Shown here: piece by piece, positions 1-64,000 of the stretch
Layout of the letters: the number at the start of each line of letters is the position of its first letter
Position numbering within the stretch: position 1 is the first letter of the stretch
IMG/VR virus record: IMGVR_UViG_3300007171_000004
Span: 160,001 to 224,000 of that record
Length of the DNA stretch: 64,000 nucleotides
Reading direction: 5' to 3' (one strand)
From: a virus
Taxonomy: Duplodnaviria > Caudoviricetes
The notes under the pieces: generated by a model
Databases searched by the model: none
What the model was told of the DNA's origin: nothing
Seen by the model: the letters and a program-made list of their open reading frames with translations, nothing else
Program-made: the position numbers and the translations under genes

Positions 1-2634
1 TTTAATTACGTTTTGATTAATTACGTTTTCTGTAGATGAATTTTCAGTTGTTAAGTTATTCTTTATAACTGCTTCATAATTTTCAGTATTAAGTGTTTCC
101 TGGTTTACAAAAGTTGAATCAGATGCTAAATTTTCAGTATTAAAATTGTTATATTCACTATTTGATAATTCTTCAGTATTTGAAACATTAGAGTTATTTG
201 AAGATGAATTGTTTGTTACATTGTTATTTTCTGTAATGATTGAAGATTGATTGTTTAGAACATCCACATTGCTGTTTAAAGTATTATCTTCAATGATAGT
301 CTGATTAGATTCATTGCTTTCAGACTTAGAATTGTTTACATTTGAGTTCTGAACATTTGTATTATGAATAGATGAATTATCAATAATTGTGGAATTATTT
401 TGATTATCCACAGAAACATAATCACTTTGTTGTGTATTACTTTCAGAATAATTTTCAGTGTTTAATTTCTCTTCAAAAAACTCATTGTTCTGTACACTGT
501 TTAAATTAGTCTGTTCTGCAACATTACTTGTCTGATTGTTAATAAAGCTTTCGTTTGTAACATTTTCAGAATTATAGTTATTCTCTAAAGATTCTTGACT
601 GTTTATTTCTGTTGAGCTAATATTTGTGGATTCAAAGTTCGCTGTATTATTAATCTCATCGTATTGATTTACATTACTAGCGAATGATGAAGATTGGTTC
701 TGCTCATTGATGTTAGTAGTTGATGAGCTTGAATATTGATTGTTAACTGAATTTAGATTATTTTCATTATTTGATATATCAGTGTTGTTGGTTGTATTAT
801 TTGTATTTTCAGAATTAACATTTAAGCTCTGATTATCAATATAATTTTCAGAATAATTAACCTCAGAAGAATAAGTCTCAGTGAATAACTTTTCTTCTGT
901 AATGTTTAAGTTTTCTGCATTGTTGAAGTTAGTTTGATTAGTATTGCTAAAATTATTTTGAGCAGAGCTATTATCTACATCTATGTTGCTAGTAGTCTCA
1001 TTTATAACAGATTCATTGCTAAATTTATTTTCTTTATTTTCAGTTGTATTTTGGATATTAAGATCACTATTATTTTGAACACTCTCATTGCTACTAAAAT
1101 TGTCTGTCTGATTTATTGTTTCAGAATTATCAATTGTAGACTGACTATTACTTGAATTAACCTCATGCGTATTAGAAACTTGATTATTTTCAATATTCTC
1201 TGAGTTATTTAAATTTGTGACATTTTGAATATTCTCATTATCACTAGAATAATAATTTTCAGTATTTAATGTTTCCTCAGTAACAGAAGAGTTATTAAAT
1301 GTAGCACTATTTTCTTCAGTTAAATTGTTTGATAGATTTGAGGATTCAGTATTATTTGTAATTGAATTAGTTTCATTATTACTTATATTTTGATTTAAAG
1401 TTGTGGAATCAAAATTATTTACAGAATTGTCTACAGAATTAACTTGATCTCCTGAAATGTTTGAATCATATTGCTCTGTATTTAAAACTTCTTCTTCAAT
1501 AATAGTTTCAGTTATATTTATATCAATTTGCTGGCTATCTGTATTACTAGTAAAATTTTCTGAATTATTGTTAATGTTTGAAGAATAATTTTCAGTTACA
1601 TCAGTATTTTCATTTGACGTATTAAAATTCTGATTAACATTATTTGTCAGGTTATTGTTATTGACTAATTCAGAATTTGAGGAGTTATTGTTTGAAACAA
1701 ATGTGTCATAATATTCTGTATTTAAAGATTCTTCGTTGTTAATAATTGACTCATTTGAAACATTGAAGCTACTATTATCGATATTTTGATTGTTAGTTAT
1801 ATTTTGGTTAACAATCTGCTCATTGTTTACATTTTGATTATTCTCTGTGTTAGTAATATTTTGAGTGTTGTAAATCTGATCGGTTGTTTGATTTATTATG
1901 TTTTCAGTTTTATTCGTCTCATTATTTACTACTGAAGTGCTCGTAGCTATATCTAATGATTGATTATTATTTTCAACTTTATTTGATGAGTTATCTATAT
2001 ATTCATTTTCTATATTTTTGACATTTTTAGTATTTGGATTTAATGTCGTGATATTTATAGTTTTATCAAATGACTTATCTTTATTAGGTTTAACTGTCTT
2101 TTTGATGACAATTTTAGCCAACTTAACATTGATATCATCCTTATTAAAGAATGCAGCAAATGCAGCAGCCTTAGGGTCCATAGCCATAGCCTGAGATTGA
2201 TCAGCCATAGATTGCTTTTCAACTTTGATATCAACTTTTCTAGAAACAATTTCAACTTCCTCAACTGTTTTAGGTTTAGGAGGATTAAATACTGGAATAG
2301 TTTCTTCTCCAACTTCTTTTCTTTTGAAGTTTAAGAAAGTAGGATCGGCAGGGCGATTTCCACTATACTCATCAGTTTTAAGTGGAGAATAGCGTCGGGA
2401 AACTCTGGAGGTTGATAAAACATTTGCATCTTCAAGCGAAAAAATTTCATCAGGATCTTGTGTATTACCAGCTGTGTAACGATCGGTAGGAAGAGCTTTA
2501 CCCTTCATACCAGTTGCAGAAGATAAATTCTCTAAAGCATCTGACAATGAAGGGTCAATATTTTTAGCTTGTTTGAATGCATCAGATTTATTGGATATTT
2601 TATTATATGCAACCCAATTAATCTTATTACTCAT
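1..2634 (-). CDS. Asn/Ser/Thr/Glu-rich low-complexity protein (partial, at least 878 codons, runs off the window)
   Basis: ATG at 2634, 3 nt after the stop of 2638..4635. I translated it by hand to position 1 and found no stop (MSNKINWVAYNKISNK...NVINQNVIK). It is absent from the ORF track because no stop lies in the window. Confidence 0.9.
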   Translation of the reverse strand, partial: MSNKINWVAYNKISNKSDAFKQAKNIDPSLSDALENLSSATGMKGKALPTDRYTAGNTQDPDEIFSLEDANVLSTSRVSRRYSPLKTDEYSGNRPADPTFLNFKRKEVGEETIPVFNPPKPKTVEEVEIVSRKVDIKVEKQSMADQSQAMAMDPKAAAFAAFFNKDDINVKLAKIVIKKTVKPNKDKSFDKTINITTLNPNTKNVKNIENEYIDNSSNKVENNNQSLDIATSTSVVNNETNKTENIINQTTDQIYNTQNITNTENNQNVNNEQIVNQNITNNQNIDNSSFNVSNESIINNEESLNTEYYDTFVSNNNSSNSELVNNNNLTNNVNQNFNTSNENTDVTENYSSNINNNSENFTSNTDSQQIDINITETIIEEEVLNTEQYDSNISGDQVNSVDNSVNNFDSTTLNQNISNNETNSITNNTESSNLSNNLTEENSATFNNSSVTEETLNTENYYSSDNENIQNVTNLNNSENIENNQVSNTHEVNSSNSQSTIDNSETINQTDNFSSNESVQNNSDLNIQNTTENKENKFSNESVINETTSNIDVDNSSAQNNFSNTNQTNFNNAENLNITEEKLFTETYSSEVNYSENYIDNQSLNVNSENTNNTTNNTDISNNENNLNSVNNQYSSSSTTNINEQNQSSSFASNVNQYDEINNTANFESTNISSTEINSQESLENNYNSENVTNESFINNQTSNVAEQTNLNSVQNNEFFEEKLNTENYSESNTQQSDYVSVDNQNNSTIIDNSSIHNTNVQNSNVNNSKSESNESNQTIIEDNTLNSNVDVLNNQSSIITENNNVTNNSSSNNSNVSNTEELSNSEYNNFNTENLASDSTFVNQETLNTENYEAVIKNNLTTENSSTENVINQNVIK

Positions 2635-2637
2635 GGA

Positions 2638-4635
2638 TTATATTGTACGTTTTTTCTTTTTTCTTCTAATAGTGAAAGAAGGGGTTTTGCGGAATTTTGA
2701 TGGGTGTTCTAAAATTGTCCCATAAGGAGGGTCATTATCATAGAGTTCGTTATAATAATCTTCAATAACTTCATCAGCTACTTTTTCATATTTAGCAACT
2801 TTGATGAATTTTTCAGACTCAGATCCTCTAAATGGATTCCTATAAACTCCAGGGGACATTTCTCTTCTAAGAGCCTTGATCTTCAGCTCCATGGATCTAA
2901 TAATGCGTTTAGTTCTATCAGCCATGCCTTTAAAGACATTATCAGTATTTGGATCTCCAGTAGAAATAGAAGAATACATTGATAAAGCTTGAGATCTTAA
3001 TCCCATTTCAGTTTTATATGTAGCAATAAGAGCATCATATACAGGAAGTAAATTAATACCTCCAGATTGAACAGCGTTATCCTTTTCAAGCTCAGCGGAT
3101 TCTCTTTGAGCTTTCACTTGAATAATTTGAATTTCTATAGGTAATGAAATAGTGTAAACATTTGCAGTAATTAAATCTTGCTGTCTAGCTGCAATTTCTT
3201 GTTGATATTTAACTAAAATATCTCTACTAATAACAGCTGGTGTTTTTTGCGATGGGTCAATGGTAGCTATATCGCTCTGAAATTTTTCACCAACATCTAT
3301 CAATTGATTTAAAACTTTAATATCATATTCAATTGTATTCTTGTAATTTTCTACTTCTGTTAGAATTGCCTGTGGGTCGATATTTTCAACAGTAGTATTT
3401 GTGAAAAATTGTTGAGTTTCTGTAGAGCTTCCATAAGAATATTTTAGAACTTGATCAATTCTTGATTTAATTTGAGTAATTTGTTCGCTAAGTTTACCAT
3501 GCTGTTCAACAAGAATTCCTAATTCACGTTGGATTTTCATCTGTTCAGCACTAGTTTTACTTCCTGCAGCCATACTAGCAGCTTGATTAGCAGGAGCAGT
3601 AGATGGAAGAGGACCAACACCTGGAGTAGCACCTGTAGGTCCAGTTCCCATTAATGAAGTAAATGTTGGAGTAGTACTTGTAGGAGGAGCAGCAACTCTT
3701 ATAAATTTATTAGATTGAGCTCCTCTTCCTGTTTGAGGTACAGAAATATTACCTCCAGGAAGCATTCCCTTTCCAACATCTACTGCTGTTCCAGTAGAGG
3801 ATAATATTTGTAACATTCTGTTCCAGTAAGCTAGTATTGACCCAAGAGGTCCATTCATATTTTTAAGATATAAATCTCTTAAGTTTTTCAATACTCCAGC
3901 ATTATATTCGCTTCTACCTTTGATCATTTCAGTATCAAATTTACCCTTGGTCATTTCAAGCTTTTCTTTTTCCATCTTTTCCTTTTCACGGGCTAGTTGA
4001 AGTTCAGAAACTTGCTTAAATCCATCAGTAGAAGGAGAACCTAAGGCTTTAAAAGCTTGTTCAAGAGGCTTAATATCATCTGCATTACCACCAGCGCCTA
4101 AGGTGGTGTAAATCATCGGAATTTGATTAACTGCAAAAGGATCACCAAAAGCTAATGCTAATGCAGTGTCCATTATTCTTAGACTTGGATGTTTTTTCTC
4201 ATATTCATTAATAAGTTTAAGAATATTCTTAAAGTGAGATAGGTCCTCAAAGCCAAATTTACTAGCTAATAGTTTAATAAATATTTCGAATGTTTGAGGA
4301 CCATCCATAAATCCCATGGAGGCAGTTTCAGCAACAATATTAAAAAATTCAGTAATTTTTGATGGACTTAAAAAAGATGTAAGTCTAGCATAGTACTGAT
4401 TTTTAAAAGTTGGTTCATCGCTTGGCAAGCCAGCAGCAGCTGCTGCTTCAAAAGCCAATTGGAAATCTCTTTGTTGTTTGGCGTTCTTATCAGCATCGGT
4501 ATCTAAGCTACTTTTACCTTCTTCAGATTTAGTATCTTCAGTCTGTCTGCGAGTACGCCCAGCAATATCGGCTCCAATTTCTTCGAGAGCTTCACCAGTT
4601 GTTACGGCTTCTGCACCTGGAATTGTAGTAGGCAT
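2638..4635 (-). CDS. hypothetical protein, probable virion/internal head protein
   Basis: 665-aa ORF with coiled-coil-like stretches, a P/T/G-rich linker and RVAA/KVAK/KVAD motifs like those in the head proteins. Confidence 0.7.
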   Translation of the reverse strand: MPTTIPGAEAVTTGEALEEIGADIAGRTRRQTEDTKSEEGKSSLDTDADKNAKQQRDFQLAFEAAAAAGLPSDEPTFKNQYYARLTSFLSPSKITEFFNIVAETASMGFMDGPQTFEIFIKLLASKFGFEDLSHFKNILKLINEYEKKHPSLRIMDTALALAFGDPFAVNQIPMIYTTLGAGGNADDIKPLEQAFKALGSPSTDGFKQVSELQLAREKEKMEKEKLEMTKGKFDTEMIKGRSEYNAGVLKNLRDLYLKNMNGPLGSILAYWNRMLQILSSTGTAVDVGKGMLPGGNISVPQTGRGAQSNKFIRVAAPPTSTTPTFTSLMGTGPTGATPGVGPLPSTAPANQAASMAAGSKTSAEQMKIQRELGILVEQHGKLSEQITQIKSRIDQVLKYSYGSSTETQQFFTNTTVENIDPQAILTEVENYKNTIEYDIKVLNQLIDVGEKFQSDIATIDPSQKTPAVISRDILVKYQQEIAARQQDLITANVYTISLPIEIQIIQVKAQRESAELEKDNAVQSGGINLLPVYDALIATYKTEMGLRSQALSMYSSISTGDPNTDNVFKGMADRTKRIIRSMELKIKALRREMSPGVYRNPFRGSESEKFIKVAKYEKVADEVIEDYYNELYDNDPPYGTILEHPSKFRKTPSFTIRRKKKKRTI

Positions 4636-4817
4636 TAATTTTTCCCAGAAATAATTTTATATGTGTTCGTGGAACAATGTGGACATTTTCCTTGAAGAGC
4701 ATGTCGGGAGCTTTTCATTTGGACTTGCTTAGGTCCTGTGACTGTAACCATAGTTCTGCATTTAACGCAGTACATTTGGTGTGTATGAGCGGCATTTTCA
4801 AGAGTTTGTGTTTGCAT
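4635..4817 (-). CDS. DUF5679-like zinc-ribbon protein
   Basis: MYCVKCR...V.MKSSRHALQGKCPHCST...YKI matches the YCxKC...GxCPxCGT pattern. Confidence 0.75.
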   Translation of the reverse strand: MQTQTLENAAHTHQMYCVKCRTMVTVTGPKQVQMKSSRHALQGKCPHCSTNTYKIISGKN

Positions 4818-4841
4818 AAAAGGTATACCTCAGGTTCAAAT

Positions 4842-4869
4842 ATACTAGATTGTTGTACAAATTTCCTAT
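4842..4869 (-). promoter_or_regulatory. weak sigmaH-type promoter candidate
   Basis: ATAGGAAAT on the minus strand; AGGA-N18-GTAT has one mismatch to GAAT; it lies upstream of 4817. Confidence 0.3.
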
Positions 4870-5217
4870 ATGCCTAGATATGATTTTGTTTGCCAGACAG
4901 ATAAAACTAAGAAATTCACTCTCAATATACAATTATCTGATTACAAACCAGAAATTGAATGTCCTTGCGGTTCAGAATCTTGTATCGCAATAAGACAATT
5001 TGGGTCTTTCTCTGTTCAATCTGGACTAACCGCTAGTGAGAAAAAATATGGCACAACATCTACTCGCAAAGAGATGGCAGAATTTGTAAAAGATCAACGT
5101 GAGGTAAGAAAATCTACCTATGCTCCAGACACTAGAGAGTCAAAATCTAACGAACTATGGACTGGAAAAGAAGGATTGGATGGAGTTACTACACTAGCCG
5201 TACAAAGGAAAGATTAA
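4870..5217 (+). CDS. FmdB-family (CxxC_CxxC) zinc-ribbon protein
   Basis: N-terminus MPRYDFVC...F.....LSDYKPEIECPCGS...RQF is the typical FmdB-like pattern. Confidence 0.7.
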   Translation: MPRYDFVCQTDKTKKFTLNIQLSDYKPEIECPCGSESCIAIRQFGSFSVQSGLTASEKKYGTTSTRKEMAEFVKDQREVRKSTYAPDTRESKSNELWTGKEGLDGVTTLAVQRKD

Positions 5218-5993
5218 TGGAAAACTTACAGCCACAAGAAGAGCACAGCTTTATCGTCCAAAATGTAACCCTTGGACCTCATTATATTAGTGATATCAGA
5301 ATTCAATTTGATGCACTTGAAGTTATCGACCTAACATGGGAAGATCCTATGGCAATCAAGAAGTCCAAAGATCTTCAAAATTCTCTTCGTAAGGGAATTT
5401 TAAAGCAGATCACCAAAGAGCAATGGGATAGAATTTTAGATCGACAATCTGTTAAGGAAAAGAACGAATTGCTTAAAAGTAAGTCTGATAAGCAAACTCA
5501 AACTTTTGAAATTGATGGAAAGCAGCTTGAAGTTGAAATGATTGATGCTCAAAAGAGTTATAAGGGTAGTGATACAGTAACAACATCTGGACATGCCAAT
5601 GATTCTTTATCATATGCAACTGCTCTAGATATTGCTCAAGCACAAGCTGAAATTCAAGGAAGAGAACTTACAGCAGAAGATTTTGCTGAAATGGTATCCA
5701 AAGATTCTAATTTAGTTCCTCGTCTTCTTTCTCAAAATCTTTCGGCAGTTTCAGGAGATACTAGAACAGGTAAGGCTTATGTAGCAACTGCTCCTAATAG
5801 TTATGCAGATCAAACTCAAGTATCTCAAGTACGCATGACAAATTTTAATAAGGAAGGATATATGGCAACTCCTTCAAATGATTTATCTTCATCTGCTGAC
5901 TTCTTTACTGAAGACGATCCAATTGCTATGGAAATTGACTTAAGTGTTGAGGGTGGTGAAGATGCCTCTGATGGTGGGATTCGCAGACTTTAA
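5217..5993 (+). CDS. hypothetical protein (virion block)
   Basis: TAATG overlap with the upstream gene supports the start MENLQPQ at 5217 rather than 5157. Confidence 0.7.
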   Translation: MENLQPQEEHSFIVQNVTLGPHYISDIRIQFDALEVIDLTWEDPMAIKKSKDLQNSLRKGILKQITKEQWDRILDRQSVKEKNELLKSKSDKQTQTFEIDGKQLEVEMIDAQKSYKGSDTVTTSGHANDSLSYATALDIAQAQAEIQGRELTAEDFAEMVSKDSNLVPRLLSQNLSAVSGDTRTGKAYVATAPNSYADQTQVSQVRMTNFNKEGYMATPSNDLSSSADFFTEDDPIAMEIDLSVEGGEDASDGGIRRL

Positions 5994-6018
5994 GCTCAAG
6001 TGAAGGATTTGAAAGACT

Positions 6019-6053
6019 CAGCTGGGGAAATTATCCTCAGCTGTTCTTTTTTT
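6019..6053 (+). terminator. intrinsic terminator
   Basis: CAGCTGGGGA-AATTA-TCCTCAGCTG followed by TTCTTTTTTT, just after the stop at 5993. Confidence 0.75.
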
Positions 6054-6064
6054 AGGAGTATGAA

Positions 6065-7120
6065 ATGGATGAAATCGTAACCATAAATTCGTATAATGAA
6101 AGTCCTCTATATTTTTATAATACTAGTTTTAATAATCCCGGTATCTACATCGAATGGGAAAGAATCACACCATCTGGTGTTGTAACATATACAGTTCAAA
6201 GAAGTGACTATTTCGATGGAATCTATGCAGATATTGCTAATGTTGCCTATCCAATTAACGAATATGTTGATCCAAATGGAAAAGCAAATTCTTATTATAA
6301 AATAATAGAAAAAGATTCTTTAGGAGCAACACTTTCTACTTCTCAACCATTATCAGGTGATGAGTTATTGATGAAAAGCAGCTTGAGATATGAATTACAA
6401 ACTCTTCTTAATGTGCCAATTTATGATGAAGAAGTTATTTTTAGTGGTGATAGAAAAAGAGCATCTGTTGCATTCCCTTACTGGAACTTCAATCCTAGAC
6501 CAGAACTTAGAATAACTGGATATTCAGATGATGGTGATAGAGATCCTATGATAGTCCTATCTGAAAATACTCCAATTTTGAAAACAAAGAATGGTGCAAA
6601 TAATTACTCATCTGGACTTAAATATAAAACAGATTATATGGGTAATATTTTCTTTCTAAATTCAGCAGGTGAACCAACAGCAGTCCAAGCTTACGATACA
6701 ATTTTAGCTTCATATAACATCAAATTATTTACAGGATCTCATATGAATCATGCTCTTCATATGGCATTACAATCTGTAAACTCACAACCTGGTGCTTCAA
6801 AATATTCTACTGTAGCATCAGCACCTTATTATTACGAACCAGCTTTAATCATTGGCGCTTCATATTATCTTCTAAGAAGCTTACTTACTTCTCTAACTCA
6901 AAGACAAAAAAGACTATTATTAGAAGACCCAGATGCGAAAATTATTGATGATTTAAGAAATACTACTACAATGTACAAGGAAGAATTTGAGAAACTTCTT
7001 GAAAAGCTTCCTCTCGCAAAGCTTCCAAATACAAGAAGTATCACAGTACCAGAATACAATATGCCTGGTGGTAGAAGCAGATTCTTTAGATTTGCCTTTA
7101 ATATTCCTGGAGCTATTTAA
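6065..7120 (+). CDS. putative neck/head-tail adaptor-like virion protein
   Basis: AGGAG RBS. N-terminal FN3-like strand pattern (IEW...YTVQRS...EYVD...YYKI) and a C-terminal helical part (HALHMALQSVN...PALIIGASYYLL) reminiscent of adaptor proteins. Function inferred. Confidence 0.45.
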   Translation: MDEIVTINSYNESPLYFYNTSFNNPGIYIEWERITPSGVVTYTVQRSDYFDGIYADIANVAYPINEYVDPNGKANSYYKIIEKDSLGATLSTSQPLSGDELLMKSSLRYELQTLLNVPIYDEEVIFSGDRKRASVAFPYWNFNPRPELRITGYSDDGDRDPMIVLSENTPILKTKNGANNYSSGLKYKTDYMGNIFFLNSAGEPTAVQAYDTILASYNIKLFTGSHMNHALHMALQSVNSQPGASKYSTVASAPYYYEPALIIGASYYLLRSLLTSLTQRQKRLLLEDPDAKIIDDLRNTTTMYKEEFEKLLEKLPLAKLPNTRSITVPEYNMPGGRSRFFRFAFNIPGAI

Positions 7121-7124
7121 AAAT

Positions 7125-7688
7125 TTGGATTTAGTAATTAAATCAAACAATATCTCAAGAACATTAAAAATTAAGAATAAATTTAATTACAGCAATCTGA
7201 TAATACTTTCTGAAAACAAAAATATAGAAAAGATATTAGATTGCTCTGTTATAAATTGTTCATCAGAAGAATATATATCAAACTATTCATCTATATATTC
7301 TGAAAACTTATTGATTGATGACAGATTAAATTTAAATATTGACATTAAATCATTCTTGACAAAATTTAGAATTAACGAATATGATTTGCTAGTTCCACTG
7401 ACATACGGAGATACTGTTTCTTTAATTTTCTCACAAATTACAGGGAATGTTAAAAGCTGCCTCCCTACAGAGTGGGATCCAAATTTTATAGATCATGATA
7501 TTTTAGATTCAAGTTTATGGTCAGAATTTAAAAATCAAAAATGTAAAACTCATATTAGTGATTTTAAAATTAATCCAAATTTAAGTAAGTATCTTTTAAT
7601 TGCATGGAAGGGGACAAATTTAGAAAGATGCTATATGTCTCCTAAATTTTTAGCCAACTATGATTCAAATTGCAATAACATCTCATAA
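7125..7688 (+). CDS. hypothetical protein (glycosyltransferase cluster)
   Basis: TTG start 4 nt after the upstream stop, with GGAG upstream. The track start at 6987 overlaps the previous gene. Confidence 0.6.
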   Translation: MDLVIKSNNISRTLKIKNKFNYSNLIILSENKNIEKILDCSVINCSSEEYISNYSSIYSENLLIDDRLNLNIDIKSFLTKFRINEYDLLVPLTYGDTVSLIFSQITGNVKSCLPTEWDPNFIDHDILDSSLWSEFKNQKCKTHISDFKINPNLSKYLLIAWKGTNLERCYMSPKFLANYDSNCNNIS

Positions 7689-8280
7689 ATCTAGCTATGA
7701 AAAATGTGCCATACCTCTTGTCAAGTCATTTTTAAGTTCTGGCATTGAATTAAATAAAATATCAGTATTTGCTGGAGGTTATGAAAATTTTTCTTCTAAT
7801 ATCGAAATTTGTAGAACTTATAGAACAAACCATAATTCCTACGACCATACTGCTATTATTGAAATAATTGAAAAAAATATAAGATCAGACTATTGGTTTA
7901 TTCTTCATGATACATGTATTGCAGATGGTAATTTTAAAAATGCTCACATAAAACTTGGATATGATTTAGTCACTATTACAGAAGCTGGATGGTGGAATAT
8001 GGGACTATATAGCTGGGATTTTATTGAAAAGAATAAACATTATTTCCTATCACTAAAAAACTGCACTAAATCTCAAGCTATTCTATCTGAACGATTTAAC
8101 AATAGATTGACAGAAAATTTATCTTATTATATTGAAGAATCGGATATTATAGAAAAAAAACCTTCTGATATTTACAATGATTCAATACTAAGAAAAGGCA
8201 TTTATTTTAAAGATCTTGGCCTTACTAAATATCAAAGTTACTATCCCAATTCTAAACTTTTAGTTGAGTTGTCAAAATGA
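7660..8280 (+). CDS. putative GT-A fold glycosyltransferase
   Basis: IAITSH N-terminal strand, NSYDHTAII, and DYWFILHDTC (DxD-like position); overlaps the GT8-like gene by ATGA. Confidence 0.45.
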   Translation: MIQIAITSHKSSYEKCAIPLVKSFLSSGIELNKISVFAGGYENFSSNIEICRTYRTNHNSYDHTAIIEIIEKNIRSDYWFILHDTCIADGNFKNAHIKLGYDLVTITEAGWWNMGLYSWDFIEKNKHYFLSLKNCTKSQAILSERFNNRLTENLSYYIEESDIIEKKPSDIYNDSILRKGIYFKDLGLTKYQSYYPNSKLLVELSK

Positions 8281-9863
8281 TCATAGACAGAATTCTGATA
8301 GATCAAAATCAGACGTTAGAAAATGATGACTCTGACTATCTTTTTTTCAATATATATTTTGAAAATTACATAGAAGGCTCTGAGTTAAACATTTATGCTG
8401 GAAATTTATTAGTATTTAGCATTAAAAATCCAATATCTCAAATCACAACTGGGTTTATAGTTCCTTTATTTAAATGCAAATATATACATATAATTATCAA
8501 CAACAATAATTGCATTTTAACAAATCTATCAACAGTAAAAAATTTCATCGAGTGGAAAACTAATAATTTTTCTAAGTCCAAAAGCAAAATGGTAGATGGT
8601 TATTTGGATAAAGTTATTGTAATGATGAGTGATGAAAAAGGGAATGAATGGCTTAAAAAATCTCTCCAATCAATAAAAACAAATGTAAATCTCAAAGATG
8701 TAAATTTAGCAATTATCAACCTAAATAATTCTAAAAAAGTCAAGAAAATATGCGAAGAAAATAATGCAATAGAAGTTCATGTTCAAGCTGATACAAACAG
8801 AATGATGCTCTGCAAGGGTTCATTGTATAGCATTGGTAACATTTTATTAGCTGAAAAATATCTATTTATCGATATAGACACAATTGTTCTAGATGATATT
8901 TCCATACTTTTATCTAAGATTGACATTAACTCAGGAATAAACATTTGCCAAGAAGGTGGAATACATGGAAAAAAGAACCTTAGCGACCTTCTTACTAATA
9001 ATCAAACACCTTATTTCTCAAGTGAAAAAGAATCTAAAGAATTAGTCCCATATATCACCAATCAAACTGCAATAAACGCTGGAATTTACTCTGGAGATAG
9101 AAAATCAATATTGCAGCTAGAGAGTAAGATAATTCAAATGGAGTATATGGGATTAAGATATATTGAAAGTAAAAAAGGAATAGATTGGAGAGAACAAGCT
9201 GTTTTTAATGTAGCTTTATCTCATAATAACAATATAAATATAATCCCCGAATACTTCAACTTTCAAATGCTAAATGTGAAAAACAAATCATTAGGTGAGA
9301 TTAAAGAATACATAGATAAAAATCAAATCAGAATATTACATTTCAATGGAGATTATGGAAAACAAATTTATGAACAATTCAAGGATTTAAACTTTACTTC
9401 AAAAAATGAATTTCATAAGAAAGTATTTAAGATTGAAGACAGATTAAATTTTGATAAGAAGTATTCCATCAGCCAAGTAGATAAAGTTTTAAATGACAAA
9501 GTTTTTAATAGAGAGAGTATTTTAGTCATTGATTCAAACTTAGTACCAGACTTTATTAAATACAAAGAAAAATTAGTAATTCTTGAAGATTATGATGAAA
9601 GGGAAGAAGAAGATTTAATAATTACCCAAAATATTTTCCTCAAAATCAAGACAAAAATAAACAAAAATTTTGATTTAATCTTAATCCACAACAAAAGAGA
9701 GCGAAGAAATACAAAAATTATTCTAAATTTAGCTAAAAACTTGCTTAAAAACAGCGGAATATTAATCATAGAGTCAGAAGATAAACAAGAGAAATTAATT
9801 GATAAAAACGATTTAGAATTTAGCTTTATGAACAAGAGATATGAGGTCTATTTTGGAAACTGA
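8277..9863 (+). CDS. GT8-like glycosyltransferase with C-terminal methyltransferase-like domain
   Basis: YLFIDIDTIV (DxD), INAGIY, WREQAVFN and ILHFNG are GT8-type motifs; C-terminal FDLILIH...LLKNSGILIIE. Confidence 0.7.
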   Translation: MIIDRILIDQNQTLENDDSDYLFFNIYFENYIEGSELNIYAGNLLVFSIKNPISQITTGFIVPLFKCKYIHIIINNNNCILTNLSTVKNFIEWKTNNFSKSKSKMVDGYLDKVIVMMSDEKGNEWLKKSLQSIKTNVNLKDVNLAIINLNNSKKVKKICEENNAIEVHVQADTNRMMLCKGSLYSIGNILLAEKYLFIDIDTIVLDDISILLSKIDINSGINICQEGGIHGKKNLSDLLTNNQTPYFSSEKESKELVPYITNQTAINAGIYSGDRKSILQLESKIIQMEYMGLRYIESKKGIDWREQAVFNVALSHNNNINIIPEYFNFQMLNVKNKSLGEIKEYIDKNQIRILHFNGDYGKQIYEQFKDLNFTSKNEFHKKVFKIEDRLNFDKKYSISQVDKVLNDKVFNRESILVIDSNLVPDFIKYKEKLVILEDYDEREEEDLIITQNIFLKIKTKINKNFDLILIHNKRERRNTKIILNLAKNLLKNSGILIIESEDKQEKLIDKNDLEFSFMNKRYEVYFGN

Positions 9864-10728
9864 AATACAAAAGTTAATTAATTCTGGAATGACGTTAACA
9901 GAGATTAAACAAAGATACGATTTAAAAGTTAACTTTGATTTAGATAGAAAGTTAGTGTGTTTCGATTATAGGTCTGTGTCGCCTCATTCAGAACTTTTAG
10001 TAAGACAAGCTAGAGGACTGATCCTTTCAACAGAAGATTGGTCTTTAGTAGCCAAACCAATGGAAGCTTTTTATGAGGATTACAGTAAGAATTCAAGACT
10101 GGACTTATTCGATTGGGAAAGTGCATATGCTATACCAAAATATGATGGTTGCATGCTTGAATTATATTACCACAAAAATGAATGGTGTTTAGGTACTAGA
10201 TTTGTCCCTTATGCATCTTGGCCAGTCTACACATTGTACAGCCCAACAAATACAGTTTCTTGGATTGAGTTATTTAAAAATACCCTAGTTGAACTTGGAT
10301 ATAGCTTTGACTCTTTAACTGCTGACTTAGACCCAAATTTTACCTACTGCTTTGAGGTATTTGGGAAAGTGAACAGAAACGTAGTGATTTATGAAAATAA
10401 TCAGCTAAAAGCAATATCAATCGTAAACAAAGAAAACTTCACAGAATCATGTATATTTGAGCATAAAATTTTGAATTCTAAATACATTAACTTAATTCCA
10501 GAACGAATCAAAGTAAACAATCTTTCAGAAGCATACAGTTTAGTGGAAAATCAAGATCCTTTAGAGATTGAGGGATATGTACTGATCGACAAAAATTTTA
10601 ATAGACTTAAGATTAGAAACCAAAAATATGTGGAAATACTTGAAGACTCTAATGGTAAAAATGAAGTAGAAGCTTTGAATACTTTCATTGCTTTAGACAA
10701 TCTTGGAATTACATTACCAGAACCATAA
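9841..10728 (+). CDS. T4 Rnl1-like RNA ligase
   Basis: ARGLIL, motif I PKYDG, TYCFEV (motif III), EIEGYV (motif IV), RLKIRNQKY (motif V). Confidence 0.8.
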   Translation: MRSILETEIQKLINSGMTLTEIKQRYDLKVNFDLDRKLVCFDYRSVSPHSELLVRQARGLILSTEDWSLVAKPMEAFYEDYSKNSRLDLFDWESAYAIPKYDGCMLELYYHKNEWCLGTRFVPYASWPVYTLYSPTNTVSWIELFKNTLVELGYSFDSLTADLDPNFTYCFEVFGKVNRNVVIYENNQLKAISIVNKENFTESCIFEHKILNSKYINLIPERIKVNNLSEAYSLVENQDPLEIEGYVLIDKNFNRLKIRNQKYVEILEDSNGKNEVEALNTFIALDNLGITLPEP

Positions 10729-10973
10729 TGAACAATTCAAGTTATCTAATTGCAAGAATAGCAAACATGGCTCAATGGGTAACAAGTGAATATTTTAAAA
10801 TGAAAGATTTACCTGAAGAGTTCAAGAAATTACATATATTAAATGAAATATTTCCAGAGTATGTAAATGGGATGGATAATGGATTAACTTTAACAGAAAT
10901 ATTTAAAGATACATCTGCTGAGGAAACTCTTAAAAGACTTTATAAGTTTGAAGAAATGATAAATAATAATTAA
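10728..10973 (+). CDS. hypothetical protein
   Basis: 81-aa ORF coupled to the upstream gene by TAATG. Confidence 0.65.
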   Translation: MNNSSYLIARIANMAQWVTSEYFKMKDLPEEFKKLHILNEIFPEYVNGMDNGLTLTEIFKDTSAEETLKRLYKFEEMINNN

Positions 10974-11168
10974 ATTTATGTAAATAATTACTGTATGATT
11001 TTAAGCTCTATACGTATGTATTCTTAATTAACAGTAAATAATTAACGTATGTATTATTACTACGTATTACATATTTTCTAATTTATATTGTTTATATTAT
11101 TCTAATATATATATGTATTCCCCTAGATTATCGGGTGTAAAAAAAACGAAAAAATTAAGGAGTTTGAG
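10974..11168. other. AT-rich spacer with short direct repeats
   Basis: ACGTATGTATT at 11012 and 11045; TATGTATT again at 11112; TAAATAATTA at 10981 and 11035. Confidence 0.5.
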
Positions 11169-11474
11169 ATGGACGAAAATAACATTGGTTTGAATGATTT
11201 GGATTACAAGACTCTTGAGAATCCTGACACAGGGTACAATACTGCTAACATGGTTGACACGACTGTTAATCCAGCTATTGAGAGTTTTGTTAATAGAGCT
11301 AAAATAAAGCCAGTAGGTAATGATACCGACACTGTACACACTTTCTCTGTTTCTTTCAAGGCAAAAGATAAGGTTTCTGAATCAAAGGTAATGGAAGGTG
11401 TTTTGGCAATTTGTGACGAGAACGGAATCGATATTGAAAAGTTCTCATGGCAAAAGAGTCAAGATAAAAAGTAA
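11169..11474 (+). CDS. hypothetical protein
   Basis: AAGGAG RBS; 101 aa. Confidence 0.75.
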   Translation: MDENNIGLNDLDYKTLENPDTGYNTANMVDTTVNPAIESFVNRAKIKPVGNDTDTVHTFSVSFKAKDKVSESKVMEGVLAICDENGIDIEKFSWQKSQDKK

Positions 11475-11477
11475 TTA

Positions 11478-12062
11478 ATGGACGAAGAGAAGATTAAATC
11501 GCTAAGAGCAACATTTACAACATCTTCAGCAAATGAGTTTCTAGCGCCAACAAAAAATAAATTTGGCCACACTGTTTTAAATAATTCAGATAATAACATT
11601 AATGAAGAAACTACAGAAGTAGAAATTGACTCTGAAGGTTTAGTCTCTGCAAATCCAAAGTATTCAGTATTTGATTCAAAAGAGTTCAATGAGTTTGCTG
11701 AAAAAATTATAAATTCAGAATCACAAGAAGATTTTGAAGAGGTAGAGCAAGTAGAAGTTAAAACAGTTGACTTAGCATCTCTTATTTCAGAACTTGATGA
11801 AATGGATGGAACTTCTAATAAATTTAAGCCTTATCAAAATTCAGATGGTTCATTGCAGATAGATCCTAATACAAGTATAAATTGGAGATATGACCTTACT
11901 AAAAGTTGTGCCAATAAAGATTGTTTGTATGATCTTCCTAAAGATGCTAAATTTTGTATGAAATGCGGAACTGCTCAGATGCCAAAGTTTTGCACAGAAT
12001 GTGGATATAGCTTTCCTGGGATGGAAAAATTCTGTCCTGATTGTGGAACTAAGCGCAATTAA
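11478..12062 (+). CDS. double zinc ribbon (DZR) protein
   Basis: Acidic N-terminus and C-terminal CANKDC...KFCMKCG...KFCTECG...KFCPDCG. Confidence 0.8.
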   Translation: MDEEKIKSLRATFTTSSANEFLAPTKNKFGHTVLNNSDNNINEETTEVEIDSEGLVSANPKYSVFDSKEFNEFAEKIINSESQEDFEEVEQVEVKTVDLASLISELDEMDGTSNKFKPYQNSDGSLQIDPNTSINWRYDLTKSCANKDCLYDLPKDAKFCMKCGTAQMPKFCTECGYSFPGMEKFCPDCGTKRN

Positions 12063-12063
12063 T

Positions 12064-12091
12064 ACAGGAAAAAGTATATCTATTTTTCAAT
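12064..12091 (+). promoter_or_regulatory. sigmaH-type promoter candidate
   Basis: ACAGGAAAA; AGGA-N18-CAAT (one mismatch to GAAT) in the spacer before the neck/tail genes. Confidence 0.45.
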
Positions 12092-12112
12092 TATTAATCA
12101 GAGGAATTTGAT

Positions 12113-12787
12113 ATGCTGAGATCCTGGTATCCATTAGCCAAAGAAGTTATATCTTTACGTAAACACATTTTAAGAGCAGATCTATGTGTCTGGATTGATG
12201 ACATTGATCAAAATACTAATGTAAATGTTTTAGACTCCCAAGTTAAATCCATCTTAATGGCTTCAATTTCAAAAGGTCTAGATATAATCGGGGTTGTTAA
12301 TACTACTGGACCTAATATTGGCTTAAGAGCTTCTATCTTGGCTAAAGAACAAAATCTTGATTTGACAGTATTAGCTGGTCAATCTTATAAAACACAAGAA
12401 GGGCAAGAATTATTTGTATATAAGCTTGCTAAACCTTTACCCTTAAATTTAACCCTAGATAAAGTTTGTCAATTAGCTCATAAAAACGGTGGATTTGTCA
12501 TGGCTAGGAATGCTGGCAAAAGAAAAATGCAAATCCTTAATAAATTAAAAGAAACTTCACAAAATTATCCTGATGCAGTTGAAATCTATAATGCAAATGC
12601 TGGTGGATATTTAGATATTGAAGTTGATTATCCTAGATTTATTTCGTCTGGAGCTACATCTGGCAATGATCTTGAAAGAATTAATGCTTACACTCTTATT
12701 GGAAGAAAAGATGCTACAGAGTTAGGTTTAATTCAGAGTGAAGAAGGCATTGACTATACACCTGATTATTTGGAGAATGTAAAATAA
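12113..12787 (+). CDS. degenerate PHP-domain protein
   Basis: RADLC..., GLDIIGV, VLAGQ, AHKNGGFVMA and DAVEIYN follow the PHP barrel pattern, but the metal-binding His residues are absent. Confidence 0.55.
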   Translation: MLRSWYPLAKEVISLRKHILRADLCVWIDDIDQNTNVNVLDSQVKSILMASISKGLDIIGVVNTTGPNIGLRASILAKEQNLDLTVLAGQSYKTQEGQELFVYKLAKPLPLNLTLDKVCQLAHKNGGFVMARNAGKRKMQILNKLKETSQNYPDAVEIYNANAGGYLDIEVDYPRFISSGATSGNDLERINAYTLIGRKDATELGLIQSEEGIDYTPDYLENVK

Positions 12788-13281
12788 TGGCACGATCTTA
12801 TTGTTCAGTTAATGACCTTAAAAAATATTTACCACCCAATGTTGTTGTAGAGGGAGATAATCCTACACCCAATTATAGAAATCCAGCACCAGAAACAGCA
12901 GCTAATATTGATCTTGAATACTATATAAATCAAGCATCTTCTGAAATTGATGCAAACCTAGCTGTACATTACGATATTCCATTAAAACAGGTGAATTTAG
13001 GCGGTGAAGTTAGCTATCCACACCCAATTCCTGTTATTTGTGCAATCATGGCAGCTAATTTATTTTATGCACAAGGATTACAAGGCGCAGACAGGCAATT
13101 CTCTGAAGCTCAAAAAGAGAGATTTGATTGGGCAATGAATGAATTGATTAGAATCCAAAATGGTGAAATGAGACTTTTTGGACAAAGAAACACCAGAGTA
13201 GATAGATTTGTTAGAAGTACCTTAAGACCTGTGCCTATGAATCCAACTGAAGGCAAGAGATCTAAGGGCAAGAATCAATAA
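12787..13281 (+). CDS. head-to-tail adaptor, Mu gp36/DUF1320-like
   Basis: SYCSVNDL...INQASSEIDANLAVHYDIPL...ICAIMAANLFY...AMNELIRIQNG. Confidence 0.75.
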   Translation: MARSYCSVNDLKKYLPPNVVVEGDNPTPNYRNPAPETAANIDLEYYINQASSEIDANLAVHYDIPLKQVNLGGEVSYPHPIPVICAIMAANLFYAQGLQGADRQFSEAQKERFDWAMNELIRIQNGEMRLFGQRNTRVDRFVRSTLRPVPMNPTEGKRSKGKNQ

Positions 13282-13291
13282 GGAATAAGCA

Positions 13292-14068
13292 ATGGTTGAA
13301 AGAATTTACGATACAATCAAAGCTTTAATATTCCATGAACTTCCTAAAAATGCTAATGGTTTTGCTGTAGTATTTGATAGACCAATATTAGGATGGTATT
13401 TTGGCGATAGAGATATTAAACCATCAAATTTATCTGTCATATTAAACAACACTTCTTCGCAAATTAAAGATATAGGCTTAGGTATTCAAGAATTTACATA
13501 CACAGTAAATATTTCAATTGATGCTGGAACTGATAATGTTGAAAACTCTGAAAGATTAGTTTTAGAAGCCAATAGATTAATTTTGCAAGCGTTAAGGAAA
13601 CATAGAAGAATGTGGGTTATGGAATTATGTCCTATCTGTTCTAAACTTCCTTTGACCCCAACTCATTACACCTTAGATCATGCTACGATTTTTAGTCCAT
13701 ATGTAACAACAGCTCAGAATAATTTTAATGCTTTATGGGCAGATTCTCACAGCAATGCATACCCAGCACCAGCATTGCCAACTTCAGGATTGGCTACAGA
13801 AGCATTTAATCTAGTGTATGATGCAGTAAAAAATAATTCAGCAGTTACAAATTTGACAACAGGTTCTAGAAATAACATTAAGCAACTTCAAGCCGATATG
13901 TGTGAACCTATCAGATTGCTTTATGATGTTCAAATAAGTGATGCAAAACCTTCAGAAGATTCGAGAGGGCAAGCTTTACTGAAGAGTGGCTCACTTACAC
14001 TTACTGCTAAAGAAATTGTAAAAATTACATCATTCGGTCCTGATAACGTACCAACAACAGCAGCTTAA
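13292..14068 (+). CDS. putative tail terminator/completion protein
   Basis: Follows the adaptor; FTYTVNISID...ERLVLEANRLILQAL pattern, with a CPIC insertion. Confidence 0.5.
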   Translation: MVERIYDTIKALIFHELPKNANGFAVVFDRPILGWYFGDRDIKPSNLSVILNNTSSQIKDIGLGIQEFTYTVNISIDAGTDNVENSERLVLEANRLILQALRKHRRMWVMELCPICSKLPLTPTHYTLDHATIFSPYVTTAQNNFNALWADSHSNAYPAPALPTSGLATEAFNLVYDAVKNNSAVTNLTTGSRNNIKQLQADMCEPIRLLYDVQISDAKPSEDSRGQALLKSGSLTLTAKEIVKITSFGPDNVPTTAA

Positions 14069-14070
14069 AA

Positions 14071-17000
14071 ATGAGTGAAATAAAAAGAGATGGTCTAGTT
14101 TTAATTACTAATACTTTCGGCAAATCTAAGGGTATTTTGTCGGATGCTTTTGGTACACTAGATAATTCTTTTAAGACAAGACTATTAGTAGAATCTGTTC
14201 TATGTAATCTTAAAGGTTCTATCGAATTTCATGACACTGATTATGCTCAAAATTATCTTAAATACAACACATCTGATAATTTAGGTCTTGGAATTATGGG
14301 AGCAGATTTTGTTCCTAAAAGACAAAATTATTTACCATTTACAACATTAACAGGTGATTGGAATCCTACAAAAGAGGGGCCACCAAGTACTGAAGGATGG
14401 GGAGTATGGAATTATAACGCATGGTCAGGATATCTACCAACATCAGGAATTTTAACGGCAAACTCTAGCGAACCTCCAACTACACCATCTCCATCTCAGC
14501 CTGATGGATATTTGAGATTAGCTTATGATTATCCAGTAAGATATGATGGTGCTAATTATCAAAGGGTCCCATTCTTTAGTTCTGCAAGATGGATTTCAAT
14601 TAAAAATCTTTCAGGAACAAATTTATCAAGTTTATCAAATACAGAAATTAAATTTGATATTCCGAAATCTACTTTTGATGGATGTTCTAATTTTGGAATT
14701 GATGATATTCCTAAAGATTTAAGATTTTATTCTCATCCTAAATTAGTTCAAAGTTATTCAAGTAATGTTTGGGAAGTAATATCAGTTCCTAATAGTTATG
14801 AACAATTATCTATAGTTAATTTTAAAGTTGAAATTAAAGATATATCCACCTATACAATTAGCTTAAATTTAAATATTTTTGATGGTGTTACATATTCTTT
14901 TACTAATAACAAATATTGGCATGTTGTAGCTTATTGGAAATCTAAGGATGTAATGCCAAGTAATTCTTATTTAAATCTTGCAACTGATTACATTGCTACA
15001 GATTTAATCATTGGAAATAGAAAAAACTTCTTTGATAAAAACATCCTAACAGCTATAAATTTTAATCTTACTGGAATAAATGATGTTAATAAATATCTCT
15101 ATTCTGATAACAAAACTCTATTCAAATATTTAGATGGAGAATTTTCTAACCCAAGCTCTCCATCTAGATATCTATTGACTGATATCCCGAATACTATCAA
15201 CAATTCTTTATCTGAATTAGGCTCTTTGAGAGATAATGAGTTCAAATTTGTAAACATCCTTACTTTGAATAATGGAGCTAATGGATTTACTCCGACTGCC
15301 CAATTTTTAATTCAACATTCCCCAGCAATAAGTGGTGAATTTATCGATAGTTTTGAAGAAAGCAGTTTTTATCCAGCATTTTCAAGTGATTATGATTTAG
15401 TAGCTAGAGCAATAATTACTAAGTCTGTTAATAAATATGGATTGGCAGAAAGTTCTTCGATTCAAGTTAAAAATGAAATAGTATTTTTTGAACAGATTAT
15501 TAAGAACTTTGCTAAAAATAAAGTTTCTGATGTAGATATAGCAGAGACAATTACTCCTGCGTATATAGCTTTTGTAAATGAATTAAGGCAAACAGATTTT
15601 AATGAATTAGTAGAATCTGGATTTTATGATTCTTTCTATACTGCTATTGATGGAGAAACTTATAATTTAGGGTCTTTGCCAGAAATTAAAACAGATACAA
15701 ATTACCAAAAAATAATTCACTATTTACTTAAAAAACCTACTCAAACAGACTTACAAAACGCTAATAATGCCGAACCTAAATCTATTCAATTTGATAAATA
15801 TGGCAGACAATCTATTTATGATTTGACATTTTTACAACCTTCTACTATCCTTGGAACCTTATATTCTAATAGACTTGAGATGTCTTCTGAATTAATTTCC
15901 ACTGAGGTTAATGTTGAAATTTATCAAGAACAATCATTTTTATGTGAATCTGTAGACCTTAAAAGTGCTGGTAATAAAATTGGCCAAGATTATACACTAA
16001 GATTAGAATTCCAAGACAGTTCAAAAAATATACTAAAAAAAGATCTTGGAATTATGGCTTCTAAATATTTTCTTTCTGATGATGATTATGACAAAAGGGT
16101 TGCTAATTCATTATCTACTATTGGCTATTTCAAGCTTTCAACTCTTCAGAATATAAATGATTTTAGATTACATGGATATGCTGCATTAATTCCTGATCTT
16201 GAAATGGGAAAGTCTCAAAAAGTACTAACTAAAGTTGTTTCGCCACCAGATTCGACTAAAATAACTGAAGAAGCTTTTAGATTAAATTTAGCTAACCAAG
16301 GATATACTGAAGAGCAAATTAATGAGGAAGTTTTAAAGTTCTTAGAAGATGGAGGAGAATTTTATGTTGTTGATTATTCTCAATATCCTAATACATGGGT
16401 TTCTCTTAAAAATTTGGCATTAACTTATTCTGAGTATACAAATTCAATTACCCCATATTGGAAAAACAATTTGCCTCAAAGATTTGGTTATAAGCCATTA
16501 CAGACAGATGACCCAGCTCCGTTAATCGAGAAAATTGTGGCTGATTCTTTTACTATAGCTGAAACTGGATATACTCTTTCAAATATATCTGAATTAGAAA
16601 ATCATGGCAATCAAAAAACAGCTATTAATGATGTAAATTTAAATAATGCTCTTGGTGGATCTTCATTATTACTTACAAAATATACTGCAATCAAACTGAA
16701 TCCTCAAATCAATTCTTCATTACAATTTACAAAAATAAATCTTAAAATTACACTAGATTCTGGTAAGACTAAACTGTTAAATGAGGATGTTGCTGAAATA
16801 AAAACTCATATTTATTCAAGCGTAAATAACTTACCAGCAGAGAATCTTAAATCAGGCACTTCGGTAACTTTTGCAGATTTAACGACATCTTTTGCAGCAT
16901 ATGAATTTAAATTAGATTTTGAATTAAACAGCAATAATGATTATTGGATTGTTATAGAACTATCTTCTTTGCCAATTGATGGAGATATTTATTTAGAAGT

Positions 17001-17970
17001 TTTAAGTTCAGGATCTAATATAGCTCAACCTAATACTAATGATGAGTGGGTTTTAGGCACAGGAACTTCAGTGATAAATTGCTATAAAAAGCCTGTAGAA
17101 ATATTTGGAGCTTTTAATAGAGATGAATCTAATGTTCTTGAATATCTACCTCCGCCTAATCAATATAGAAGTTCCGGTCAATTATATTATGTAGATGGAT
17201 ATGCTTCGTTTACATGCAAAAAATTCGAATCACCAAAAGTTTTAGCATTTTATCCTAGAGCATTTGTTAACAATTCTTCTGCTTGGCAATATGCAGCTTG
17301 TTCTAACGACATTTATGTTGCAATTAGATATAAACAAAACAATAGGGTTATTTCTGAAACAAAAAAAATATTCAGTAAATCTCCTAAATGGCGAACAAAA
17401 TGGTGGCAAAAGAATCAAGAAAACTATCATATTATTAACGAATTAGATGAAGTTTTATTAGATGTAGTAGATTTTGAAATTAATTACCCAAATGCTAATG
17501 ATCTTTTAGATAATAATGCAACATATTTAAATTCAATCACTACAGGATCTTTTGTGCCTTTATTTAGCGAAACATATACATTTAATTTTGCAGTCACTGG
17601 CGGATTGAGAGTGTATATTGACAATGTTTTAGTGATAGATCAATGGAATAATATAATTGATTCAACTTTTACTTTTTCAAAAACATTATTGACAACTCAA
17701 GAATATAAAATTAAGTTAGAATTCAGTTACACAAATCTTACAACATCTGGTTCAGCAATTAAATATATAGCTAGATGGTCTTCCTCATCTCAGTCTTTAG
17801 CTTTAATTAATTACAACTCCGCTTTTAATCCAACTCTAAGTCCAGTTTTAATTTCACCAGATCCTATCGATAGTCTTTTGTATTTAAGAGTTGGCAAAAG
17901 CTTAGAAGAATTAGATACTCCAACAGATGGTGCTCCTCCAGGGGACAGAATTGTAATTAGGACAGTATAA
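14071..17970 (+). CDS. large virion protein with C-terminal PA14 domain
   Basis: 1299 aa; GSFVPLFSETYTFNFAVTGGLRVYIDNVLVIDQW...YKIKLEF is the PA14 signature. Confidence 0.7.
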   Translation: MSEIKRDGLVLITNTFGKSKGILSDAFGTLDNSFKTRLLVESVLCNLKGSIEFHDTDYAQNYLKYNTSDNLGLGIMGADFVPKRQNYLPFTTLTGDWNPTKEGPPSTEGWGVWNYNAWSGYLPTSGILTANSSEPPTTPSPSQPDGYLRLAYDYPVRYDGANYQRVPFFSSARWISIKNLSGTNLSSLSNTEIKFDIPKSTFDGCSNFGIDDIPKDLRFYSHPKLVQSYSSNVWEVISVPNSYEQLSIVNFKVEIKDISTYTISLNLNIFDGVTYSFTNNKYWHVVAYWKSKDVMPSNSYLNLATDYIATDLIIGNRKNFFDKNILTAINFNLTGINDVNKYLYSDNKTLFKYLDGEFSNPSSPSRYLLTDIPNTINNSLSELGSLRDNEFKFVNILTLNNGANGFTPTAQFLIQHSPAISGEFIDSFEESSFYPAFSSDYDLVARAIITKSVNKYGLAESSSIQVKNEIVFFEQIIKNFAKNKVSDVDIAETITPAYIAFVNELRQTDFNELVESGFYDSFYTAIDGETYNLGSLPEIKTDTNYQKIIHYLLKKPTQTDLQNANNAEPKSIQFDKYGRQSIYDLTFLQPSTILGTLYSNRLEMSSELISTEVNVEIYQEQSFLCESVDLKSAGNKIGQDYTLRLEFQDSSKNILKKDLGIMASKYFLSDDDYDKRVANSLSTIGYFKLSTLQNINDFRLHGYAALIPDLEMGKSQKVLTKVVSPPDSTKITEEAFRLNLANQGYTEEQINEEVLKFLEDGGEFYVVDYSQYPNTWVSLKNLALTYSEYTNSITPYWKNNLPQRFGYKPLQTDDPAPLIEKIVADSFTIAETGYTLSNISELENHGNQKTAINDVNLNNALGGSSLLLTKYTAIKLNPQINSSLQFTKINLKITLDSGKTKLLNEDVAEIKTHIYSSVNNLPAENLKSGTSVTFADLTTSFAAYEFKLDFELNSNNDYWIVIELSSLPIDGDIYLEVLSSGSNIAQPNTNDEWVLGTGTSVINCYKKPVEIFGAFNRDESNVLEYLPPPNQYRSSGQLYYVDGYASFTCKKFESPKVLAFYPRAFVNNSSAWQYAACSNDIYVAIRYKQNNRVISETKKIFSKSPKWRTKWWQKNQENYHIINELDEVLLDVVDFEINYPNANDLLDNNATYLNSITTGSFVPLFSETYTFNFAVTGGLRVYIDNVLVIDQWNNIIDSTFTFSKTLLTTQEYKIKLEFSYTNLTTSGSAIKYIARWSSSSQSLALINYNSAFNPTLSPVLISPDPIDSLLYLRVGKSLEELDTPTDGAPPGDRIVIRTV

Positions 17971-18839
17971 TGGCTCAACCCTCATATGCTTCAGCTGTTT
18001 TACTTAATAATCTTGTAATCCAGTTAAATGTGATAAAAAATAGCATTGATTATGTAAATGCTTTGAAAGAATACGCCCTTGCCAGAACCGATACTGATAG
18101 AGGTTTAATTTTAGGTTATGGTTGTGCTATCGTAGATAAGAAAACACAAGCTCAAGTAAATTCTGACATTGTTCTCGCTAAAGCTTTAGTTAGTTATAAT
18201 TCTGGAACTAATTTTACTACAATTAACTCAACTGAATATTATGCAAACTTATTTACACCCTTGAATAACGGTAATGTTTATCAAGATTGTTATGCGGTCG
18301 GAACTGTGTATTTAATTTCATATGAGAGTGGTGGAATTCAATATAGTTTTTATTCAGATTTAGTAAGAGGATCAAATAATAATGGATCGCCTCTCTTGTA
18401 CTCTAAAGACATAAAAATTACAGAGTTGGAAGATTTAATTAATGAAAGAGCTCTTAGCTACGCTCCAATACCTACAGGATATACGAATTTAAAAACTCTT
18501 CCTATTTATTCATTTATAATAGATATAGATTATTACAATGGTGATCTTATTAAATCAATTTATAGCGTAAAATTTTATGATATTAGGAAACAAAGGGGAG
18601 CTTTTGGATTCATTGATGAGGATATGAATGCAAGACTTACTCCATCCATTATCAAAACGGAAAAAAGCTTAAATAATCAGTATACTAAAATGTATGACTC
18701 ATTAATTAAAATTTTAAAACCATGGGTATTTAATGCTAGTTGGAGTCCATCGTTTGCTCAATATTGGCAAAACGCATCTAAACCAATGCCAGTAGAGCTT
18801 AAGAATTTTATATTTACAGAATTAGGTGTAGTAATATAA
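17970..18839 (+). CDS. hypothetical virion protein
   Basis: 289 aa, coupled to both neighbours by TAATG. Confidence 0.65.
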   Translation: MAQPSYASAVLLNNLVIQLNVIKNSIDYVNALKEYALARTDTDRGLILGYGCAIVDKKTQAQVNSDIVLAKALVSYNSGTNFTTINSTEYYANLFTPLNNGNVYQDCYAVGTVYLISYESGGIQYSFYSDLVRGSNNNGSPLLYSKDIKITELEDLINERALSYAPIPTGYTNLKTLPIYSFIIDIDYYNGDLIKSIYSVKFYDIRKQRGAFGFIDEDMNARLTPSIIKTEKSLNNQYTKMYDSLIKILKPWVFNASWSPSFAQYWQNASKPMPVELKNFIFTELGVVI

Positions 18840-21226
18840 TGCCAGTTGATATCAAAACAGAAGAAATTATCAAAAACATTACCAAAAGTTTAGCTGAAGT
18901 TTATAAATCATATTCAGAATCTATTGGCGATGAAAACACTGTCAATACATCTATTTTTGAACTAAATAATCTTAGATCTATAGCAGAAGATGGAATACCT
19001 TATTTCGGAGTTATTGAAACAAACCCGCTTGGATTTCAATTTTCATATTCCAGTCTAGATCCACAATATGTTAGCATTACATCTGGGCAAATAGGATATA
19101 AAGGGCAAATTTTAACAATCAATGCTCAAAAAATTGGATTAAGAAAAAGCTTCTCAACGAGCTTCTCAACTTCCCATGTATACGGAATTGTTTTAGGAAT
19201 TTCGCAAGCTGAATTGGATAAAACTAATCAACAATTATTTTCATCAGTTACAGAATTAGCAAATATTGGAGCTACACAAATCAAGGTTAAAGACATTACT
19301 GTAGCATCAAATTTAGGATTTCCACTTCAGGCATATGTTGGATCTGTTTTTGTTGAATTTACAGGAATCAATGGAGAATATCTAACAATTTCTTCAGCTC
19401 TATCACAATCAATTCAATTAGGCACTCCAGTATCTTTTTTATATCAAACAAAAATTACTGCTATTTCAGGACCTGCAGTAACAACAGTATCTTTGAACCC
19501 AGCTGATTTCACATACTTCCCAATAATCCCTAAGACATACATTGAAATTGGAAGAATTTTAGTACAAAATCCACAAAATCCTTATCTTACCAATGTATCT
19601 CAATGCTTAAGAACTGCGGTAGATTATCCTCAATTAACATCTACTAATTCGCTCCTAGGAAATGATGTAGATAGAGGTAAAATCTTAGCTGCTTGCACTA
19701 ACGCTATTCAAGAATTAGATAACGTAAGTCCATCAAGCGTAATTAACTCTGTTATTCAATCACTTATCTCATATACAAATAAAAAAATTACATCAAGCTC
19801 AGTTACATCGACATTTAAAAAATTCTGGAGCGAGCAGCCTTTTAGAGCGACAAACTTATATGGAATTGGAAGTAATTTTTCTGGTGTTGAAAGATTTGAA
19901 TTTGATGATAATTTTAAAAAAGCTTATTTTGAAATTACAAATAATGATTTAGTTCATACATTTGCTATTTTCAGAGGAGACTTATATGATTCAACTAGAG
20001 CTATTATTACAAATTCAATAGTTACAGGACTTACATCAAGCACTAATAATTCACATGTGTATGATTCAAGTTTAGGCACAGGATCTTATGTTTATGGAGT
20101 CTCTGCTGTCACTAATGCTGGAGAGACAAATACAACATCAACTTCAATTATTTGTAAATCAAATACAATAAATTATTTCATAAACGAACTAAACTGGAAT
20201 AATGCCAATAATGCTGTCTTCTATCATGTATATAAAAGATCCTCAAGTAATTCAGTAAATGTAGACTCAAGACTATCTAATCCTTATGAAATTGTTGGCA
20301 CTCCTCAATTTACAAATACTCAAATAGTTCCTACTACTAATTATCTTTTAAGTTCTCAGTATTTAGCTTTGAAGTTCGTGCCAGTCAATAGTAATGCTGG
20401 GTCTAGTAATACACTTTATTGCGGTGGAGTTGATGTAAATTTCTGGAGATCTGGAACTTCTATTGTTAATTCTAATGATGGATTTGATATATACATTTGC
20501 TCAGATAATGCTGGTAATCCAAATAGATCTTCAAAATTATCTTCAACAACTAGAATGCAATATAGAGATTTTCCAACAACAACTTCAATCTCTACAATAG
20601 CCTTCGAAAGTGGTGCAAATCTCACTAAAAATAGCACTTATTGGATTGTTTTAGAATATAATGTCGCCTCTAGTCCAATTAACATTTTTAGATTAGCTTC
20701 TGTATCTACTGGAACTAATTTAGCTAAAACCTCTTCTGATGGTAGTACATGGTCTTCTTTAGCTAATACTGAGATTTATTTCAAGCCAAAAGGGTATTTA
20801 GATTTTGGCAGAACTACGATTTCTAGTGTCAATAAAGGAATTAAATTAACCAAACAAATTTCAAATAAGGCATCAAGATTATCAGTATATGTCCCACCTG
20901 TTGATAATTTAGAAACCACAAGCGATCCAAAATATGATCTTTCTGGAAAGTTAGTGTCTACAGCTTCAACTGACACAAATATTTCAAATGATTTAATTGT
21001 AACAGTGATTGCAAAAAATGGTGAAAATGGTACGCCTAAAACATTGACTGCTACAGTTTCTAAAAATACTCCTAGAAATACAAGAATTTTATTAGGAACA
21101 ACAACAGATTTATTTGATAGAGTTGAAGATGTATATGTATCTCCTGGAAATAATTTAACTACTTATTCTAATGGACTTGTAGATTGGTCTATTTACGATT
21201 TGATTACTATTGAAACGGTTCCATAA
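18839..21226 (+). CDS. virion protein with beta-sandwich modules
   Basis: 795 aa, S/T-rich; FN3-like GSYVYGVSAVTNAGET and a YWIVLE module. Confidence 0.65.
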   Translation: MPVDIKTEEIIKNITKSLAEVYKSYSESIGDENTVNTSIFELNNLRSIAEDGIPYFGVIETNPLGFQFSYSSLDPQYVSITSGQIGYKGQILTINAQKIGLRKSFSTSFSTSHVYGIVLGISQAELDKTNQQLFSSVTELANIGATQIKVKDITVASNLGFPLQAYVGSVFVEFTGINGEYLTISSALSQSIQLGTPVSFLYQTKITAISGPAVTTVSLNPADFTYFPIIPKTYIEIGRILVQNPQNPYLTNVSQCLRTAVDYPQLTSTNSLLGNDVDRGKILAACTNAIQELDNVSPSSVINSVIQSLISYTNKKITSSSVTSTFKKFWSEQPFRATNLYGIGSNFSGVERFEFDDNFKKAYFEITNNDLVHTFAIFRGDLYDSTRAIITNSIVTGLTSSTNNSHVYDSSLGTGSYVYGVSAVTNAGETNTTSTSIICKSNTINYFINELNWNNANNAVFYHVYKRSSSNSVNVDSRLSNPYEIVGTPQFTNTQIVPTTNYLLSSQYLALKFVPVNSNAGSSNTLYCGGVDVNFWRSGTSIVNSNDGFDIYICSDNAGNPNRSSKLSSTTRMQYRDFPTTTSISTIAFESGANLTKNSTYWIVLEYNVASSPINIFRLASVSTGTNLAKTSSDGSTWSSLANTEIYFKPKGYLDFGRTTISSVNKGIKLTKQISNKASRLSVYVPPVDNLETTSDPKYDLSGKLVSTASTDTNISNDLIVTVIAKNGENGTPKTLTATVSKNTPRNTRILLGTTTDLFDRVEDVYVSPGNNLTTYSNGLVDWSIYDLITIETVP

Positions 21227-22593
21227 TGCCCTACAATAACGAATATAAAAATATCTATTCAATTTTAGGATTAGAACCTGGCTACAATGATCTTCTTTTT
21301 ATAGTCAAGAATGATGCAGTAGAACCATTTTTTAACTTTAATATAAATCAGATTAATTTTAATTATTGTTTGAGAACTTCTAATATTAGTTTTGAATACG
21401 AACAAAACGCATCTATCTCTCAAAGATTTGCTGGTGAAGGGAATTTTCCAAATAATTTAGCCGTTCAAAAACAAATTCTTAAGGTTTCACTTGAATTTCC
21501 ATTACTAGCTAATTCTTCTGGATATATTGATCATGCATTTTCAGCTCTTTGGGATTTAGCTTGTGAAGGATATCAGGGAACTCCAACTGTAGCTATGTCA
21601 GGCATCAAAAATTCACCTGCTCAAAATCCAGTTACGTTGCCTACAAATTCTAATACAATCTATCTTAAAAATATTGCTGAATTTGCAGACATACCAACAC
21701 CTTTCCAAATAACTATAGCATCTTGGGATAATTCTGAAGGACCTCAAACAACAACAGTAACAGCAATTAATAGAACTGAAAAATTCTTGCAAATCAATCC
21801 TTCTACCGCTGGCGCAAGAACTATAGAAAAAACAGTTATTTATCATGATCCAGTTTCATCGACTAGAAAAGCTACTTTTACCCTAGTTTCATTAAGAGAA
21901 GGTATTATTTCAAATTGTATTGTTGATAATATAACTTTAAATATAAACACTAACGGACCTATCACTGTTAGAGCTGACATTTTTGCATCTAATATTGACA
22001 GAAATTTACAGCCATTAATTAGCGATGATTTAGATACTTTTAGAGAAAATATAAATAAAATTGGCCCTCTAAGACAAGTATCAGGTATAAATACAAAATT
22101 AACATATATTAGCGCAAATAGTGGAAATTTCAATCTGTATCCAAGAATAGATGATAAATTTGTAACAGGATTTCAAGGAACAACAATATCATCATTTCAA
22201 GTACAAGAAATTAATCTTACTTTATCAAATCAAATAGATGAATTGTTTACAAAGCATTCTATACATAATAATTTAGATGCTAGAAAAAGAAATAATATAC
22301 ATCCATTTCTTATGACTTCTAATGGACAAAAATTTGAAGGCAGTATAAAATATTTTTCACCAATATCAGCTTTTACAATGGCAGAGATATTATCAGGCCC
22401 ATCATCTTTAAACGGGGGAGGCATTAGAATTGATACTGGAGATTTTAAAATTAACTTACAAGAATTAGCATGGACCCCTGTAAGATCATTTGGAAGTGTC
22501 TCAGAAAATACAGGAGAAGAGATAAAATTCCAGCTCTTGTCAGAATCTTTTATAATATCTCCTGTATTGGAGTTTTCAAACGATTATTCATGA
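21226..22593 (+). CDS. tail tube-like protein 1
   Basis: NCIVDNITLNI...ITVRADIFA; VQEINLTLSNQI...HPFLMTSNGQKFEGSIKYF resembles large (Phage_tube_2-type) tube proteins. Confidence 0.5.
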   Translation: MPYNNEYKNIYSILGLEPGYNDLLFIVKNDAVEPFFNFNINQINFNYCLRTSNISFEYEQNASISQRFAGEGNFPNNLAVQKQILKVSLEFPLLANSSGYIDHAFSALWDLACEGYQGTPTVAMSGIKNSPAQNPVTLPTNSNTIYLKNIAEFADIPTPFQITIASWDNSEGPQTTTVTAINRTEKFLQINPSTAGARTIEKTVIYHDPVSSTRKATFTLVSLREGIISNCIVDNITLNINTNGPITVRADIFASNIDRNLQPLISDDLDTFRENINKIGPLRQVSGINTKLTYISANSGNFNLYPRIDDKFVTGFQGTTISSFQVQEINLTLSNQIDELFTKHSIHNNLDARKRNNIHPFLMTSNGQKFEGSIKYFSPISAFTMAEILSGPSSLNGGGIRIDTGDFKINLQELAWTPVRSFGSVSENTGEEIKFQLLSESFIISPVLEFSNDYS

Positions 22594-22991
22594 GTATTTT
22601 TATAGATCCTGATCAAACATTCGAAATTACGGTTAGATTTGTCCTAAAAGGAAGCATTAATGATACTTCTTCCGCTATTAAGATCCTAAGGGGCGAAGAA
22701 GAAGATGAAAATCAAATTGAATTAACTTGCGATGTCTCAGGAAGAGATTTTGATACAATGAGCAAAATATTAGAAGAAGCAACTATTATTAACTCTGTGA
22801 CAGGAGCTCCAATGGTCAGAACTTCTATTTTTTGTAAACTTGTAATTCTTAACTTCTTTAGAGCATGGAACCTTAATGACTCAGAAACAAACAAACAAGT
22901 GCCAATCTCCCAAGAAACTGTAGGAAAAATGAGATACGAACTAGTCAGAGAGCTTACATCTAAATGGCTAGACCTAACAAGCGCAAAATGA
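22590..22991 (+). CDS. tail assembly chaperone-like protein 1
   Basis: Start at the ATGA overlap (MSIFIDP); FRAWNLNDSETNKQVPISQETVGKM resembles tail chaperones. Confidence 0.5.
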   Translation: MSIFIDPDQTFEITVRFVLKGSINDTSSAIKILRGEEEDENQIELTCDVSGRDFDTMSKILEEATIINSVTGAPMVRTSIFCKLVILNFFRAWNLNDSETNKQVPISQETVGKMRYELVRELTSKWLDLTSAK

Positions 22992-24220
22992 TCTACTATC
23001 TAAATCAAGCTTTACAAGACACAAGCACATCAAGAAACAATATCTTTATTCTAGGTATTCCAAAAATTAATAACGGAATCTGGAAATTCTTAAAGCTGTC
23101 TGTAGATACATCAAAGGCAAAAGGTAAAGCTAAATTTAGAAGCTCATATGTTTGGAATTTATTTAACTTTACTAGCCTACTCCCTACAGAATTTGATGAT
23201 GCCACAGAACATATGTATATTAATGACTCTTCTAATTGGCATCCTATTTGGGTAGAAGGTTATAATGATGATGCAGGTTCCGATGTATTTAAGCCTGTAC
23301 CAACCCTCTATACAAGCATTCAATTTAACAGTCCAGCCTACGAACAACAAAAATATTCTGGAAATTTTAAAACTAATCCATTCATTACAATAGATACAGA
23401 AAATCCAGAAACCTTAAACTCAGAAAAAATTTTATATGCTGCATCAATTATTCCAGGATATCCAATAATGACAGCATCTTCCATAAGTAATCACAAATCT
23501 TATGGACCTGTATTCTTTCAAAATATATCCTTCTCAGTAAACGGACAAGAATCTTTAGGCTCCGTTAATATTGAGTGTAATTTCATAGGCGGTAAAATTC
23601 TCATAGATCCAAACCTCTCTATTAGAAAACCAGACATTCAAGAATTTCAACCAGTAACAGATATCTACCAAAATAATAATGATGAATCTAATTTTAATTA
23701 TTTGCCATATAGAAAAGCAAATATTATTGATTGTATGATATCGTTCACTACAGTCAAAACTAAAGAAGATTTACATAGCGCATTAATAAAAAGAATAGAT
23801 TATACAAGTGAACCTGAACTAAAACTTCTCAAAATGTCGTTAAATATATCTCAAAACGTAGAACTTGTATACACAACTCCACAAGATTCTTTACAAAACT
23901 ACTATGGAGATAAAATAGGACCAAAATATGCTGAAATATCCAATAGAAAAGTAACAGGATCTATAACATTTTACTCAACAGAAAGAGAGATTTACCTAAA
24001 CAATACTGGATCTTTAACCATGTATTTTGGAAACGATTTCTTCTTCCCATTTGATGATGTAGAATGGCAAAAACCTAAATTTTCAGCTACAGACAGAGGA
24101 TATGAACACGAATATAATTTTATAGCAAGAGTGGCAAGAAATTCACTAAATACTCCTGACACAAAATACCTGAATTTCCCAGTGTCAGAATTCGCTATTA
24201 ATTATGCAGACCTACTATGA
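22988..24220 (+). CDS. tail tube-like protein 2
   Basis: Start at the ATGA overlap; VFFQNISFSVN...VNIECNFIG; LLKMSLNISQNV...GPKYAEISNRKVTGSITFY. Confidence 0.5.
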   Translation: MIYYLNQALQDTSTSRNNIFILGIPKINNGIWKFLKLSVDTSKAKGKAKFRSSYVWNLFNFTSLLPTEFDDATEHMYINDSSNWHPIWVEGYNDDAGSDVFKPVPTLYTSIQFNSPAYEQQKYSGNFKTNPFITIDTENPETLNSEKILYAASIIPGYPIMTASSISNHKSYGPVFFQNISFSVNGQESLGSVNIECNFIGGKILIDPNLSIRKPDIQEFQPVTDIYQNNNDESNFNYLPYRKANIIDCMISFTTVKTKEDLHSALIKRIDYTSEPELKLLKMSLNISQNVELVYTTPQDSLQNYYGDKIGPKYAEISNRKVTGSITFYSTEREIYLNNTGSLTMYFGNDFFFPFDDVEWQKPKFSATDRGYEHEYNFIARVARNSLNTPDTKYLNFPVSEFAINYADLL

Positions 24221-24921
24221 CAAAAGAACAAGCCTTAGATAAATTAATAGAAATCTTTTCAAATTTGCCAGAAGAACATAATCAATATGAACTTAAAGCA
24301 AATAAAGATGAATTTATACTAAAAATTCCAATTAATGATTCTTATATTCTTTGCTGCCTAAAAGAATTATCATGGAAAGAATCTATGGAAATTGAAGCTT
24401 TTTCCTTTAGAGAAGATAATGACGGGGATTATTTCTCAGGCGAATATGAAAAAAGAGAAATCCTTAAAAAAACTCTGGTTTGGATATATAGTGTCGATGA
24501 AGCAAGAGTTGAATATAACGATACCTATGGACAACTATTAGCTAAAATTAAATACGATATTATTGATAAAATTTACCAAGAATATTTTAGATATATTAAC
24601 ATTGATGCAAAAGAAGCTAATTATATCTACAATACAGCCCTTAAATACTTCAACGGCACAGCTCAAGAAGATCGACCTGTAATTCCCCTAATAGTAGAAG
24701 TGGATTATATGGCTAAAGGTATCGTTACAATTTCTAGAGACGAATTTGCAAAACTATCAATCTCAGAATTCGAAAAAATACAACTTATTCTTGCAGCCAG
24801 AGCCGATGCACTTAAATTAGCACCTACACAAATAGATACAAGTAAGAATAATGTAAATGTTGGAGGAATTATGGATAACCTACAACAATATATGCAAACA
24901 CTACCTAAAAGAGCTAATTAA
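24217..24921 (+). CDS. tail assembly chaperone-like protein 2
   Basis: Follows tube-like gene 2; LKELSWKESMEIE...EILKKTLVW pattern. Confidence 0.4.
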   Translation: MTKEQALDKLIEIFSNLPEEHNQYELKANKDEFILKIPINDSYILCCLKELSWKESMEIEAFSFREDNDGDYFSGEYEKREILKKTLVWIYSVDEARVEYNDTYGQLLAKIKYDIIDKIYQEYFRYINIDAKEANYIYNTALKYFNGTAQEDRPVIPLIVEVDYMAKGIVTISRDEFAKLSISEFEKIQLILAARADALKLAPTQIDTSKNNVNVGGIMDNLQQYMQTLPKRAN

Positions 24922-25111
24922 CTTCTAAGCCTAAATCTTTAAGCATTTGAGCAAATTCTTCTTCAGACATATCAACTCCATCTGAAACAACTTTATCAGC
25001 TAAATCTGCAATATTTTCAGCTTTTTCAGGCTCTTCAGTTTCATCTAATAATTCAGAAATTCTTAGTAATCTCTTAGCAATATTAGCAATTAAAATCTTA
25101 TCATTATCCAT
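24914..25111 (-). CDS. small acidic helical hypothetical protein
   Basis: 65 aa; TAATG coupling with 25111. Confidence 0.65.
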   Translation of the reverse strand: MDNDKILIANIAKRLLRISELLDETEEPEKAENIADLADKVVSDGVDMSEEEFAQMLKDLGLEVN

Positions 25112-25455
25112 TAGTGTATAACCTTATCCAAATCATTTCCTTTATGCTTGGATTCCTTAATTAATAACTTATATTTACCAAGAATACTCTGCATACTCTT
25201 TTTAACTTCATCAGAGATTTTACCAGGATCATTAGTGTAAACCATCACACCATTATTAGGTAAAGATTTAGTGACATTGTGAATACCATACATTCCCAAA
25301 TATTCTTCAGAAATCTCATCCGCAAGATCGTCTAATTCATCCCTTAGACCTTCTTCATCTTCTAACCGCTCATACTTATTCTTCTTACGTAAATCAGCTC
25401 TCTTGTTAATCGAGCCATAATATTCATAATCATCACTAGACTTGTGAAACTTCAT
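25111..25455 (-). CDS. hypothetical protein
   Basis: ATG at 25455 with GAGGATAGGG upstream (MKFHKSSDD). Confidence 0.65.
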   Translation of the reverse strand: MKFHKSSDDYEYYGSINKRADLRKKNKYERLEDEEGLRDELDDLADEISEEYLGMYGIHNVTKSLPNNGVMVYTNDPGKISDEVKKSMQSILGKYKLLIKESKHKGNDLDKVIH

Positions 25456-25534
25456 CCCTATCCTCAAAACAAAGGTATTATAATTAAAAGATTCCTAAAA
25501 AATCTTCTTTTAATCCTTTTGTACAAGAACTAAT

Positions 25535-25771
25535 ATGTATACTTTTAAAATCCTATACCCACATGACGAAATTTATGGACCTATTTGCCATAATTATTCT
25601 ACTGCATTTCGAGAAGCTAATAAAGAACTTGGAAAATTAATATCAACAGGTTGGGTTATTGAAGAAGGATCAAATTCTGACGATATAAAAATTCCATATA
25701 ACGTAAAACTAAAAAGAGAAGGTTCTACAGCTAATATTTATATCTGTAAAATCCTTCTCCAAGATGTTTAA
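25535..25771 (+). CDS. hypothetical protein
   Basis: 78-aa ORF ending at the hairpin shared with the capsid operon. Confidence 0.6.
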   Translation: MYTFKILYPHDEIYGPICHNYSTAFREANKELGKLISTGWVIEEGSNSDDIKIPYNVKLKREGSTANIYICKILLQDV

Positions 25772-25774
25772 AAA

Positions 25775-25803
25775 AATAAGGGGAGAATAAATCTCCCCTT
25801 ATT
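25775..25803 (-). terminator. intrinsic terminator of the capsid operon (possibly bidirectional)
   Basis: AATAAGGGGAGA-ATAAA-TCTCCCCTTATT with a T-run on the minus strand. Confidence 0.8.
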
Positions 25804-25823
25804 ATTGTCAGCCATACTATGGA

Positions 25824-26678
25824 CTAAGCAACGCTGATTCTTGATACAGCATAATCGTTTACAAGGGCGAAGCCTAATTCTTCATAAACAACCCATCCAA
25901 GTCTGAGTCTCTTTGGATCGTCAGCTGGGAGGACAGTGATGTCTTGTCTGATAGGCATAGCACCAACGAATTGTGCAGGTGCAAGAACGTAGACAGAGTT
26001 CTTAGGAACCATTGTCGAAACGTGGATGTCTGCGGAGTAGATATGACCGTAAAGACCAGTCATAAGGATATCTCTTTGAGTTGCCTCATCGAAGAATTCC
26101 TTGCCCCAGTTTCTGATATCCTTGTATCTTTGTGGGTGAAGAACAACCTTAGCACCAATGAGCTCATGCTCCTCAATGAGGGTAAGAGCAAGGTTGATGT
26201 TCTCTGGTTGAAGAGTACCGGAGACCGAGATCGACTGGTCAGTAGGAACGCCAGCGTTGATGACCTTGAATACTTCGGTATCTTCTTGTCTTTGGAGGGA
26301 GTCCTTAGCACGAACCTGAGCTCTATCAACGATGTAGAATCTTCTAGCTCTAATTTCGTTGAGTCTGATTTGTGGGTGTGCAGCAAGTTCAATTGTTGGA
26401 ACGAGGAGCTCTTCTGCTTCAACTTCAGCCGAAGGAACAGCACCACGCTTAGGGATGACGTAGGACTTGACAGCTACATCTCTCTCGTAGCGAGCAAGAG
26501 CGCCTTGTGGGAGCTCATCAACCATAAGAAGCTTACGGCCAATTGCTTGATACATAAGGGAGGTCTTGATTGGCTCGACCATAGCTTGTGCCAATGCTGT
26601 ACGTCCCTCGGCAGTCTCAAGAGCCATCGCAATGATTTGCTCTCTCTGCTCGTTTACATTTCTCTTAATCATAGACAT
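25824..26678 (-). CDS. major capsid protein (HK97 fold)
   Basis: ALAQAMVEPIKTSLMYQAIGRKLLMVDELPQG...PTIELAAHPQI...LQRQED...LGWVVYEELGF; last gene of the portal-protease-scaffold-decoration operon; AAGGAG RBS; strong codon bias. Confidence 0.9.
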   Translation of the reverse strand: MSMIKRNVNEQREQIIAMALETAEGRTALAQAMVEPIKTSLMYQAIGRKLLMVDELPQGALARYERDVAVKSYVIPKRGAVPSAEVEAEELLVPTIELAAHPQIRLNEIRARRFYIVDRAQVRAKDSLQRQEDTEVFKVINAGVPTDQSISVSGTLQPENINLALTLIEEHELIGAKVVLHPQRYKDIRNWGKEFFDEATQRDILMTGLYGHIYSADIHVSTMVPKNSVYVLAPAQFVGAMPIRQDITVLPADDPKRLRLGWVVYEELGFALVNDYAVSRISVA

Positions 26679-26712
26679 TTTTAATTTTCTCCTTAATTAC
26701 CTTAGCTCAATA

Positions 26713-27381
26713 TTAGTATGCAGAGATCTGAGTAAAGAAGAGGATGCCAGCAGCTGAATCATAGCTGTCAACACGTCCAACTGCAATACCATGAGCAACA
26801 TTCTGAAGCTTTGTGAGCTTACCAGCGTTAGCACCAGCACCTGGGGTCAAAAGATCACCAGGAGCAGGAGTCCAAGCAGCACCAGCGTCAGTATCGACTG
26901 CGGAAGTCGAGGAAGTAATGACGAACTGGTCAGTTACAAACTGTCCACCTGGGGTATTGAAAACGCCAACGCCTCTGCGTGGGGTCTCAAAGCCAGTAGC
27001 ACCAGCGGTTGGGTTGGTGTTAACAGTAACAGGCTCGTCGATGAAATCGCCGATTGCTCTCTTGGTTACCTTGTACCAGCCGTTGGTATTAGCAACCATA
27101 ACACCGTTTGCATCAGTGTAGGAAGCACCAACTGGATCGTTAAGAAGCATGGTAGCACCAGTTCTTGCACGGTCATCAGACGAGAATCCAACGAACTTAC
27201 CCATTTGGAGGATAAGGGTGTTGAATGGGGTTGTGGTCGAGTTACCTCTGTCTGCCTTGATAACAGTTCCGTCCGACTTGAGCATCAAAGGAGCTCCAGC
27301 GAGGAATTCTGTAGCAGTAGTACCATCAGCATTACATGGGTAGTTGGCAACTACAACTGAATTTAAAGCACGAATAGCCAT
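26713..27381 (-). CDS. capsid decoration/cement protein (putative)
   Basis: Immediately upstream of the MCP, G/A/T-rich, beta-tulip-like FLAGAPLMLKSDG...PGDLLT pattern, same codon bias as the MCP. Confidence 0.6.
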   Translation of the reverse strand: MAIRALNSVVVANYPCNADGTTATEFLAGAPLMLKSDGTVIKADRGNSTTTPFNTLILQMGKFVGFSSDDRARTGATMLLNDPVGASYTDANGVMVANTNGWYKVTKRAIGDFIDEPVTVNTNPTAGATGFETPRRGVGVFNTPGGQFVTDQFVITSSTSAVDTDAGAAWTPAPGDLLTPGAGANAGKLTKLQNVAHGIAVGRVDSYDSAAGILFFTQISAY

Positions 27382-27408
27382 TATATTTCTCCTATATATT
27401 TACGAGGA

Positions 27409-29064
27409 TTAATCCTCAATTTTTGGCATTGTCCAAGTACCCTTAAGGGCACTCTGAATGTCATAAGCTGCACTATTTAAAACAGAGCTTGAAAGTGCAG
27501 GGGTTGTCGAGATACCGTTTGTAGAAGCTGTTCTAACAGACATCTTCTCGGCAGCTGCTGCAGCAACTCTCTCAGCACTGGACTGAGCAGACTTGAGCAG
27601 AAGTTTGGTTTGTCTGATCATAGCGTCAGACTTAAGATTATCGTTGATCATTTGCTCTGCATATGCATCAACTTCTTCATTGGAAATAATTCCAGCAATT
27701 GCAAGCTTGGAAGCACAGGAATAAGAAGTCTTAACTCTAGCCATATCAACAGAAGATGCATTAGTACTAAGTTGATTTTGAACATTTTGTAATTGGTCTT
27801 TTACTAGATCAACTTCTTTTTTATTTTCAATCGCAGCATCACCATCAATGGTTTGAGCTTCAACTGCATCATCCTTCTTGTCATCCTTTTCAGCGGACTT
27901 GCAATACTTGCAATCAGCATCTGCTTCAATACACTTGTCGCAAACTGCCATCTTGGTGCTGCATTGTGCACACTTTACAGCATGAACTTCTACATCCTTA
28001 CCAGCAGTCTTTTCGGACTTTGTATATCCACAGCATTCACAGGTCTTGCCCTTGGATGCAACAGTTGTCTTATGCTTCATAGGCATATCAGTTGGAACTG
28101 CAAACATTTCCATCTTTTCTCCGCCAGCGGAAGGAACTTCTTCCACGCATTCCCAGTCAACTGTGACTTCAAGTTCACCATTGCCACCCTCAAGCTTAAT
28201 TGCTTCAACAGCACTTGGGGTTTGCAAACAATCTGGATTATTTGTTGGAACCTTAGTCTTAACAAAAGTTGGGTTCTCATTCTTAAGGGAATTTTCACCA
28301 TCCAACTTCATTACTGGATAGTCGGTCTCACCCTTATTACCTGCCTTGGTCTTAACGCCTTCAGCCGATGGGTATACTTCTTCTTCTGAAGCAATCTTCT
28401 TCAAAATATTTTCTCTATACGCACGACGTTCAGCTAAGGTTTGCTTCGTCATTTTATTTACCTCATGTGATAATTTGTGCATGGCACTTTCTGTGTCCTC
28501 GTCAGAATCCATATCATCTTCCGAATCCATATCTTCTTCAAAGTCAATTTCAGAATCTTCCCCAAGAACCGATTGAAGCGCCTCATGCACAGCTTGTTGT
28601 GCGGCTTCTAGCTTGTCAGCGGGAACTTCGATTTCAAATGTTGCTACATCATCATCTTCATCTTCTACTTCGTCTTCGTCATCAAATAAATCTACATCAT
28701 CATCGTCTGACATGTCATCATCTTCCATGTCTTCGTCGTCTTCCATGTCATCGTCCATGTCATGATCTTCATCATCCATGTCTTCATCCATGTCTTCGTC
28801 TTTTTCGTCTGCGAAGTCAACAGTTTCTGATTCCTCATCAAGATTAAAAAATTTGCTATCATCAATACCAGCTTCTCTTGCGATAACTGGTAAATATTTA
28901 GCTCTAATTGCACTAGCTACAACTCTTGCTTCATCACTGTCTAAAGAAGCGAATTTTTGCATATCAGATACACAAATTTCCATGTCTTCTCTATCAGTTT
29001 CTTGAATTTCAGCAATCTTCATAGCAGCTAATCTTGATTGAGTAATTTGTTCATTTTTATCCAT
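27409..29064 (-). CDS. scaffold-like acidic protein with CxxC clusters
   Basis: Lies between protease and capsid; D/E/M tract; CECCG, CAQC, CDKC, CKYC; helical C-terminus. Confidence 0.65.
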   Translation of the reverse strand: MDKNEQITQSRLAAMKIAEIQETDREDMEICVSDMQKFASLDSDEARVVASAIRAKYLPVIAREAGIDDSKFFNLDEESETVDFADEKDEDMDEDMDDEDHDMDDDMEDDEDMEDDDMSDDDDVDLFDDEDEVEDEDDDVATFEIEVPADKLEAAQQAVHEALQSVLGEDSEIDFEEDMDSEDDMDSDEDTESAMHKLSHEVNKMTKQTLAERRAYRENILKKIASEEEVYPSAEGVKTKAGNKGETDYPVMKLDGENSLKNENPTFVKTKVPTNNPDCLQTPSAVEAIKLEGGNGELEVTVDWECVEEVPSAGGEKMEMFAVPTDMPMKHKTTVASKGKTCECCGYTKSEKTAGKDVEVHAVKCAQCSTKMAVCDKCIEADADCKYCKSAEKDDKKDDAVEAQTIDGDAAIENKKEVDLVKDQLQNVQNQLSTNASSVDMARVKTSYSCASKLAIAGIISNEEVDAYAEQMINDNLKSDAMIRQTKLLLKSAQSSAERVAAAAAEKMSVRTASTNGISTTPALSSSVLNSAAYDIQSALKGTWTMPKIED

Positions 29065-29118
29065 CTGTTGCTGCTTCCCTTATAATTTTTACCTAAAGTT
29101 TAAGGTATCTTTTTTGGT

Positions 29119-29146
29119 ATTCTAAGATAACAATAAAATATCCTGC
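29119..29146 (-). promoter_or_regulatory. sigmaH-type promoter
   Basis: GCAGGATAT; AGGA-N18-GAAT, downstream of a terminator and upstream of the scaffold-decoration-MCP operon. Confidence 0.7.
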
Positions 29147-29165
29147 TATTATTGCAAGTTATACA

Positions 29166-29196
29166 AAAAACAGGGTAGAAAATCTACCCTGTTTTT
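29166..29196 (-). terminator. intrinsic terminator after the protease gene
   Basis: AAAAACAGGGTAGA-AAA-TCTACCCTGTTTTT. Confidence 0.8.
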
Positions 29197-29216
29197 ATTT
29201 TGTTGTTATTTTAAAA

Positions 29217-32200
29217 TTAGTCGATCCAAGTGATAGTTACATCAAGCTTTGAAGGATCTTTCTTATTTGCAGTAACTGTAGTTCTAGACATAGTTCCACA
29301 TTTACCGCAGAATGTTGAATTTTTGACCTTATTTGCATGTCTATTTCCACATGCTGGGCAGATCATACCAACTGGCAATCTTGCTTCCTTAGTTCTATCA
29401 AAATCTGCAGAAGCAGCTCTTAAATAAGGATCTGGATCAACTGTTGCGGATAATCTGAACATGCCTCTTGCAGCAGCCATTGGCATAGCAGGTGCAGGAG
29501 CAGCTGGCATACCAGGAGCAGCTGGAGCAGGTGCAGTTGCTGCGCCTAATCCCATATCAGGTCCTAAGCCAAGATCACCAGCTGGAGCTTCTGCTGGTGC
29601 TTCAGGTGCTTCTTCTCCACCTTTGCCATCACCAGTTGAAAGAAGTTCAATTGTTTGTGTGATCTTATATCTTGCACCACATGTCTTACACTTTGCATCA
29701 TCAAGAACATCAATATCTACATTCTTAGATCCGCAAACAAGACAGATAGATCCCCATGGAGCTTTTTCACCAGTAGATGTATCATCCGCAGGTGCTTCAT
29801 CATCTGCCATATCATCAGCAGTCATTGCGGAGAGACCTAAATCACCACCACCAAGATTGCCCATATCCATTCCAGCGTTAGCATCTACAGGACCAGGGGC
29901 AGGAGATTGAGGAGCAGGAGCGCCCATTCCAGCCATCTGTGCATATCTCTCAAGAAGCTTAGAGCGTAAAGACTTAGCAGCTACGACAGCATTTTCAGTC
30001 ATAATTACAGGAACGTCTTCGCCATTAAGCTCTGTACCTTCTACTGCATCTTCAGACACTGTATCTACATCATCTGCCTTAAATGTTTTAGTTGTTCTTG
30101 AGGAAACAGTTGCGGTAATATCTCCATTTTCGGTAACAGAGAGATCAGTGAAAGCAAATGTTCCTGGATCTACTGTAAAGCCCTTAGATTGTAAAACTTC
30201 AATTGCTTTGTTCTTAAATGCTTCTTCAAAATTATCATCAGAAGGCTTAATTCCACCAAGATCTTCAACGCAGCAATAGAATCTTACACTTTCAAACTTC
30301 TCTTGTGTAATGTTCATAGCAGCTGTCTTTTCTGCATTTTGTTGAGCAGTGATAGCCTTAGAAATAAGCTTCTCAGCAACAGCAGGTTCTTCAACAAGTT
30401 TCTTAGCAGCTCTTACAAGGGCAGAAGTCTTGATATTATAATTTTCAGAATAGTCAGCGAACCATCCCATTAAATTTTGTGTAATAGTCTGTTTGGATGC
30501 AAATCTTTGTCCCCAGAATTGTCTTCTAGCTCTTGTCTTTGCTCTAGCCTCGGAAACGGATGCAGTCTTAGCATGATTAATATGAGCTTTCATTACATTC
30601 TCATCCATGCCAGCAACTTCATCAACAATCTCATCAGGTGTTGCGCCGGTATCCTTAGCTGCAGTTCCCATAGAGGCGAGTGCAACTTGGAGATCTTCCT
30701 TAGAAATTAATTCATCATCTTCGGAAACAGCGTTGGAGAGTGCAGCCTTAAGTTCTTCGGCTCTAGATGGAGAAGCGTTCATGCCATCTACAGCAGCATC
30801 TTGAATGTCGGCCATAAGAAGCTCTGCGAATCTTGTAACACCTTCCTTGGTAATTTCACCTTCAGATACAGCAACCTTGAGAGCTTCTGATAAATCTGCA
30901 GCAGTGATAGAACCTTGAGAAACAGCATCACCGAGTTCTTCAAGAATAGCTGTTGTGGAAGATTTTGGTTCCTTTTCTTCCTTAAAGAAATCAGATCTTG
31001 CATCTTCCTTAGCTCTTACATCAGATCCAAGAGCAGAAGTTTCTACCATTTCAGGAAGTTGTGGTTCTTCAGCTAATTTACCAGCTGAATCCATAATTTC
31101 ATCAGGTGTAACCATAGCAGCAACAACAGCCTTAGCAAGAGCCTTAACTGCGGTAACCATAACTGTTTCAGCATCTGCGGAGCCATGAGTTCTACATTTG
31201 GACAATCTTTCTTCAAGAGTTCCATCAAGAACACCCTTATTAACCTTAGCGACTAATTCCGAAAGAGTTTCCTTAACTTCTTCGTCCTTAACCTTATTAG
31301 CATAAAGTCCAGCGTCTGCCAATTGCTTTTCGAGAACTTCAATATTTGCTTCAGATCTACCACTATAGTAAGATCCTGCTAATTCTTCTTCTCTGATTTT
31401 ATCGCCTGATGGGTTTTTTCTTGCGTACTCAGCAGCGTTAGCACCACCGAGTTCTTCATTCATAGCTTTATATTCTTTGTTAGTTCTAAGCTTCTCTAAT
31501 TCAACTTCCTTAACACTTCTGTCTGTAGTTGTTTCAAGCAAGGCAGTCTTAACAAATTTATTTAAGTCTTTAAGTAATTCAGAAGCAACCTTAGTGCCTT
31601 GTCCAGATTCCATCATTACTAGAGCATTCTCAGTAAGTACTGGTTCCCAATCAATTTTAACATTGTTATGATAGCCAGAAATTGAACCATCTGTTGACAA
31701 AACAACTCTATTTCCAGCCCCATCTTCAACTTTAAAATCAATGGTGACGGCGGATGCTGTTCTTTTACGTTGTTCAGACGCAATTTTAGCAAAATGATCC
31801 ATTTGATTTTTTCCCTCCGCCCTGTCATATAGGGGCGCATTTGTTTTTATATTTGTATTGCGTCCAGATGCAGATCTAATGACGCTATTAGTTGCCTCTT
31901 TAATTAACTCATCATTAACTAAAGAAGACTTGAAAGATAAAATGCCTTCAGCTAATCTTTCAAACTTCGATTTTCTAGTATTATTTGTACTAGCAAAAAC
32001 TTCTCTTCTATTATCTTTTGATGCCCATACTAACATTCCATTACTATCAGAAGCAGTTGCAATGCCTCCTCCAATAGGTTCACCCATCATTACAGCAGGT
32101 TCTAATATTCTTCCAACATTTCCAGCAGATGTATAGTTTAAATTAGCCATCTGTTGTGGTTGTTGAAGTTGAGGAGCTGCAGGTTGTCCTTGATTGATAG

Positions 32201-33407
32201 GTCTTTGTTGTGCGGTTTGTCCAGTATCAACACCATCATCAATAATATCTTGCATTGTAGATTGTAAATCAGCCATAGACTTAGTGATTTTACCTACATG
32301 TGCAAGATCGATGTTATCTTTCCTTGAGAACATATTCATCACAGCAACTTCCAAGAAATTCAGTGATAAATTAATCAAGTCTAAGATATTTAAGCCAGCT
32401 CTTGGGTCGATTCCTAAAGCTTGCATGACAGCAGAAACAGTAGCATTTTGTCCTGCTCCTGGTTGTGCTAAGAGTTGTCCACCTACAAGAGTTCCAGCGC
32501 TTTGTGCTAATCTGACTGCAGTATTAACAGTATGATTTGCTGTTTTAAGAGCTTGTTGATGTTCAGGAGATTCGTTTAAATGAAATGCTACTGCGATATT
32601 TTTGTATAGTTCGTTAGCTTTCTTTTCTAATTGTCCAGCAGCTTGAAGAATTTCGTCTACATCGTAAATTTCTTCGATTTCACAGGATTCAAAAGCTCCA
32701 TCGCCTACACAAGAGAGTTCAATAAATTTAACCCCATAGTTTTTTTCGTAGATGTGCTTTCCAGAATTAGGATGTTTCTTACCTTTCCACTTTTTAAGAC
32801 AATCGCAGTAATCTTTTTCAGTGTAGGCTTTATTTGAACAATTAGAGCAGATACCGTATTCCACAGAAGCTCCCATAGAAACGTCATGGATTACTCCAGT
32901 TCTAATATTTCTTGCAATATCTGGATAAGCTTCTTCATCTACGAAATAGGTACAGAAAACACAATTTTCTTTTTCGTCCCATTCTGCATATACAACCATA
33001 CCTTTAGCTTGTTCAATATCATCATTTTTATGGTTTGTATAGATTGGTACGCCTTCGAAAGTTTTATAAGAAGGGATTTTTTCGCCTTTAATTTCAACTT
33101 CTTTTAATAATTCTTCTTTACTAAAGTAATCGCCATTTGCATTTACTACATCTGCATCGATAGCTCTAGCACGAACCCAAAGAAGTTTTGCACCCTTTCT
33201 AGATTGCATTTCCTTAACGATATCGAAATCTTTATATTTTTTGAAAACATCATCAGGATTTGCATAGAGTGATTGAAGGCCAATTTTAGCAGCTTCTCTA
33301 AAATTTGTAGAAGCTGTTTTTAGAAGATGTTCTTTTACAAGTTCTCTATCATTAATATCTAGAAAACTCTCAATTGTAATTCTTCCACCTTTGGCAAACT
33401 TAAGCAT
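29217..33407 (-). CDS. prohead (capsid maturation) protease with a long C-terminal extension
   Basis: NANGDYF, GVPIYTNH (His), DVSMGA (Ser) and FIELSCV are HK97/herpes-type protease motifs; Zn insertion CSNC...YCDC; C-terminal Zn ribbons. Confidence 0.85.
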   Translation of the reverse strand: MLKFAKGGRITIESFLDINDRELVKEHLLKTASTNFREAAKIGLQSLYANPDDVFKKYKDFDIVKEMQSRKGAKLLWVRARAIDADVVNANGDYFSKEELLKEVEIKGEKIPSYKTFEGVPIYTNHKNDDIEQAKGMVVYAEWDEKENCVFCTYFVDEEAYPDIARNIRTGVIHDVSMGASVEYGICSNCSNKAYTEKDYCDCLKKWKGKKHPNSGKHIYEKNYGVKFIELSCVGDGAFESCEIEEIYDVDEILQAAGQLEKKANELYKNIAVAFHLNESPEHQQALKTANHTVNTAVRLAQSAGTLVGGQLLAQPGAGQNATVSAVMQALGIDPRAGLNILDLINLSLNFLEVAVMNMFSRKDNIDLAHVGKITKSMADLQSTMQDIIDDGVDTGQTAQQRPINQGQPAAPQLQQPQQMANLNYTSAGNVGRILEPAVMMGEPIGGGIATASDSNGMLVWASKDNRREVFASTNNTRKSKFERLAEGILSFKSSLVNDELIKEATNSVIRSASGRNTNIKTNAPLYDRAEGKNQMDHFAKIASEQRKRTASAVTIDFKVEDGAGNRVVLSTDGSISGYHNNVKIDWEPVLTENALVMMESGQGTKVASELLKDLNKFVKTALLETTTDRSVKEVELEKLRTNKEYKAMNEELGGANAAEYARKNPSGDKIREEELAGSYYSGRSEANIEVLEKQLADAGLYANKVKDEEVKETLSELVAKVNKGVLDGTLEERLSKCRTHGSADAETVMVTAVKALAKAVVAAMVTPDEIMDSAGKLAEEPQLPEMVETSALGSDVRAKEDARSDFFKEEKEPKSSTTAILEELGDAVSQGSITAADLSEALKVAVSEGEITKEGVTRFAELLMADIQDAAVDGMNASPSRAEELKAALSNAVSEDDELISKEDLQVALASMGTAAKDTGATPDEIVDEVAGMDENVMKAHINHAKTASVSEARAKTRARRQFWGQRFASKQTITQNLMGWFADYSENYNIKTSALVRAAKKLVEEPAVAEKLISKAITAQQNAEKTAAMNITQEKFESVRFYCCVEDLGGIKPSDDNFEEAFKNKAIEVLQSKGFTVDPGTFAFTDLSVTENGDITATVSSRTTKTFKADDVDTVSEDAVEGTELNGEDVPVIMTENAVVAAKSLRSKLLERYAQMAGMGAPAPQSPAPGPVDANAGMDMGNLGGGDLGLSAMTADDMADDEAPADDTSTGEKAPWGSICLVCGSKNVDIDVLDDAKCKTCGARYKITQTIELLSTGDGKGGEEAPEAPAEAPAGDLGLGPDMGLGAATAPAPAAPGMPAAPAPAMPMAAARGMFRLSATVDPDPYLRAASADFDRTKEARLPVGMICPACGNRHANKVKNSTFCGKCGTMSRTTVTANKKDPSKLDVTITWID

Positions 33408-33446
33408 ATAATATAATTCTCCGATCAGAGACTAGTCTTAATTTCT

Positions 33447-33474
33447 GTTCTAGAATTTGCCTCTAAATTCCTGT
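33447..33474 (-). promoter_or_regulatory. sigmaH-type promoter
   Basis: ACAGGAATT; AGGA-N18-GAAC in the portal-protease spacer. Confidence 0.65.
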
Positions 33475-33487
33475 TATTTGTACAGAT

Positions 33488-35893
33488 TTAAACAAATTCT
33501 TCTGTCATATTAGAGTTACCCAATTTTTTTCTAATAGCTTGGGAAATGACATTAATTACATCTTGTGAATGTTCTTTAAGTTCTTTATCGGTAAATCTTA
33601 ATACAGTCCATCCATTGGCAGAAAGTTCAATATCTCTTCTTTTATCCCTAGCAATTTTTTCAGGATTATTGTGCCAAATTTCTCCATCGGCTTCAATTGC
33701 AATGCCTAATTCTGGAATAGCAGCATCTAGTTGATAATCCATTGTAGGTCCAGCTAAATATTGTCCATAAATTGCAAAAGGAAGATTCATAGAAAGAAGC
33801 ATGCTGTAAAGTGATTTTTCTAGACTTGTGAACATTTGTGCTTGAGGTCTATTTAGTTTCTTTTTAGCATATCTGTATCTAATATTTTCATCTTCAGAAT
33901 TTTGCCAGGATGAGAAAACTTGATTTGCTTCATAATTAACTGGGAAAGAAAATTCTCCTCCAAATTCAGCAATTCTTAGGCTATTTCCAAAGCCATCATA
34001 TTCCTCTGGTAATGCTCCTAAGTTTCCTCTTCCTGTCACTGGTGTAATTGATTTAAGGAAAAGTTCATGAGCAACAGATTTAAATTTAACGGAAGCTAGT
34101 CTTTGATTAGAATCTTGTAAATGTCCATTAAGTTTGTCTTTGTAGATTTCATTAATAACATTTGAAGCTAATCTATATGTTTCTGTTTTAGTCTTAGCGG
34201 TAGGAGCTGGTCCCGGTGCTGGTGCTGGTGCTGGAGGAGGTGCAGGAGCTCCCATTGGTGGTGCTCCTATACCCATATCTGGAGCACCCATTCCCATACC
34301 AGGCTCAGGCATTGCTGGTCCACCGCCTGTAAATCCTTGTCCTGTCACTGGTCCTGAAGAGAATCCTGTAAGCATGTCTGTATTAGCAATATTAGGATTG
34401 TTTACAAAACCTGATCCTTGTTCAAATCTTAATCTTTCAATTTCCTGATCTGGGTCAAGTCCAAAAGATTCAATAAGAGTCATATTAGAAATAACTCCAT
34501 TTGAATTAGCAGTAACAAGCATTTGAAGCTTTCCTGTATCGTCTCTTAATTGAAGATCATCGAATTTAATTTTAGGATAGATAATTTCATCTTGTCCTCT
34601 TTCGCCTTCAACAACAAAACCATTCCAGATTGCCACTTGTTTGAAAAGTTGTTCTTCAATCCAGTGTGCAACTTCTCTTCGGAAAGTTTCAAGTCTTTGG
34701 GCCATAGCAAGAAGACCAACTTGAGCATTTCCATATGTAGGACCTTCACCATTAAGTAGAGCCTTGTTGAGCATAAGACCATCTAAAATTTCTTGGTCAA
34801 TTAATTCATATTCGTTAGTTAATTGAAGAACCTTGCCAGAAGCACCATAAAATTCAAAATCAAAAGCATGGTGAGTAACAAGTGTGAGGTTAGGGTCATT
34901 TGCAATTGTGGCTAATTCTTCCTGAACATTGTCAATATCTTCTTGTGATGCAGGTCTTTGATCATTACCTACCTTGACAATTTTAATAGGGAGAATATGT
35001 CTTTCAGCGACTAACCATTGTGATTGTCTTAATTTATCTTTATATGCTAATGTTGGGAATAATGGTCTAATCATAGGTGTGCCATAATCTTCCCAAGGGT
35101 TAGATCCATGTTTAAAGTGCTTGATAGAAATAGGGTTTAATTTAATTGGTTCTCCCCTAAGTATCATTTTCTTTACTGAATCTGGAATTTGATCATAATA
35201 TTCTCTTGGTTGTTTTTCTTGGACAATTCTAATTTCTTCTGCGGATGGTCTGTAAACATATTGTCCTTCTTGATCAATCATTCCGGGCATTTTCATTACA
35301 CTATCAGGATTTAAAATAGAGATAGATTTCCAAGTTGCGCCTTCATGTTGACATTCTTGGTTCTTCTTAGTATCCCAGTTTGAACCATGACAGTGAGGAC
35401 AATCAATTGAGGCTAAAACAAATACATCTCCAAGTAAATGATAAACCTTGGATATTTCTGGGAGCCACTTTTGGAAATTAAGTTTTTGAATGAGTTTCTC
35501 GAAATAATCTTTGACATACGAGGAAGAACATTCGAGTTTCCATCCAGAGAAAGGGTAGTTAGTGTAGAAATTGATACCAGCTGCAATTTTAGGTTCATTA
35601 TTTCTCCACCAGTTCGCCCATAAATAAACTTCTTTTCGTGCATTTGGAATTTGGAATGAAGTAGCAGTAAGGAATGGGGAATAAAAGTTAGGAGATGTTG
35701 TAATATTACCAGACATCTGTGAAAACTTAGTCATATTTGGAGAAACATTTGCTCCAAGAGATGATGCAGCTCTAGATGATGCATAGGCTCTATCAATATT
35801 AAAGCCTTCGGATCCTGTTACTCTTTCTCCGGTTACTGTTTGAGCTGCAGTTTTAAATACTGTTTGTAATGATGAAATGTTTTCTGTTGACAA
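33488..35893 (-). CDS. portal protein with C-terminal DUF559/Vsr-like nuclease domain
   Basis: TTG start with GGGAGA RBS. Portal core (IKHFKH...WEDYGTPMI...PIKIVKVG...PKIKFDDLQL) upstream of the protease; C-terminal LDAAIPELGIAIEADGEIWH...DKRRD..L..NGWTVLRF. Confidence 0.85.
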   Translation of the reverse strand: MSTENISSLQTVFKTAAQTVTGERVTGSEGFNIDRAYASSRAASSLGANVSPNMTKFSQMSGNITTSPNFYSPFLTATSFQIPNARKEVYLWANWWRNNEPKIAAGINFYTNYPFSGWKLECSSSYVKDYFEKLIQKLNFQKWLPEISKVYHLLGDVFVLASIDCPHCHGSNWDTKKNQECQHEGATWKSISILNPDSVMKMPGMIDQEGQYVYRPSAEEIRIVQEKQPREYYDQIPDSVKKMILRGEPIKLNPISIKHFKHGSNPWEDYGTPMIRPLFPTLAYKDKLRQSQWLVAERHILPIKIVKVGNDQRPASQEDIDNVQEELATIANDPNLTLVTHHAFDFEFYGASGKVLQLTNEYELIDQEILDGLMLNKALLNGEGPTYGNAQVGLLAMAQRLETFRREVAHWIEEQLFKQVAIWNGFVVEGERGQDEIIYPKIKFDDLQLRDDTGKLQMLVTANSNGVISNMTLIESFGLDPDQEIERLRFEQGSGFVNNPNIANTDMLTGFSSGPVTGQGFTGGGPAMPEPGMGMGAPDMGIGAPPMGAPAPPPAPAPAPGPAPTAKTKTETYRLASNVINEIYKDKLNGHLQDSNQRLASVKFKSVAHELFLKSITPVTGRGNLGALPEEYDGFGNSLRIAEFGGEFSFPVNYEANQVFSSWQNSEDENIRYRYAKKKLNRPQAQMFTSLEKSLYSMLLSMNLPFAIYGQYLAGPTMDYQLDAAIPELGIAIEADGEIWHNNPEKIARDKRRDIELSANGWTVLRFTDKELKEHSQDVINVISQAIRKKLGNSNMTEEFV

Positions 35894-35918
35894 TTTATTC
35901 TCCCGTTAATATTATACT

Positions 35919-36296
35919 TCAGTTTAATGTAATATTAGAAGGGAGATCTTGAAACATGTCAGCGCCTTTGCCAACGTTATATTGAGGTACGCCCCTAATA
36001 AGCATGTCTCCTCTAATATTCTCTGTACTACTCATAGATTGAAATACTGGATCATCTTCTCTTGTGTTTTTTAGTTGCTCTTCTAAAGTTAAAAACTCTG
36101 GAGAATCTTTTGATATTGATAATAAATCTAATAATTGATTTCTTTGTTGTTCAGATAATTTTCTGTATGCATCTAAACTAATTTGCATTTGATCTAATAA
36201 ATTTTTTACTTGAGGTAATAATTGTTCATCCTCTTGCAAATTAGGGGAAGAAATAATTCCTCCCCCAATAGAATTTTGTGCGATTCTATACCACAT
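35919..36296 (-). CDS. probable internal head protein
   Basis: Begins MWYRIAQ (shared head-protein motif); contains TLEEQL. Confidence 0.6.
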   Translation of the reverse strand: MWYRIAQNSIGGGIISSPNLQEDEQLLPQVKNLLDQMQISLDAYRKLSEQQRNQLLDLLSISKDSPEFLTLEEQLKNTREDDPVFQSMSSTENIRGDMLIRGVPQYNVGKGADMFQDLPSNITLN

Positions 36297-37793
36297 TTAG
36301 TCTTCTCTTGAATCCTCTAAAAGGGAATCCAATCCTAGTTCGCTAGCAAAATGTTTCAAATCATCATCAGAATATTGATGTCCCCAATCAGCTTCTTCAG
36401 CTAAAAGTTCTTCAATAGTTTTTTCAATATCTTCGTTAGTTCTTTTGGATTCTAACTCTTCTTCTCTGGTAATTGGTTCTTTTTTTGCTGTTTTGTTAAG
36501 ATGTTGAGAAACTGTCATGTCATCTCCATCCCCAGCATCTTTGAGAATTTGTTCAATGTACCACTTAGGAGCATTTTGTTTCTTGAGAAGTTCTTCAGCA
36601 TATGTTTCGAATCTCTCGTCTCTTCTGGAAATTAAATTGTCAGATTCATTGAGATTTTCTTCAATTGTTGCTTCAGTGTCAAATTCATTGTGGGATTCTA
36701 CATCTCTCATAGAATCATGTTTGTTTGTTCTTGGTAATTGATCTTCAAGAACTTTATCTGTATGAGTTTGTGCAGTTTTGGTAGATTTCTCATCGTTTCT
36801 TCTACCTAAATCTGCTGGCTTGGCTTTCCCTAAAGATTCTTCAATAGATGTGAAATTATCTTTGTTTTTGTGGGATTTAGAAGCTTCAAATCTTGCTTCG
36901 TATCCAATTTCACCTTCAGTAATTTCATTTTCTCTATTACTGTCAGAAAGGTTTAAAAGATTCTTAGCATTGTCAGGATGTCTATGAACATTAAGTCTAT
37001 TTTCCATCTTGGCATGTGTATCAGCAGTAACTCTTAACCAATCTTGATATGCACATGTAACGGAACCATCTTTTGCAATTCTAGAATCAATGCAGTTTTC
37101 TCTACACTTGCTTGTTTCCATAGGTACTGCATGACCGAGTTCAACTTTACCCTTTGGACATAGGAGATATGGTTCATTTCCCTGAGTTGATAATGAGGTG
37201 TAAGCAAGTCTTGTAGATTTTGTAGGAGTAATGGCATCAAAAGCTAATTTAATAGTATCTTTAGCTTCTTCAATATTTGCTGAAAGAATTTGATCCTTTG
37301 CAATATTGGCAATCTTTTTCATTTCAAGGGATGAATCTGAAATGATATATTGAATTGCGTTAAGAGCTTCTAATTGATGATGTCCTGGAGAAGATTTTGC
37401 AATTTTAGATGCAATTCTTTCCATTTGTGCAGCTTCATCATCTTCCATGCTTGCTAAAGAAGCGTAAGCATGTCTCAGAGCTTTTCTATGTTCGGATAGT
37501 CTAAAAGCTGATAGATTGTTAAATAAATCCTGAAGATGGTTTATAGGATTATTACCACTCATGATTTTGATAACTCTTACTGGACCGCCTAAAGAATTGA
37601 AATGATTTACTGTTGGATCTTGACTATTGAAATCAGAACCTTCTAATAAATTAAAAGGATGTTCAATTTTCTTGTGTAATGCATCAACAGAATCTTTAAT
37701 AGCTTGAAGTAATCCGCTGCCAGAAATTAAATTCTTTGCTTTTTCTGGATCATGTGTGTGATATTTTGTTGTAACTTTAAATCCTTTAGCCAT
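36297..37793 (-). CDS. probable internal head protein with repeated xxEExL motif
   Basis: Start MAKGFKV at 37793 after a G-rich RBS; RIAS, KIAK, RLAY and KTAQ motifs; Cys cluster CPKG...CRENC...C. Confidence 0.6.
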   Translation of the reverse strand: MAKGFKVTTKYHTHDPEKAKNLISGSGLLQAIKDSVDALHKKIEHPFNLLEGSDFNSQDPTVNHFNSLGGPVRVIKIMSGNNPINHLQDLFNNLSAFRLSEHRKALRHAYASLASMEDDEAAQMERIASKIAKSSPGHHQLEALNAIQYIISDSSLEMKKIANIAKDQILSANIEEAKDTIKLAFDAITPTKSTRLAYTSLSTQGNEPYLLCPKGKVELGHAVPMETSKCRENCIDSRIAKDGSVTCAYQDWLRVTADTHAKMENRLNVHRHPDNAKNLLNLSDSNRENEITEGEIGYEARFEASKSHKNKDNFTSIEESLGKAKPADLGRRNDEKSTKTAQTHTDKVLEDQLPRTNKHDSMRDVESHNEFDTEATIEENLNESDNLISRRDERFETYAEELLKKQNAPKWYIEQILKDAGDGDDMTVSQHLNKTAKKEPITREEELESKRTNEDIEKTIEELLAEEADWGHQYSDDDLKHFASELGLDSLLEDSRED

Positions 37794-38682
37794 TTTTGCC
37801 CCCAAGCCCTAAATTTTGAACTAACTCTAAATCATAATCTCTTGCTTTGAGAGCTTTTTTAATTAGTTCTAACTCTTTTTTAGCAAGATTCTTATCAACT
37901 GGTTCTTTTCCATCATTCCCAACAGTCTTTTTATCTGTATCTACTACTGACATAAGAAAGATTGCTCTATTAATAAGATCGATAGTCGAAATTTTGTTAT
38001 AATCTTGCTCTACATCATAAATTGTTTCTGCTGCAGTTCTTAAATTGACATCAGAAGAACTTTTGGTTTTTCTTTCTTTTTTCTTATTATAGTCTTTTAC
38101 AAGGTCAACAGCTTTTTCAATAGTTTCGTTATTCCAATATTTTTGCTTTGATAAATATCTAACAATATCAGATTTTTCAATCCCATGGTCTAATAACTTT
38201 CCAACCTTACCCATTAAAACTCTAAATGGATTGCCTCTAGTTTTTTTCTTCTTTTTAGGGGCTTGGGCAACTTTTAAATTAAATTTGACAGTTGCTTCTT
38301 TAGTATTATTTTCCATTGGATTTTCCTTAAAACCATCTAATCTATTTAATTGGCGATATAATCTCTGAGCTAATTCTTTTGCATTAGGATCTTTTTTGCC
38401 AGTAGCTGGATCTTTTGTTTCTCTTCTAGGATCATTCGCTAAGTCAATTGCTCTAATAATAATGCCTAATTTCTTTTTGACATTTTCATCTTGTACTTTG
38501 AGAATAAAATCTTCATAAACAGCTTTTAATTCTTTAATCTTTTCAGAATCAGCATTAATTGTTTCTTTTAAGAGTTTATTTAATTGATTTTTTGAAACTC
38601 TACTAGAATCGCCACCACCTAAGTGAATGTTATTAATACCATTTGCTGGATTTGAAGCTATACCTGCATTCTCAGAATACAT
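37786..38682 (-). CDS. probable internal head protein
   Basis: 298 aa; KVAQ and RTAA motifs. Confidence 0.6.
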   Translation of the reverse strand: MYSENAGIASNPANGINNIHLGGGDSSRVSKNQLNKLLKETINADSEKIKELKAVYEDFILKVQDENVKKKLGIIIRAIDLANDPRRETKDPATGKKDPNAKELAQRLYRQLNRLDGFKENPMENNTKEATVKFNLKVAQAPKKKKKTRGNPFRVLMGKVGKLLDHGIEKSDIVRYLSKQKYWNNETIEKAVDLVKDYNKKKERKTKSSSDVNLRTAAETIYDVEQDYNKISTIDLINRAIFLMSVVDTDKKTVGNDGKEPVDKNLAKKELELIKKALKARDYDLELVQNLGLGGKNG

Positions 38683-39507
38683 TTAGTCCTCTTTGTCAAA
38701 ATCAAGATTAACTCTATTATAAATTTGATTAATTGTTTGTGCGCTTAATTCAGCTCTAGATTCAAATTCTTCTCTAGCCTTCTTCTCTAAAGCTAACTTA
38801 GATTCTCTTCTTTGTGCAGCTGTTGCAACTCTTAAAGCTTCTCTTTCATCAAGTGCTTTAAGGTCTACAGCGCCAAAAGATGCATCATAAGCATAATCTG
38901 TAGAAGATCTAAGAATATTATGTCCTCTTGAATTAACAACATTGGATTTTCTAAGCTCATTCATCTTTGAAGATTCCCAAGATTGATGCTTGGATGCTCT
39001 AGCTTCTCTTTGTTGTTGTTGATCAACAATAGCTTGTTGTGAGGTAGCTTCTTGGCTTTGCTTGAAAGATTCTGCAATATCAATCATATCAGGATTGAAA
39101 ATCGATGCAGATCTAGATAACATAGCTGCCATATAATCTTCAGATGAGAATGCCTTCAATCCACTAGTTAATGTTCTAGCGTTATCACCTTCATCATAAG
39201 CATATGAGGATCTCTTGATTGTCTCAGCACTCAAACCAGCTGTTCTCTCAATCTCTGCAACTCTTTCTTCAAAAGATAAATCTCTCAATTCATTGTAGAG
39301 AGATGGTCCTTGAATTTTTTCCCAGCTGTTGTTCTTAAAACTGGCTTCTTTATTAAATCCAGTTTGCTTTGCAATCTTAGTTCTATTGTCCTGAGAATTT
39401 GCCTTTAATTCAGCATATGGGTCATCGTTCTCTGGAGTGCCAAAGAAACTCTTTTCCAAAATTGATGGAATCTGTTCGATTTGTGAAACTTTCTTGAATT
39501 TACTCAT
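38683..39507 (-). CDS. probable internal head protein
   Basis: 274 aa; KVSQ, KIAK, KEAS, RTAG, RSAS and RVAT motifs. Confidence 0.6.
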   Translation of the reverse strand: MSKFKKVSQIEQIPSILEKSFFGTPENDDPYAELKANSQDNRTKIAKQTGFNKEASFKNNSWEKIQGPSLYNELRDLSFEERVAEIERTAGLSAETIKRSSYAYDEGDNARTLTSGLKAFSSEDYMAAMLSRSASIFNPDMIDIAESFKQSQEATSQQAIVDQQQQREARASKHQSWESSKMNELRKSNVVNSRGHNILRSSTDYAYDASFGAVDLKALDEREALRVATAAQRRESKLALEKKAREEFESRAELSAQTINQIYNRVNLDFDKED

Positions 39508-39540
39508 ATCTTTTCCCTATTAAGCCCTAAAAATACTCAA

Positions 39541-39563
39541 TCCCCCTGTTATTCACAGGGGGA
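39541..39563 (-). terminator. stem-loop / weak terminator
   Basis: TCCCCCTGT-TATTC-ACAGGGGGA, with an interrupted U-tract downstream on the minus strand. Confidence 0.5.
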
Positions 39564-39585
39564 ATTATCTCGAAGGGTTTATAAT

Positions 39586-40494
39586 TTAGTCGTATTTCTT
39601 AGTGAATAACTCGTCAATCCACTCTTGGTCGCCGTAACCAAGTTCTTCCTTCCAATATCTCTTAAGTCTGTCATAGTCAGCATTTGTAAGAGTTGCGACC
39701 TTTACGAGGCCTGTAACTGCTGCCTTCTTGACATTACCTGTGAGTTCGGATGCCATAACATTCTTGATTTCAGTAACTTCATTGCTCTCTGTGTGAACAG
39801 GAGTTCCAAGCATTGCATCGATATACTCTTGTGGGAATCCAGCTGCTTGAGCCTTCTTGATGAATGCAGTCTTTGCTGCAGAATTAGCTTCAGAAACCTT
39901 TACAAAGGTAGCTTCAGGAGCTGCAACCTTGACATTCTTCTTTGCTGCATTTTGAGCTTCTACAATCTTTTCAATCTTGTTAGCTAAACGAACTCTGCGC
40001 TCATGTCTAGCTGCAAGGATTGCATTTACCAATGGTTGATCACCAGCTGCAATAGCTGACTCAACTGCTTCAGCAGAAAGCTGACTTGGGTGATTGAAAT
40101 GAATTTGTCTATTTGCCTTCACGTCTTTACCTCTAACAACCTTTTCATGTTCTGTTTCATTCATAGCTTCTGTATCATCATCAGCTTCGCCGTCTTCGTC
40201 TTCAGTTTCTTCAACTTCTTCTTCGACTACAGCGCCATCTTCGTCTTCATCATCATCGTCGTCTTCTTCATCATCAGAATCTTCAGCAAGAGCTTTGAGA
40301 GCTGCTAAAACAGCATCTTCATCGCCTTCTGCAGTCACATGATTCTTGAAATGCTCAACGAGTTCTTTTGGCATCTTTGGGCTTTTCTTCTTGGCTTCAA
40401 CAATGTTTAAGCCTTCCCAGTTGATACCTTGATACACGAGTTCAGAGTCAAGTTCACCCTCTTGAACACGGTTTGGAAAAATTCTATCTGCCAT
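39586..40494 (-). CDS. abundant acidic probable head protein
   Basis: D/E tract; KVAA, KTAF, KKAA and KVAT motifs; MCP-like codon bias; AAGGA RBS. Confidence 0.65.
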   Translation of the reverse strand: MADRIFPNRVQEGELDSELVYQGINWEGLNIVEAKKKSPKMPKELVEHFKNHVTAEGDEDAVLAALKALAEDSDDEEDDDDDEDEDGAVVEEEVEETEDEDGEADDDTEAMNETEHEKVVRGKDVKANRQIHFNHPSQLSAEAVESAIAAGDQPLVNAILAARHERRVRLANKIEKIVEAQNAAKKNVKVAAPEATFVKVSEANSAAKTAFIKKAQAAGFPQEYIDAMLGTPVHTESNEVTEIKNVMASELTGNVKKAAVTGLVKVATLTNADYDRLKRYWKEELGYGDQEWIDELFTKKYD

Positions 40495-40530
40495 ATTTTT
40501 TAGTTCCTTCGAGAAGAGTACAGAAAAAAA

Positions 40531-40558
40531 GTTCTTTATTAAAGCTTAATTTTCCTGC
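40531..40558 (-). promoter_or_regulatory. sigmaH-type promoter
   Basis: GCAGGAAAA; AGGA-N18-GAAC upstream of 40494. Confidence 0.65.
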
Positions 40559-40587
40559 TAAATTAATATATTTAATTATAGTTTTTA

Positions 40588-40962
40588 TTACTTAGTTTCC
40601 TTGAAAACTTGTAATTCTCTATCCTTATACCAAATTCTGTCACCAATTTTAATGTCATTATCCTTAAAAGCATCTTTTCTAGCTTCTACTACATAACGAA
40701 CTTTGCTTGATTTTGGAGACTTCATTGTGCTGTCATTTTTCTTTAAATCAACAAAATCTACAATTCTTGAATTTTCATCTAAGAAAGCTAATGAAAGATC
40801 AAAGCTTACATTCTGATTCCAAAAACTATATTTATCTGGTGTGTTAAAAATAAAAATAACAGCTTCATCATCTTCAAGAGGTTCAGCAAACATCAGACCT
40901 TTTGTTCTTTTTTGGTCTGTGTCTGCAACGAATCTTACTTTAAAGACGAAATCGGGGGTCAT
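40588..40962 (-). CDS. DUF192 family protein
   Basis: VADTDQKRTKGLMF...VIFIF...SFWNQNVSFDLSLAFLD...YVVE. Confidence 0.8.
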   Translation of the reverse strand: MTPDFVFKVRFVADTDQKRTKGLMFAEPLEDDEAVIFIFNTPDKYSFWNQNVSFDLSLAFLDENSRIVDFVDLKKNDSTMKSPKSSKVRYVVEARKDAFKDNDIKIGDRIWYKDRELQVFKETK

Positions 40963-41462
40963 ATCTTTTTAAATTTAGACGAAGAAGCAGTTTTAACAGA
41001 AGCGGTCTTAACTGATTTTGCTTCTGTGTAATCAAACTTAGTCTTCTTTCTTGCCTTTCTAAATTCATTAACTGGATTATTTAAATAATGATCTCTTAAT
41101 GCAATTCTAGCCTTATCAGTAAGAGTTACGCTTCTTCCGTAACCTTGTAATAATCCAGCAGTTTTTAAATATAAGAGTTCATTATCAGAAATATCTCCAG
41201 GAACGCTACAAAACTTATCACCATTTCTAGTGTTTAAAGCTAATCCTGCAGCAGTTGTAATAGTATCTACATTCTTGTCAATCATCTCAAGAAGTTGAAT
41301 ATCTCTTTCAGAAACTCTTGCGGATGTCTTCTTATTATCATGCTCAGTTACACCTAATAATTGCAACTGAAGACCTGACATACCTGAATCGCTAAGACCT
41401 TTAAAATCAAAAAGTTCTTCATGTAAATCTAACTTATGTACTGGCTTAACTGGTAATGGCAT
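40959..41462 (-). CDS. probable head protein (possible winged-helix core)
   Basis: KTSA and KTASVKTAS motifs; LYLKTAGLLQGYGRSVTLTDKARIAL. Confidence 0.55.
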   Translation of the reverse strand: MPLPVKPVHKLDLHEELFDFKGLSDSGMSGLQLQLLGVTEHDNKKTSARVSERDIQLLEMIDKNVDTITTAAGLALNTRNGDKFCSVPGDISDNELLYLKTAGLLQGYGRSVTLTDKARIALRDHYLNNPVNEFRKARKKTKFDYTEAKSVKTASVKTASSSKFKKI

Positions 41463-41471
41463 ATAATTCTC

Positions 41472-41915
41472 CTATCTTAATGGACCGTATTTAATTCCTG
41501 GGTTATTTGCTTTTTCTTTTTCTATATTCTCGTCTAAAAAATCATCTAATTCTCTTAAACCTGGATTAGACATTGTAAATCCATCTTCGTAAATTAAAGC
41601 TGGACCGGGTACATCAGCTTCTCCATGTAACTGCTCTTCAATACCCTTAATTCCTTCATCTCCATCAGGCAAATCGTTGTATGTAGGAATTTTGTCTCTA
41701 TAATGTTTGTTTCTTAAAAAATCTGCATGACTGAAATCGTATGCAACATCTTTCCATTTTGTCATATGCCCAGAAAGATCATATGTAGTGTCGCTAATTG
41801 ATGGAATAATTTGAGCGATTTTAATATTAATAAGATCTGCAGAGTTAAATAGGCCGAGCTTGTCATAATAGTCGGCTTTTTTAATTAGTTTTAAAATCTT
41901 TTCAGTTGCTTTCAT
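41472..41915 (-). CDS. probable internal head protein
   Basis: KKADYYDKLGLFNSADLINIKIAQ. Confidence 0.55.
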   Translation of the reverse strand: MKATEKILKLIKKADYYDKLGLFNSADLINIKIAQIIPSISDTTYDLSGHMTKWKDVAYDFSHADFLRNKHYRDKIPTYNDLPDGDEGIKGIEEQLHGEADVPGPALIYEDGFTMSNPGLRELDDFLDENIEKEKANNPGIKYGPLR

Positions 41916-41939
41916 ATCTTAATCTATTGGCTACAAACT

Positions 41940-43034
41940 TTAAATTATTCCTTTGATATGATTTTCAAATGTTTTCAAAGAGCTTATGATTGTTTGATCC
42001 ATATTCATATAAGCATAATTAGCAAGTCTTCCACCAAAAATATATTTATCTTTATCAATCATCTTTAAATATTTTCTAAAGATTTCATTATTTTCAGAAG
42101 AATTAATTGGATAATATGGATCATTTAATTTGTTATATTCTTCAGGGAATTCATATGTAATAATAGATTCTTTAATTGGTCTATAATTGAAATATTTATG
42201 TTCTATGATTCTAGTCCAAGGTATGCTTTTGCTTGGAAAATTAACTTGTGCAATTCCCTGATAATCTTCGTGAACTAAATGATGGGAAAATTTAAGAGAT
42301 CTATATTCCAAATCTCCATGAATGTAACCAAAAAATCTATCAATAGGACCTGTATAGACAACATATTTTGCCATCTTATCAAAATCATCTCTAGAGGCAA
42401 AGTAATCTGTATTTAACTCTAGTGGAATATCACCTAAGATTTTTTTAAATAAATCTTCATATCCATCTTTAGGAACACCAGAATAAAGCTTTTCATGGTA
42501 ATCATCGTTGAAATTAAATCTTATCGGCAATCTATTGAATACAGAAGAATCTATTGTCTTAGCATCTCTTCCCCATTGCTTTTCTGTATAGCCTTTAATT
42601 AATAACTCGTAAATATGCTGTCCAACAGAATCTATAGCAAGTTCTTCAAAATTTATGGGGTTTTTAAATTTATAGAAAGATTGGAATAAATCTTTAACTT
42701 CGGAAATAGATGAAAGTTCTGGATAGATTTGATATATTGTTTGAAGATTTATAGGAAATGAATAATATTGTCCATTTGTAAACGATTTAACTTTGTGCCT
42801 GTAATGATTGAATTCTGAAAAGTTATTTACATATTCCCAGATTTTTTCGTTATTAGTGTTGAAAATATGAGGCCCGTATTCATGAACATTGATACCATTA
42901 TAATTTTTACTGTAACAATTTCCACCAATATGATTTCTTTTATCAATTACTAAGACTTTTTTGCCCAGATTATGAGCTTCTCTTGCAAATACTGACCCAA
43001 AAAATCCAGAACCAACAACTAAATAATCATACAT
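41940..43034 (-). CDS. glf: UDP-galactopyranose mutase
   Basis: DYLVVGSGFFG (FAD), HIGGN, HEYGPHIFNT, RIIEHKYF, YYPIN, GGRLANYAYMNMDQ. Confidence 0.92.
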   Translation of the reverse strand: MYDYLVVGSGFFGSVFAREAHNLGKKVLVIDKRNHIGGNCYSKNYNGINVHEYGPHIFNTNNEKIWEYVNNFSEFNHYRHKVKSFTNGQYYSFPINLQTIYQIYPELSSISEVKDLFQSFYKFKNPINFEELAIDSVGQHIYELLIKGYTEKQWGRDAKTIDSSVFNRLPIRFNFNDDYHEKLYSGVPKDGYEDLFKKILGDIPLELNTDYFASRDDFDKMAKYVVYTGPIDRFFGYIHGDLEYRSLKFSHHLVHEDYQGIAQVNFPSKSIPWTRIIEHKYFNYRPIKESIITYEFPEEYNKLNDPYYPINSSENNEIFRKYLKMIDKDKYIFGGRLANYAYMNMDQTIISSLKTFENHIKGII

Positions 43035-43050
43035 AATAATCTTTTACAAT

Positions 43051-44025
43051 TTACCAACCAGGAGTGAATAATGGATCTGTAACTAAATTATGAACTGGAG
43101 TGATTTTTTCATCATCGTCATCATTATCTTTTAAAAAACTATCCCAAGACGAAAATGGTTCCTTGTGTAAATTACTCTCATAAGATTCTTCAAGATTTAA
43201 TTCTTTTTTTTGAAGTTGAGATTTATCTTTTTCAATATGATTTTTATAAGGAGCATCACCACCAGGAACATCAAAAGGCAAAGCTGGTGTGTTCCAAAAT
43301 TCACTATAACCACTTCTATTTTGCTTAGGTAAAACTTCCAAATACTCATCTAAAGTTAAATCTGCAGGGCCTAATAGCGGAACAGGATTAGGAAAGTGAG
43401 TTTTTCTATATGTTTCAAATTCGGATTGTTCTTCAGAATCGTCAACAGTTACTCTATCTCTTCTTTTAATTGGATAGGCAGCGACAATCTTATCTAAATC
43501 TCTAATAGCCCAATGAATTCTCTCAGGCTTAATTAAATCTGGAATATTATCAATTAAGTTAGATTTAAATCCATCTTCGTATTTTCTCTTAGAACTCAAT
43601 AACTCTTCAATTCCAACAACATGCTCATTTTTTGGTTTGTAATGCTCTTTGATAAATTTGACAGAGTTATTTCTTAATCTATTTCCAGCATCTTGAAGAA
43701 ATTTTTCGTGCTTTTCAATTTCTTCTTTAACCTTTTTCTTATATCTTTCTCTAGGAGTTAATTCAAAAGGGATAGTGTCATCTTCGGAGAATCTATGGAA
43801 AATTTCAAGGCGAACTTCAATGTTTCTCTCTTCAGAAGGGTCAACAGGATTATGGGTTCTTGCTAAAAAATGCTCAAATGAAATATCCTCAATAAAAGCA
43901 TTAATATCCCAACCTCCAGGATTATAACCACCTTTGCCTATAGGACTTCCACCTGGCGAATAAGGAGACGCTGTTCCACCACCACCAATACCGCCAAACT
44001 GAGCAATTTTAATAGATTTTTCCAT
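43051..44025 (-). CDS. probable internal head protein
   Basis: Begins MEKSIKIAQFGG, then a G/P-rich segment. Confidence 0.55.
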   Translation of the reverse strand: MEKSIKIAQFGGIGGGGTASPYSPGGSPIGKGGYNPGGWDINAFIEDISFEHFLARTHNPVDPSEERNIEVRLEIFHRFSEDDTIPFELTPRERYKKKVKEEIEKHEKFLQDAGNRLRNNSVKFIKEHYKPKNEHVVGIEELLSSKRKYEDGFKSNLIDNIPDLIKPERIHWAIRDLDKIVAAYPIKRRDRVTVDDSEEQSEFETYRKTHFPNPVPLLGPADLTLDEYLEVLPKQNRSGYSEFWNTPALPFDVPGGDAPYKNHIEKDKSQLQKKELNLEESYESNLHKEPFSSWDSFLKDNDDDDEKITPVHNLVTDPLFTPGW

Positions 44026-44028
44026 ATA

Positions 44029-45642
44029 TTAAGTCCTTGAAGTTGGATAAGAACCAGAGTCTAATGTAAATGTTTTGATAACAGTTGTATTATCACTTGC
44101 ATATAAAGATAATGTTGTTCCTGATATAACCCACTTGCCAAAACCATAAGCTCTAGCAGCATTCAACGCATCACCTACAGTATGGGCAGTGTTAGATGTA
44201 GGAACAGATTGGGACATGTCAATTTGTGTGTAAGCTAAATTAACAGTAAGAACAGCTCCATTAGTACCCGCTGCTCCTCTTACGTTAATTGTTACATCAG
44301 AAGAGCCTGAAGCAAAAGCAGCATTCGGCACGTCTAATCTATAAATTCCAGGCATTGTTGTTGAATTAATTTCTGCAAAACCACCTGAAGTCCAAGCTCC
44401 TGTTGCTGTCTGACTTACTAACGAAATCTGAACTGGAGTACTTCTATTTCTTACATAGTAGGCTTGCAGTCCTGATGTATTGAATGTTAGACCTTTCACA
44501 CCTAGGTACAGTTCGATGGATTGTGAGGTGCTACCGGGGGAGATTGTGATAGAAGATGAATTACGCTCCGTTGGAAGATAGGAGCCTATACCAGATAAAT
44601 TTCTATAAGTAGAAAAACCAATATCTGGATTTGCGCTTGTCCATGTGACACCATAAATGTCAGATCCAGGGGCATTAGTCATAGTACCTGTATTTATATT
44701 TGGACTAACTTGTTCTGGAGAAAAGATCATAATTGGATTAAATCCTAAAACTGTTTCATATCCATGAGAAATTCCATAAACGCCTACAGATTTTGAATTA
44801 GCTCCAATGGTTACATTAGAATATGCAGTTTGACATCCTATTACACGATTATAATCATCATCAATGTATGCTGTACCAGTACCAGAAATCCCAACACCAT
44901 TAACGTTTGCCACAAGAGTATTACGTATTTTTAACGGAAAAGATGCATCACCAATTGTTGCAGCTAAAGGACAGCGATAAAAAGTACAATTTATAACTAG
45001 GCCTTGAATATTACGGATTAGAGAAACGGTATTTCCAATGACCAAGCAGTCAGACATTTCAAATGTATCTGTAACATTTACTCCGTTAATCCAAGGAGTA
45101 TACGTATGACCAACAAAAACACATTTGCGTATCTTCAAATTACTGGCAGTAGCTGCGGTCGTAGTCCAATAAAAACTGGAACCGTTGACACCTGCGTAAT
45201 TTACATTTTGTTGGAAAATACATCTGGTCCAGGTAAAATTATTGCAAGTTAAACAATTGATAATATTATTATTGCCTCCACCGCCTCCCTGAAAATATAA
45301 TGAATCAAAACTCAAAAATGCTTTTGATGTTGCGTTTAATAAATTATTTGTATTTGCTGGAGAAGAATCCTCATTTGAATAATTTGAAATTTTTACAAAT
45401 CCTGGAGATATGCCAGTAAATTGATTACATAAAATGTCACCAATTATTGAAGTAGTACTAGAATATGTACCACCAATTGTAATATTTTCAGTATAAACGC
45501 CGGGAGCTATATATAAAGTGTCTCCTGAATTTATTCCAGTAGCACCTAAGGCTTTTTGTATTGTTCGCCAAGCTAAAGAAACACTTTGCCCTAAACCAGT
45601 GTTGCCATCATTTCCATCAGGTCGCACATAATAAGTTGCCAT
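44029..45642 (-). CDS. right-handed beta-helix (pectin-lyase-like) fibre/spike protein
   Basis: TYYVRPDGNDGNTG...WRTIQKAL...GDTLYIAPGVY beta-helix cap; N/G/T-rich repeats; distinct C-terminal module. Confidence 0.65.
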   Translation of the reverse strand: MATYYVRPDGNDGNTGLGQSVSLAWRTIQKALGATGINSGDTLYIAPGVYTENITIGGTYSSTTSIIGDILCNQFTGISPGFVKISNYSNEDSSPANTNNLLNATSKAFLSFDSLYFQGGGGGNNNIINCLTCNNFTWTRCIFQQNVNYAGVNGSSFYWTTTAATASNLKIRKCVFVGHTYTPWINGVNVTDTFEMSDCLVIGNTVSLIRNIQGLVINCTFYRCPLAATIGDASFPLKIRNTLVANVNGVGISGTGTAYIDDDYNRVIGCQTAYSNVTIGANSKSVGVYGISHGYETVLGFNPIMIFSPEQVSPNINTGTMTNAPGSDIYGVTWTSANPDIGFSTYRNLSGIGSYLPTERNSSSITISPGSTSQSIELYLGVKGLTFNTSGLQAYYVRNRSTPVQISLVSQTATGAWTSGGFAEINSTTMPGIYRLDVPNAAFASGSSDVTINVRGAAGTNGAVLTVNLAYTQIDMSQSVPTSNTAHTVGDALNAARAYGFGKWVISGTTLSLYASDNTTVIKTFTLDSGSYPTSRT

Positions 45643-45676
45643 TATTTAATTATCCACAAAATAATTTTCATATCTA

Positions 45677-48600
45677 TCAAATTCTTCTACCTAATGAAAT
45701 TGTCCTAGAACCTGGTAGTCTTTGCATGATTTTACTTGTTAAACATTCATAAGATACAGCAGCTATGGCATCACAAATATCATCTTTATATCCTTGCAAC
45801 GCTGAAATATAATATCTAGAACCTTTCCATTTTTTTTGTAGGAATTGAAATTGTATTTTTGCTTCCTGAATTTCATTAAGATCAAATTCTCTTCCAGTGG
45901 CATCTTTAAACTTACCTCCTGAAAGATCATAAATATCAATCCTATCCTCTCTCAATAATTGGGTAAGTTCTGTGTAAATCTTTTCCTTATATTCCTTATT
46001 AAATTGACGTTCTAATGCATTAATACCAGCACTTTGTAATTTAATAAGAGATGATTGAGAATGCCATTGATCAAAAGTCACTTGTTTAAACTTGAACCTT
46101 TTGTGTAATTCAATTATATATTCTTCAACTTCTCTCTCAGACACAGGTTGGTTTTTAATCATAGGATTCCAAAAATGAATATGATCAATTACAACTCTTC
46201 TTAGAGGTCTATTATCAGGTCCAATTGAGCCATAAATAGGTTCAGAGTGCGCTACAGCAAGAGCATAATAATCAGATGTTCGAGCTGGATCTAAATGACA
46301 ATAATAATCAACTAAAGGCTGACCCTGCTCTCTTCGTCCCACCATTGAAGAAGAATTGAAAAATCTATCAATAGCATCAGGGGTGAACATTGGATCTGAT
46401 GAAGAAGCTCCGAATTCCGCCCCATATTGCATTTGATGTTCTACAGGGTTTTTCTTTTTCTGATCATCTAGCCAAGCTTTATCAATATTAGGATTTGTTA
46501 ACCAAGTAGGTAATCTCATCACTAGAGTTGTTGGATCATCTTGCCTGTTCTCATGTAAATCATATAACAATCCAATAGGGCCTTTAGGGTTAGAAAGCAT
46601 CATCATCTTTCCATCCTTACCAAAAGTAGCTAGAGAAGGTTTCAAGTCATCATAAAGAGAGTAGTCAACACCAGAATCAGGATTGTCTCCGGCCATAGCA
46701 GCTACCTCGTCCATAATAATACACCAACAAGTAAGACCAACAAGACCTGAAGCATTACTAGAACCACAACGCAAAACAAGAGATCCAGGAAATAAATTAA
46801 TACCAGCTACTTCTCTTCTTTCATTTTCTTTTCGGTCATGGTCTGTATAGAATCTCATTTCAAGTTCAGTATCTTTTCCAATAAAGGGTTGAAAATATGG
46901 AGATGCTAAAACAGTCTGCTTAATTTTAGAGAAGATAGCTTTTTTAGCCTGTTCTTCGTTCCTAGCAACATTAAGTAGAACAATCTCGTCAAATTCCATC
47001 AAACCATATCTAGATTGAGGATGATCCATAGAAATTAAACGATATAATTCATAAAGAGCCATGGCAGAAACAAGGAACGAATTATGAGTTGGAATCATAC
47101 TCTTTCCAATTAAATACATATGGGATGGATGTTCTACCTGAATACATTGCATGCCCGGATTAGGAACAGGATTGCATTCTTTAATAAAAACTCTATATTT
47201 ATCAGATTTATCGATTGTTGGTTTATTATCTAATATTGCTTGCTTTCTTGGTAAATTAAATACTTTATCACCAGGGCGAACAGAGTAAGTAATTCTCCAA
47301 CGATCTGAGGTTTTTCTTCCATAAAGTGTTGCATCAGATTTCTTAATACTTGCCTTAAAACCTAACCCACAAACAAGTTCATAATAATCATAAGCTAGAG
47401 TTTCATTAGTGTTGCAAAATTCTACAGTATATTTTTTAGGATCTACATAACCATCAGTATCATTCAAACCTCTTAAAAGCTCTAATCTTTGTTCAATAGA
47501 TGCTTGCTTGTAGATTAATGGAATATGCTTGTTTTTAAATACGCCAATTTCTTTAATCAAATGTAAGAATATTTTATGTGTTTCTGTGTTAGGATGAATA
47601 TAATGTGATTTTTCAATTGTAGAACAGTGTTTAATTGTATGATTGCAATTAGCTTCAATATAATCAAAAATTTCCATATCAATTCCAGTTAATTGATAAG
47701 AAGATTTACAGCCATCTCCTAGCCATGCTCCAAGAAGATAGGGATGAATTAAAAGATCTTGCTCTGAAAATTGAAGGGGTTTTGTAATCTCTATAGCATG
47801 ATTGTACTCTACAGTAAATTTCTCTCTTCTTTCAGTTTGTGAGCCTTTTTTGAGCATCTGTCTAGGCTTACCATATGTTAAAGATTCATAGATTTGTTGA
47901 GTTGTAAATACTTGAGGAACAGGGTCTTTAGAATATTTACCTCTAGATGCGTTTTTTCTTTGAGCTTTCGTGAGAGTCACCCATTCATGATTTTCACCAG
48001 CGACAATTCTATCTCCATTGCTAAATACTAATTCATACGCTTGCTCATCATAATCTATATCAGATTTTGCAATGACTTTAGTAGCTGTTCCATCTGGTGC
48101 AAAAACATAATCTCCTACCTTGACTTCACCCATTGTTGACCACCCAGATGTCGTATATAATGGGGTGTCTAACAGTAACAATTTTCCCGAACGGCGACCA
48201 AGCACTAAAACTAGTTCTTGAAATTTGTATCTTTTAGTACATTTGTTAAGAACCTGCAATCTGAGTTTAGGATCGAACTCTTCAGAATATAGCAGATCTT
48301 TTTCGCTTTGGAAGTTATCTGTAATAGGTCTTGCTTCGAGTTCAAGTACCTGTCTTTCTGAGTCTGGGTTTGTGGCTTCTTCTTTTGCAGCTTTATATCT
48401 TGTTTCTCTAGCGGATTCTGAAAAATTTGAACATGTTAAGCAGGGTGAATTTACTACAGAGAAAATCGTTTTAAGATTCCTGCCTTCGTTATAAAAAGTT
48501 TCAAATTTAAGCTCATTGTCTTTAATATATTCCCAGACACAACCTTTACAGCCATTTCTATCCTCTGGTAAAATATCATCAATTTGCAGAGTAGTGTTGC

Positions 48601-48892
48601 CTTCTTGTCCCATATAGAAGCATTTGAGAATTAATCTTTGCCATGGGTAGGGTTTTAAGTTACAGTAATAAGGATGTTCAATAAATGTTACAATATCTAC
48701 AATTTGATCGGGGTTAAATCGGTCTTTGGGTGGAATCGCTGGTGGTAGTGATTCTGATCTAGTTGCTGGCAATACTTCATCTAAAAAATCGTATCCTTGA
48801 TCTTTAAGAAAGTTTGTAGCGTTAGCAGCATTTTGCAAGAGTTGAGTTTTGAAATCTTGCTGGTTATTTTTATCCTTAACTGTTTTTCGCAT
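45677..48892 (-). CDS. terL: terminase large subunit (intein-containing)
   Basis: Walker A LVLGRRSGK|S after splicing; Walker B CIIMDEVA; coupling MLSNP; nuclease YCHLDP, VTFDQW, DDICDA. Confidence 0.92.
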   Translation of the reverse strand: MRKTVKDKNNQQDFKTQLLQNAANATNFLKDQGYDFLDEVLPATRSESLPPAIPPKDRFNPDQIVDIVTFIEHPYYCNLKPYPWQRLILKCFYMGQEGNTTLQIDDILPEDRNGCKGCVWEYIKDNELKFETFYNEGRNLKTIFSVVNSPCLTCSNFSESARETRYKAAKEEATNPDSERQVLELEARPITDNFQSEKDLLYSEEFDPKLRLQVLNKCTKRYKFQELVLVLGRRSGKLLLLDTPLYTTSGWSTMGEVKVGDYVFAPDGTATKVIAKSDIDYDEQAYELVFSNGDRIVAGENHEWVTLTKAQRKNASRGKYSKDPVPQVFTTQQIYESLTYGKPRQMLKKGSQTERREKFTVEYNHAIEITKPLQFSEQDLLIHPYLLGAWLGDGCKSSYQLTGIDMEIFDYIEANCNHTIKHCSTIEKSHYIHPNTETHKIFLHLIKEIGVFKNKHIPLIYKQASIEQRLELLRGLNDTDGYVDPKKYTVEFCNTNETLAYDYYELVCGLGFKASIKKSDATLYGRKTSDRWRITYSVRPGDKVFNLPRKQAILDNKPTIDKSDKYRVFIKECNPVPNPGMQCIQVEHPSHMYLIGKSMIPTHNSFLVSAMALYELYRLISMDHPQSRYGLMEFDEIVLLNVARNEEQAKKAIFSKIKQTVLASPYFQPFIGKDTELEMRFYTDHDRKENERREVAGINLFPGSLVLRCGSSNASGLVGLTCWCIIMDEVAAMAGDNPDSGVDYSLYDDLKPSLATFGKDGKMMMLSNPKGPIGLLYDLHENRQDDPTTLVMRLPTWLTNPNIDKAWLDDQKKKNPVEHQMQYGAEFGASSSDPMFTPDAIDRFFNSSSMVGRREQGQPLVDYYCHLDPARTSDYYALAVAHSEPIYGSIGPDNRPLRRVVIDHIHFWNPMIKNQPVSEREVEEYIIELHKRFKFKQVTFDQWHSQSSLIKLQSAGINALERQFNKEYKEKIYTELTQLLREDRIDIYDLSGGKFKDATGREFDLNEIQEAKIQFQFLQKKWKGSRYYISALQGYKDDICDAIAAVSYECLTSKIMQRLPGSRTISLGRRI
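47081..48181 (-). mobile_element. class 3 intein with LAGLIDADG homing endonuclease, 367 aa
   Basis: Begins LLLLDTPLYTTSGW, block B GENHEW, block F MQCIQV, ends PTHN followed by Ser; LLGAWLGDG and LRGLNDTDG endonuclease motifs. Confidence 0.88.
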
Positions 48893-49593
48893 TAGTGTTC
48901 CTGTTGTAGTCTATCTCGGAGTGTTTTAATTTCCATACTAACAATTCTCTTATCATCTGAACATACAAGTTTTTCATGTAAGTTGATAAGAATTTCAAAA
49001 ATATTAAGGGCTAAAACTCCTGCATTATCACGTTTTTCTTTAAGGTCCATGATTCTAGCAATTAATTTCTCAACCATGGCAGATCTTTTAAGTTTCAGCT
49101 CATTATTCTTACCGCAATCGATCCCTCTTACTTCATCTAGTTCTGTCATAAGGGCTACAAGGGCTAATTGGTGTTCACGAAAGATCCAAGGAGCTATCAT
49201 TTCTTCTCTTTGTTCATATCCTTTAAGTCCAGATACAGAGACTTTTCGGAAATCGCAGTGAGAATCCATGTGAGTTTTTACTTGAGTCCAGTTTAATCTT
49301 GCAGCATAATATTTATCAAAAAACTTAATTACAGCTTGAGGTTTCTTTCCGCTTTCAAGATAAACATGTTCGGCAAGAGTTCTAAATGGGCTTGAACATA
49401 TAGCACATCGAGTTTCAGTATATTGAGGATAGTGAACATCTAAATAGGAATCTTGAGGTAATTGCTGAAGAGGTTGATCATCAAACTTAAGATCTGCGAA
49501 GAGTTTTATTTTTGGTTTTACTTCAATTAGGGAATCTGTTTCAGTAAGTTCTTCAATTATAGTAAAGTCGTTATTGTCAAATTTATCGTCCAT
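48892..49593 (-). CDS. terminase small subunit candidate with Zn-binding motif
   Basis: Directly upstream of TerL (TAATG overlap); CAIC...HMDSHC; helical C-terminus; start MDDKF downstream of the terminator. Confidence 0.5.
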   Translation of the reverse strand: MDDKFDNNDFTIIEELTETDSLIEVKPKIKLFADLKFDDQPLQQLPQDSYLDVHYPQYTETRCAICSSPFRTLAEHVYLESGKKPQAVIKFFDKYYAARLNWTQVKTHMDSHCDFRKVSVSGLKGYEQREEMIAPWIFREHQLALVALMTELDEVRGIDCGKNNELKLKRSAMVEKLIARIMDLKEKRDNAGVLALNIFEILINLHEKLVCSDDKRIVSMEIKTLRDRLQQEH

Positions 49594-49606
49594 ATTTAGA
49601 TTGTAC

Positions 49607-49636
49607 AAAAAAAAGAACCTCGGTTAAGAGGTTCTT
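49607..49636 (-). terminator. intrinsic terminator
   Basis: AAGAACCTC-GGTTAA-GAGGTTCTT plus a T-run on the minus strand. Confidence 0.75.
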
Positions 49637-49662
49637 ATACTTTATGATATATTTAAATTATA

Positions 49663-50370
49663 TTAGATGTTAAGAGCTTTTTTAAGTCTTTCGTATGGAC
49701 TTGTGGCATCTGCAGCATAAACAAGAAATTCATCTGCAAGGCCAAAACTCTCATAATTTCCTTGGGTATATTTTTCGCTATTAGATTTACCAAGATTAAG
49801 ATCAACTTCTGCTTCATGGTTTTTGATAGCTACTCTGAAGGTATTATTTCCAGTAGAAGCAATTTTAGCGGTGGAATTTTGTGCAGTAAGAACGTTGCCT
49901 AATAAACACTCTTCGAACCATGGCTTTAATTCGCTATGAAGTGTTTGGAGTGCATTACTGTCTTTTTGTGCATATTCGGCTAATTTTACCAATGAATCAA
50001 AAGCCTTATTAGAAACTTTAACGATTGCATGGTCGCCTTGGCATAATCTCTTGGCGAATTCCTTAGCAGAAACATTCTTGAGGGTATTTTCTACAGCTGG
50101 TTTACAATCATCATACTTTGTTGGAACTACTGGGATAAATGTTGCTTTTTGGGCTTCCTTAACATTTTCTTGGAAGATAGAAGAAGCATACTTCTCTACC
50201 ATATCAAGATCGAAATTTTCACTAGCTAAAATTTCAATAGCGTCTGATCTGTTGTAGCCTTGTTGCTTTAGATCTGACGCTAATCGTTGAATTAACATGC
50301 CTTGACCAGAACTATGAGACTTAAGCTCATTCCTCCAGTTATAAATAAAGTCATTTTTTGTTTCGTACAC
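49663..50370 (-). CDS. probable virion/head protein
   Basis: GTG start with AGGAG RBS; RLAS, KEAQ and KIAS motifs. Confidence 0.6.
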   Translation of the reverse strand: MYETKNDFIYNWRNELKSHSSGQGMLIQRLASDLKQQGYNRSDAIEILASENFDLDMVEKYASSIFQENVKEAQKATFIPVVPTKYDDCKPAVENTLKNVSAKEFAKRLCQGDHAIVKVSNKAFDSLVKLAEYAQKDSNALQTLHSELKPWFEECLLGNVLTAQNSTAKIASTGNNTFRVAIKNHEAEVDLNLGKSNSEKYTQGNYESFGLADEFLVYAADATSPYERLKKALNI

Positions 50371-50505
50371 TCTTATTATCTCCTGGTATAAAATTTTCTT
50401 TCAAGCCCCTAAAATAAAAATAAGGGCCACGAAGAAAGGCAACCCAAGAAGAAGAGCAAGAAAGAAGAAGAACACATAAGATATAATGCAAAATTTTTGG
50501 GCAAA

Positions 50506-51057
50506 TTATACTATTTCTTCTTCTAGTAATTTCTTAAGTGATTCTAATGCTCGTTCTAATCTTCTTGAAAACGATGCTTGGGTAATTTTCAATAATTCTG
50601 CAGCTTCTTCTTGAGTATATTCTTCAAAGAAATATAACTTAATTGCCTCTCTTTGTTTTTCTTTCAATTTAAGCAATGCATCTTTTATTACAATTTTATC
50701 CAATATTCTATTAAATGGATCACTGGCTTTTAGTTCTTGAATTTCTTGTTCATCAATTTCTTCAAGATGCGTGAATTTGCATTTGATGAGATTAACAATT
50801 GCTCTATCTATTCTTGTTGCTAAGTAATATGAAAAGAAAGATAATTCTGGATCATAAAGTTCTACAAGCTTCTTAAAGATAAAATAAGATTCTTGAATTA
50901 CATCCTCTACATATCTTATAGAATTATATTTAACTGTGCATCTTCTAATTGATGTTCTAATTAAGGGAGTATAGAATTCGTAAAGTTTATTTAAAGAATA
51001 TTGATCATTATTTTTAGCTTTTTCTACCAGCTTATTTATTTCTTCATAATTGTCCAT
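50506..51057 (-). CDS. sigma-70 family sigma factor (ECF-like, regions 2 and 4)
   Basis: LVEKAKNND...LYEFYTPLI...EDVIQE...YDPE...FSYYLAT; LKEKQREAIKLYFFEEYTQEEAAELLKITQASFSR. Confidence 0.85.
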   Translation of the reverse strand: MDNYEEINKLVEKAKNNDQYSLNKLYEFYTPLIRTSIRRCTVKYNSIRYVEDVIQESYFIFKKLVELYDPELSFFSYYLATRIDRAIVNLIKCKFTHLEEIDEQEIQELKASDPFNRILDKIVIKDALLKLKEKQREAIKLYFFEEYTQEEAAELLKITQASFSRRLERALESLKKLLEEEIV

Positions 51058-52090
51058 TGGTTAAACTCTTTATATAAACTTTATCTGAAAGAGCTAAAGC
51101 TAATCTTGGGAATACAATATTTTCTTTAACGTTATTTCTCAAATCTATTATACTGTTCACTGTAGATAGATACATGTTGGTTATTTCTTCAGTATTGTTT
51201 TTGAAATTATTGTAAGCAATTTTAGCTCTGATTGGATTAGGAGCTGGTATATTGATATTCTTTATTTCTGCATATCCATTGTCGAAATATTTGTTAATGA
51301 AATCTTCTAATTTAATAAGTTTATCAATTTCTTGGATATTCAGATTTTTTTCTTTAATTTCAGCTATAGAGAAATAAAAATTTAATTGAGAAAGTAAGAT
51401 CATTAAAGTCGCTTGATGACCATGGCTTTTATTTAAATTATCTAAGCCTTGGAGAATTTTTTTAGAATCTTGTTGAAAGCAATCGTTTATAAAATCAAAT
51501 ATATTGTCATCGTTAGAAAAGTTGCAATCATTAAAGTCTTCTAAAGTAAGTGGTCTATCAAATGCAGATGTAAGTTTGTGAATTTCATTTGTAAGAAGAT
51601 ATAGATTATAAACAATAGCATCTTTCTTGACATTATTTTCCTTAATTTTAATTGTTTCTGTCGGGCAATTATTTAAAAGGAATTGAAAAGCTTCATTTGT
51701 CATTTGAATATTGCCAAGAAACTTTTTGAGATTATTCTGATCGTTCACTAAGATAGGTTGAATATTAACAATTCTTTTATATTTTTGGCAGTTTTTAGAA
51801 AAAGATGATCTCATATCTAAGGAATCATTTATAGCAAAAATTCCGATAATATTTGATATGTTTTCCACATTGTCATTAATAAGCTTTAGAATCTCAGCTT
51901 TGGGATTAATGATTTTGAATACTCTTTGATTTGAGAAAATATTGAATTGAAATAAGCTCTTGTGGATTGTATTTAAATCAGCATCATTATCAAAAAATAT
52001 CAGATCCTTGGAATTAACCAAAGATCTGAAATGCATGTTAGATAAGAAATCATCCCCTGTGTATACAAAAATATTATCCCACTTGTTCAT
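51044..52090 (-). CDS. holA: DNA polymerase III delta subunit-like
   Basis: VYTGDDF, FNIFSNQRVFKI, LTNEIHKL, NIFDFINDCF, ILLSQL; next to dnaN and dnaX. Confidence 0.6.
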   Translation of the reverse strand: MNKWDNIFVYTGDDFLSNMHFRSLVNSKDLIFFDNDADLNTIHKSLFQFNIFSNQRVFKIINPKAEILKLINDNVENISNIIGIFAINDSLDMRSSFSKNCQKYKRIVNIQPILVNDQNNLKKFLGNIQMTNEAFQFLLNNCPTETIKIKENNVKKDAIVYNLYLLTNEIHKLTSAFDRPLTLEDFNDCNFSNDDNIFDFINDCFQQDSKKILQGLDNLNKSHGHQATLMILLSQLNFYFSIAEIKEKNLNIQEIDKLIKLEDFINKYFDNGYAEIKNINIPAPNPIRAKIAYNNFKNNTEEITNMYLSTVNSIIDLRNNVKENIVFPRLALALSDKVYIKSLTNGQL

Positions 52091-53192
52091 TTGCTTTGAC
52101 CGGGAATATCATATGATTGATATCCTTATTATTACACAGTATACCATAGCTGTTCTCATTAATTTCTTTAAATTCAAATTCTAGTTTAAGATCCTGAAAT
52201 AAGTCAAAATATTTTAAAAAAGATCTATGGGATACAAGAGTCTCACATTGTCCATCTATTTCTTCACAGTCTAATGAATACTTCAAAATTCCAACACTAT
52301 CATCAGCTGCAGAAATATTGAGTTTTTCATCAAGCTGTAATTTAATATAAGAATCTTTAGCAATCAATGAAGAAAGTTTTAGTGCATTTTGTAATTCACT
52401 TGATAAGACTTTTACTTTAGCAATGGTTGGTTTTTCGATCCATACCTTTAGATCTGGAAAATTTTGAGAACCTTCCAGTAAAGAAGTATAGATTGTATTT
52501 CCCCAAGATATTTTAAAATGTTTCTTACATGGCCAAATCTTAATTTTACTATCTTGAATATTTAATGAAGATAAGAAATCAACAGCCTCTTTAGGTATGA
52601 GAAAAACATGGCTTTTATTGCAGTTTAAGCGACTTTCTTTTTGAACTATAGATATTCTTCCAAGATCACAAGATTCAGCTCTAATATGATTAAAATCAAC
52701 TGTAAACTTTAAAGCTGTCAAGGGAGCATTTTGCCATTCAGAACTTACAGAAAAATATGTATTCTTGATTAATCCCATGAATAAATTTGATTCTATTTCA
52801 AATTCATCATCTGTGGATAAAGGTTTAAATGAAGAAAAGTCATCACCTTTACCACAAGGAAATGCCATCTTTGTTTTCTTGTTTCCAGCAATTAATGCAT
52901 TATCATCTTGCTTATAGACACATTGAATCTTATCTTCAGGAAATTGATTAAAAAACTCTAAAAATAATGCAGCATTAATTGAAAACTGAAAATCATCTCC
53001 TTTATCTAAACTTTCATATGGCAGAATGATACTTTGTTCAGATATCTCGTTAATTGAAACGATACAAAGAATCTCATCTTTCTTGTAAATTAAAAATTCA
53101 GAATCTGCTTTGCCCTTTGATTTAGTATTACAAGTTTTCAAGGCTTGTTTTAAAATAGGCAAAGTGGAAGTTCTAGAAAATGTAATTTTCAA
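52074..53192 (-). CDS. dnaN: sliding clamp (DNA Pol III beta)
   Basis: 372 aa with a three-repeat clamp pattern: IKNTYFSVS, RAESCDLGRIS, LIPKEA, SLLEGSQNFPD, MIFPV. Confidence 0.8.
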   Translation of the reverse strand: MKITFSRTSTLPILKQALKTCNTKSKGKADSEFLIYKKDEILCIVSINEISEQSIILPYESLDKGDDFQFSINAALFLEFFNQFPEDKIQCVYKQDDNALIAGNKKTKMAFPCGKGDDFSSFKPLSTDDEFEIESNLFMGLIKNTYFSVSSEWQNAPLTALKFTVDFNHIRAESCDLGRISIVQKESRLNCNKSHVFLIPKEAVDFLSSLNIQDSKIKIWPCKKHFKISWGNTIYTSLLEGSQNFPDLKVWIEKPTIAKVKVLSSELQNALKLSSLIAKDSYIKLQLDEKLNISAADDSVGILKYSLDCEEIDGQCETLVSHRSFLKYFDLFQDLKLEFEFKEINENSYGILCNNKDINHMIFPVKANEQVG

Positions 53193-54187
53193 TGAAGTTG
53201 CCCTTGGAATTCAATTTCGATGCCTGGATTGTATTTCATGATTTGACTCATTATGCAAAGCATAAACGAACCTTCATCATCAACAAAATGAAGTTTCCCA
53301 TCTTCATACCAATCCCAACCATTTTCAACTTGAGCTAAAACATCCATTTTATTCACAATGAGTTTAGTAACACCATTCATTTGACAAGCTTGATTTACTT
53401 CATCAAGATTCAACCAGTCTATTTGTCTTGGTCGTCCCGTAGTGGCTCCGTATTCTTGACCAATCTCACGCAACTTTTCAAATCTGTCGTCGTGTACTTG
53501 CTGGTAATCTTTGGCTCCAACATAGGTAGAATAACACTTGATAACCCCGACAACATTCCGTATTTGCTGATAATTGAAACCATTATTTAAAACTGCTCCT
53601 ACTCCTGTATTTGAAGATGTGACATATGGATAATCGCCAAAGTCAATATCTAGCCAATATCCTTGAGCACCTTCAGCTAAAAATTTTTTTGGAGACGAAT
53701 GAATAAGAGTATGCATATTCACAAGATAAGGTTGTAATTCAGGCACATCTTTGGCACGAATTCCTGTACGAGACACTTTATCCCGATAACAAGGACCATT
53801 TCCAGTACGTGTTGTTCCAATCTTAGTATCTTTGGAATCTTCTTCGATATGATCTCTAGTAATTATATGAGCGTTTTCAGCAATACGTAAGATCGATGTA
53901 TCAAAACCAAGATTTTCTAGATATTCGATTTCTTCGAATAACTTCTGGGTATTAATAACACATCCGTTGCCAATTACGCTAGGTATCCCATGAAGTATGC
54001 CACAAGGAACTAGGTGTGTAACAATTTTCTCTCCTTTGAGGTAAATTGTATGACCAGCATTTCCTCCACCGTTAAAACGAATCACATAATCATATTCGCC
54101 AGATGCAGCCATTTGATTAGCTATCTTGCCCTTACCCTCATCGCCATATTGCATTCCAATTACGACATCAACAACTGAAGTTTCCAT
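53189..54187 (-). CDS. purA: adenylosuccinate synthetase (short type)
   Basis: GMQYGDEGKGK, GGGNAGHT, EGAQG, YPYVTSS, GATTGRPR, NKMD. Confidence 0.92.
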   Translation of the reverse strand: METSVVDVVIGMQYGDEGKGKIANQMAASGEYDYVIRFNGGGNAGHTIYLKGEKIVTHLVPCGILHGIPSVIGNGCVINTQKLFEEIEYLENLGFDTSILRIAENAHIITRDHIEEDSKDTKIGTTRTGNGPCYRDKVSRTGIRAKDVPELQPYLVNMHTLIHSSPKKFLAEGAQGYWLDIDFGDYPYVTSSNTGVGAVLNNGFNYQQIRNVVGVIKCYSTYVGAKDYQQVHDDRFEKLREIGQEYGATTGRPRQIDWLNLDEVNQACQMNGVTKLIVNKMDVLAQVENGWDWYEDGKLHFVDDEGSFMLCIMSQIMKYNPGIEIEFQGQLH

Positions 54188-54192
54188 GTCTT

Positions 54193-54220
54193 ATTATATC
54201 GGATTTTGCAATTAAATCAA
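54193..54220 (-). promoter_or_regulatory. sigmaA-type promoter, probably leaderless purA mRNA
   Basis: TTGATT-N16-TATAAT-N5-ATG with no SD sequence. Confidence 0.6.
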
Positions 54221-54260
54221 GATTCAAATAGGCTGATTTCGATTTCTTTGTTATGTTCTT

Positions 54261-55052
54261 CTACTCGTTTTTCTTATCTTTACTTTGGATGTATTCTTCT
54301 ATTACTATGATTTCTTCTCTATATAATGAGCCTTCAAATTTGTGATTGGCATCTTTATAGACTGTGTATACATCTGTGGCTTTTTTTCTGATTCGAGTAA
54401 GAGCATTGTCTACACATTTTGCTGGAACATTTAGATTTTTTGAGATTTCTTTGTAAGTAGAATCGTATCCATATTCTTCAAAGATCTCAGTTTCTAATGG
54501 TGTAAGTTTTTTCTTTAAAATTTTTGATGCTTCTTCTAATTCTTCTTTAAGTAGAATGTCATCAATGATTTGAGTTTCTCTTGGTTCACCAAATGGATTA
54601 TCTCTATCTGGAATGAAATCTGCTAAAGTTTGTAAATTTCCATCATCTCCTAAAATAATTGGAGCATCTAATGAAATAGATTCGTTTAAAATTGTATTCT
54701 TCATTCGCTTTGCTGAAGAAATAGCTGTCGCAAGGTGTCTTTTACAAACTAAATTTACACAGAAATTTTTAAATGTTGTATCTTTAGTGCAGTCAAATGA
54801 ATTTATTGCTTTGAGAACTCCTAGTCTGAGTTCTTGTAAAACATCTTCTTTATCAGATCCCAATATAAAGAAGTGAAAAGTTAATTTCTTTAAATCTGGT
54901 TCAACCATTTTAAGAAGGGTGTCAAATGCTCTATTGTCACCCTTCTTAGCCTTTTCAACCAATCTTACTATTCTAACAGTTTCTGCTGCCATAATTTCCT
55001 CCACGGCAGCAATCAATTTTAAATCATTTGTTACTTTGAGCAACAATCCCAA
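54261..55052 (-). CDS. sigH: SigH-like RNA polymerase sigma factor
   Basis: FFILGSDKEDVLQELRLGVLKAINSFD...FKNFCVNLVCKRHLATAISSAKRMKNTILNESISLDAPI and LTPLE...TYKEIS..LNVPAKCVDNALTRIRKK closely follow the SigH/Spo0H pattern. Confidence 0.85.
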   Translation of the reverse strand: MGLLLKVTNDLKLIAAVEEIMAAETVRIVRLVEKAKKGDNRAFDTLLKMVEPDLKKLTFHFFILGSDKEDVLQELRLGVLKAINSFDCTKDTTFKNFCVNLVCKRHLATAISSAKRMKNTILNESISLDAPIILGDDGNLQTLADFIPDRDNPFGEPRETQIIDDILLKEELEEASKILKKKLTPLETEIFEEYGYDSTYKEISKNLNVPAKCVDNALTRIRKKATDVYTVYKDANHKFEGSLYREEIIVIEEYIQSKDKKNE

Positions 55053-56097
55053 TAGCTTTTAATACTGCTGTTTTAACAACAATATCTTCAGAAACGTTTT
55101 GCCGTATTTTTAATATTACATCCCAAAAATATTCATTTAGATTTAAAATTACATTTCCCTTTATCAATGCTCCTGAAAATTCATTAACATATTCATCAAC
55201 AAAATTATCATCTTTCAATAATTTAAATCGAAGAACATTCATCAAAATTTCTGACATATCTTGAAGAATTTGACCTAAATCTCTTCCCTCTAAATGGCAT
55301 GTTTCTACAATCCTAAATGATTTAGCTCTATCCATGTTTAGAATTGCATGAAGCAACTCTACTGATAGATGTTTTGGACTTTTGCCTAACAGTTCACGAA
55401 CATTATCATCTGTTGCGCCAATTGTAGAGACTTGTTCCAAAATAGCTAACGCAGTCCTTACACTTCCTTGTGATTCTTTGGCAATTAATTTTAAGCCTTC
55501 AGAATTTGAAGTTATTAATTCTTTTTTTACAATATTATCTAATATAGTTATAATATCTAACTCTGAAACCTTTTTAAGATGAAAATGTTGACATCTTGTT
55601 TTAATTGCTGGAAGAACTTTATTAGCATCTGTTGTGCAAAAAAAGAATTTTACATATGCTGGTGGTTCCTCTACAATCTTCAATAGTGAATTCTGTGCCT
55701 GAGGTGTTAGCATGTGACATTCATCAAAAATAAAGATCTTGTATTCTCCAATAGATGGCTGAATTCTAATCTTTTCGGCTACATTTTCACGAATATTGTC
55801 AATGCCATTATTAACAGCACAATTAATCTCAATCAAGTCTCGATGAGAGTCATTCATTATAAGTTTAGATGACTGAGAATTCAAATCAGGATTAGGGTCA
55901 TTTTCAGGACGATTTTCACAAAGCAAAGACATAGCAACAAGGCGAGCTAAAGTTGTCTTTCCAGTGCCAGGAGGACCAGAAAGGAGATACGCATGTGAAG
56001 TTTTATCGTGAACAATTTGTGCACTAAATATCTTAGTTGCAAAAGGTTGAATAACAGAATCAAAACTTACTGGTCTATATTTATTGTAAAGGCTCAT
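55024..56097 (-). CDS. dnaX: DNA polymerase III gamma/tau (clamp loader ATPase)
   Basis: LYNKYRP, HAYLLSGPPGTGKT, IEINCA, IFDECHML, LLKIVEEPP, IKTRCQ, GSVRTAL. Confidence 0.9.
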   Translation of the reverse strand: MSLYNKYRPVSFDSVIQPFATKIFSAQIVHDKTSHAYLLSGPPGTGKTTLARLVAMSLLCENRPENDPNPDLNSQSSKLIMNDSHRDLIEINCAVNNGIDNIRENVAEKIRIQPSIGEYKIFIFDECHMLTPQAQNSLLKIVEEPPAYVKFFFCTTDANKVLPAIKTRCQHFHLKKVSELDIITILDNIVKKELITSNSEGLKLIAKESQGSVRTALAILEQVSTIGATDDNVRELLGKSPKHLSVELLHAILNMDRAKSFRIVETCHLEGRDLGQILQDMSEILMNVLRFKLLKDDNFVDEYVNEFSGALIKGNVILNLNEYFWDVILKIRQNVSEDIVVKTAVLKAIGIVAQSNK

Positions 56098-56437
56098 CGA
56101 AACTCACTTTAAGTAAAAAATCTGGATCTTGATCCTCTGTCCAATCTAAATCTCTATCATAAAATTCAAATTGACAAATCCAAGGAACCAAAATGCCACC
56201 ACAAATTATATCACTAAAATCTTCTTGTTCAATACTATAAGTAATATTTTGTTCATCTAATTTTGCAACTACAATACTGATATCAGATTCTTCTTCGCAA
56301 TATATATAAGAATTATCATCTGAGCAATCTTGAAATGAATAGCTAGAAATTATCTTAGATATTTTGAGTTTTCTAAGTAACTTTCTGGGAACTTTCAAAT
56401 AAGAATTTTCTGAATCTGAATATAATTTAAGTTTCAA
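56081..56437 (-). CDS. hypothetical protein
   Basis: 118 aa, acidic, overlaps both neighbours. Confidence 0.6.
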   Translation of the reverse strand: MKLKLYSDSENSYLKVPRKLLRKLKISKIISSYSFQDCSDDNSYIYCEEESDISIVVAKLDEQNITYSIEQEDFSDIICGGILVPWICQFEFYDRDLDWTEDQDPDFLLKVSFDEPLQ

Positions 56438-56919
56438 AAATCATACTCCTGAGGTAGTGGTATTTCGAGCGGATTTTTAGAATTAAGCAAGGAAGGAAGC
56501 ATATCATCAGTTTCCCATTTTGCACTTATTCCATTCTTGACAAAAAACTCAACAATAAACCCATAATCTTCTATATCAGGCTTTCTAAGTTTTCCATCAT
56601 TGTTTTGACCAATTGAATACAGACATCTAAATAGTTGCCACTCTTTCTGCGGATCATTTAGCTGCTTCCAATCATCAGACCAGACTGAAAAACAATAGTG
56701 CTTAGGGTCTCCACTTTTAGTAATCACAAGATCTCTTACCCAAGATTTATTTACTCCATCCATTGAACAGACTGGTGCAGATTTTGGCTTGACTCCATCA
56801 ATTTCACAAAAATGGATGTTATCAATATCAGCATGGCCAATATAAACATAATATCTCTCAATTAATTTTTCAGCTAATCTTTTGATATCTGGTGCGTCAT
56901 AAAATTCTACATTATTCAA
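56434..56919 (-). CDS. phage metallopeptidase-like protein lacking HExxH
   Basis: FYDAPDIKRLAEKLI...YCFSVWSDDWKQLNDPQKEWQLFRCLYSI...LRKPDIEDY..IVE. Confidence 0.55.
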   Translation of the reverse strand: MNNVEFYDAPDIKRLAEKLIERYYVYIGHADIDNIHFCEIDGVKPKSAPVCSMDGVNKSWVRDLVITKSGDPKHYCFSVWSDDWKQLNDPQKEWQLFRCLYSIGQNNDGKLRKPDIEDYGFIVEFFVKNGISAKWETDDMLPSLLNSKNPLEIPLPQEYDF

Positions 56920-56931
56920 TTTATTTTCTCC

Positions 56932-56963
56932 AAAAATAAACCCGCCAGATTCGACGGGTTTAT
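56932..56963 (-). terminator. intrinsic terminator
   Basis: 11-bp stem on the minus strand (includes a G.U pair) followed by TTTTT. Confidence 0.7.
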
Positions 56964-56966
56964 AAA

Positions 56967-57299
56967 CTAAATACTAAGTTGTGTTACAGCAACTACCTGA
57001 CCATTTTCATCTCGAATCGCAGAAGGTCCAGTATCTACACAAAATACATCTTCTCTTTGAAATGGAATATAATCCATACAAAGTCTACTTACAATATAAT
57101 AAGTTCCATCTTCAGGTTCTGGTAAGTTTACAAGCTTAATAAATTCTGTTTTTGCAATTGGAACACCAGCTAACTTACCAATAATCATTTGTTCGGTTTC
57201 TACACGACAAGGATTATCAGCTCTAGGTAATGTTGCATGACCTGAGATTGTAATATCATGTCCAATAAGATTTACAAACTTTTTAAATTCTGGATACAT
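56967..57299 (-). CDS. conserved phage hypothetical protein
   Basis: FVNLIGHDITI...NLPEPEDGTYYIVS...AIRDENGQV pattern, which I recall from many large phages. Confidence 0.65.
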   Translation of the reverse strand: MYPEFKKFVNLIGHDITISGHATLPRADNPCRVETEQMIIGKLAGVPIAKTEFIKLVNLPEPEDGTYYIVSRLCMDYIPFQREDVFCVDTGPSAIRDENGQVVAVTQLSI

Positions 57300-57787
57300 T
57301 AAACTCCAGTACTCCCAAATCCACCTTCTCGATCTTCATTAGAACTAGATGTAAATTCTTCTACTACCTTAAACTCAATTTCAGGAAGTTTGCAGATTAC
57401 AAGTTGAGCAATTCTATCTCCGTGCTTAACTACAAAGCCATTCTTTGAATGATTGTGAAGAATTACCTTGACTTCGAAATTCTCTCCTGAACCAGAAAAA
57501 TCAGCATCAACTGTACCTGGAGAATTCAATACAACAACTGAGTTCTTTGCTGCTAATCCAGAGCGAGATCTAACTTGAACTTCATAGCCTTTAGGAATAT
57601 TAACATTCAAACCAGTTTTAATTAGTTTGGTGTCATTTGCAGTCACTAAAATCTGATTGTCATAAGAATCTAAACACCAAGCATGAACATCATATCCAGC
57701 TGCATTCGATGTTGACTTGACTGGATATATTACTCCGTCACGAAACGCCTTAATCTCTACTACTTCTTCACTCTTCATTTTTCTCAT
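57299..57787 (-). CDS. dut: trimeric dUTPase
   Basis: AAGYDV, RSRSGLA, NSPGTVDADF, GDRIAQLV, REGGFGSTG. Confidence 0.95.
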   Translation of the reverse strand: MRKMKSEEVVEIKAFRDGVIYPVKSTSNAAGYDVHAWCLDSYDNQILVTANDTKLIKTGLNVNIPKGYEVQVRSRSGLAAKNSVVVLNSPGTVDADFSGSGENFEVKVILHNHSKNGFVVKHGDRIAQLVICKLPEIEFKVVEEFTSSSNEDREGGFGSTGV

Positions 57788-58082
57788 ATAAATCCTCCGG
57801 GTTGAACTGACTTGCGCTAGTATCAATTACAAGTTTAACAGGCTTTTCTCTAGAGCGCAAGGCTGTAGCAAAATTATATAACTCTCGTCCTTGCAAATTA
57901 GATTTCATACCAGTAATCGCTCTAATATCATCTAAAGAAAGTATGCTGCTAAAAATCTTTTCAGTTTCTACATCCTGTAACATTAACCAAAGTGTCTTTA
58001 CTACAGAAGGTTCGTCCTCTGTTCCTTCGTCTTCTTTAATTGAAGCATCTATAATTTTTAACAATCTCTCTTGTTTAGCCAT
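57768..58082 (-). CDS. hypothetical protein
   Basis: Start MAKQERLL with GAGGGCAGG upstream; extended -10 TGGTAAAAT just after the terminator. Confidence 0.65.
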   Translation of the reverse strand: MAKQERLLKIIDASIKEDEGTEDEPSVVKTLWLMLQDVETEKIFSSILSLDDIRAITGMKSNLQGRELYNFATALRSREKPVKLVIDTSASQFNPEDLYEKNEE

Positions 58083-58122
58083 ATGTATTAACCTGCCCTC
58101 AGAATATTTTACCATGAAAAGA

Positions 58123-58150
58123 AAAAAGAGGAGATTTCTCTCCTCTTTTT
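58123..58150 (-). terminator. intrinsic terminator (GAAA tetraloop)
   Basis: AAAAAGAGGAGA-GAAA-TCTCCTCTTTTT on the minus strand. Confidence 0.8.
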
Positions 58151-58928
58151 AATCTATGTTTATGCCATTATTTCTTAAAAAAATTATAAATTTTTCTTTA
58201 TCATATTTACAGTTTTTGCGAGCATTTTCATTCCTATCTAAGGGCTGTAAATTATCTAAGCTATTAATTAACCAAGCATTTTCTAAAGACAATAAACCAA
58301 AATCATCAAACGCTTTTACTGGAAAAATATGATCTATTGATAAATTATTATTTTTAGAAGCTTCTTCATAGTTTTTATGATTTACTATATGATTGTATAG
58401 CTCTTCAACTGTATATTTTTGTAAAATAACAATATTTTTTTCTCTACCTATTTGCAATCTATCAGTAAGTCTTTTTAAATTTGCTCTTAAAAATTTACCT
58501 ATTTTCTGTTTCTCTTTTAAAAGGTCTCTATCAGGATTTTTGGATCTGTTTTTATCTGCAGAAATGATATAACCACATTCCCTGCATCTGTGTCCTTTTA
58601 ACCAATGAGTTAAATAAATATTGCAATTATGTCCTTTAGGACATAGACATTTTAAAGCAGTTTTTACATTTATAAAAATATCATCTAATATTTGATATCC
58701 TTCTTGTTCAAGTATTTTTTTTACTTTTTCAAAGGTATAATTTTTTTCTTTGTAACAAATTCCACATCTTCTATTTCTTTTAAAACCATCATATGTTATT
58801 GAAGAATTATGATTGTTGGGGCAAATAAAGTCTACATAATGTTTATTATTTTTCTTATAAATATTTAGAACTGTGTAATTTTCTTTTGTAAAAATAGATA
58901 TTAAATTTTCTTCATTTAATCTAGACAT
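58149..58928 (-). mobile_element. free-standing HNH homing endonuclease
   Basis: Two Zn-ribbon repeats (CPNNH...RCGIC; CPKGH...RCREC) plus SIDHIFP...NLQPLDRNENARK; sampled lines about 18-23% GC. Confidence 0.8.
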
Positions 58929-58938
58929 AATTTAAAAT

Positions 58939-58970
58939 ACTTAAAGAGGGGATTTCTCCCCTCTTTAAGT
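58939..58970 (-). terminator. stem-loop/terminator after nrdA (GAAA tetraloop)
   Basis: ACTTAAAGAGGGGA-GAAA-TCCCCTCTTTAAGT, 14-bp stem. Confidence 0.75.
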
Positions 58971-61411
58971 TAACTACCACATGAAAGGCAGTCTGGATTA
59001 TCTAATGAACAGACCTTGCCAGCAAACTCTTCTGGGTCAAATTCAACAATAGGTTCTTCCTGTTGAGGTTTTGGACTTGGGGTATTTTGAATTGAAGATA
59101 AATCAACACCAAGCCCCTTCAGAGCAGTAGTTTTTGACTTAGTTCTCAAGTAATACATCCCAGTTTTTAGACCTTGCTTCCATCCGTAAAAGTGTGCAGA
59201 AGAAAGCTTTGAATGTGAAGGTTCTGACATGAATAGATTGAACGATTGAGATTGATCGATAAAATATCCACGATCTCTTGACATATCAATTAATGTCTTG
59301 CCCTTCATCTCCCAAACAGTCTTATAAAGCTCCTTAATTTCTGTTGGAATTTCAGGAATATTTTGAACCGATCCACTCTCAGCAATCAATCTAAGGCGAA
59401 TATTATCATTCCAAAGTCCTAAATTATATAGATCATCAACAAGATGTTTATTAATAACAACATACTCACCACTTAAAGTATTTCTCTTGTAGATTAAAGC
59501 AGTGAATGGTTCGAATGCTTCATTGTTTCCAAGAATTTGAGCAGTAGAAGCAGTAGGCATTGGTGCTACTAACAAAGAGTTCCTGAGGCCATCTTGCTTA
59601 ATCTTTTCCTTGAGTTGTTGGAAATTCCATCTACCAGACAAATCTGATTCTGTAAGTCCCCAGAGATTGTACTGAAGAATTCCTTCTGATGCTGGTGACC
59701 CTTGAAATGAAGAGTAGGTTCCATGAATCTTGGCCAAATCATTAGAAGCTGTAAGGGCTGCAAAATAGATAGTTTCAAAAATATCCTTGTTGAGTTTTTG
59801 TGCTTCTTCTGATTCAAAAGGTAGACCCATCATGACGAAGGTATCTGCCAACCCTTGAACACCTAATCCAATAGGTCGATGACGATTATTAGATGTTGAA
59901 GTTTCTGTAGTAGGGTAATAATTGATATCAATTACTCTGTTGAGGTTGACTGTTGCTTGATATGTAACATCATAAAGCTTTTGAAAATCATACTTACGAA
60001 GCTTCTTATCCTTCTCACGTACCTTACCTGATGGAATTGATACAAATTTAGGAAGAGCAATAGATGCTAGATTACATACAGCAGTCTCTTCTTTACTGCT
60101 TTTTTCAATGATTTCACAGCATAAATTGCTACTATAAATTGTGCCCAGATTCTTTTGATTGCTCTTATAATTACATGCATCCTTATAGAGCATGTATGGG
60201 GTTCCAGTCTCAACTTGTGAATCAAGAATCTTTTCCCACAATTCACGAGCCTTAACTGTTTTAGTAGCTTGTCCTTCAGCTTCATACTTTTCATATAATT
60301 CTGTAAACGCCTTATGATCAGGAGTGTCATATGCATCTACAAGACCTGGAACTTCATTAGGTGAAAAAAGTGACCAAACGCCATCTTCTTCAACACGCTT
60401 CATGAACAAATCTGGAATCCACAGAGCAAGGAATAAATCTCTTGCACGGAGCTCTTCTTTACCATTGTTCTTGCGAAGGTCAAGGAAATCAAAAATATCA
60501 CCATGCCAAGGCTCAAGATACACAGCAATAGAACCTTTTCTACGTCCTCCACCCTGATCAACATATCTTGCAGTCTCGTTGAATACCTTGAGCATAGGAA
60601 TAATTCCATTGGAAGTTCCATTAGTGCCCTTGATGTAGCTACCCTTGGCACGAACCTTATGGATATTCAATCCGATACCGCCAGCATTTTGAGAGATATG
60701 AGCACAATCGGAAAGAGTCTTGTAAATACCCTCAATAGAATCTTCAATATCGAGCAAGAAGCATGAGGATAATTGTGGCTTGTTTGTACCAGCATTGAAG
60801 AGAGTTGGAGTAGCATGTGTGAATAATCCTTGAGACATCATTTCATATGTCTTCTGAACCATCTCAATATTGTCACCCCAAATTCCAACACTAACTCTCA
60901 TGTACATTTGTTGAGGAGTTTCTGCCGGTAAACCATTGATTTTAAGGAGATATGCTCGTTCAAGAGTCTTATATCCAAAATAATCAATATTAAAATCTCT
61001 ATCATGAACAATCATAGCATTCAGTTCTGTTGAATTGTTTTTAATTGTTTCATATACAGAATCAGAAATCATACCGGAAGGCTCACCAGTACGAGGATTG
61101 ATATAACTATAAAGACTATCGATTACAGTTGAAAAATCCTTAGGTACTCTCTTGTATAGTGCAGTGATTCCAAGTCTAGCTGCAAGAGTTGAATAATCTG
61201 GATGTACTGGAATTAGTGCTGCAGCAGTTTCTGCTGAAAGCTTATCTAATTCTTCAGATGTTACTCCATCATAAATTCCAGAAATAACCTTACGAGCTAC
61301 TTCATCTGAATCCACAAGTTCACTTAGTCCATAAGTTTGCTTCTTAATTCTTGAAGAAATCTTGTCAAATCTTACTGGCTCTTTACTGCCATCTCTTTTA
61401 ATTACATCCAT
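58970..61411 (-). CDS. nrdA: class Ia ribonucleotide reductase, large subunit
   Basis: ATP cone (VIKRDG...FDKI), [45 protein letters not shown]-terminal CxxCGS. Confidence 0.97.
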
Positions 61412-61413
61412 AT

Positions 61414-62379
61414 TTAAAAATCCTCATCTGTACTAAAACCCTTGTTACCCTTGTCAAAGGTTCCACTTTTGTTATATTCTGCTACACGCTTCTCGAAAAA
61501 GTTTGTCTTGTTATCTAAGGCAATATTTGTCATGAAGTCAAACGGGTTCTCTGTGTTGTATACTTTACCAATCTTTAGGTCTACAAGCAATCTATCAGTA
61601 ACATATTCAAGATATTGTTTCATAAGATCTGAGTTCATTCCAATCAAAGATACTGGTAAAGCGTCAGTGATAAATTCCTTCTCGATTTCTAGAGCAGATT
61701 GTAAAATTTCAATTACTCTTTCTCGTGGGAGTTTATTTTCAATATGATTGTTATATAGATGAACTGCAAAATCTGTATGCAAACCTTCATCACGAGAAAT
61801 AAGTTCGTTTGAGAATGAAAGTCCTGGCATCAATCCACGCTTCTTGAGCCAGAAAATTGAACAGAATGATCCAGAAAAGAAAATTCCCTCAACGGCAGCG
61901 AAAGCAATTAAACGCTCACAAAAAGAACCAGAGGTAATCCAGCGCAATGCCCATTCTGCCTTCTTCTTGACCACAGGGACAGTTTCAATAGCTCTGAAGA
62001 GGTAATCTTGCTCAGCCTTATCAGTGATATAAGCATTGATCAAAAGGCTATACATTTGACTATGAATATTCTCCATCATAATCTGAAAGCCATAAAAATG
62101 CTTTGCTTCTGGATACTGAACTTCCTTTACAAAATTCTCAGCAAGGTTTTCATTTACAATGCCATCAGAAGCTGCAAAAAATGCTAATACATGCTTAATA
62201 AAGTGCTTCTCATTTTCACTGAGTTTAGTTTCCCAGTCAGTCTTATCTGGATATAAATCTACTTCCTTTGTAGTCCAGAACGTTGCTTCCGCCTTCTCAT
62301 AAAATTCAAAGATATCTTGAATCACTTCATCTGGTCGGAATACAAATCGATTGTTGTTTTCTTCTAATATTTTTTCCAT
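61414..62379 (-). CDS. nrdB: class Ia ribonucleotide reductase, small subunit
   Basis: [45 protein letters not shown]. Confidence 0.97.
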
Positions 62380-62444
62380 TTAACTATCACCCTTAGGCCT
62401 CTCTATATTACCCGGTACTATATATTCACGCACGAAATTTCGAC

Positions 62445-62472
62445 AAAAAAACCAACTTTAAATAGTTGGTTT
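62445..62472 (-). terminator. intrinsic terminator
   Basis: AAACCAACT-TTAAAT-AGTTGGTTT stem with a T-run on the minus strand. Confidence 0.6.
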
Positions 62473-62510
62473 AGATGTTATTGAAAATAATTGTTAATTA
62501 TTAACAATTA

Positions 62511-62975
62511 TTATGTCATAAGATTATCAGGTATGATAACTCTTAATTTTTTTATAAGGTTGTGTACATCAGAATGCAAATCATTATCTTTTATATAATT
62601 TACAACCCTTGAATATGCTTCTCTGTAATCAATATTTAAATCATCGCCTACGAAAAAAGCAGTTTTTACTAATGCACAATGAACTAAATGATTTGCTTCT
62701 TCATTATTTTCAACAAGTAAAATAGAGTCATCTTCATCATTTGTGTCAACCTTCATTTTTGTATTTTCAAAGGCAAGAGACATTCTCAAAAGATCTCTCC
62801 AAGGGGTACTTGTTCTGATATTTTTATTCTGCAAGACACTGGGTAATTCCTTAGAATTTAAGGTCTTCATCGCAGTATAAACAGGCTGATTCTTATTGAT
62901 AACAGCTGATACTACCTTTTGTTTCCTACTGCGCCATAATTCAAATTTTTGATTCATTTTAATATTATCTGACAT
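62511..62975 (-). CDS. hypothetical protein
   Basis: 154-aa ORF within the operon. Confidence 0.65.
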   Translation of the reverse strand: MSDNIKMNQKFELWRSRKQKVVSAVINKNQPVYTAMKTLNSKELPSVLQNKNIRTSTPWRDLLRMSLAFENTKMKVDTNDEDDSILLVENNEEANHLVHCALVKTAFFVGDDLNIDYREAYSRVVNYIKDNDLHSDVHNLIKKLRVIIPDNLMT

Positions 62976-62988
62976 TTATTGATACCTA

Positions 62989-63357
62989 TTACAGAGCTGC
63001 CTTGATGTCAATTGCAAAAATTCTTGTGCAAACACCCTTAGTTCGCTTGCCATTAATTTCAGCAAAGTATTCAGATTGTCTATTCACAAGAACAGATCCA
63101 TTAGTAAGAGATTCAACTTCTCTTGAGGCTAATCTAAATGCATTCATGGTTGCATTCAAGGCTGTTGGGCCTACAGAAAGAATTTTAACGTAATCATGTT
63201 CCTTTAAAACATGCAGAATACTCCTTGATAGGCCTACTGGATCTGTAGGCCTTCTGCTACCATCGGGGTCATTAGGATCTCCACCACGTACTCTTAAAAT
63301 TCTAGGATCCTTTTGATTCTTAATCTTATCATTATCTACATCATAAATATCGTTCAT
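62989..63357 (-). CDS. spoVS: SpoVS-like (Alba-fold) protein
   Basis: ILRV...DPVGLSRSILHVLKEHDYVKILSVGPTALNATMNAFRLA...EINGKRTKG parallels SpoVS as I recall it (ILKVS...PNSVAGALAGVL...EIQAIGAGALNQAVKAVAIA...IDGEERTAI). Confidence 0.7.
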   Translation of the reverse strand: MNDIYDVDNDKIKNQKDPRILRVRGGDPNDPDGSRRPTDPVGLSRSILHVLKEHDYVKILSVGPTALNATMNAFRLASREVESLTNGSVLVNRQSEYFAEINGKRTKGVCTRIFAIDIKAAL

Positions 63358-63360
63358 TTT

Positions 63361-63975
63361 TTAAACTTCCAACCCTAAAAGGGACATTTTATTTTTAAGA
63401 GAATTTAAAGCAGTATTAAATTCATCGATCGTACATCTATATACACTAGCATTAAACACAATTTTCTTTTTGCCAGAAAGTGCATTGCTAATAATCTTTT
63501 CTTCTAACAAACTAAGATTCATATTAACTAAGTCATTGATTTTATTTGAGTCCTCAATTCGATCATACGTACAATTTTCATCTCCCTCATTGTCATCTTG
63601 GTTATAAACACTCATTAATCTAGGGGATACTGTTTGATATCCTGGATACATTTCGTTGAATTTTTGAAATAATAGAGTTGAATGCTTTGATAATAAGTGC
63701 TTTTTAATTGCTTCTTTAAGTGCATTCTTTTTGCAAATTTCACAATCTTCATTGACTGTTTCACAAGTGCATTCGATAGTACGTGGAGTTTTAAAGCTTT
63801 TACAAAATGGACAGTGTGCCAAAGTTTCTAAATCAAATCCAGAATTATTCATATGATCCCACAAGATATCACTGTGACATTTTCTCAAGTGAGTAGAAAG
63901 AGGAGAAACAAATTTATCACAAATTGGACATTTACATGATGGATTTCTTTTAGCTGCATTATCTGCTTTTACCAA
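63361..63975 (-). CDS. C2H2-type zinc-finger protein
   Basis: CPICDKFVSPLSTHLRKCH and CEICKKNALKEAIKKHLLSKH, plus CPFC; TTG start. Confidence 0.65.
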   Translation of the reverse strand: MVKADNAAKRNPSCKCPICDKFVSPLSTHLRKCHSDILWDHMNNSGFDLETLAHCPFCKSFKTPRTIECTCETVNEDCEICKKNALKEAIKKHLLSKHSTLLFQKFNEMYPGYQTVSPRLMSVYNQDDNEGDENCTYDRIEDSNKINDLVNMNLSLLEEKIISNALSGKKKIVFNASVYRCTIDEFNTALNSLKNKMSLLGLEV

Positions 63976-64000
63976 ATTGATATAGTTATGATGTAAAGCT

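Follow-up and report, generated by a model that had tools for sequence, protein, structure and literature searches.

Head genes, late promoter candidates and sigma factor genes in the window

The window analysed here is a 64-kb stretch of the 300,536-bp contig of an uncultivated 300-kb freshwater phage, and its head genes are read from the minus strand. The block at 33488–40494 holds genes for proteins of 302, 274, 298, 502 and 125 aa and, as judged from the portal match and ORF layout, an 801-aa portal protein. A hairpin lies 3' of the 302-aa gene and may act as a transcription attenuator. The block is followed by a gene for a 1396-aa protein whose N-terminus carries a head-maturation-protease-like domain (29217–33407, domain match), and then by an operon (25824–29064) that encodes, in order, a 551-aa protein, a 222-aa protein and the 284-aa major head (capsid) protein (PHROG 2522, E 2.7e-67). 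Between the protease gene and this operon there is a hairpin with a 14-bp stem and T and A runs on both flanks (29166–29196), a predicted terminator that would insulate the operon's promoter; a second terminator hairpin follows straight after the major capsid gene (25775–25803, minus strand) and closes the operon's transcription unit, and RNA-library depth drops past it.

Upstream of these genes we find three late promoter candidates on the minus strand: P1 (29119–29146; AGGA at 29144–29141, GAAT at 29122–29119), 55 nt before the 551-aa gene; P2 (33447–33474; AGGA at 33472–33469, GAAC at 33450–33447), 40 nt before the gene of the 1396-aa protein; and P3 (40531–40558; AGGA at 40556–40553, GAAC at 40534–40531), 37 nt before the 302-aa gene. 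Each lies in an intergenic spacer, on the strand of its gene and 37–55 nt 5' of the start codon, and their sequences, with AGGA 18 nt before GAA[T/C], are exactly as the original prediction had them. The strict pattern RCAGGAWWW-N15-GAAY, which was fitted to P1–P3 themselves, has three matches in the window versus 0.13 expected, a number attained by 0 of 100 shuffles. These three are its only matches in the entire contig, and the strict motif at neighbouring spacings has 0 intergenic matches in the same 300,536 bp. The looser MAGGW-N17-AGAA consensus of the family shows no enrichment by raw count in the window (4 found versus 3.9 expected); the significance of the motif therefore comes from its position and its conservation in relatives, not from raw counts of a loose consensus. 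Competing sigma-70-like promoters in the head region occur at chance level (46 matches versus 47.7 expected).

Besides these three full copies, the window holds one degenerate copy before neck/tail genes. At 12064–12091 on the plus strand, AGG-N19-CAA, with CAA in place of GAA, precedes a 224-aa neck/tail gene, and a head-tail adaptor gene lies close downstream. Orthologous spacers in four related genomes (G001–G004) carry AGG-N19-GAA, and this positional orthology backs the proposal of a single-mismatch promoter here, which is probably a weakened orthologue of the consensus late promoter. A second such site had been proposed at 4869–4842; the sequence is present and finds no comparative support in the relatives. 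This genome has 3 consensus sites and about 2 variants, far fewer than the roughly 13–30 of its relatives, and the tail-gene block of the phage is without a clear motif site.

The window carries two sigma factor genes on the minus strand. Sigma1 (54261–54992, 243 aa) belongs to the replication gene cluster, where it is placed between the clamp-loader gene, which ends 31 nt before it, and purA, a synteny that is kept in the relatives. Its maximal ORF extends to a TTG at 55052, and its true start is probably the ATG at 54992, where a GGAGG ribosome-binding site and the starts of homologues agree. Sigma2 (50506–51057) is an ECF-like factor of 183 aa with regions 2 and 4 (Pfam Sigma70_r2 and Sigma70_r4; NCBIfam sigma70-ECF, 84.5 bits). 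A promoter of a different class, the sigma-A/sigma-70-like TTGATT-N16-TATAAT, was found before purA at 54220–54193, minus strand, as expected from the earlier reading of the replication block.

A two-box element with fixed spacing is conserved upstream of virion genes

We compared 69 related loci with portals 50–93% identical. Upstream of orthologous head genes, AGG-N19-GAA was present at the exact spacing in 159 of 163 related-phage loci, with exactly 18 nt separating AGG[A/T] from GAA in these orthologous spacers (44/46 for the P1 gene, 61/63 for the P2 gene and 54/54 for the P3 gene); any spacing other than N19 was seen in at most 17, and the sequence between AGG and GAA drifts among relatives. 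An unbiased dyad search of the intergenic DNA of three genomes ranked AGG-N19-GAA first (62 versus 11 expected, z 14.7), and the intergenic excess appears at N19 only (28 versus about 7 in G001; 46 versus about 10 in G003). The genes that follow high-scoring sites in the relatives include orthologues of head, neck and Ig-domain genes of virion type. The predicted motif before head and virion genes is thus real, conserved, orientation-specific and bipartite, and the scan proposed as its check finds it enriched in late-gene spacers.

Its consensus needs revision. Among 55 family sites, in which the constancy of both cores, AGG and GAA, is by construction since the sites were searched for with them, the free positions show an A/C bias at -1 and an A preceding GAA in 49. 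The fourth -35 base, left free by the search, is A in 23/55 and T in 29/55, and all three window sites read AGGA; the base after GAA, also left free, is T in only 11/55, and the window sites read GAAT, GAAC and GAAC. The real consensus is therefore R[A/C]AGG[A/T]-N17-AGAA, looser than the strict RCAGGAWWW pattern. Like SigH promoters, it has AGG and GAA cores with an 18-nt spacer; conservation does not extend to the A that ends AGGA or to the T that ends GAAT.

The element has the build of a sigma-70-family promoter: a pair of short, invariant boxes set rigidly 19 nt apart, a spacer free to vary and a strict orientation. This argues against the element being a site for a phage regulator or for a packaging or structural protein, or a conserved feature of an RNA leader, as does the position of the sites 30–80 nt before start codons and directly after terminators. 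In four metatranscriptome runs the P1 operon has the highest contig depth. RNA-library contigs of depth 20–38 span the operon and end at 29117 and 29125, with at least 10-fold lower depth upstream; these ends lie inside P1, 7–16 nt upstream of the predicted +1, and contigs cannot define a 5' end. The depth step at P1 also speaks against a non-promoter element; one low-depth RNA-library contig, which extends as far as 40555 within the P3 -35 box, would favor such an element. We consider a non-promoter element very improbable.

Sigma1 is SigH-like and branches outside cellular SigH

Sigma1 contains sigma-70 regions 2 and 4 according to Pfam, and its top five NCBIfam matches are all SigH-type models (TIGR02859 and NF006145–NF006148; 85.6–113.5 bits, E down to 9.5e-33), followed by the generic sigma-70/ECF superfamily TIGR02937 (56.6 bits); the next named subfamily is SigF, at about 40 bits. 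Its scores fall below the SigH equivalog cut-offs (113.5 versus 212, 106.6 versus 208 and 106 versus 294.8 bits), and a bona fide Bacillota SigH scored 209 bits against the cut-off of 208. The best PDB match is 3mzy, "sigma-H". In region 2.4, R105 and T109 of sigma1 correspond to the R and T of the Bacillus SigH segment CITRQIITAI when aligned with the SigH of Priestia megaterium and Clostridium; R96 and T100 of B. subtilis SigH reportedly contact the -10 box. Sigma1 also keeps the region 4.2 helix K-x-[VI]-DNAL-x-R-x-[KR]-x-K, whose residues K212, D215, N216, A217, R220 and K224 do not vary among phage and cellular members. The predicted SigH/Spo0H-like gene at 54261–55052 is therefore borne out: the ORF is present on the minus strand, SigH models match it best and SigH-type contact residues are kept.

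Sigma1 is 29–36% identical to any cellular SigH. In a quick tree that had only one outgroup, a very long one, it forms one clade with 22 metagenomic and phage representatives (SH-aLRT 99, on a long stem), outside the clade of cellular SigH from Bacillota, Actinomycetota, Vulcanimicrobiota and Armatimonadota (SH-aLRT 95). From these sequences, the sigma1 clade appears to be a deep, mostly phage-borne sister of cellular SigH, which argues against a recent capture from a host. Sigma1 does not fall inside Bacillus or Bacillota SigH, and the idea of a recent co-option is not supported. The same is true of the Bacillus and sporulation setting: these phages come from freshwater and estuary metagenomes, and nothing ties them to Bacillus or to sporulation.

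Which sigma factor reads the element

In all close and mid-distance relatives that have the motif, sigma2 sits about 3 kb away from sigma1, and its region 2.4-like and 4.2-like DNA-binding helices are well conserved, so that co-occurrence cannot separate the two as readers. Sigma2 could accordingly read the late promoters, and sigma1 would then serve middle genes or host genes. No second family-wide conserved motif that could belong to sigma2 was found by the dyad search or the comparison of early cassettes, and in the single-sigma contig L303, whose sigma belongs to the sigma1 clade, GCAGG-N19-GAAC precedes the DNA polymerase and primase genes rather than late genes; both would suit this assignment. 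ECF promoters, however, typically differ from AGGA and GAAT boxes with a 17–18-nt spacer. Published SigH promoters have AGGA at -35, GAAT at -10 and a spacer of 17–18 nt (PMC12456013), and the boxes and 18-nt spacing of the phage element agree with this description, as had been predicted, rather than with the typical ECF pattern. Sigma1, moreover, keeps the SigH-type contact residues. A 64% GC, integrase-bearing prophage contig has a sigma of the sigma1 clade without a detectable sigma2 homologue, and still carries CAGG-N19-GAAC three times, only at N19 and always on the late-gene strand: before the terminase gene, before the protease and capsid genes and after the capsid gene. Outside the close jumbo family, 13 loci that each carry a sigma1-clade sigma give 27 intergenic matches at N19 versus a mean of 7.8 at other spacings. 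Reading by sigma2 is thus unlikely, and sigma1 is most likely the reader of AGG-N19-GAA.

Since the motif resembles cellular SigH promoters and SigH-family sigmas are found in several phyla, a SigH-type sigma of the host might instead read it, with the phage sigma in an accessory role (e.g., host manipulation) and with timing set by host physiology or another phage factor. The motif-bearing phage lineages, however, span 31–64% GC and presumably very different hosts. Early promoters are TTGACA-N17-TATAAT-like, and their repeated cassettes differ between lineages, whereas AGG-N19-GAA is common to them; a common late motif beside lineage-specific early cassettes is expected if the reader is a phage-borne factor. 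The phage sigma is, in addition, the sole factor seen in every such phage locus. We therefore regard reading by a host SigH as quite improbable.

Discussion

The two-box element AGG-N19-GAA before head genes, common to this phage and dozens of relatives, appears from its sequence to resemble bacterial SigH promoters. Its spacing is fixed, it is conserved and enriched upstream of virion genes, and sigma1 is SigH-like in character; that the element is a promoter is what we infer. Our preferred reading, to which we give a probability of about 0.7, is that AGG-N19-GAA constitutes a class of late promoters in a large, uncultivated family of jumbo phages from aquatic habitats and is read by the phage's SigH-like sigma1.

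We propose the following mechanism. Host RNA polymerase with its primary sigma would use promoters of the TTGACA/TATAAT type to transcribe early and replication genes, and this early transcription would include the sigma1 gene, behind the clamp-loader gene. Sigma1 would then bind the host core polymerase; its region 4.2 helix K-C-V-D-N-A-L-T-R-I-R-K-K would read AGG[A/T] at -35, and its region 2.4 (R105, T109) would read GAA at -10, turning on the virion genes. In this scheme, P1 would drive the scaffold-like/capsid operon, P2 the giant protein with the protease domain and P3 the block from the 302-aa gene to the portal gene.

The closest known counterpart is SigH (Spo0H) of B. subtilis and other Bacillota, the best-matching family for sigma1. 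The two have the same two-domain architecture of about 200–240 aa and have in common the R and T of region 2.4 and the region 4.2 helix, and the promoter cores AGG and GAA stand at an equal distance (AGGA-N18-GAA). Unlike Bacillota SigH, sigma1 is phage-encoded, divergent in sequence, below the equivalog cut-offs and in a separate deep clade; its motif has A or T as the fourth base, lacks a conserved T after GAA and lies in front of virion genes instead of genes for the transition state or sporulation.

The phage sigmas of SPO1 and T4 direct the host core polymerase to phage-specific promoters of later genes. The logic proposed here is the same as that of SPO1 gp28 and gp33/34, T4 gp55 and phiEco32/7-11 gp36, in which an early phage protein of the sigma-70 family redirects the host core polymerase; the phiEco32-like phages are a published case of a phage-encoded late sigma (PMC8948821), and SPO1 is mentioned as a phage-sigma example (PMC13401047). 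As in such systems, a sigma-70-family gene lies in the replication block, and a distinct motif, unlike the early promoters, stands before virion genes. The present system differs from these in sigma subfamily, consensus, hosts and lineage, being that of an aquatic jumbo phage that is known from sequence and whose clamp and clamp loader are of bacterial type.

Bacillus phages carry homologues of the sporulation sigmas SigF and SigG that affect host sporulation, and the KEGG orthology group that includes SigH has been counted among those in viral genomes (PMC9429907, PMC10294663); SigH itself is absent from the text of Schwartz et al. 2022, with 0 occurrences (PMC9429907). Annotation pipelines call those genes "sporulation-specific sigma factor", as they do sigma1. 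The studies of SigF/SigG-like genes assigned no cognate phage promoter class, whereas here a candidate class is present and the host is not known to sporulate.

Phage-encoded late sigmas are already a known kind of system, and a phage SigH-like sigma with its AGG-N19-GAA element would add another example. We also advance, tentatively and as a rather doubtful proposition taken whole, that the phage SigH-like sigmas form the sister group of all cellular SigH and are an ancient lineage of viruses; that this sigma may have passed between the cellular and viral lineages at an early stage; that their AGG-N19-GAA grammar has stayed fixed from lytic 300-kb jumbo phages in hosts of low GC to temperate phages of about 40 kb in hosts of 64% GC; and that they could fire the SigH regulon of the host. 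Cross-activation of that regulon by sigma1 is pure speculation. If true, the overlap of this grammar with that of cellular SigH would mean that infection or lysogeny could fire the competence, transition-state and sporulation-initiation genes of the host.

Results

The window (bases 160,001-224,000) is part of a 300,536-bp IMG/VR virus contig with 33% GC and a completeness estimate of 84%. Its head-morphogenesis cluster (terminase large subunit, portal, a 1396-aa protein with a head-protease domain and the major head protein) is on the - strand, the neck and tail genes are on the + strand, and the replication block holds a bacterial-type clamp loader, beta clamp, delta subunit, purA and two sigma-factor genes. 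The three strict candidate promoters, 29119-29146 (P1, before a 551-aa gene), 33447-33474 (P2, before the 1396-aa protein) and 40531-40558 (P3, before a 302-aa gene), all on the - strand, read exactly as the original prediction described them. Each is intergenic, lies on the strand of its downstream gene and stands 37-55 nt 5' of the start codon, on a contig whose intergenic share is 4.3% by the ORF call used. The pattern RCAGGAWWW-N15-GAAY matches 3 times in the window (0.13 expected), and no shuffle had 3; since the pattern was derived from those three sites, we do not rely on this count. The whole contig holds the same 3 matches only, and a contig scan at neighbouring spacings of the strict pattern gave no intergenic match.

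The motif stands out when the spacers 5' of orthologues of the three downstream genes are compared across related loci: AGG-N19-GAA (equivalent to AGGN-N18-GAA; here, the dyad) is present in 44/46, 61/63 and 54/54 orthologous spacers of the P1, P2 and P3 genes, respectively, and any one of the other spacings from 14 to 24 was found in at most 17. The bases between the boxes vary freely among relatives. An unbiased search of the upstream spacers of three whole genomes, covering all 3-mer pairs at spacings 10-23, ranked AGG-N19-GAA first (62 versus 11 expected; z 14.7), and AGG-N18-AGAA headed the 3+4 list (43 versus 3.9). Across 55 non-redundant sites, the positions left free in the search are biased, with A/G at -2, A/C at -1, A/T after AGG and A before GAA (49 of 55), and the base after GAA is variable, being T in only 11 of the 55; on these grounds, the family consensus is R[A/C]AGG[A/T]-N17-AGAA.

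Genome-wide, the intergenic excess is confined to N19 both in the window's own genome (10 matches at N19, about 6 at other spacings) and in two related phage genomes, G001 (28 and about 7) and G003 (46 and about 10). High-scoring sites of G001 and G003 sit 5' of orthologues of the window's head, neck and tail genes, and further ones precede giant Ig-domain proteins matching head-decoration and tail-fibre families; one lower-quality match, without GAA, lies 5' of a topoisomerase gene. A likely further site of the window's genome, at contig 143,792-143,816 and thus outside the window, is placed 5' of a 2279-aa Ig-domain protein, with matching sites before the G001 and G003 orthologues. The window's genome is poorer in consensus sites (3 plus about 2 variants, versus roughly 13-30 in relatives) and in intergenic DNA (4.3% versus 6-8.5% in G001 and G003), and no clear dyad site was found in the long + strand tail block of the window.

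Two single-mismatch sites had also been put forward. The one at 12064-12091, which has CAA for GAA in the spacer 5' of a 224-aa gene, is backed by orthologous spacers: among relatives taken from whole related genomes, G001, G002, G003 and G004 carry a proper AGG-N19-GAA in the same spacer, and for this reason the site is best read as a degenerate orthologue of a late promoter. The other, at 4869-4842, was rejected as a promoter candidate: the downstream 665-aa gene is barely conserved, and what relatives share in this divergent spacer is the word TTGTACAAC, not the dyad. This word is a copy of the palindromic TGTACA(A) and is also present in G003, where it lies 5' of the orthologue of the small zinc-ribbon gene. 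In all, 8 upstream spacers of the contig contain TGTACA(A), versus 0.8 expected, with copies at 33478-33484 (just upstream of the P2 -35 box), about 4850-4858, about 25480-25520 and in other contig spacers; it could be an operator or other promoter element.

A strong hairpin with a 14-bp stem (29166-29196) precedes P1, and the P1 operon (551-aa gene, 222-aa gene and major head protein) closes with a terminator at 25803-25775, directly 3' of the capsid gene. The number of sigma-70-type matches in the head region is what chance would give (46 versus 47.7), and none was found on the gene strand in the P1, P2 and P3 spacers. Contigs of this phage are present in four metatranscriptome runs, and their depth is greatest over the P1 operon. 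From within the 551-aa gene, two contigs (depth 38 and 20) extend to 29117 and 29125, inside P1 and 7-16 nt upstream of the predicted +1, and depth over the protease gene, upstream of P1, is at least 10-fold lower; this step fits a strong start at P1, the contigs themselves not defining a 5' end. One low-depth RNA contig extends into the P3 -35 box.

Other features of these transcripts were observed in passing. In the leader of the 551-aa gene (29069-29082, - strand), a nearly invariant TAAGGGAAGCAGCA stands a few bases 5' of the start codon, and about 45 related loci have it at the corresponding position while the spacer around it has fully diverged; it could serve as a regulatory leader or extended ribosome-binding element. 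A CCCCCTG/CAGGGGG hairpin with a partial T run separates the 302-aa gene from the gene after it (39508-39585, - strand), and RNA-library depth over the 302-aa gene exceeds that over its neighbours; the hairpin could attenuate P3 transcription, leaving the 302-aa protein in excess. Some metatranscriptome runs show very high depth at 34044-34577 and 39918-40451 (maxima 826 and 435), and several contig joints and loose ends lie near 40240-40276, in an acidic repeat-like stretch; these peaks probably stem from low-complexity sequence or from cross-mapping of relatives, and not from true expression.

The first of the two sigma factors, sigma1, is encoded on the - strand by an ORF at 54261-55052 with sigma-70 regions 2 and 4. 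Its homologues begin at an internal Met and GGAGG precedes the ATG at 54992, from which the protein is probably 243 aa long. The five best NCBIfam matches are all SigH-type (up to 113.5 bits, against much higher equivalog cut-offs of 208-414 bits). A generic sigma-70/ECF superfamily model follows at 56.6 bits, and SigF, at about 40 bits, is the first other named subfamily; among solved structures, the closest relative is 3mzy ('RNA polymerase sigma-H factor'). The nearest cellular relatives, 29-36% identical, belong to the SigH family and come from Bacillota, Actinomycetota, Vulcanimicrobiota/Eremiobacterota and Armatimonadota. A quick maximum-likelihood tree places sigma1 with 22 other metagenomic representatives in a long-stemmed clade (SH-aLRT 99) that falls outside the cellular clade (SH-aLRT 95), and the surroundings of the representatives are phage-like wherever context is visible. 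Because the scores stay below the cut-offs and the clade lies outside the cellular one, we classify sigma1 as SigH-like by family and not as a cellular-SigH member by score or tree. The idea that a host gene was recently captured is contradicted by this long-stemmed, phage-like clade.

In an alignment with SigH of Priestia megaterium and Clostridium, from named genomes, R105 and T109 of sigma1 correspond to the R and T of the region 2.4 segment CITRQIITAI, which we take to be R96 and T100 of B. subtilis SigH. Those two residues were shown by suppressor genetics to read the spoVG -10 box; by analogy, R105 and T109 offer a lead as possible -10 readers in sigma1. The region 4.2 helix K-x-[VI]-D-N-A-L-x-R-x-[KR]-x-K is also kept, its K, D, N, A, R and K being invariant in 14/14 aligned sequences.

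Near sigma1, the TATAAT of a sigma-70-like purA promoter (54187-54220, - strand) ends only 5 nt 5' of the annotated ATG; either the purA mRNA has no leader, or translation truly begins at a codon further 3'. A 122-aa ORF (62989-63357, - strand) has a sub-threshold SpoVS match (E 0.008; 16 bits versus a cut-off of 24). A 322-aa ORF from window position 63361 onwards (contig 223361-224329) was rejected as a third sigma, since it has no Pfam match.

Discussion

Based on these findings, we propose that AGG-N19-GAA would be read by sigma1 and not by the second, ECF-like phage sigma, sigma2 (50506-51057, - strand), a reading to which we give a probability of roughly 0.7 and which is the least secure step of the argument. 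SigH promoters have been described with a -35 AGGA and a -10 GAAT at 17-18-nt spacers, resembling the SigH regulons of B. subtilis and C. difficile (PMC12456013). The phage motif agrees with that description in the AGG and GAA cores and in the spacing, but the T of GAAT is not conserved in it. Since the motif fits the kind of promoter used by SigH, and sigma1 is the phage protein that resembles SigH, sigma1 is favoured as the reader. Sigma2 must be weighed against it: sigma2 is found with sigma1 in 5/5 large genomes and in mid-distance relatives, so that co-occurrence does not discriminate between the two, and its DNA-binding helices are conserved, as are those of sigma1. Dyad searches gave no second family-wide dyad assignable to sigma2 and returned lineage-specific repeats only. 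The repeated early-promoter cassettes differ from lineage to lineage: a GGGGGGTTAACCCCCC hairpin with TTGACA-N17-TGnTATAAT in the window's genome (contig 283-290 kb, outside the window), AAAAATCCCC-N17-AATCGGATATATAA in G003 (about 8 copies) and TTCCAG-N16-TTATAAT in the related genome G005 (about 45-50 copies). Because these early promoters are lineage-specific while AGG-N19-GAA is shared, as for a phage-borne factor, the comparison again points to sigma1.

Loci more distant from the family bear on the same question. In L245, an integrase-bearing prophage contig of 64% GC, the sigma is a basal member of the sigma1 clade, and sigma2 has no homologue. The contig nevertheless has three CAGG-N19-GAAC sites, at N19 spacing only and 3/3 on the late-gene strand: one 5' of the terminase genes, one 5' of the protease and capsid genes, and one just 3' of the capsid gene. 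Since dyad sites persist there without sigma2, L245 is supportive of the sigma1 assignment. Among 13 sigma1-clade loci outside the close jumbo family of 69 loci, 27 intergenic AGG-Nx-GAA matches are at N19, the mean for the other eight spacings being 7.8. L303, a contig with one sigma in the record, has GCAGG-N19-GAAC 5' of its DNA polymerase and primase, that is, before replication genes, which would count against sigma1 as a late-gene sigma; we regard this case as ambiguous. Several other large records have additional sigma genes elsewhere. Three further contigs that we looked up (1-2 kb each) had no useful gene context, and a close-relative search with the L245 sigma yielded nothing useful.

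With the portal as query, 69 related viral loci were recovered (50-93% identity), several of which belong to contigs 260-380 kb long, and the phage DNA was found in aquatic, freshwater, reservoir and estuary metagenomes of several studies; from this, the phage is a member of a widespread, uncultivated aquatic jumbo-phage family. Freshwater metagenome contigs carry sigma copies about 70% identical in the same order, clamp-loader / sigma / purA / clamp / sigma2. Against a phage reference collection there was no match by DNA similarity, and protein similarity gave ten weak matches only (26-31% identical). A reading that invokes a Bacillus host or sporulation would go too far: nothing ties the family to Bacillus, and no evidence of sporulation was found. 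An aquatic jumbo lineage, 'moraphage', was predicted to infect Bacteroidota (PMC12619734); for the present phage, strong Shine-Dalgarno sequences and TTGACA/TGnTATAAT early promoters argue against a Bacteroidota host.

The proposed scheme recalls phages of the SPO1, T4 and phiEco32 types, in which an early-made phage sigma steers the host polymerase to late promoters. The sporulation-sigma homologues already described in phages were SigF/SigG-like, and the work on them asked how they influence sporulation of the host (PMC9429907, PMC10294663); sigma1 differs from them in being on the SigH branch. In the literature searched, no SigH-branch phage sigma was described together with a late-promoter class of its own. 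Comparative genomics supports the system well; the biochemical link between sigma and late promoters is a predicted one. For uncultivated freshwater and estuarine jumbo phages, the pair is concrete and testable, consisting of a sigma gene, a consensus and named promoters of the capsid, protease and portal block, and it is also a candidate orthogonal sigma/promoter pair. With it, the known phage-encoded sigmas now reach the SigH branch, and the motif is an aid to annotating late transcription units in 260-380-kb genomes, most of whose genes have no recognisable function.

Follow-up and report, generated by a model that had tools for sequence, protein, structure and literature searches.

Introduction

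Fusions of effector enzymes to phage portals or MuF proteins are already known as a kind. Enzymatic domains on MuF and portal modules have been described, with predicted injection, among the 'polyvalent proteins' (Iyer et al. 2017, PMC5512222), and nuclease domains have been reported in MuF polymorphic toxins as well (Jamet et al. 2017, PMC5576092). In these proteins the enzymatic domain, often a nuclease, sits C-terminal on a portal or portal-binding module that is incorporated into the head, so that entry into the capsid is built in, and the portal protein described here is arranged alike. In contrast, the fusions of those two papers are polymorphic and conflict-type, are often accompanied by immunity genes, and are usually made via MuF, whereas the present protein has no MuF, and its domain is of a single invariant type throughout a deep clade, where purifying selection on it is strong. 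In the text of PMC5512222 and PMC5576092, no portal is described as carrying a Vsr, DUF559, or MTES domain. We found no published description of a portal-DUF559/Vsr-like fusion in the portal-protein and jumbo-phage literature, and the Jug-phage and phage-G multi-omics papers contain nothing relevant on the portal C-terminus.

Portals are, to our knowledge, seen as passive channels and sensors, with all the DNA cutting that takes place in packaging credited to the terminase or else to accessory proteins of the HNH or endonuclease VII type. Endonuclease VII of phage T4 reportedly binds the portal protein gp20 physically, a finding attributed to Golz and Kemper in 1999. As PMC9958956 relates it, citing Dixit et al. 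2011, this structure-specific enzyme cooperates with the portal and packaging motor. It is, however, a separate protein of a different fold that acts outside the head, whereas the portal nuclease is covalently fused and predicted to lie in the interior. GFP fused to the C-terminus of T4 gp20 is tolerated at up to about half of the twelve portal positions (PMC9958956), and given the interior position of the crown such cargo would end up inside the head.

The DUF559 protein 3HRL (Neisseria NGO0050), E. coli Vsr (1VSR/1CW0), and the EDxHD homing endonuclease I-Bth0305I (3R3P) have their fold in common with the portal nuclease, and also share with it a composite active site made up of a Glu, a Mg-binding Asp, a His general base, and a second Asp. 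The portal nuclease differs from them in being tethered covalently to a virion structural protein; it is neither free-standing nor located in an intron or intein. For the portal core, the closest cultured relative is gp14 of phage G (Donellivirus gee; Bacillus/Lysinibacillus), which belongs to the same Pfam family, has a comparable head-module context, and also ends in a low-complexity P/G-rich tail of ~140 aa behind the crown. This 648-aa protein has no nuclease domain and falls outside the nuclease-bearing clade.

One gene for a portal and a nuclease

The window, by which we mean the whole 64,000-nucleotide stretch of DNA analysed, comes from an uncultivated phage-G-like giant phage with a genome of ~350 kb, whose record is 300.5 kb long and about 84% complete. 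The ORF list and translation give a single ORF of 801 aa plus stop at positions 33488-35893 on the minus strand, with a TTG start codon, a GGGAG Shine-Dalgarno sequence 6 nt upstream, and homologues that span 100% of its length. Its product has four parts, all encoded on the same strand: a portal core (aa ~46-503, 34385-35758) comprising wing, stem, clip, and C-terminal crown helices (aa 453-503); a disordered, low-complexity G/M/P/A-rich linker that forms a flexible tether (aa ~504-567, 34193-34384); a helical spacer module (aa 568-685, 33839-34192); and a DUF559/Vsr-like nuclease (aa 686-792, 33518-33838). A preliminary description of this locus had proposed an in-frame portal-DUF559/Vsr-like fusion through a P/G/M/A linker, and the ORF together with the Pfam and PHROG matches bears this out. 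Its coordinates were also right, with the linker placed at 34195-34335 (aa ~520-567) and the nuclease at 33835-33540 (aa 687-785), and the motifs it quoted (LDAAIP, IAIEADG..WH, RD, and GWTVLRF) are all found in the translation.

The identity of the core is well supported by database searches, with Pfam Portal_Mu (PF06074) matching aa 216-469 (33.3 bits vs a cut-off of 23.9) and PHROG 16240, 'portal protein', matching aa 38-431 (E 7e-39). The core is 29.6% identical to phage G gp14 over aa 46-499, and a full-length AlphaFold2 monomer model, of only moderate confidence (pLDDT 64), was matched by Foldseek to T4 gp20 (6uzc), lambda gpB (8k38), and the G20c portal (4zjn) with probability 1.0 and E values of 1e-9 to 1e-6. 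No MuF family was found in the protein among Pfam matches at E <= 0.1.

The gene lies in a head module encoded on the minus strand, between the large terminase gene (45677-48892) and the protease and capsid genes, the major capsid gene being at 25824-26678. The next gene downstream (29217-33407) encodes a 1396-aa prohead protease and scaffold-like polyprotein, in which aa 82-242 match PHROG 18299, 'head maturation protease', and which contains the same kind of G/M/P/A linkers as the portal. The 1071-aa large terminase carries an intein (LAGLIDADG_3 match) and is identified by PHROG TerL matches, Pfam giving a weak GpA_ATPase match only; no solved TerL was matched by its C-terminus with phmmer or a profile. 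The C-terminal nuclease motifs of the terminase, H-x-D-P-A..S-D and K-D-D-x-x-D-A, are invariant in 20 homologues, and the terminase thus appears to retain its own nuclease motifs. The idea that the portal nuclease substitutes for a lost terminase nuclease is disfavoured on this reading of the motifs.

The nuclease domain and its active site

The C-terminal domain was recognised by Pfam as DUF559 (PF04480, aa 688-787, 34.7 bits vs a cut-off of 20.6), while PF18741 (MTES_1575) scored 34.2 bits, below its cut-off of 38.2. The predicted structure of the domain (pLDDT ~80-93) was compared to solved structures with VIA-align and gave a Z of 10.2 for 3hrl (rmsd 1.8 over 93), 9.6 for 3r3p, and 8.3 for Vsr 1cw0 (rmsd 2.1 over 100), which together with the Pfam match places it among the EDxHD-type PD-(D/E)xK nucleases. 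RAP/FASTK domains are also found among its structural neighbours.

The composite active site is present, with E692, D723, H741, and D750 plus E734 and D736, and these six residues, which in sequence order map to E25, D51, the F62 position, H64, H69, and D97 of Vsr, are kept in 96-100% of ~118 representatives. By residue, D723 is conserved in 116/116, E734 in 113/118, D736 in 115/118, H741 in 117/117, and D750 in 114/117. The central motif E734-A-D736-G-E-I-W-H741 (33671-33694, minus strand) aligns with E-V-N208-G..W-H213 of I-Bth0305I, and its role is further indicated by its conservation and by the insertion of inteins at this point in relatives. The D723 codon (33725-33727, minus strand) corresponds to the Mg-binding Asp51 of Vsr and Asp196 of I-Bth0305I, and the D750 codon (33644-33646, minus strand) to Vsr Asp97 and, in a phmmer alignment to 3r3p, to I-Bth0305I Asp222; the residue mapping for the two known enzymes follows PMC3239194. 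The PD-(D/E)xK domain had previously been called intact-looking, and with the catalytic residues present and conserved to this degree the nuclease is apparently a working one.

Unlike Vsr, the portal nuclease has no zinc site, there being no Cys in aa 686-801; I-Bth0305I likewise lacks the Vsr zinc motif (PMC3239194). Unlike I-Bth0305I, in turn, it has no NUMOD/HTH targeting domain: no such DNA-recognition region was matched by Pfam or PHROG in aa 504-690, and the stretch between the low-complexity region and the nuclease, which is mildly basic, measures <=45 aa in 67/115 members. A search for free-standing close relatives with aa 680-801 as the query returned short ORFs on contigs of <=4.4 kb only, and these are in all likelihood pieces of this fusion.

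The tether, the spacer, and candidate protease sites

Residues G, M, P, and A make up as much as 93% of a 40-aa window of the tether, and the AlphaFold2 model is disordered there, with pLDDT below 50 for aa 493-565. A comparable tether is found in all 115 clade representatives, with a median length of 76 aa; the crown-side C-terminus of the portal runs into a flexible G/M/P/A-rich tether of 60-100 residues. Its dN/dS is 0.07. The spacer that follows is predicted to be helical (pLDDT 57-89) and holds conserved Y-R-L-A-S (aa 574), R-L-A-S (aa 598), PVTGRG, and LPEEYDG motifs (alignment A2). It is specific to the near subclade, a spacer HMM matching only 9 of about 119 representatives, and searches of the PDB (Foldseek, VIA-align wide), AFDB clusters, and PHROGs with aa 568-685 retrieved no convincing fold or family.

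Four putative protease motifs had been pointed out in the spacer. All are present (RLAS at aa 574, RLAS at aa 598, RIAE at aa 640, and RYAK at aa 675), but only the first two are positionally conserved, in 38/40 and 30/40 sequences of alignment A1, respectively, and in the near subclade only. The first of these has the form Y-[RK]-x-A-[SA] in the near relatives and comes directly after the tether, whose closing Ala, A566, is nearly invariant. In the wider clade, a motif of this kind occurs between core and nuclease in just 19/115 representatives. The pattern [KR][TIVL]A[SQA] occurs 27 times in the head-module proteins vs 3.8 expected, an enrichment that is strong and real but circular in origin, these proteins having themselves served for the post hoc definition of the pattern; elsewhere in the genome there are 37 vs 23.7 expected, and the protease-scaffold polyprotein has seven vs 1.2. 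One copy in the portal (aa 102) sits within a helix of the core, so cleavage cannot take place at all occurrences. Because the enrichment is circular and the motif is not general in the clade, it cannot establish cleavage, and processing of the linker by the prohead protease is unproven.

Distribution of the fusion and selection on it

Whether the fusion is conserved or patchy among related portals was one check suggested at the outset, and it proved to be strictly conserved within one clade. All full-length hits among the 120 best 90%-cluster matches have PF06074 plus PF04480/PF18741, and the nuclease is present in 119 of the 150 best 50%-cluster representatives, or more than 100 clusters at 50% identity. 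In a tree of intein-stripped cores, the nuclease-bearing portals form a single clade (support 0.97), in which 106 of 110 tips are positive and the other four are truncated or frameshifted, while the domain is missing from the outgroups, phage G among them. One and the same nuclease domain is found in 106/106 complete representatives, with no domain polymorphism; the fusion arose once and has been retained by every complete member of the clade. No cultured phage with the fusion was found by megablast and tblastn among 50,697 phage records, the best match being phage G, in the core only.

Purifying selection on the nuclease is as strong as on the portal core, with dN/dS of 0.043 and 0.035, respectively, at dS ~0.4-0.5, and mean pairwise identities of 0.65 vs 0.71. 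A patchy accessory element is rejected by the tree and the selection analysis. Also rejected for the studied copy is a nuclease borne by an intein, as Pfam shows no Hint/intein domain, in agreement with the earlier observation that no intein flanks it. Relatives show the reverse, namely inteins inside the nuclease: ten of them carry an intein exactly within the E|x-D motif (E|C...HN|CDG), and related portals have up to 5-6 inteins. According to PMC4760082, essential proteins are the usual hosts of inteins, which as a rule occupy conserved functional sites in them. An intein within the nuclease active site is independent natural evidence of the importance of that site.

Location and possible role of the nuclease

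Papers on T4 and JBD30 place the crown and wing inside the capsid. Since the C-terminus follows the crown, the nuclease domain should be in the capsid interior, and by analogy with these portals there should be ~12 nuclease domains surrounding the inner opening of the DNA channel in each procapsid and virion; the copy number put forward in the preliminary description is a fair inference from portal stoichiometry. Its suggestion that the nuclease resolves branched DNA during packaging is hard to reconcile with a position in the interior, since branched DNA could not get through the channel to the crown side.

The best reading in our judgement, to which we would tentatively give somewhat less than an even chance, is that of a housekeeping nuclease placed by the portal at the inner channel mouth. 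The domain would be part of the DNA-handling machinery rather than a conflict effector, a preference that follows from the lack of domain polymorphism and, in most members, of a separate DNA-recognition domain. The portal would serve as its targeting module, comparable to a DNA-binding domain that directs a cleavage module without specificity of its own, and the nuclease would act on the phage's own DNA leaving the portal or lying within it. It might nick or trim the end packaged first or last, or free an anchored end at ejection, and the enzyme, which would have to be inert on ordinary translocating duplex DNA, might act either on its tether or once the neighbouring prohead protease has released it locally. 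Several points speak against a housekeeping role. An active nuclease beside 350 kb of packed DNA needs specificity or regulation, none of which is visible in the sequence; with nuclease motifs apparently retained in the terminase, no packaging step is obviously short of an enzyme; and E734 or D736 is substituted in a few representatives (3-5/118). Published comparative genomics takes portal/MuF-enzyme fusions as injected effectors (PMC5512222), and the candidate protease motif that is enriched in head proteins flanks the start of the C-terminal module, which favours release.

It is also conceivable, if doubtful, that the portal itself is a genome-handling enzyme, its twelve tethered nickase or nuclease domains doing a step that in all phages studied so far is absent or done by the terminase from outside. 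Such a step could be nicking of the incoming genome for relief of torsional stress while 350-500 kb is packaged, processing or release of an anchored genome end, or a cut from inside coupled to head filling. However the domain is used, a nuclease whose active site is intact is joined to the portal across an entire widespread clade of giant phages, and this conservation implies an unrecognised, probably essential DNA-processing or delivery step within the capsid. The portal C-terminus with its GGM/PA-type tether is at the same time a natural example of carrying cargo into the capsid, of interest for phage engineering.

The main rival to the housekeeping reading, unlikely in our estimate, is release and co-injection, in which the portal is a delivery vehicle guaranteeing 12 copies per head, the prohead protease frees the nuclease by a cut in the tether or at the start of the C-terminal module during maturation, and the enzyme is ejected with the DNA to attack host, plasmid, or competitor-phage DNA. 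Release on maturation and an ejected effector were both put forward in the preliminary description. Enzymes fused to MuF or portals are predicted to be injected (PMC5512222), toxins pairing MuF with a nuclease are known (PMC5576092), and here a protease gene lies directly downstream of the portal gene, the head module is rich in the [KR][TIVL]A[SQA] pattern, and near relatives keep both the aa 574 motif and A566. The domain nonetheless shows none of the turnover of conflict systems, having been acquired a single time and kept as one type at a dN/dS like that of the core, and most members have no targeting domain; the motif is missing between core and nuclease in most of the wider clade, was defined post hoc, and has a copy (aa 102) within a core helix. 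Improbable in turn is a non-catalytic role in which the nuclease fold grips DNA as a structural clamp (holding the leading or trailing genome end at the portal, or as a plug or valve) or binds the scaffold or core. In its favour, an interior position beside the DNA is plausible, PD-(D/E)xK folds are sometimes reused for binding, RAP/FASTK being an example, and E734 or D736 is replaced in a few representatives. The composite site, including the general-base His and both metal-binding Asp residues, is however conserved in 96-100% of over 110 divergent representatives, which would not be expected of a pure binding role.

That the nuclease is a selfish or recently captured homing endonuclease sitting on an essential gene, of no benefit to the phage, is very improbable, although a homing-endonuclease ancestor for the domain is plausible: the catalytic domain of I-Bth0305I, from a Bacillus phage, is one of the two closest solved structures, and this phage group is rich in mobile elements, as seen from the terminase intein here and the multiple inteins of related portals. 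The preliminary description had listed a homing nuclease fused to an essential gene among its possible roles, and this does not agree with a domain that is universal and monophyletic in its clade rather than sporadic, is under purifying selection equal to that on the core, lies in frame and outside any intron or intein, and has no NUMOD/HTH or other DNA-recognition module. The domain is, moreover, itself an intein target and so behaves as a host gene. An artefact, in which an assembly or sequencing error joined the portal ORF to a separate downstream nuclease ORF, has virtually no chance of being the explanation, as an independent Logan assembly encodes a 93%-identical fusion of 800 aa and hundreds of other independent contigs (JGI, ENA, NCBI, Logan) have the same continuous architecture. 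The one contig that seems to speak for an artefact is a MAG contig (L004) in which a 522-aa portal and an ORF (5508-6395) for linker and nuclease lie in different frames. Its second frame begins within the linker without a proper start or RBS, indicating a fused gene that has been frameshifted rather than two separate genes.

The portal-nuclease gene and its predicted fold

The portal-nuclease gene occupies positions 33488-35893 on the minus strand as an uninterrupted ORF of 801 codons, and 6 nt before its TTG start codon is a ribosome-binding site, GGGAG. The window is bases 160001-224000 of a 300,536-bp IMG/VR virus record with an estimated completeness of 84% and a G+C content of 33%, in which the portal-fused domain is the only copy of DUF559. 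The gene lies in the head module, whose genes are all on the minus strand and include those for the large terminase (45677-48892), a 1396-aa prohead-protease/scaffold polyprotein (29217-33407) and the major head protein (25824-26678). On the translated ORF, the linker and nuclease coordinates of the preliminary description and every motif quoted in it proved correct.

Pfam searches matched the protein to Portal_Mu at aa 216-469 (33.3 bits, cut-off 23.9) and DUF559 at aa 688-787 (34.7 bits, cut-off 20.6), with REase_MTES_1575 scoring slightly below its cut-off, and PHROG phrog_16240, 'portal protein', matched aa 38-431 (E 7e-39). A full-length AlphaFold model, generated with an alignment of 40 sequences as input (mean pLDDT 64), predicts a core of portal type that ends with the crown helices (aa 453-503), a disordered stretch (aa 493-565, pLDDT <50) and then a folded C-terminal module. 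The core model matched solved portals, including T4 gp20, lambda gpB, G20c and GTA, with a Foldseek probability of 1.0. When the C-terminal 237 residues were modelled separately (pLDDT 80, pTM 0.77), the last ~105 residues resembled the DUF559 structure 3HRL (Z 10.2, rmsd 1.8 Å over 93 residues), the catalytic domain of the homing endonuclease I-Bth0305I, 3R3P (Z 9.6), and E. coli Vsr, 1CW0 (Z 8.3, rmsd 2.1 Å over 100 residues), with Foldseek in agreement. The helical spacer (aa 568-685) found no convincing match in structure or family comparisons.

Active site and selection

I-Bth0305I and Vsr share a composite 'EDxHD' active site, defined as Glu25/170, the Mg-binding Asp51/196, the His64/Asn208 position, the general base His69/213 and Asp97/222 in Vsr/I-Bth0305I, respectively (PMC3239194). 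By phmmer alignment to 3R3P and family alignments, residues E692, D723, D736, H741, D750 and E734 of the window nuclease map to EDxHD positions, and all six are invariant among the 40 near relatives; E734 is the extra acidic residue, located where Vsr has Phe62. In a wider set of 119 cluster representatives (50% identity), D723 is kept in 116/116, H741 in 117/117, E734 in 113/118, D736 in 115/118, D750 in 114/117 and E692 in 92/92 aligned representatives. These counts agree with the preliminary reading of an intact-looking PD-(D/E)xK domain. The nuclease domain contains no cysteine, so the Vsr zinc site is absent; the domain is of the DUF559/EDxHD type and not a true Vsr.

Averaged over the pairs of the 40-sequence set, identity is highest in the core (0.71), slightly lower in the nuclease (0.65) and lowest in the spacer (0.38). 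Comparing the window by the Nei-Gojobori method with an independent Logan contig encoding a 93%-identical protein, we obtained dN/dS values of 0.035 for the core, 0.068 for the linker, 0.129 for the spacer and 0.043 for the nuclease, the last reflecting three amino-acid changes in 107 codons at a dS of 0.51.

Distribution and origin of the fusion

A word-indexed search of 5.8 billion proteins returned 449 matches, and every full-length protein among the best 120 of these (down to 51% identity) has the portal + DUF559/MTES architecture. Searched exhaustively with phmmer, 1.84 billion cluster representatives yielded 320 matches below 1e-30. The best 150 were scanned with separate HMMs for core, spacer and nuclease; 119 carry the C-terminal nuclease, and among the representatives scanned, portals with at most 35% core identity, such as phage G gp14, are without it. 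In a FastTree tree of intein-stripped portal cores rooted on phage G, all nuclease-bearing portals group in a single clade (support 0.97), in which 106 of the 110 tips have the domain. The tips without it are two proteins cut at the core end, one from a low-coverage contig of 1.9 kb, and a single frameshifted gene. Whether the fusion is conserved or patchy in related portals, a check proposed in the preliminary description, is thereby answered in favour of conservation, and with its exceptions truncated or frameshifted, the fusion is, by this phylogenetic evidence, of single origin and retained ever since.

The frameshifted gene is on L004 (NCBI MAG contig JAWVHC010001365.1), where the frame switches at the linker start and the nuclease carries on in the next frame. 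At L004:5490-5620, the portal frame ends 23 aa past the core, and the linker and nuclease resume at 5508 in the other frame; the shift point has no homopolymer. Assembly error, gene decay or a programmed frameshift giving short and long portal isoforms could each account for the frame change. Phage G gp14 (L002:5860-7806) ends in a ~140-aa low-complexity tail rich in Pro, Gly, Ala and Ser with no recognisable domain, so a floppy portal tail may be older than the nuclease fusion.

No cultured phage in a 50,697-record collection has a portal-nuclease fusion, and full-text literature searches turned up no account of a portal-DUF559/Vsr fusion; the polyvalent-protein paper (PMC5512222) does not mention Vsr or MTES domains. 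Portal- or MuF-fused enzyme domains are a kind already described.

Inteins in related portals

Many related portals are 1100-3000 aa long because one to six inteins have invaded their genes, as indicated by Pfam Hint, Intein_splicing and LAGLIDADG domains. Ten representatives have an intein within the nuclease, at the same insertion point every time (...V-E / C(intein)...H-N / C-D-G-x-x-W-H). It splits the E-x-D catalytic motif between its Glu and its Asp, and the +1 Cys takes the place of Ala735; nineteen representatives have Cys at this position. Since inteins characteristically settle where an important protein has its most conserved functional motifs (PMC4760082), this placement is indirect evidence that the nuclease site is functional and that the domain behaves like 'host' sequence instead of a mobile element.

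The intein load is unusually high for one protein. The portal representatives P0233 (3003 aa), P0234 (2602 aa), P0225 (2208 aa) and many others have up to five or six large insertions with Hint, Intein_splicing, LAGLIDADG and Hom_end domains, recurring at core HMM positions ~45, ~63, ~125, ~304 and ~340 and at the nuclease E/xD site.

Tether, spacer and candidate cleavage sites

A low-complexity run rich in G/M/P/A (median length 76 aa) is present in all 115 representatives whose core and nuclease could both be located; its best 40-aa window is at least 60% PGAM in 115/115 (median 88%). The gap from this run to the nuclease is at most 45 residues in 67 of the 115 and is mildly basic (K+R 20% vs 12% overall). 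The ~120-aa helical spacer is limited to the near subclade of the window protein, its HMM matching nine representatives. Most members are thus made up of portal, tether and a catalytic domain on its own, and lack a DNA-recognition module.

The motif [KR][TIVL]A[SQA], defined post hoc from the same head proteins in which it was counted, is found 27 times across the 20 ORFs of the head module (window 25000-49700) against 3.8 expected from shuffles, and 37 times against 23.7 (~1.6 times expectation) in the other 228 ORFs. Seven copies are in the protease polyprotein, four in a 551-aa protein and four in the portal, at aa 14, 102, 574 and 598; it is a candidate site code for the maturation protease. 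Four putative protease motifs (RLAS, RLAS, RIAE, RYAK) had been proposed for the spacer that follows the linker. The sites at aa 574, directly past the tether, and aa 598 are conserved in 38/40 and 30/40 near relatives, respectively, while RIAE and RYAK are not conserved. Linker cleavage is possible, and the case for it is weakened by the post hoc motif, the copy at aa 102 lying within a core helix, the unconserved RIAE and RYAK, and the presence of any such motif between core and nuclease in only 19/115 wider-clade representatives.

Location and proposed role

Solved portals point their clip outward and have their stem, wing and crown within the capsid (PMC9958956; PMC11445458), from which we infer that about twelve nuclease domains would surround the inner channel mouth, each on a tether of 60-100 residues. 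T4 gp20 tolerates GFP fused to its C-terminus in up to about half of the twelve positions of the portal (PMC9958956).

We tentatively favour, at somewhat under an even chance, a nuclease that works at the portal on the DNA of the phage itself, in end processing or release, or in nicking. The portal would be its sole 'address', and the nuclease would have to be inactive towards ordinary duplex DNA during translocation. The main rival, which we regard as rather unlikely, is that the prohead protease frees the nuclease for co-injection as an effector, as Iyer et al. (PMC5512222) interpret portal/MuF-enzyme fusions and Jamet et al. (PMC5576092) interpret MuF toxins. Housekeeping is favoured over such a conflict effector because the domain shows no turnover across a deep clade and is under core-like selection, and because it has no targeting domain. 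A binding-only role is improbable; a selfish endonuclease is very improbable, the intein placement pointing to host sequence; and an artefact is scarcely credible.

A stand-in for a lost terminase nuclease is disfavoured. The motifs H-x-D-P-A...S-D and K-D-D-x-x-D-A are invariant in 20/20 TerL homologues, and their assignment as canonical motifs is our own reading, no solved TerL being detectable by sequence from the window TerL; the terminase thus seems to retain its own nuclease.

Other features of the head module

The window terminase is 1071 aa long against ~703 aa in most homologues, and its extra ~367 aa hold a LAGLIDADG_3 domain and are therefore an intein, common to about one in six of the homologues listed. 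In the polyprotein, the prohead protease domain (aa ~54-242) is joined to more than 1100 aa of helical, scaffold-like sequence with G/M/P/A-rich linkers as in the portal and with CxxC pairs towards its C-terminal end. G+C rises to 0.41-0.45 across window 26001-30000, compared with ~0.31-0.35 in most of the window; this stretch, immediately downstream of the protease, covers the 551-aa and 222-aa ORFs beside the major head protein gene. A 364-aa protein of the module (41940-43034, minus strand) matches PHROG 9677, a family of unknown function, with E 3.5e-112.
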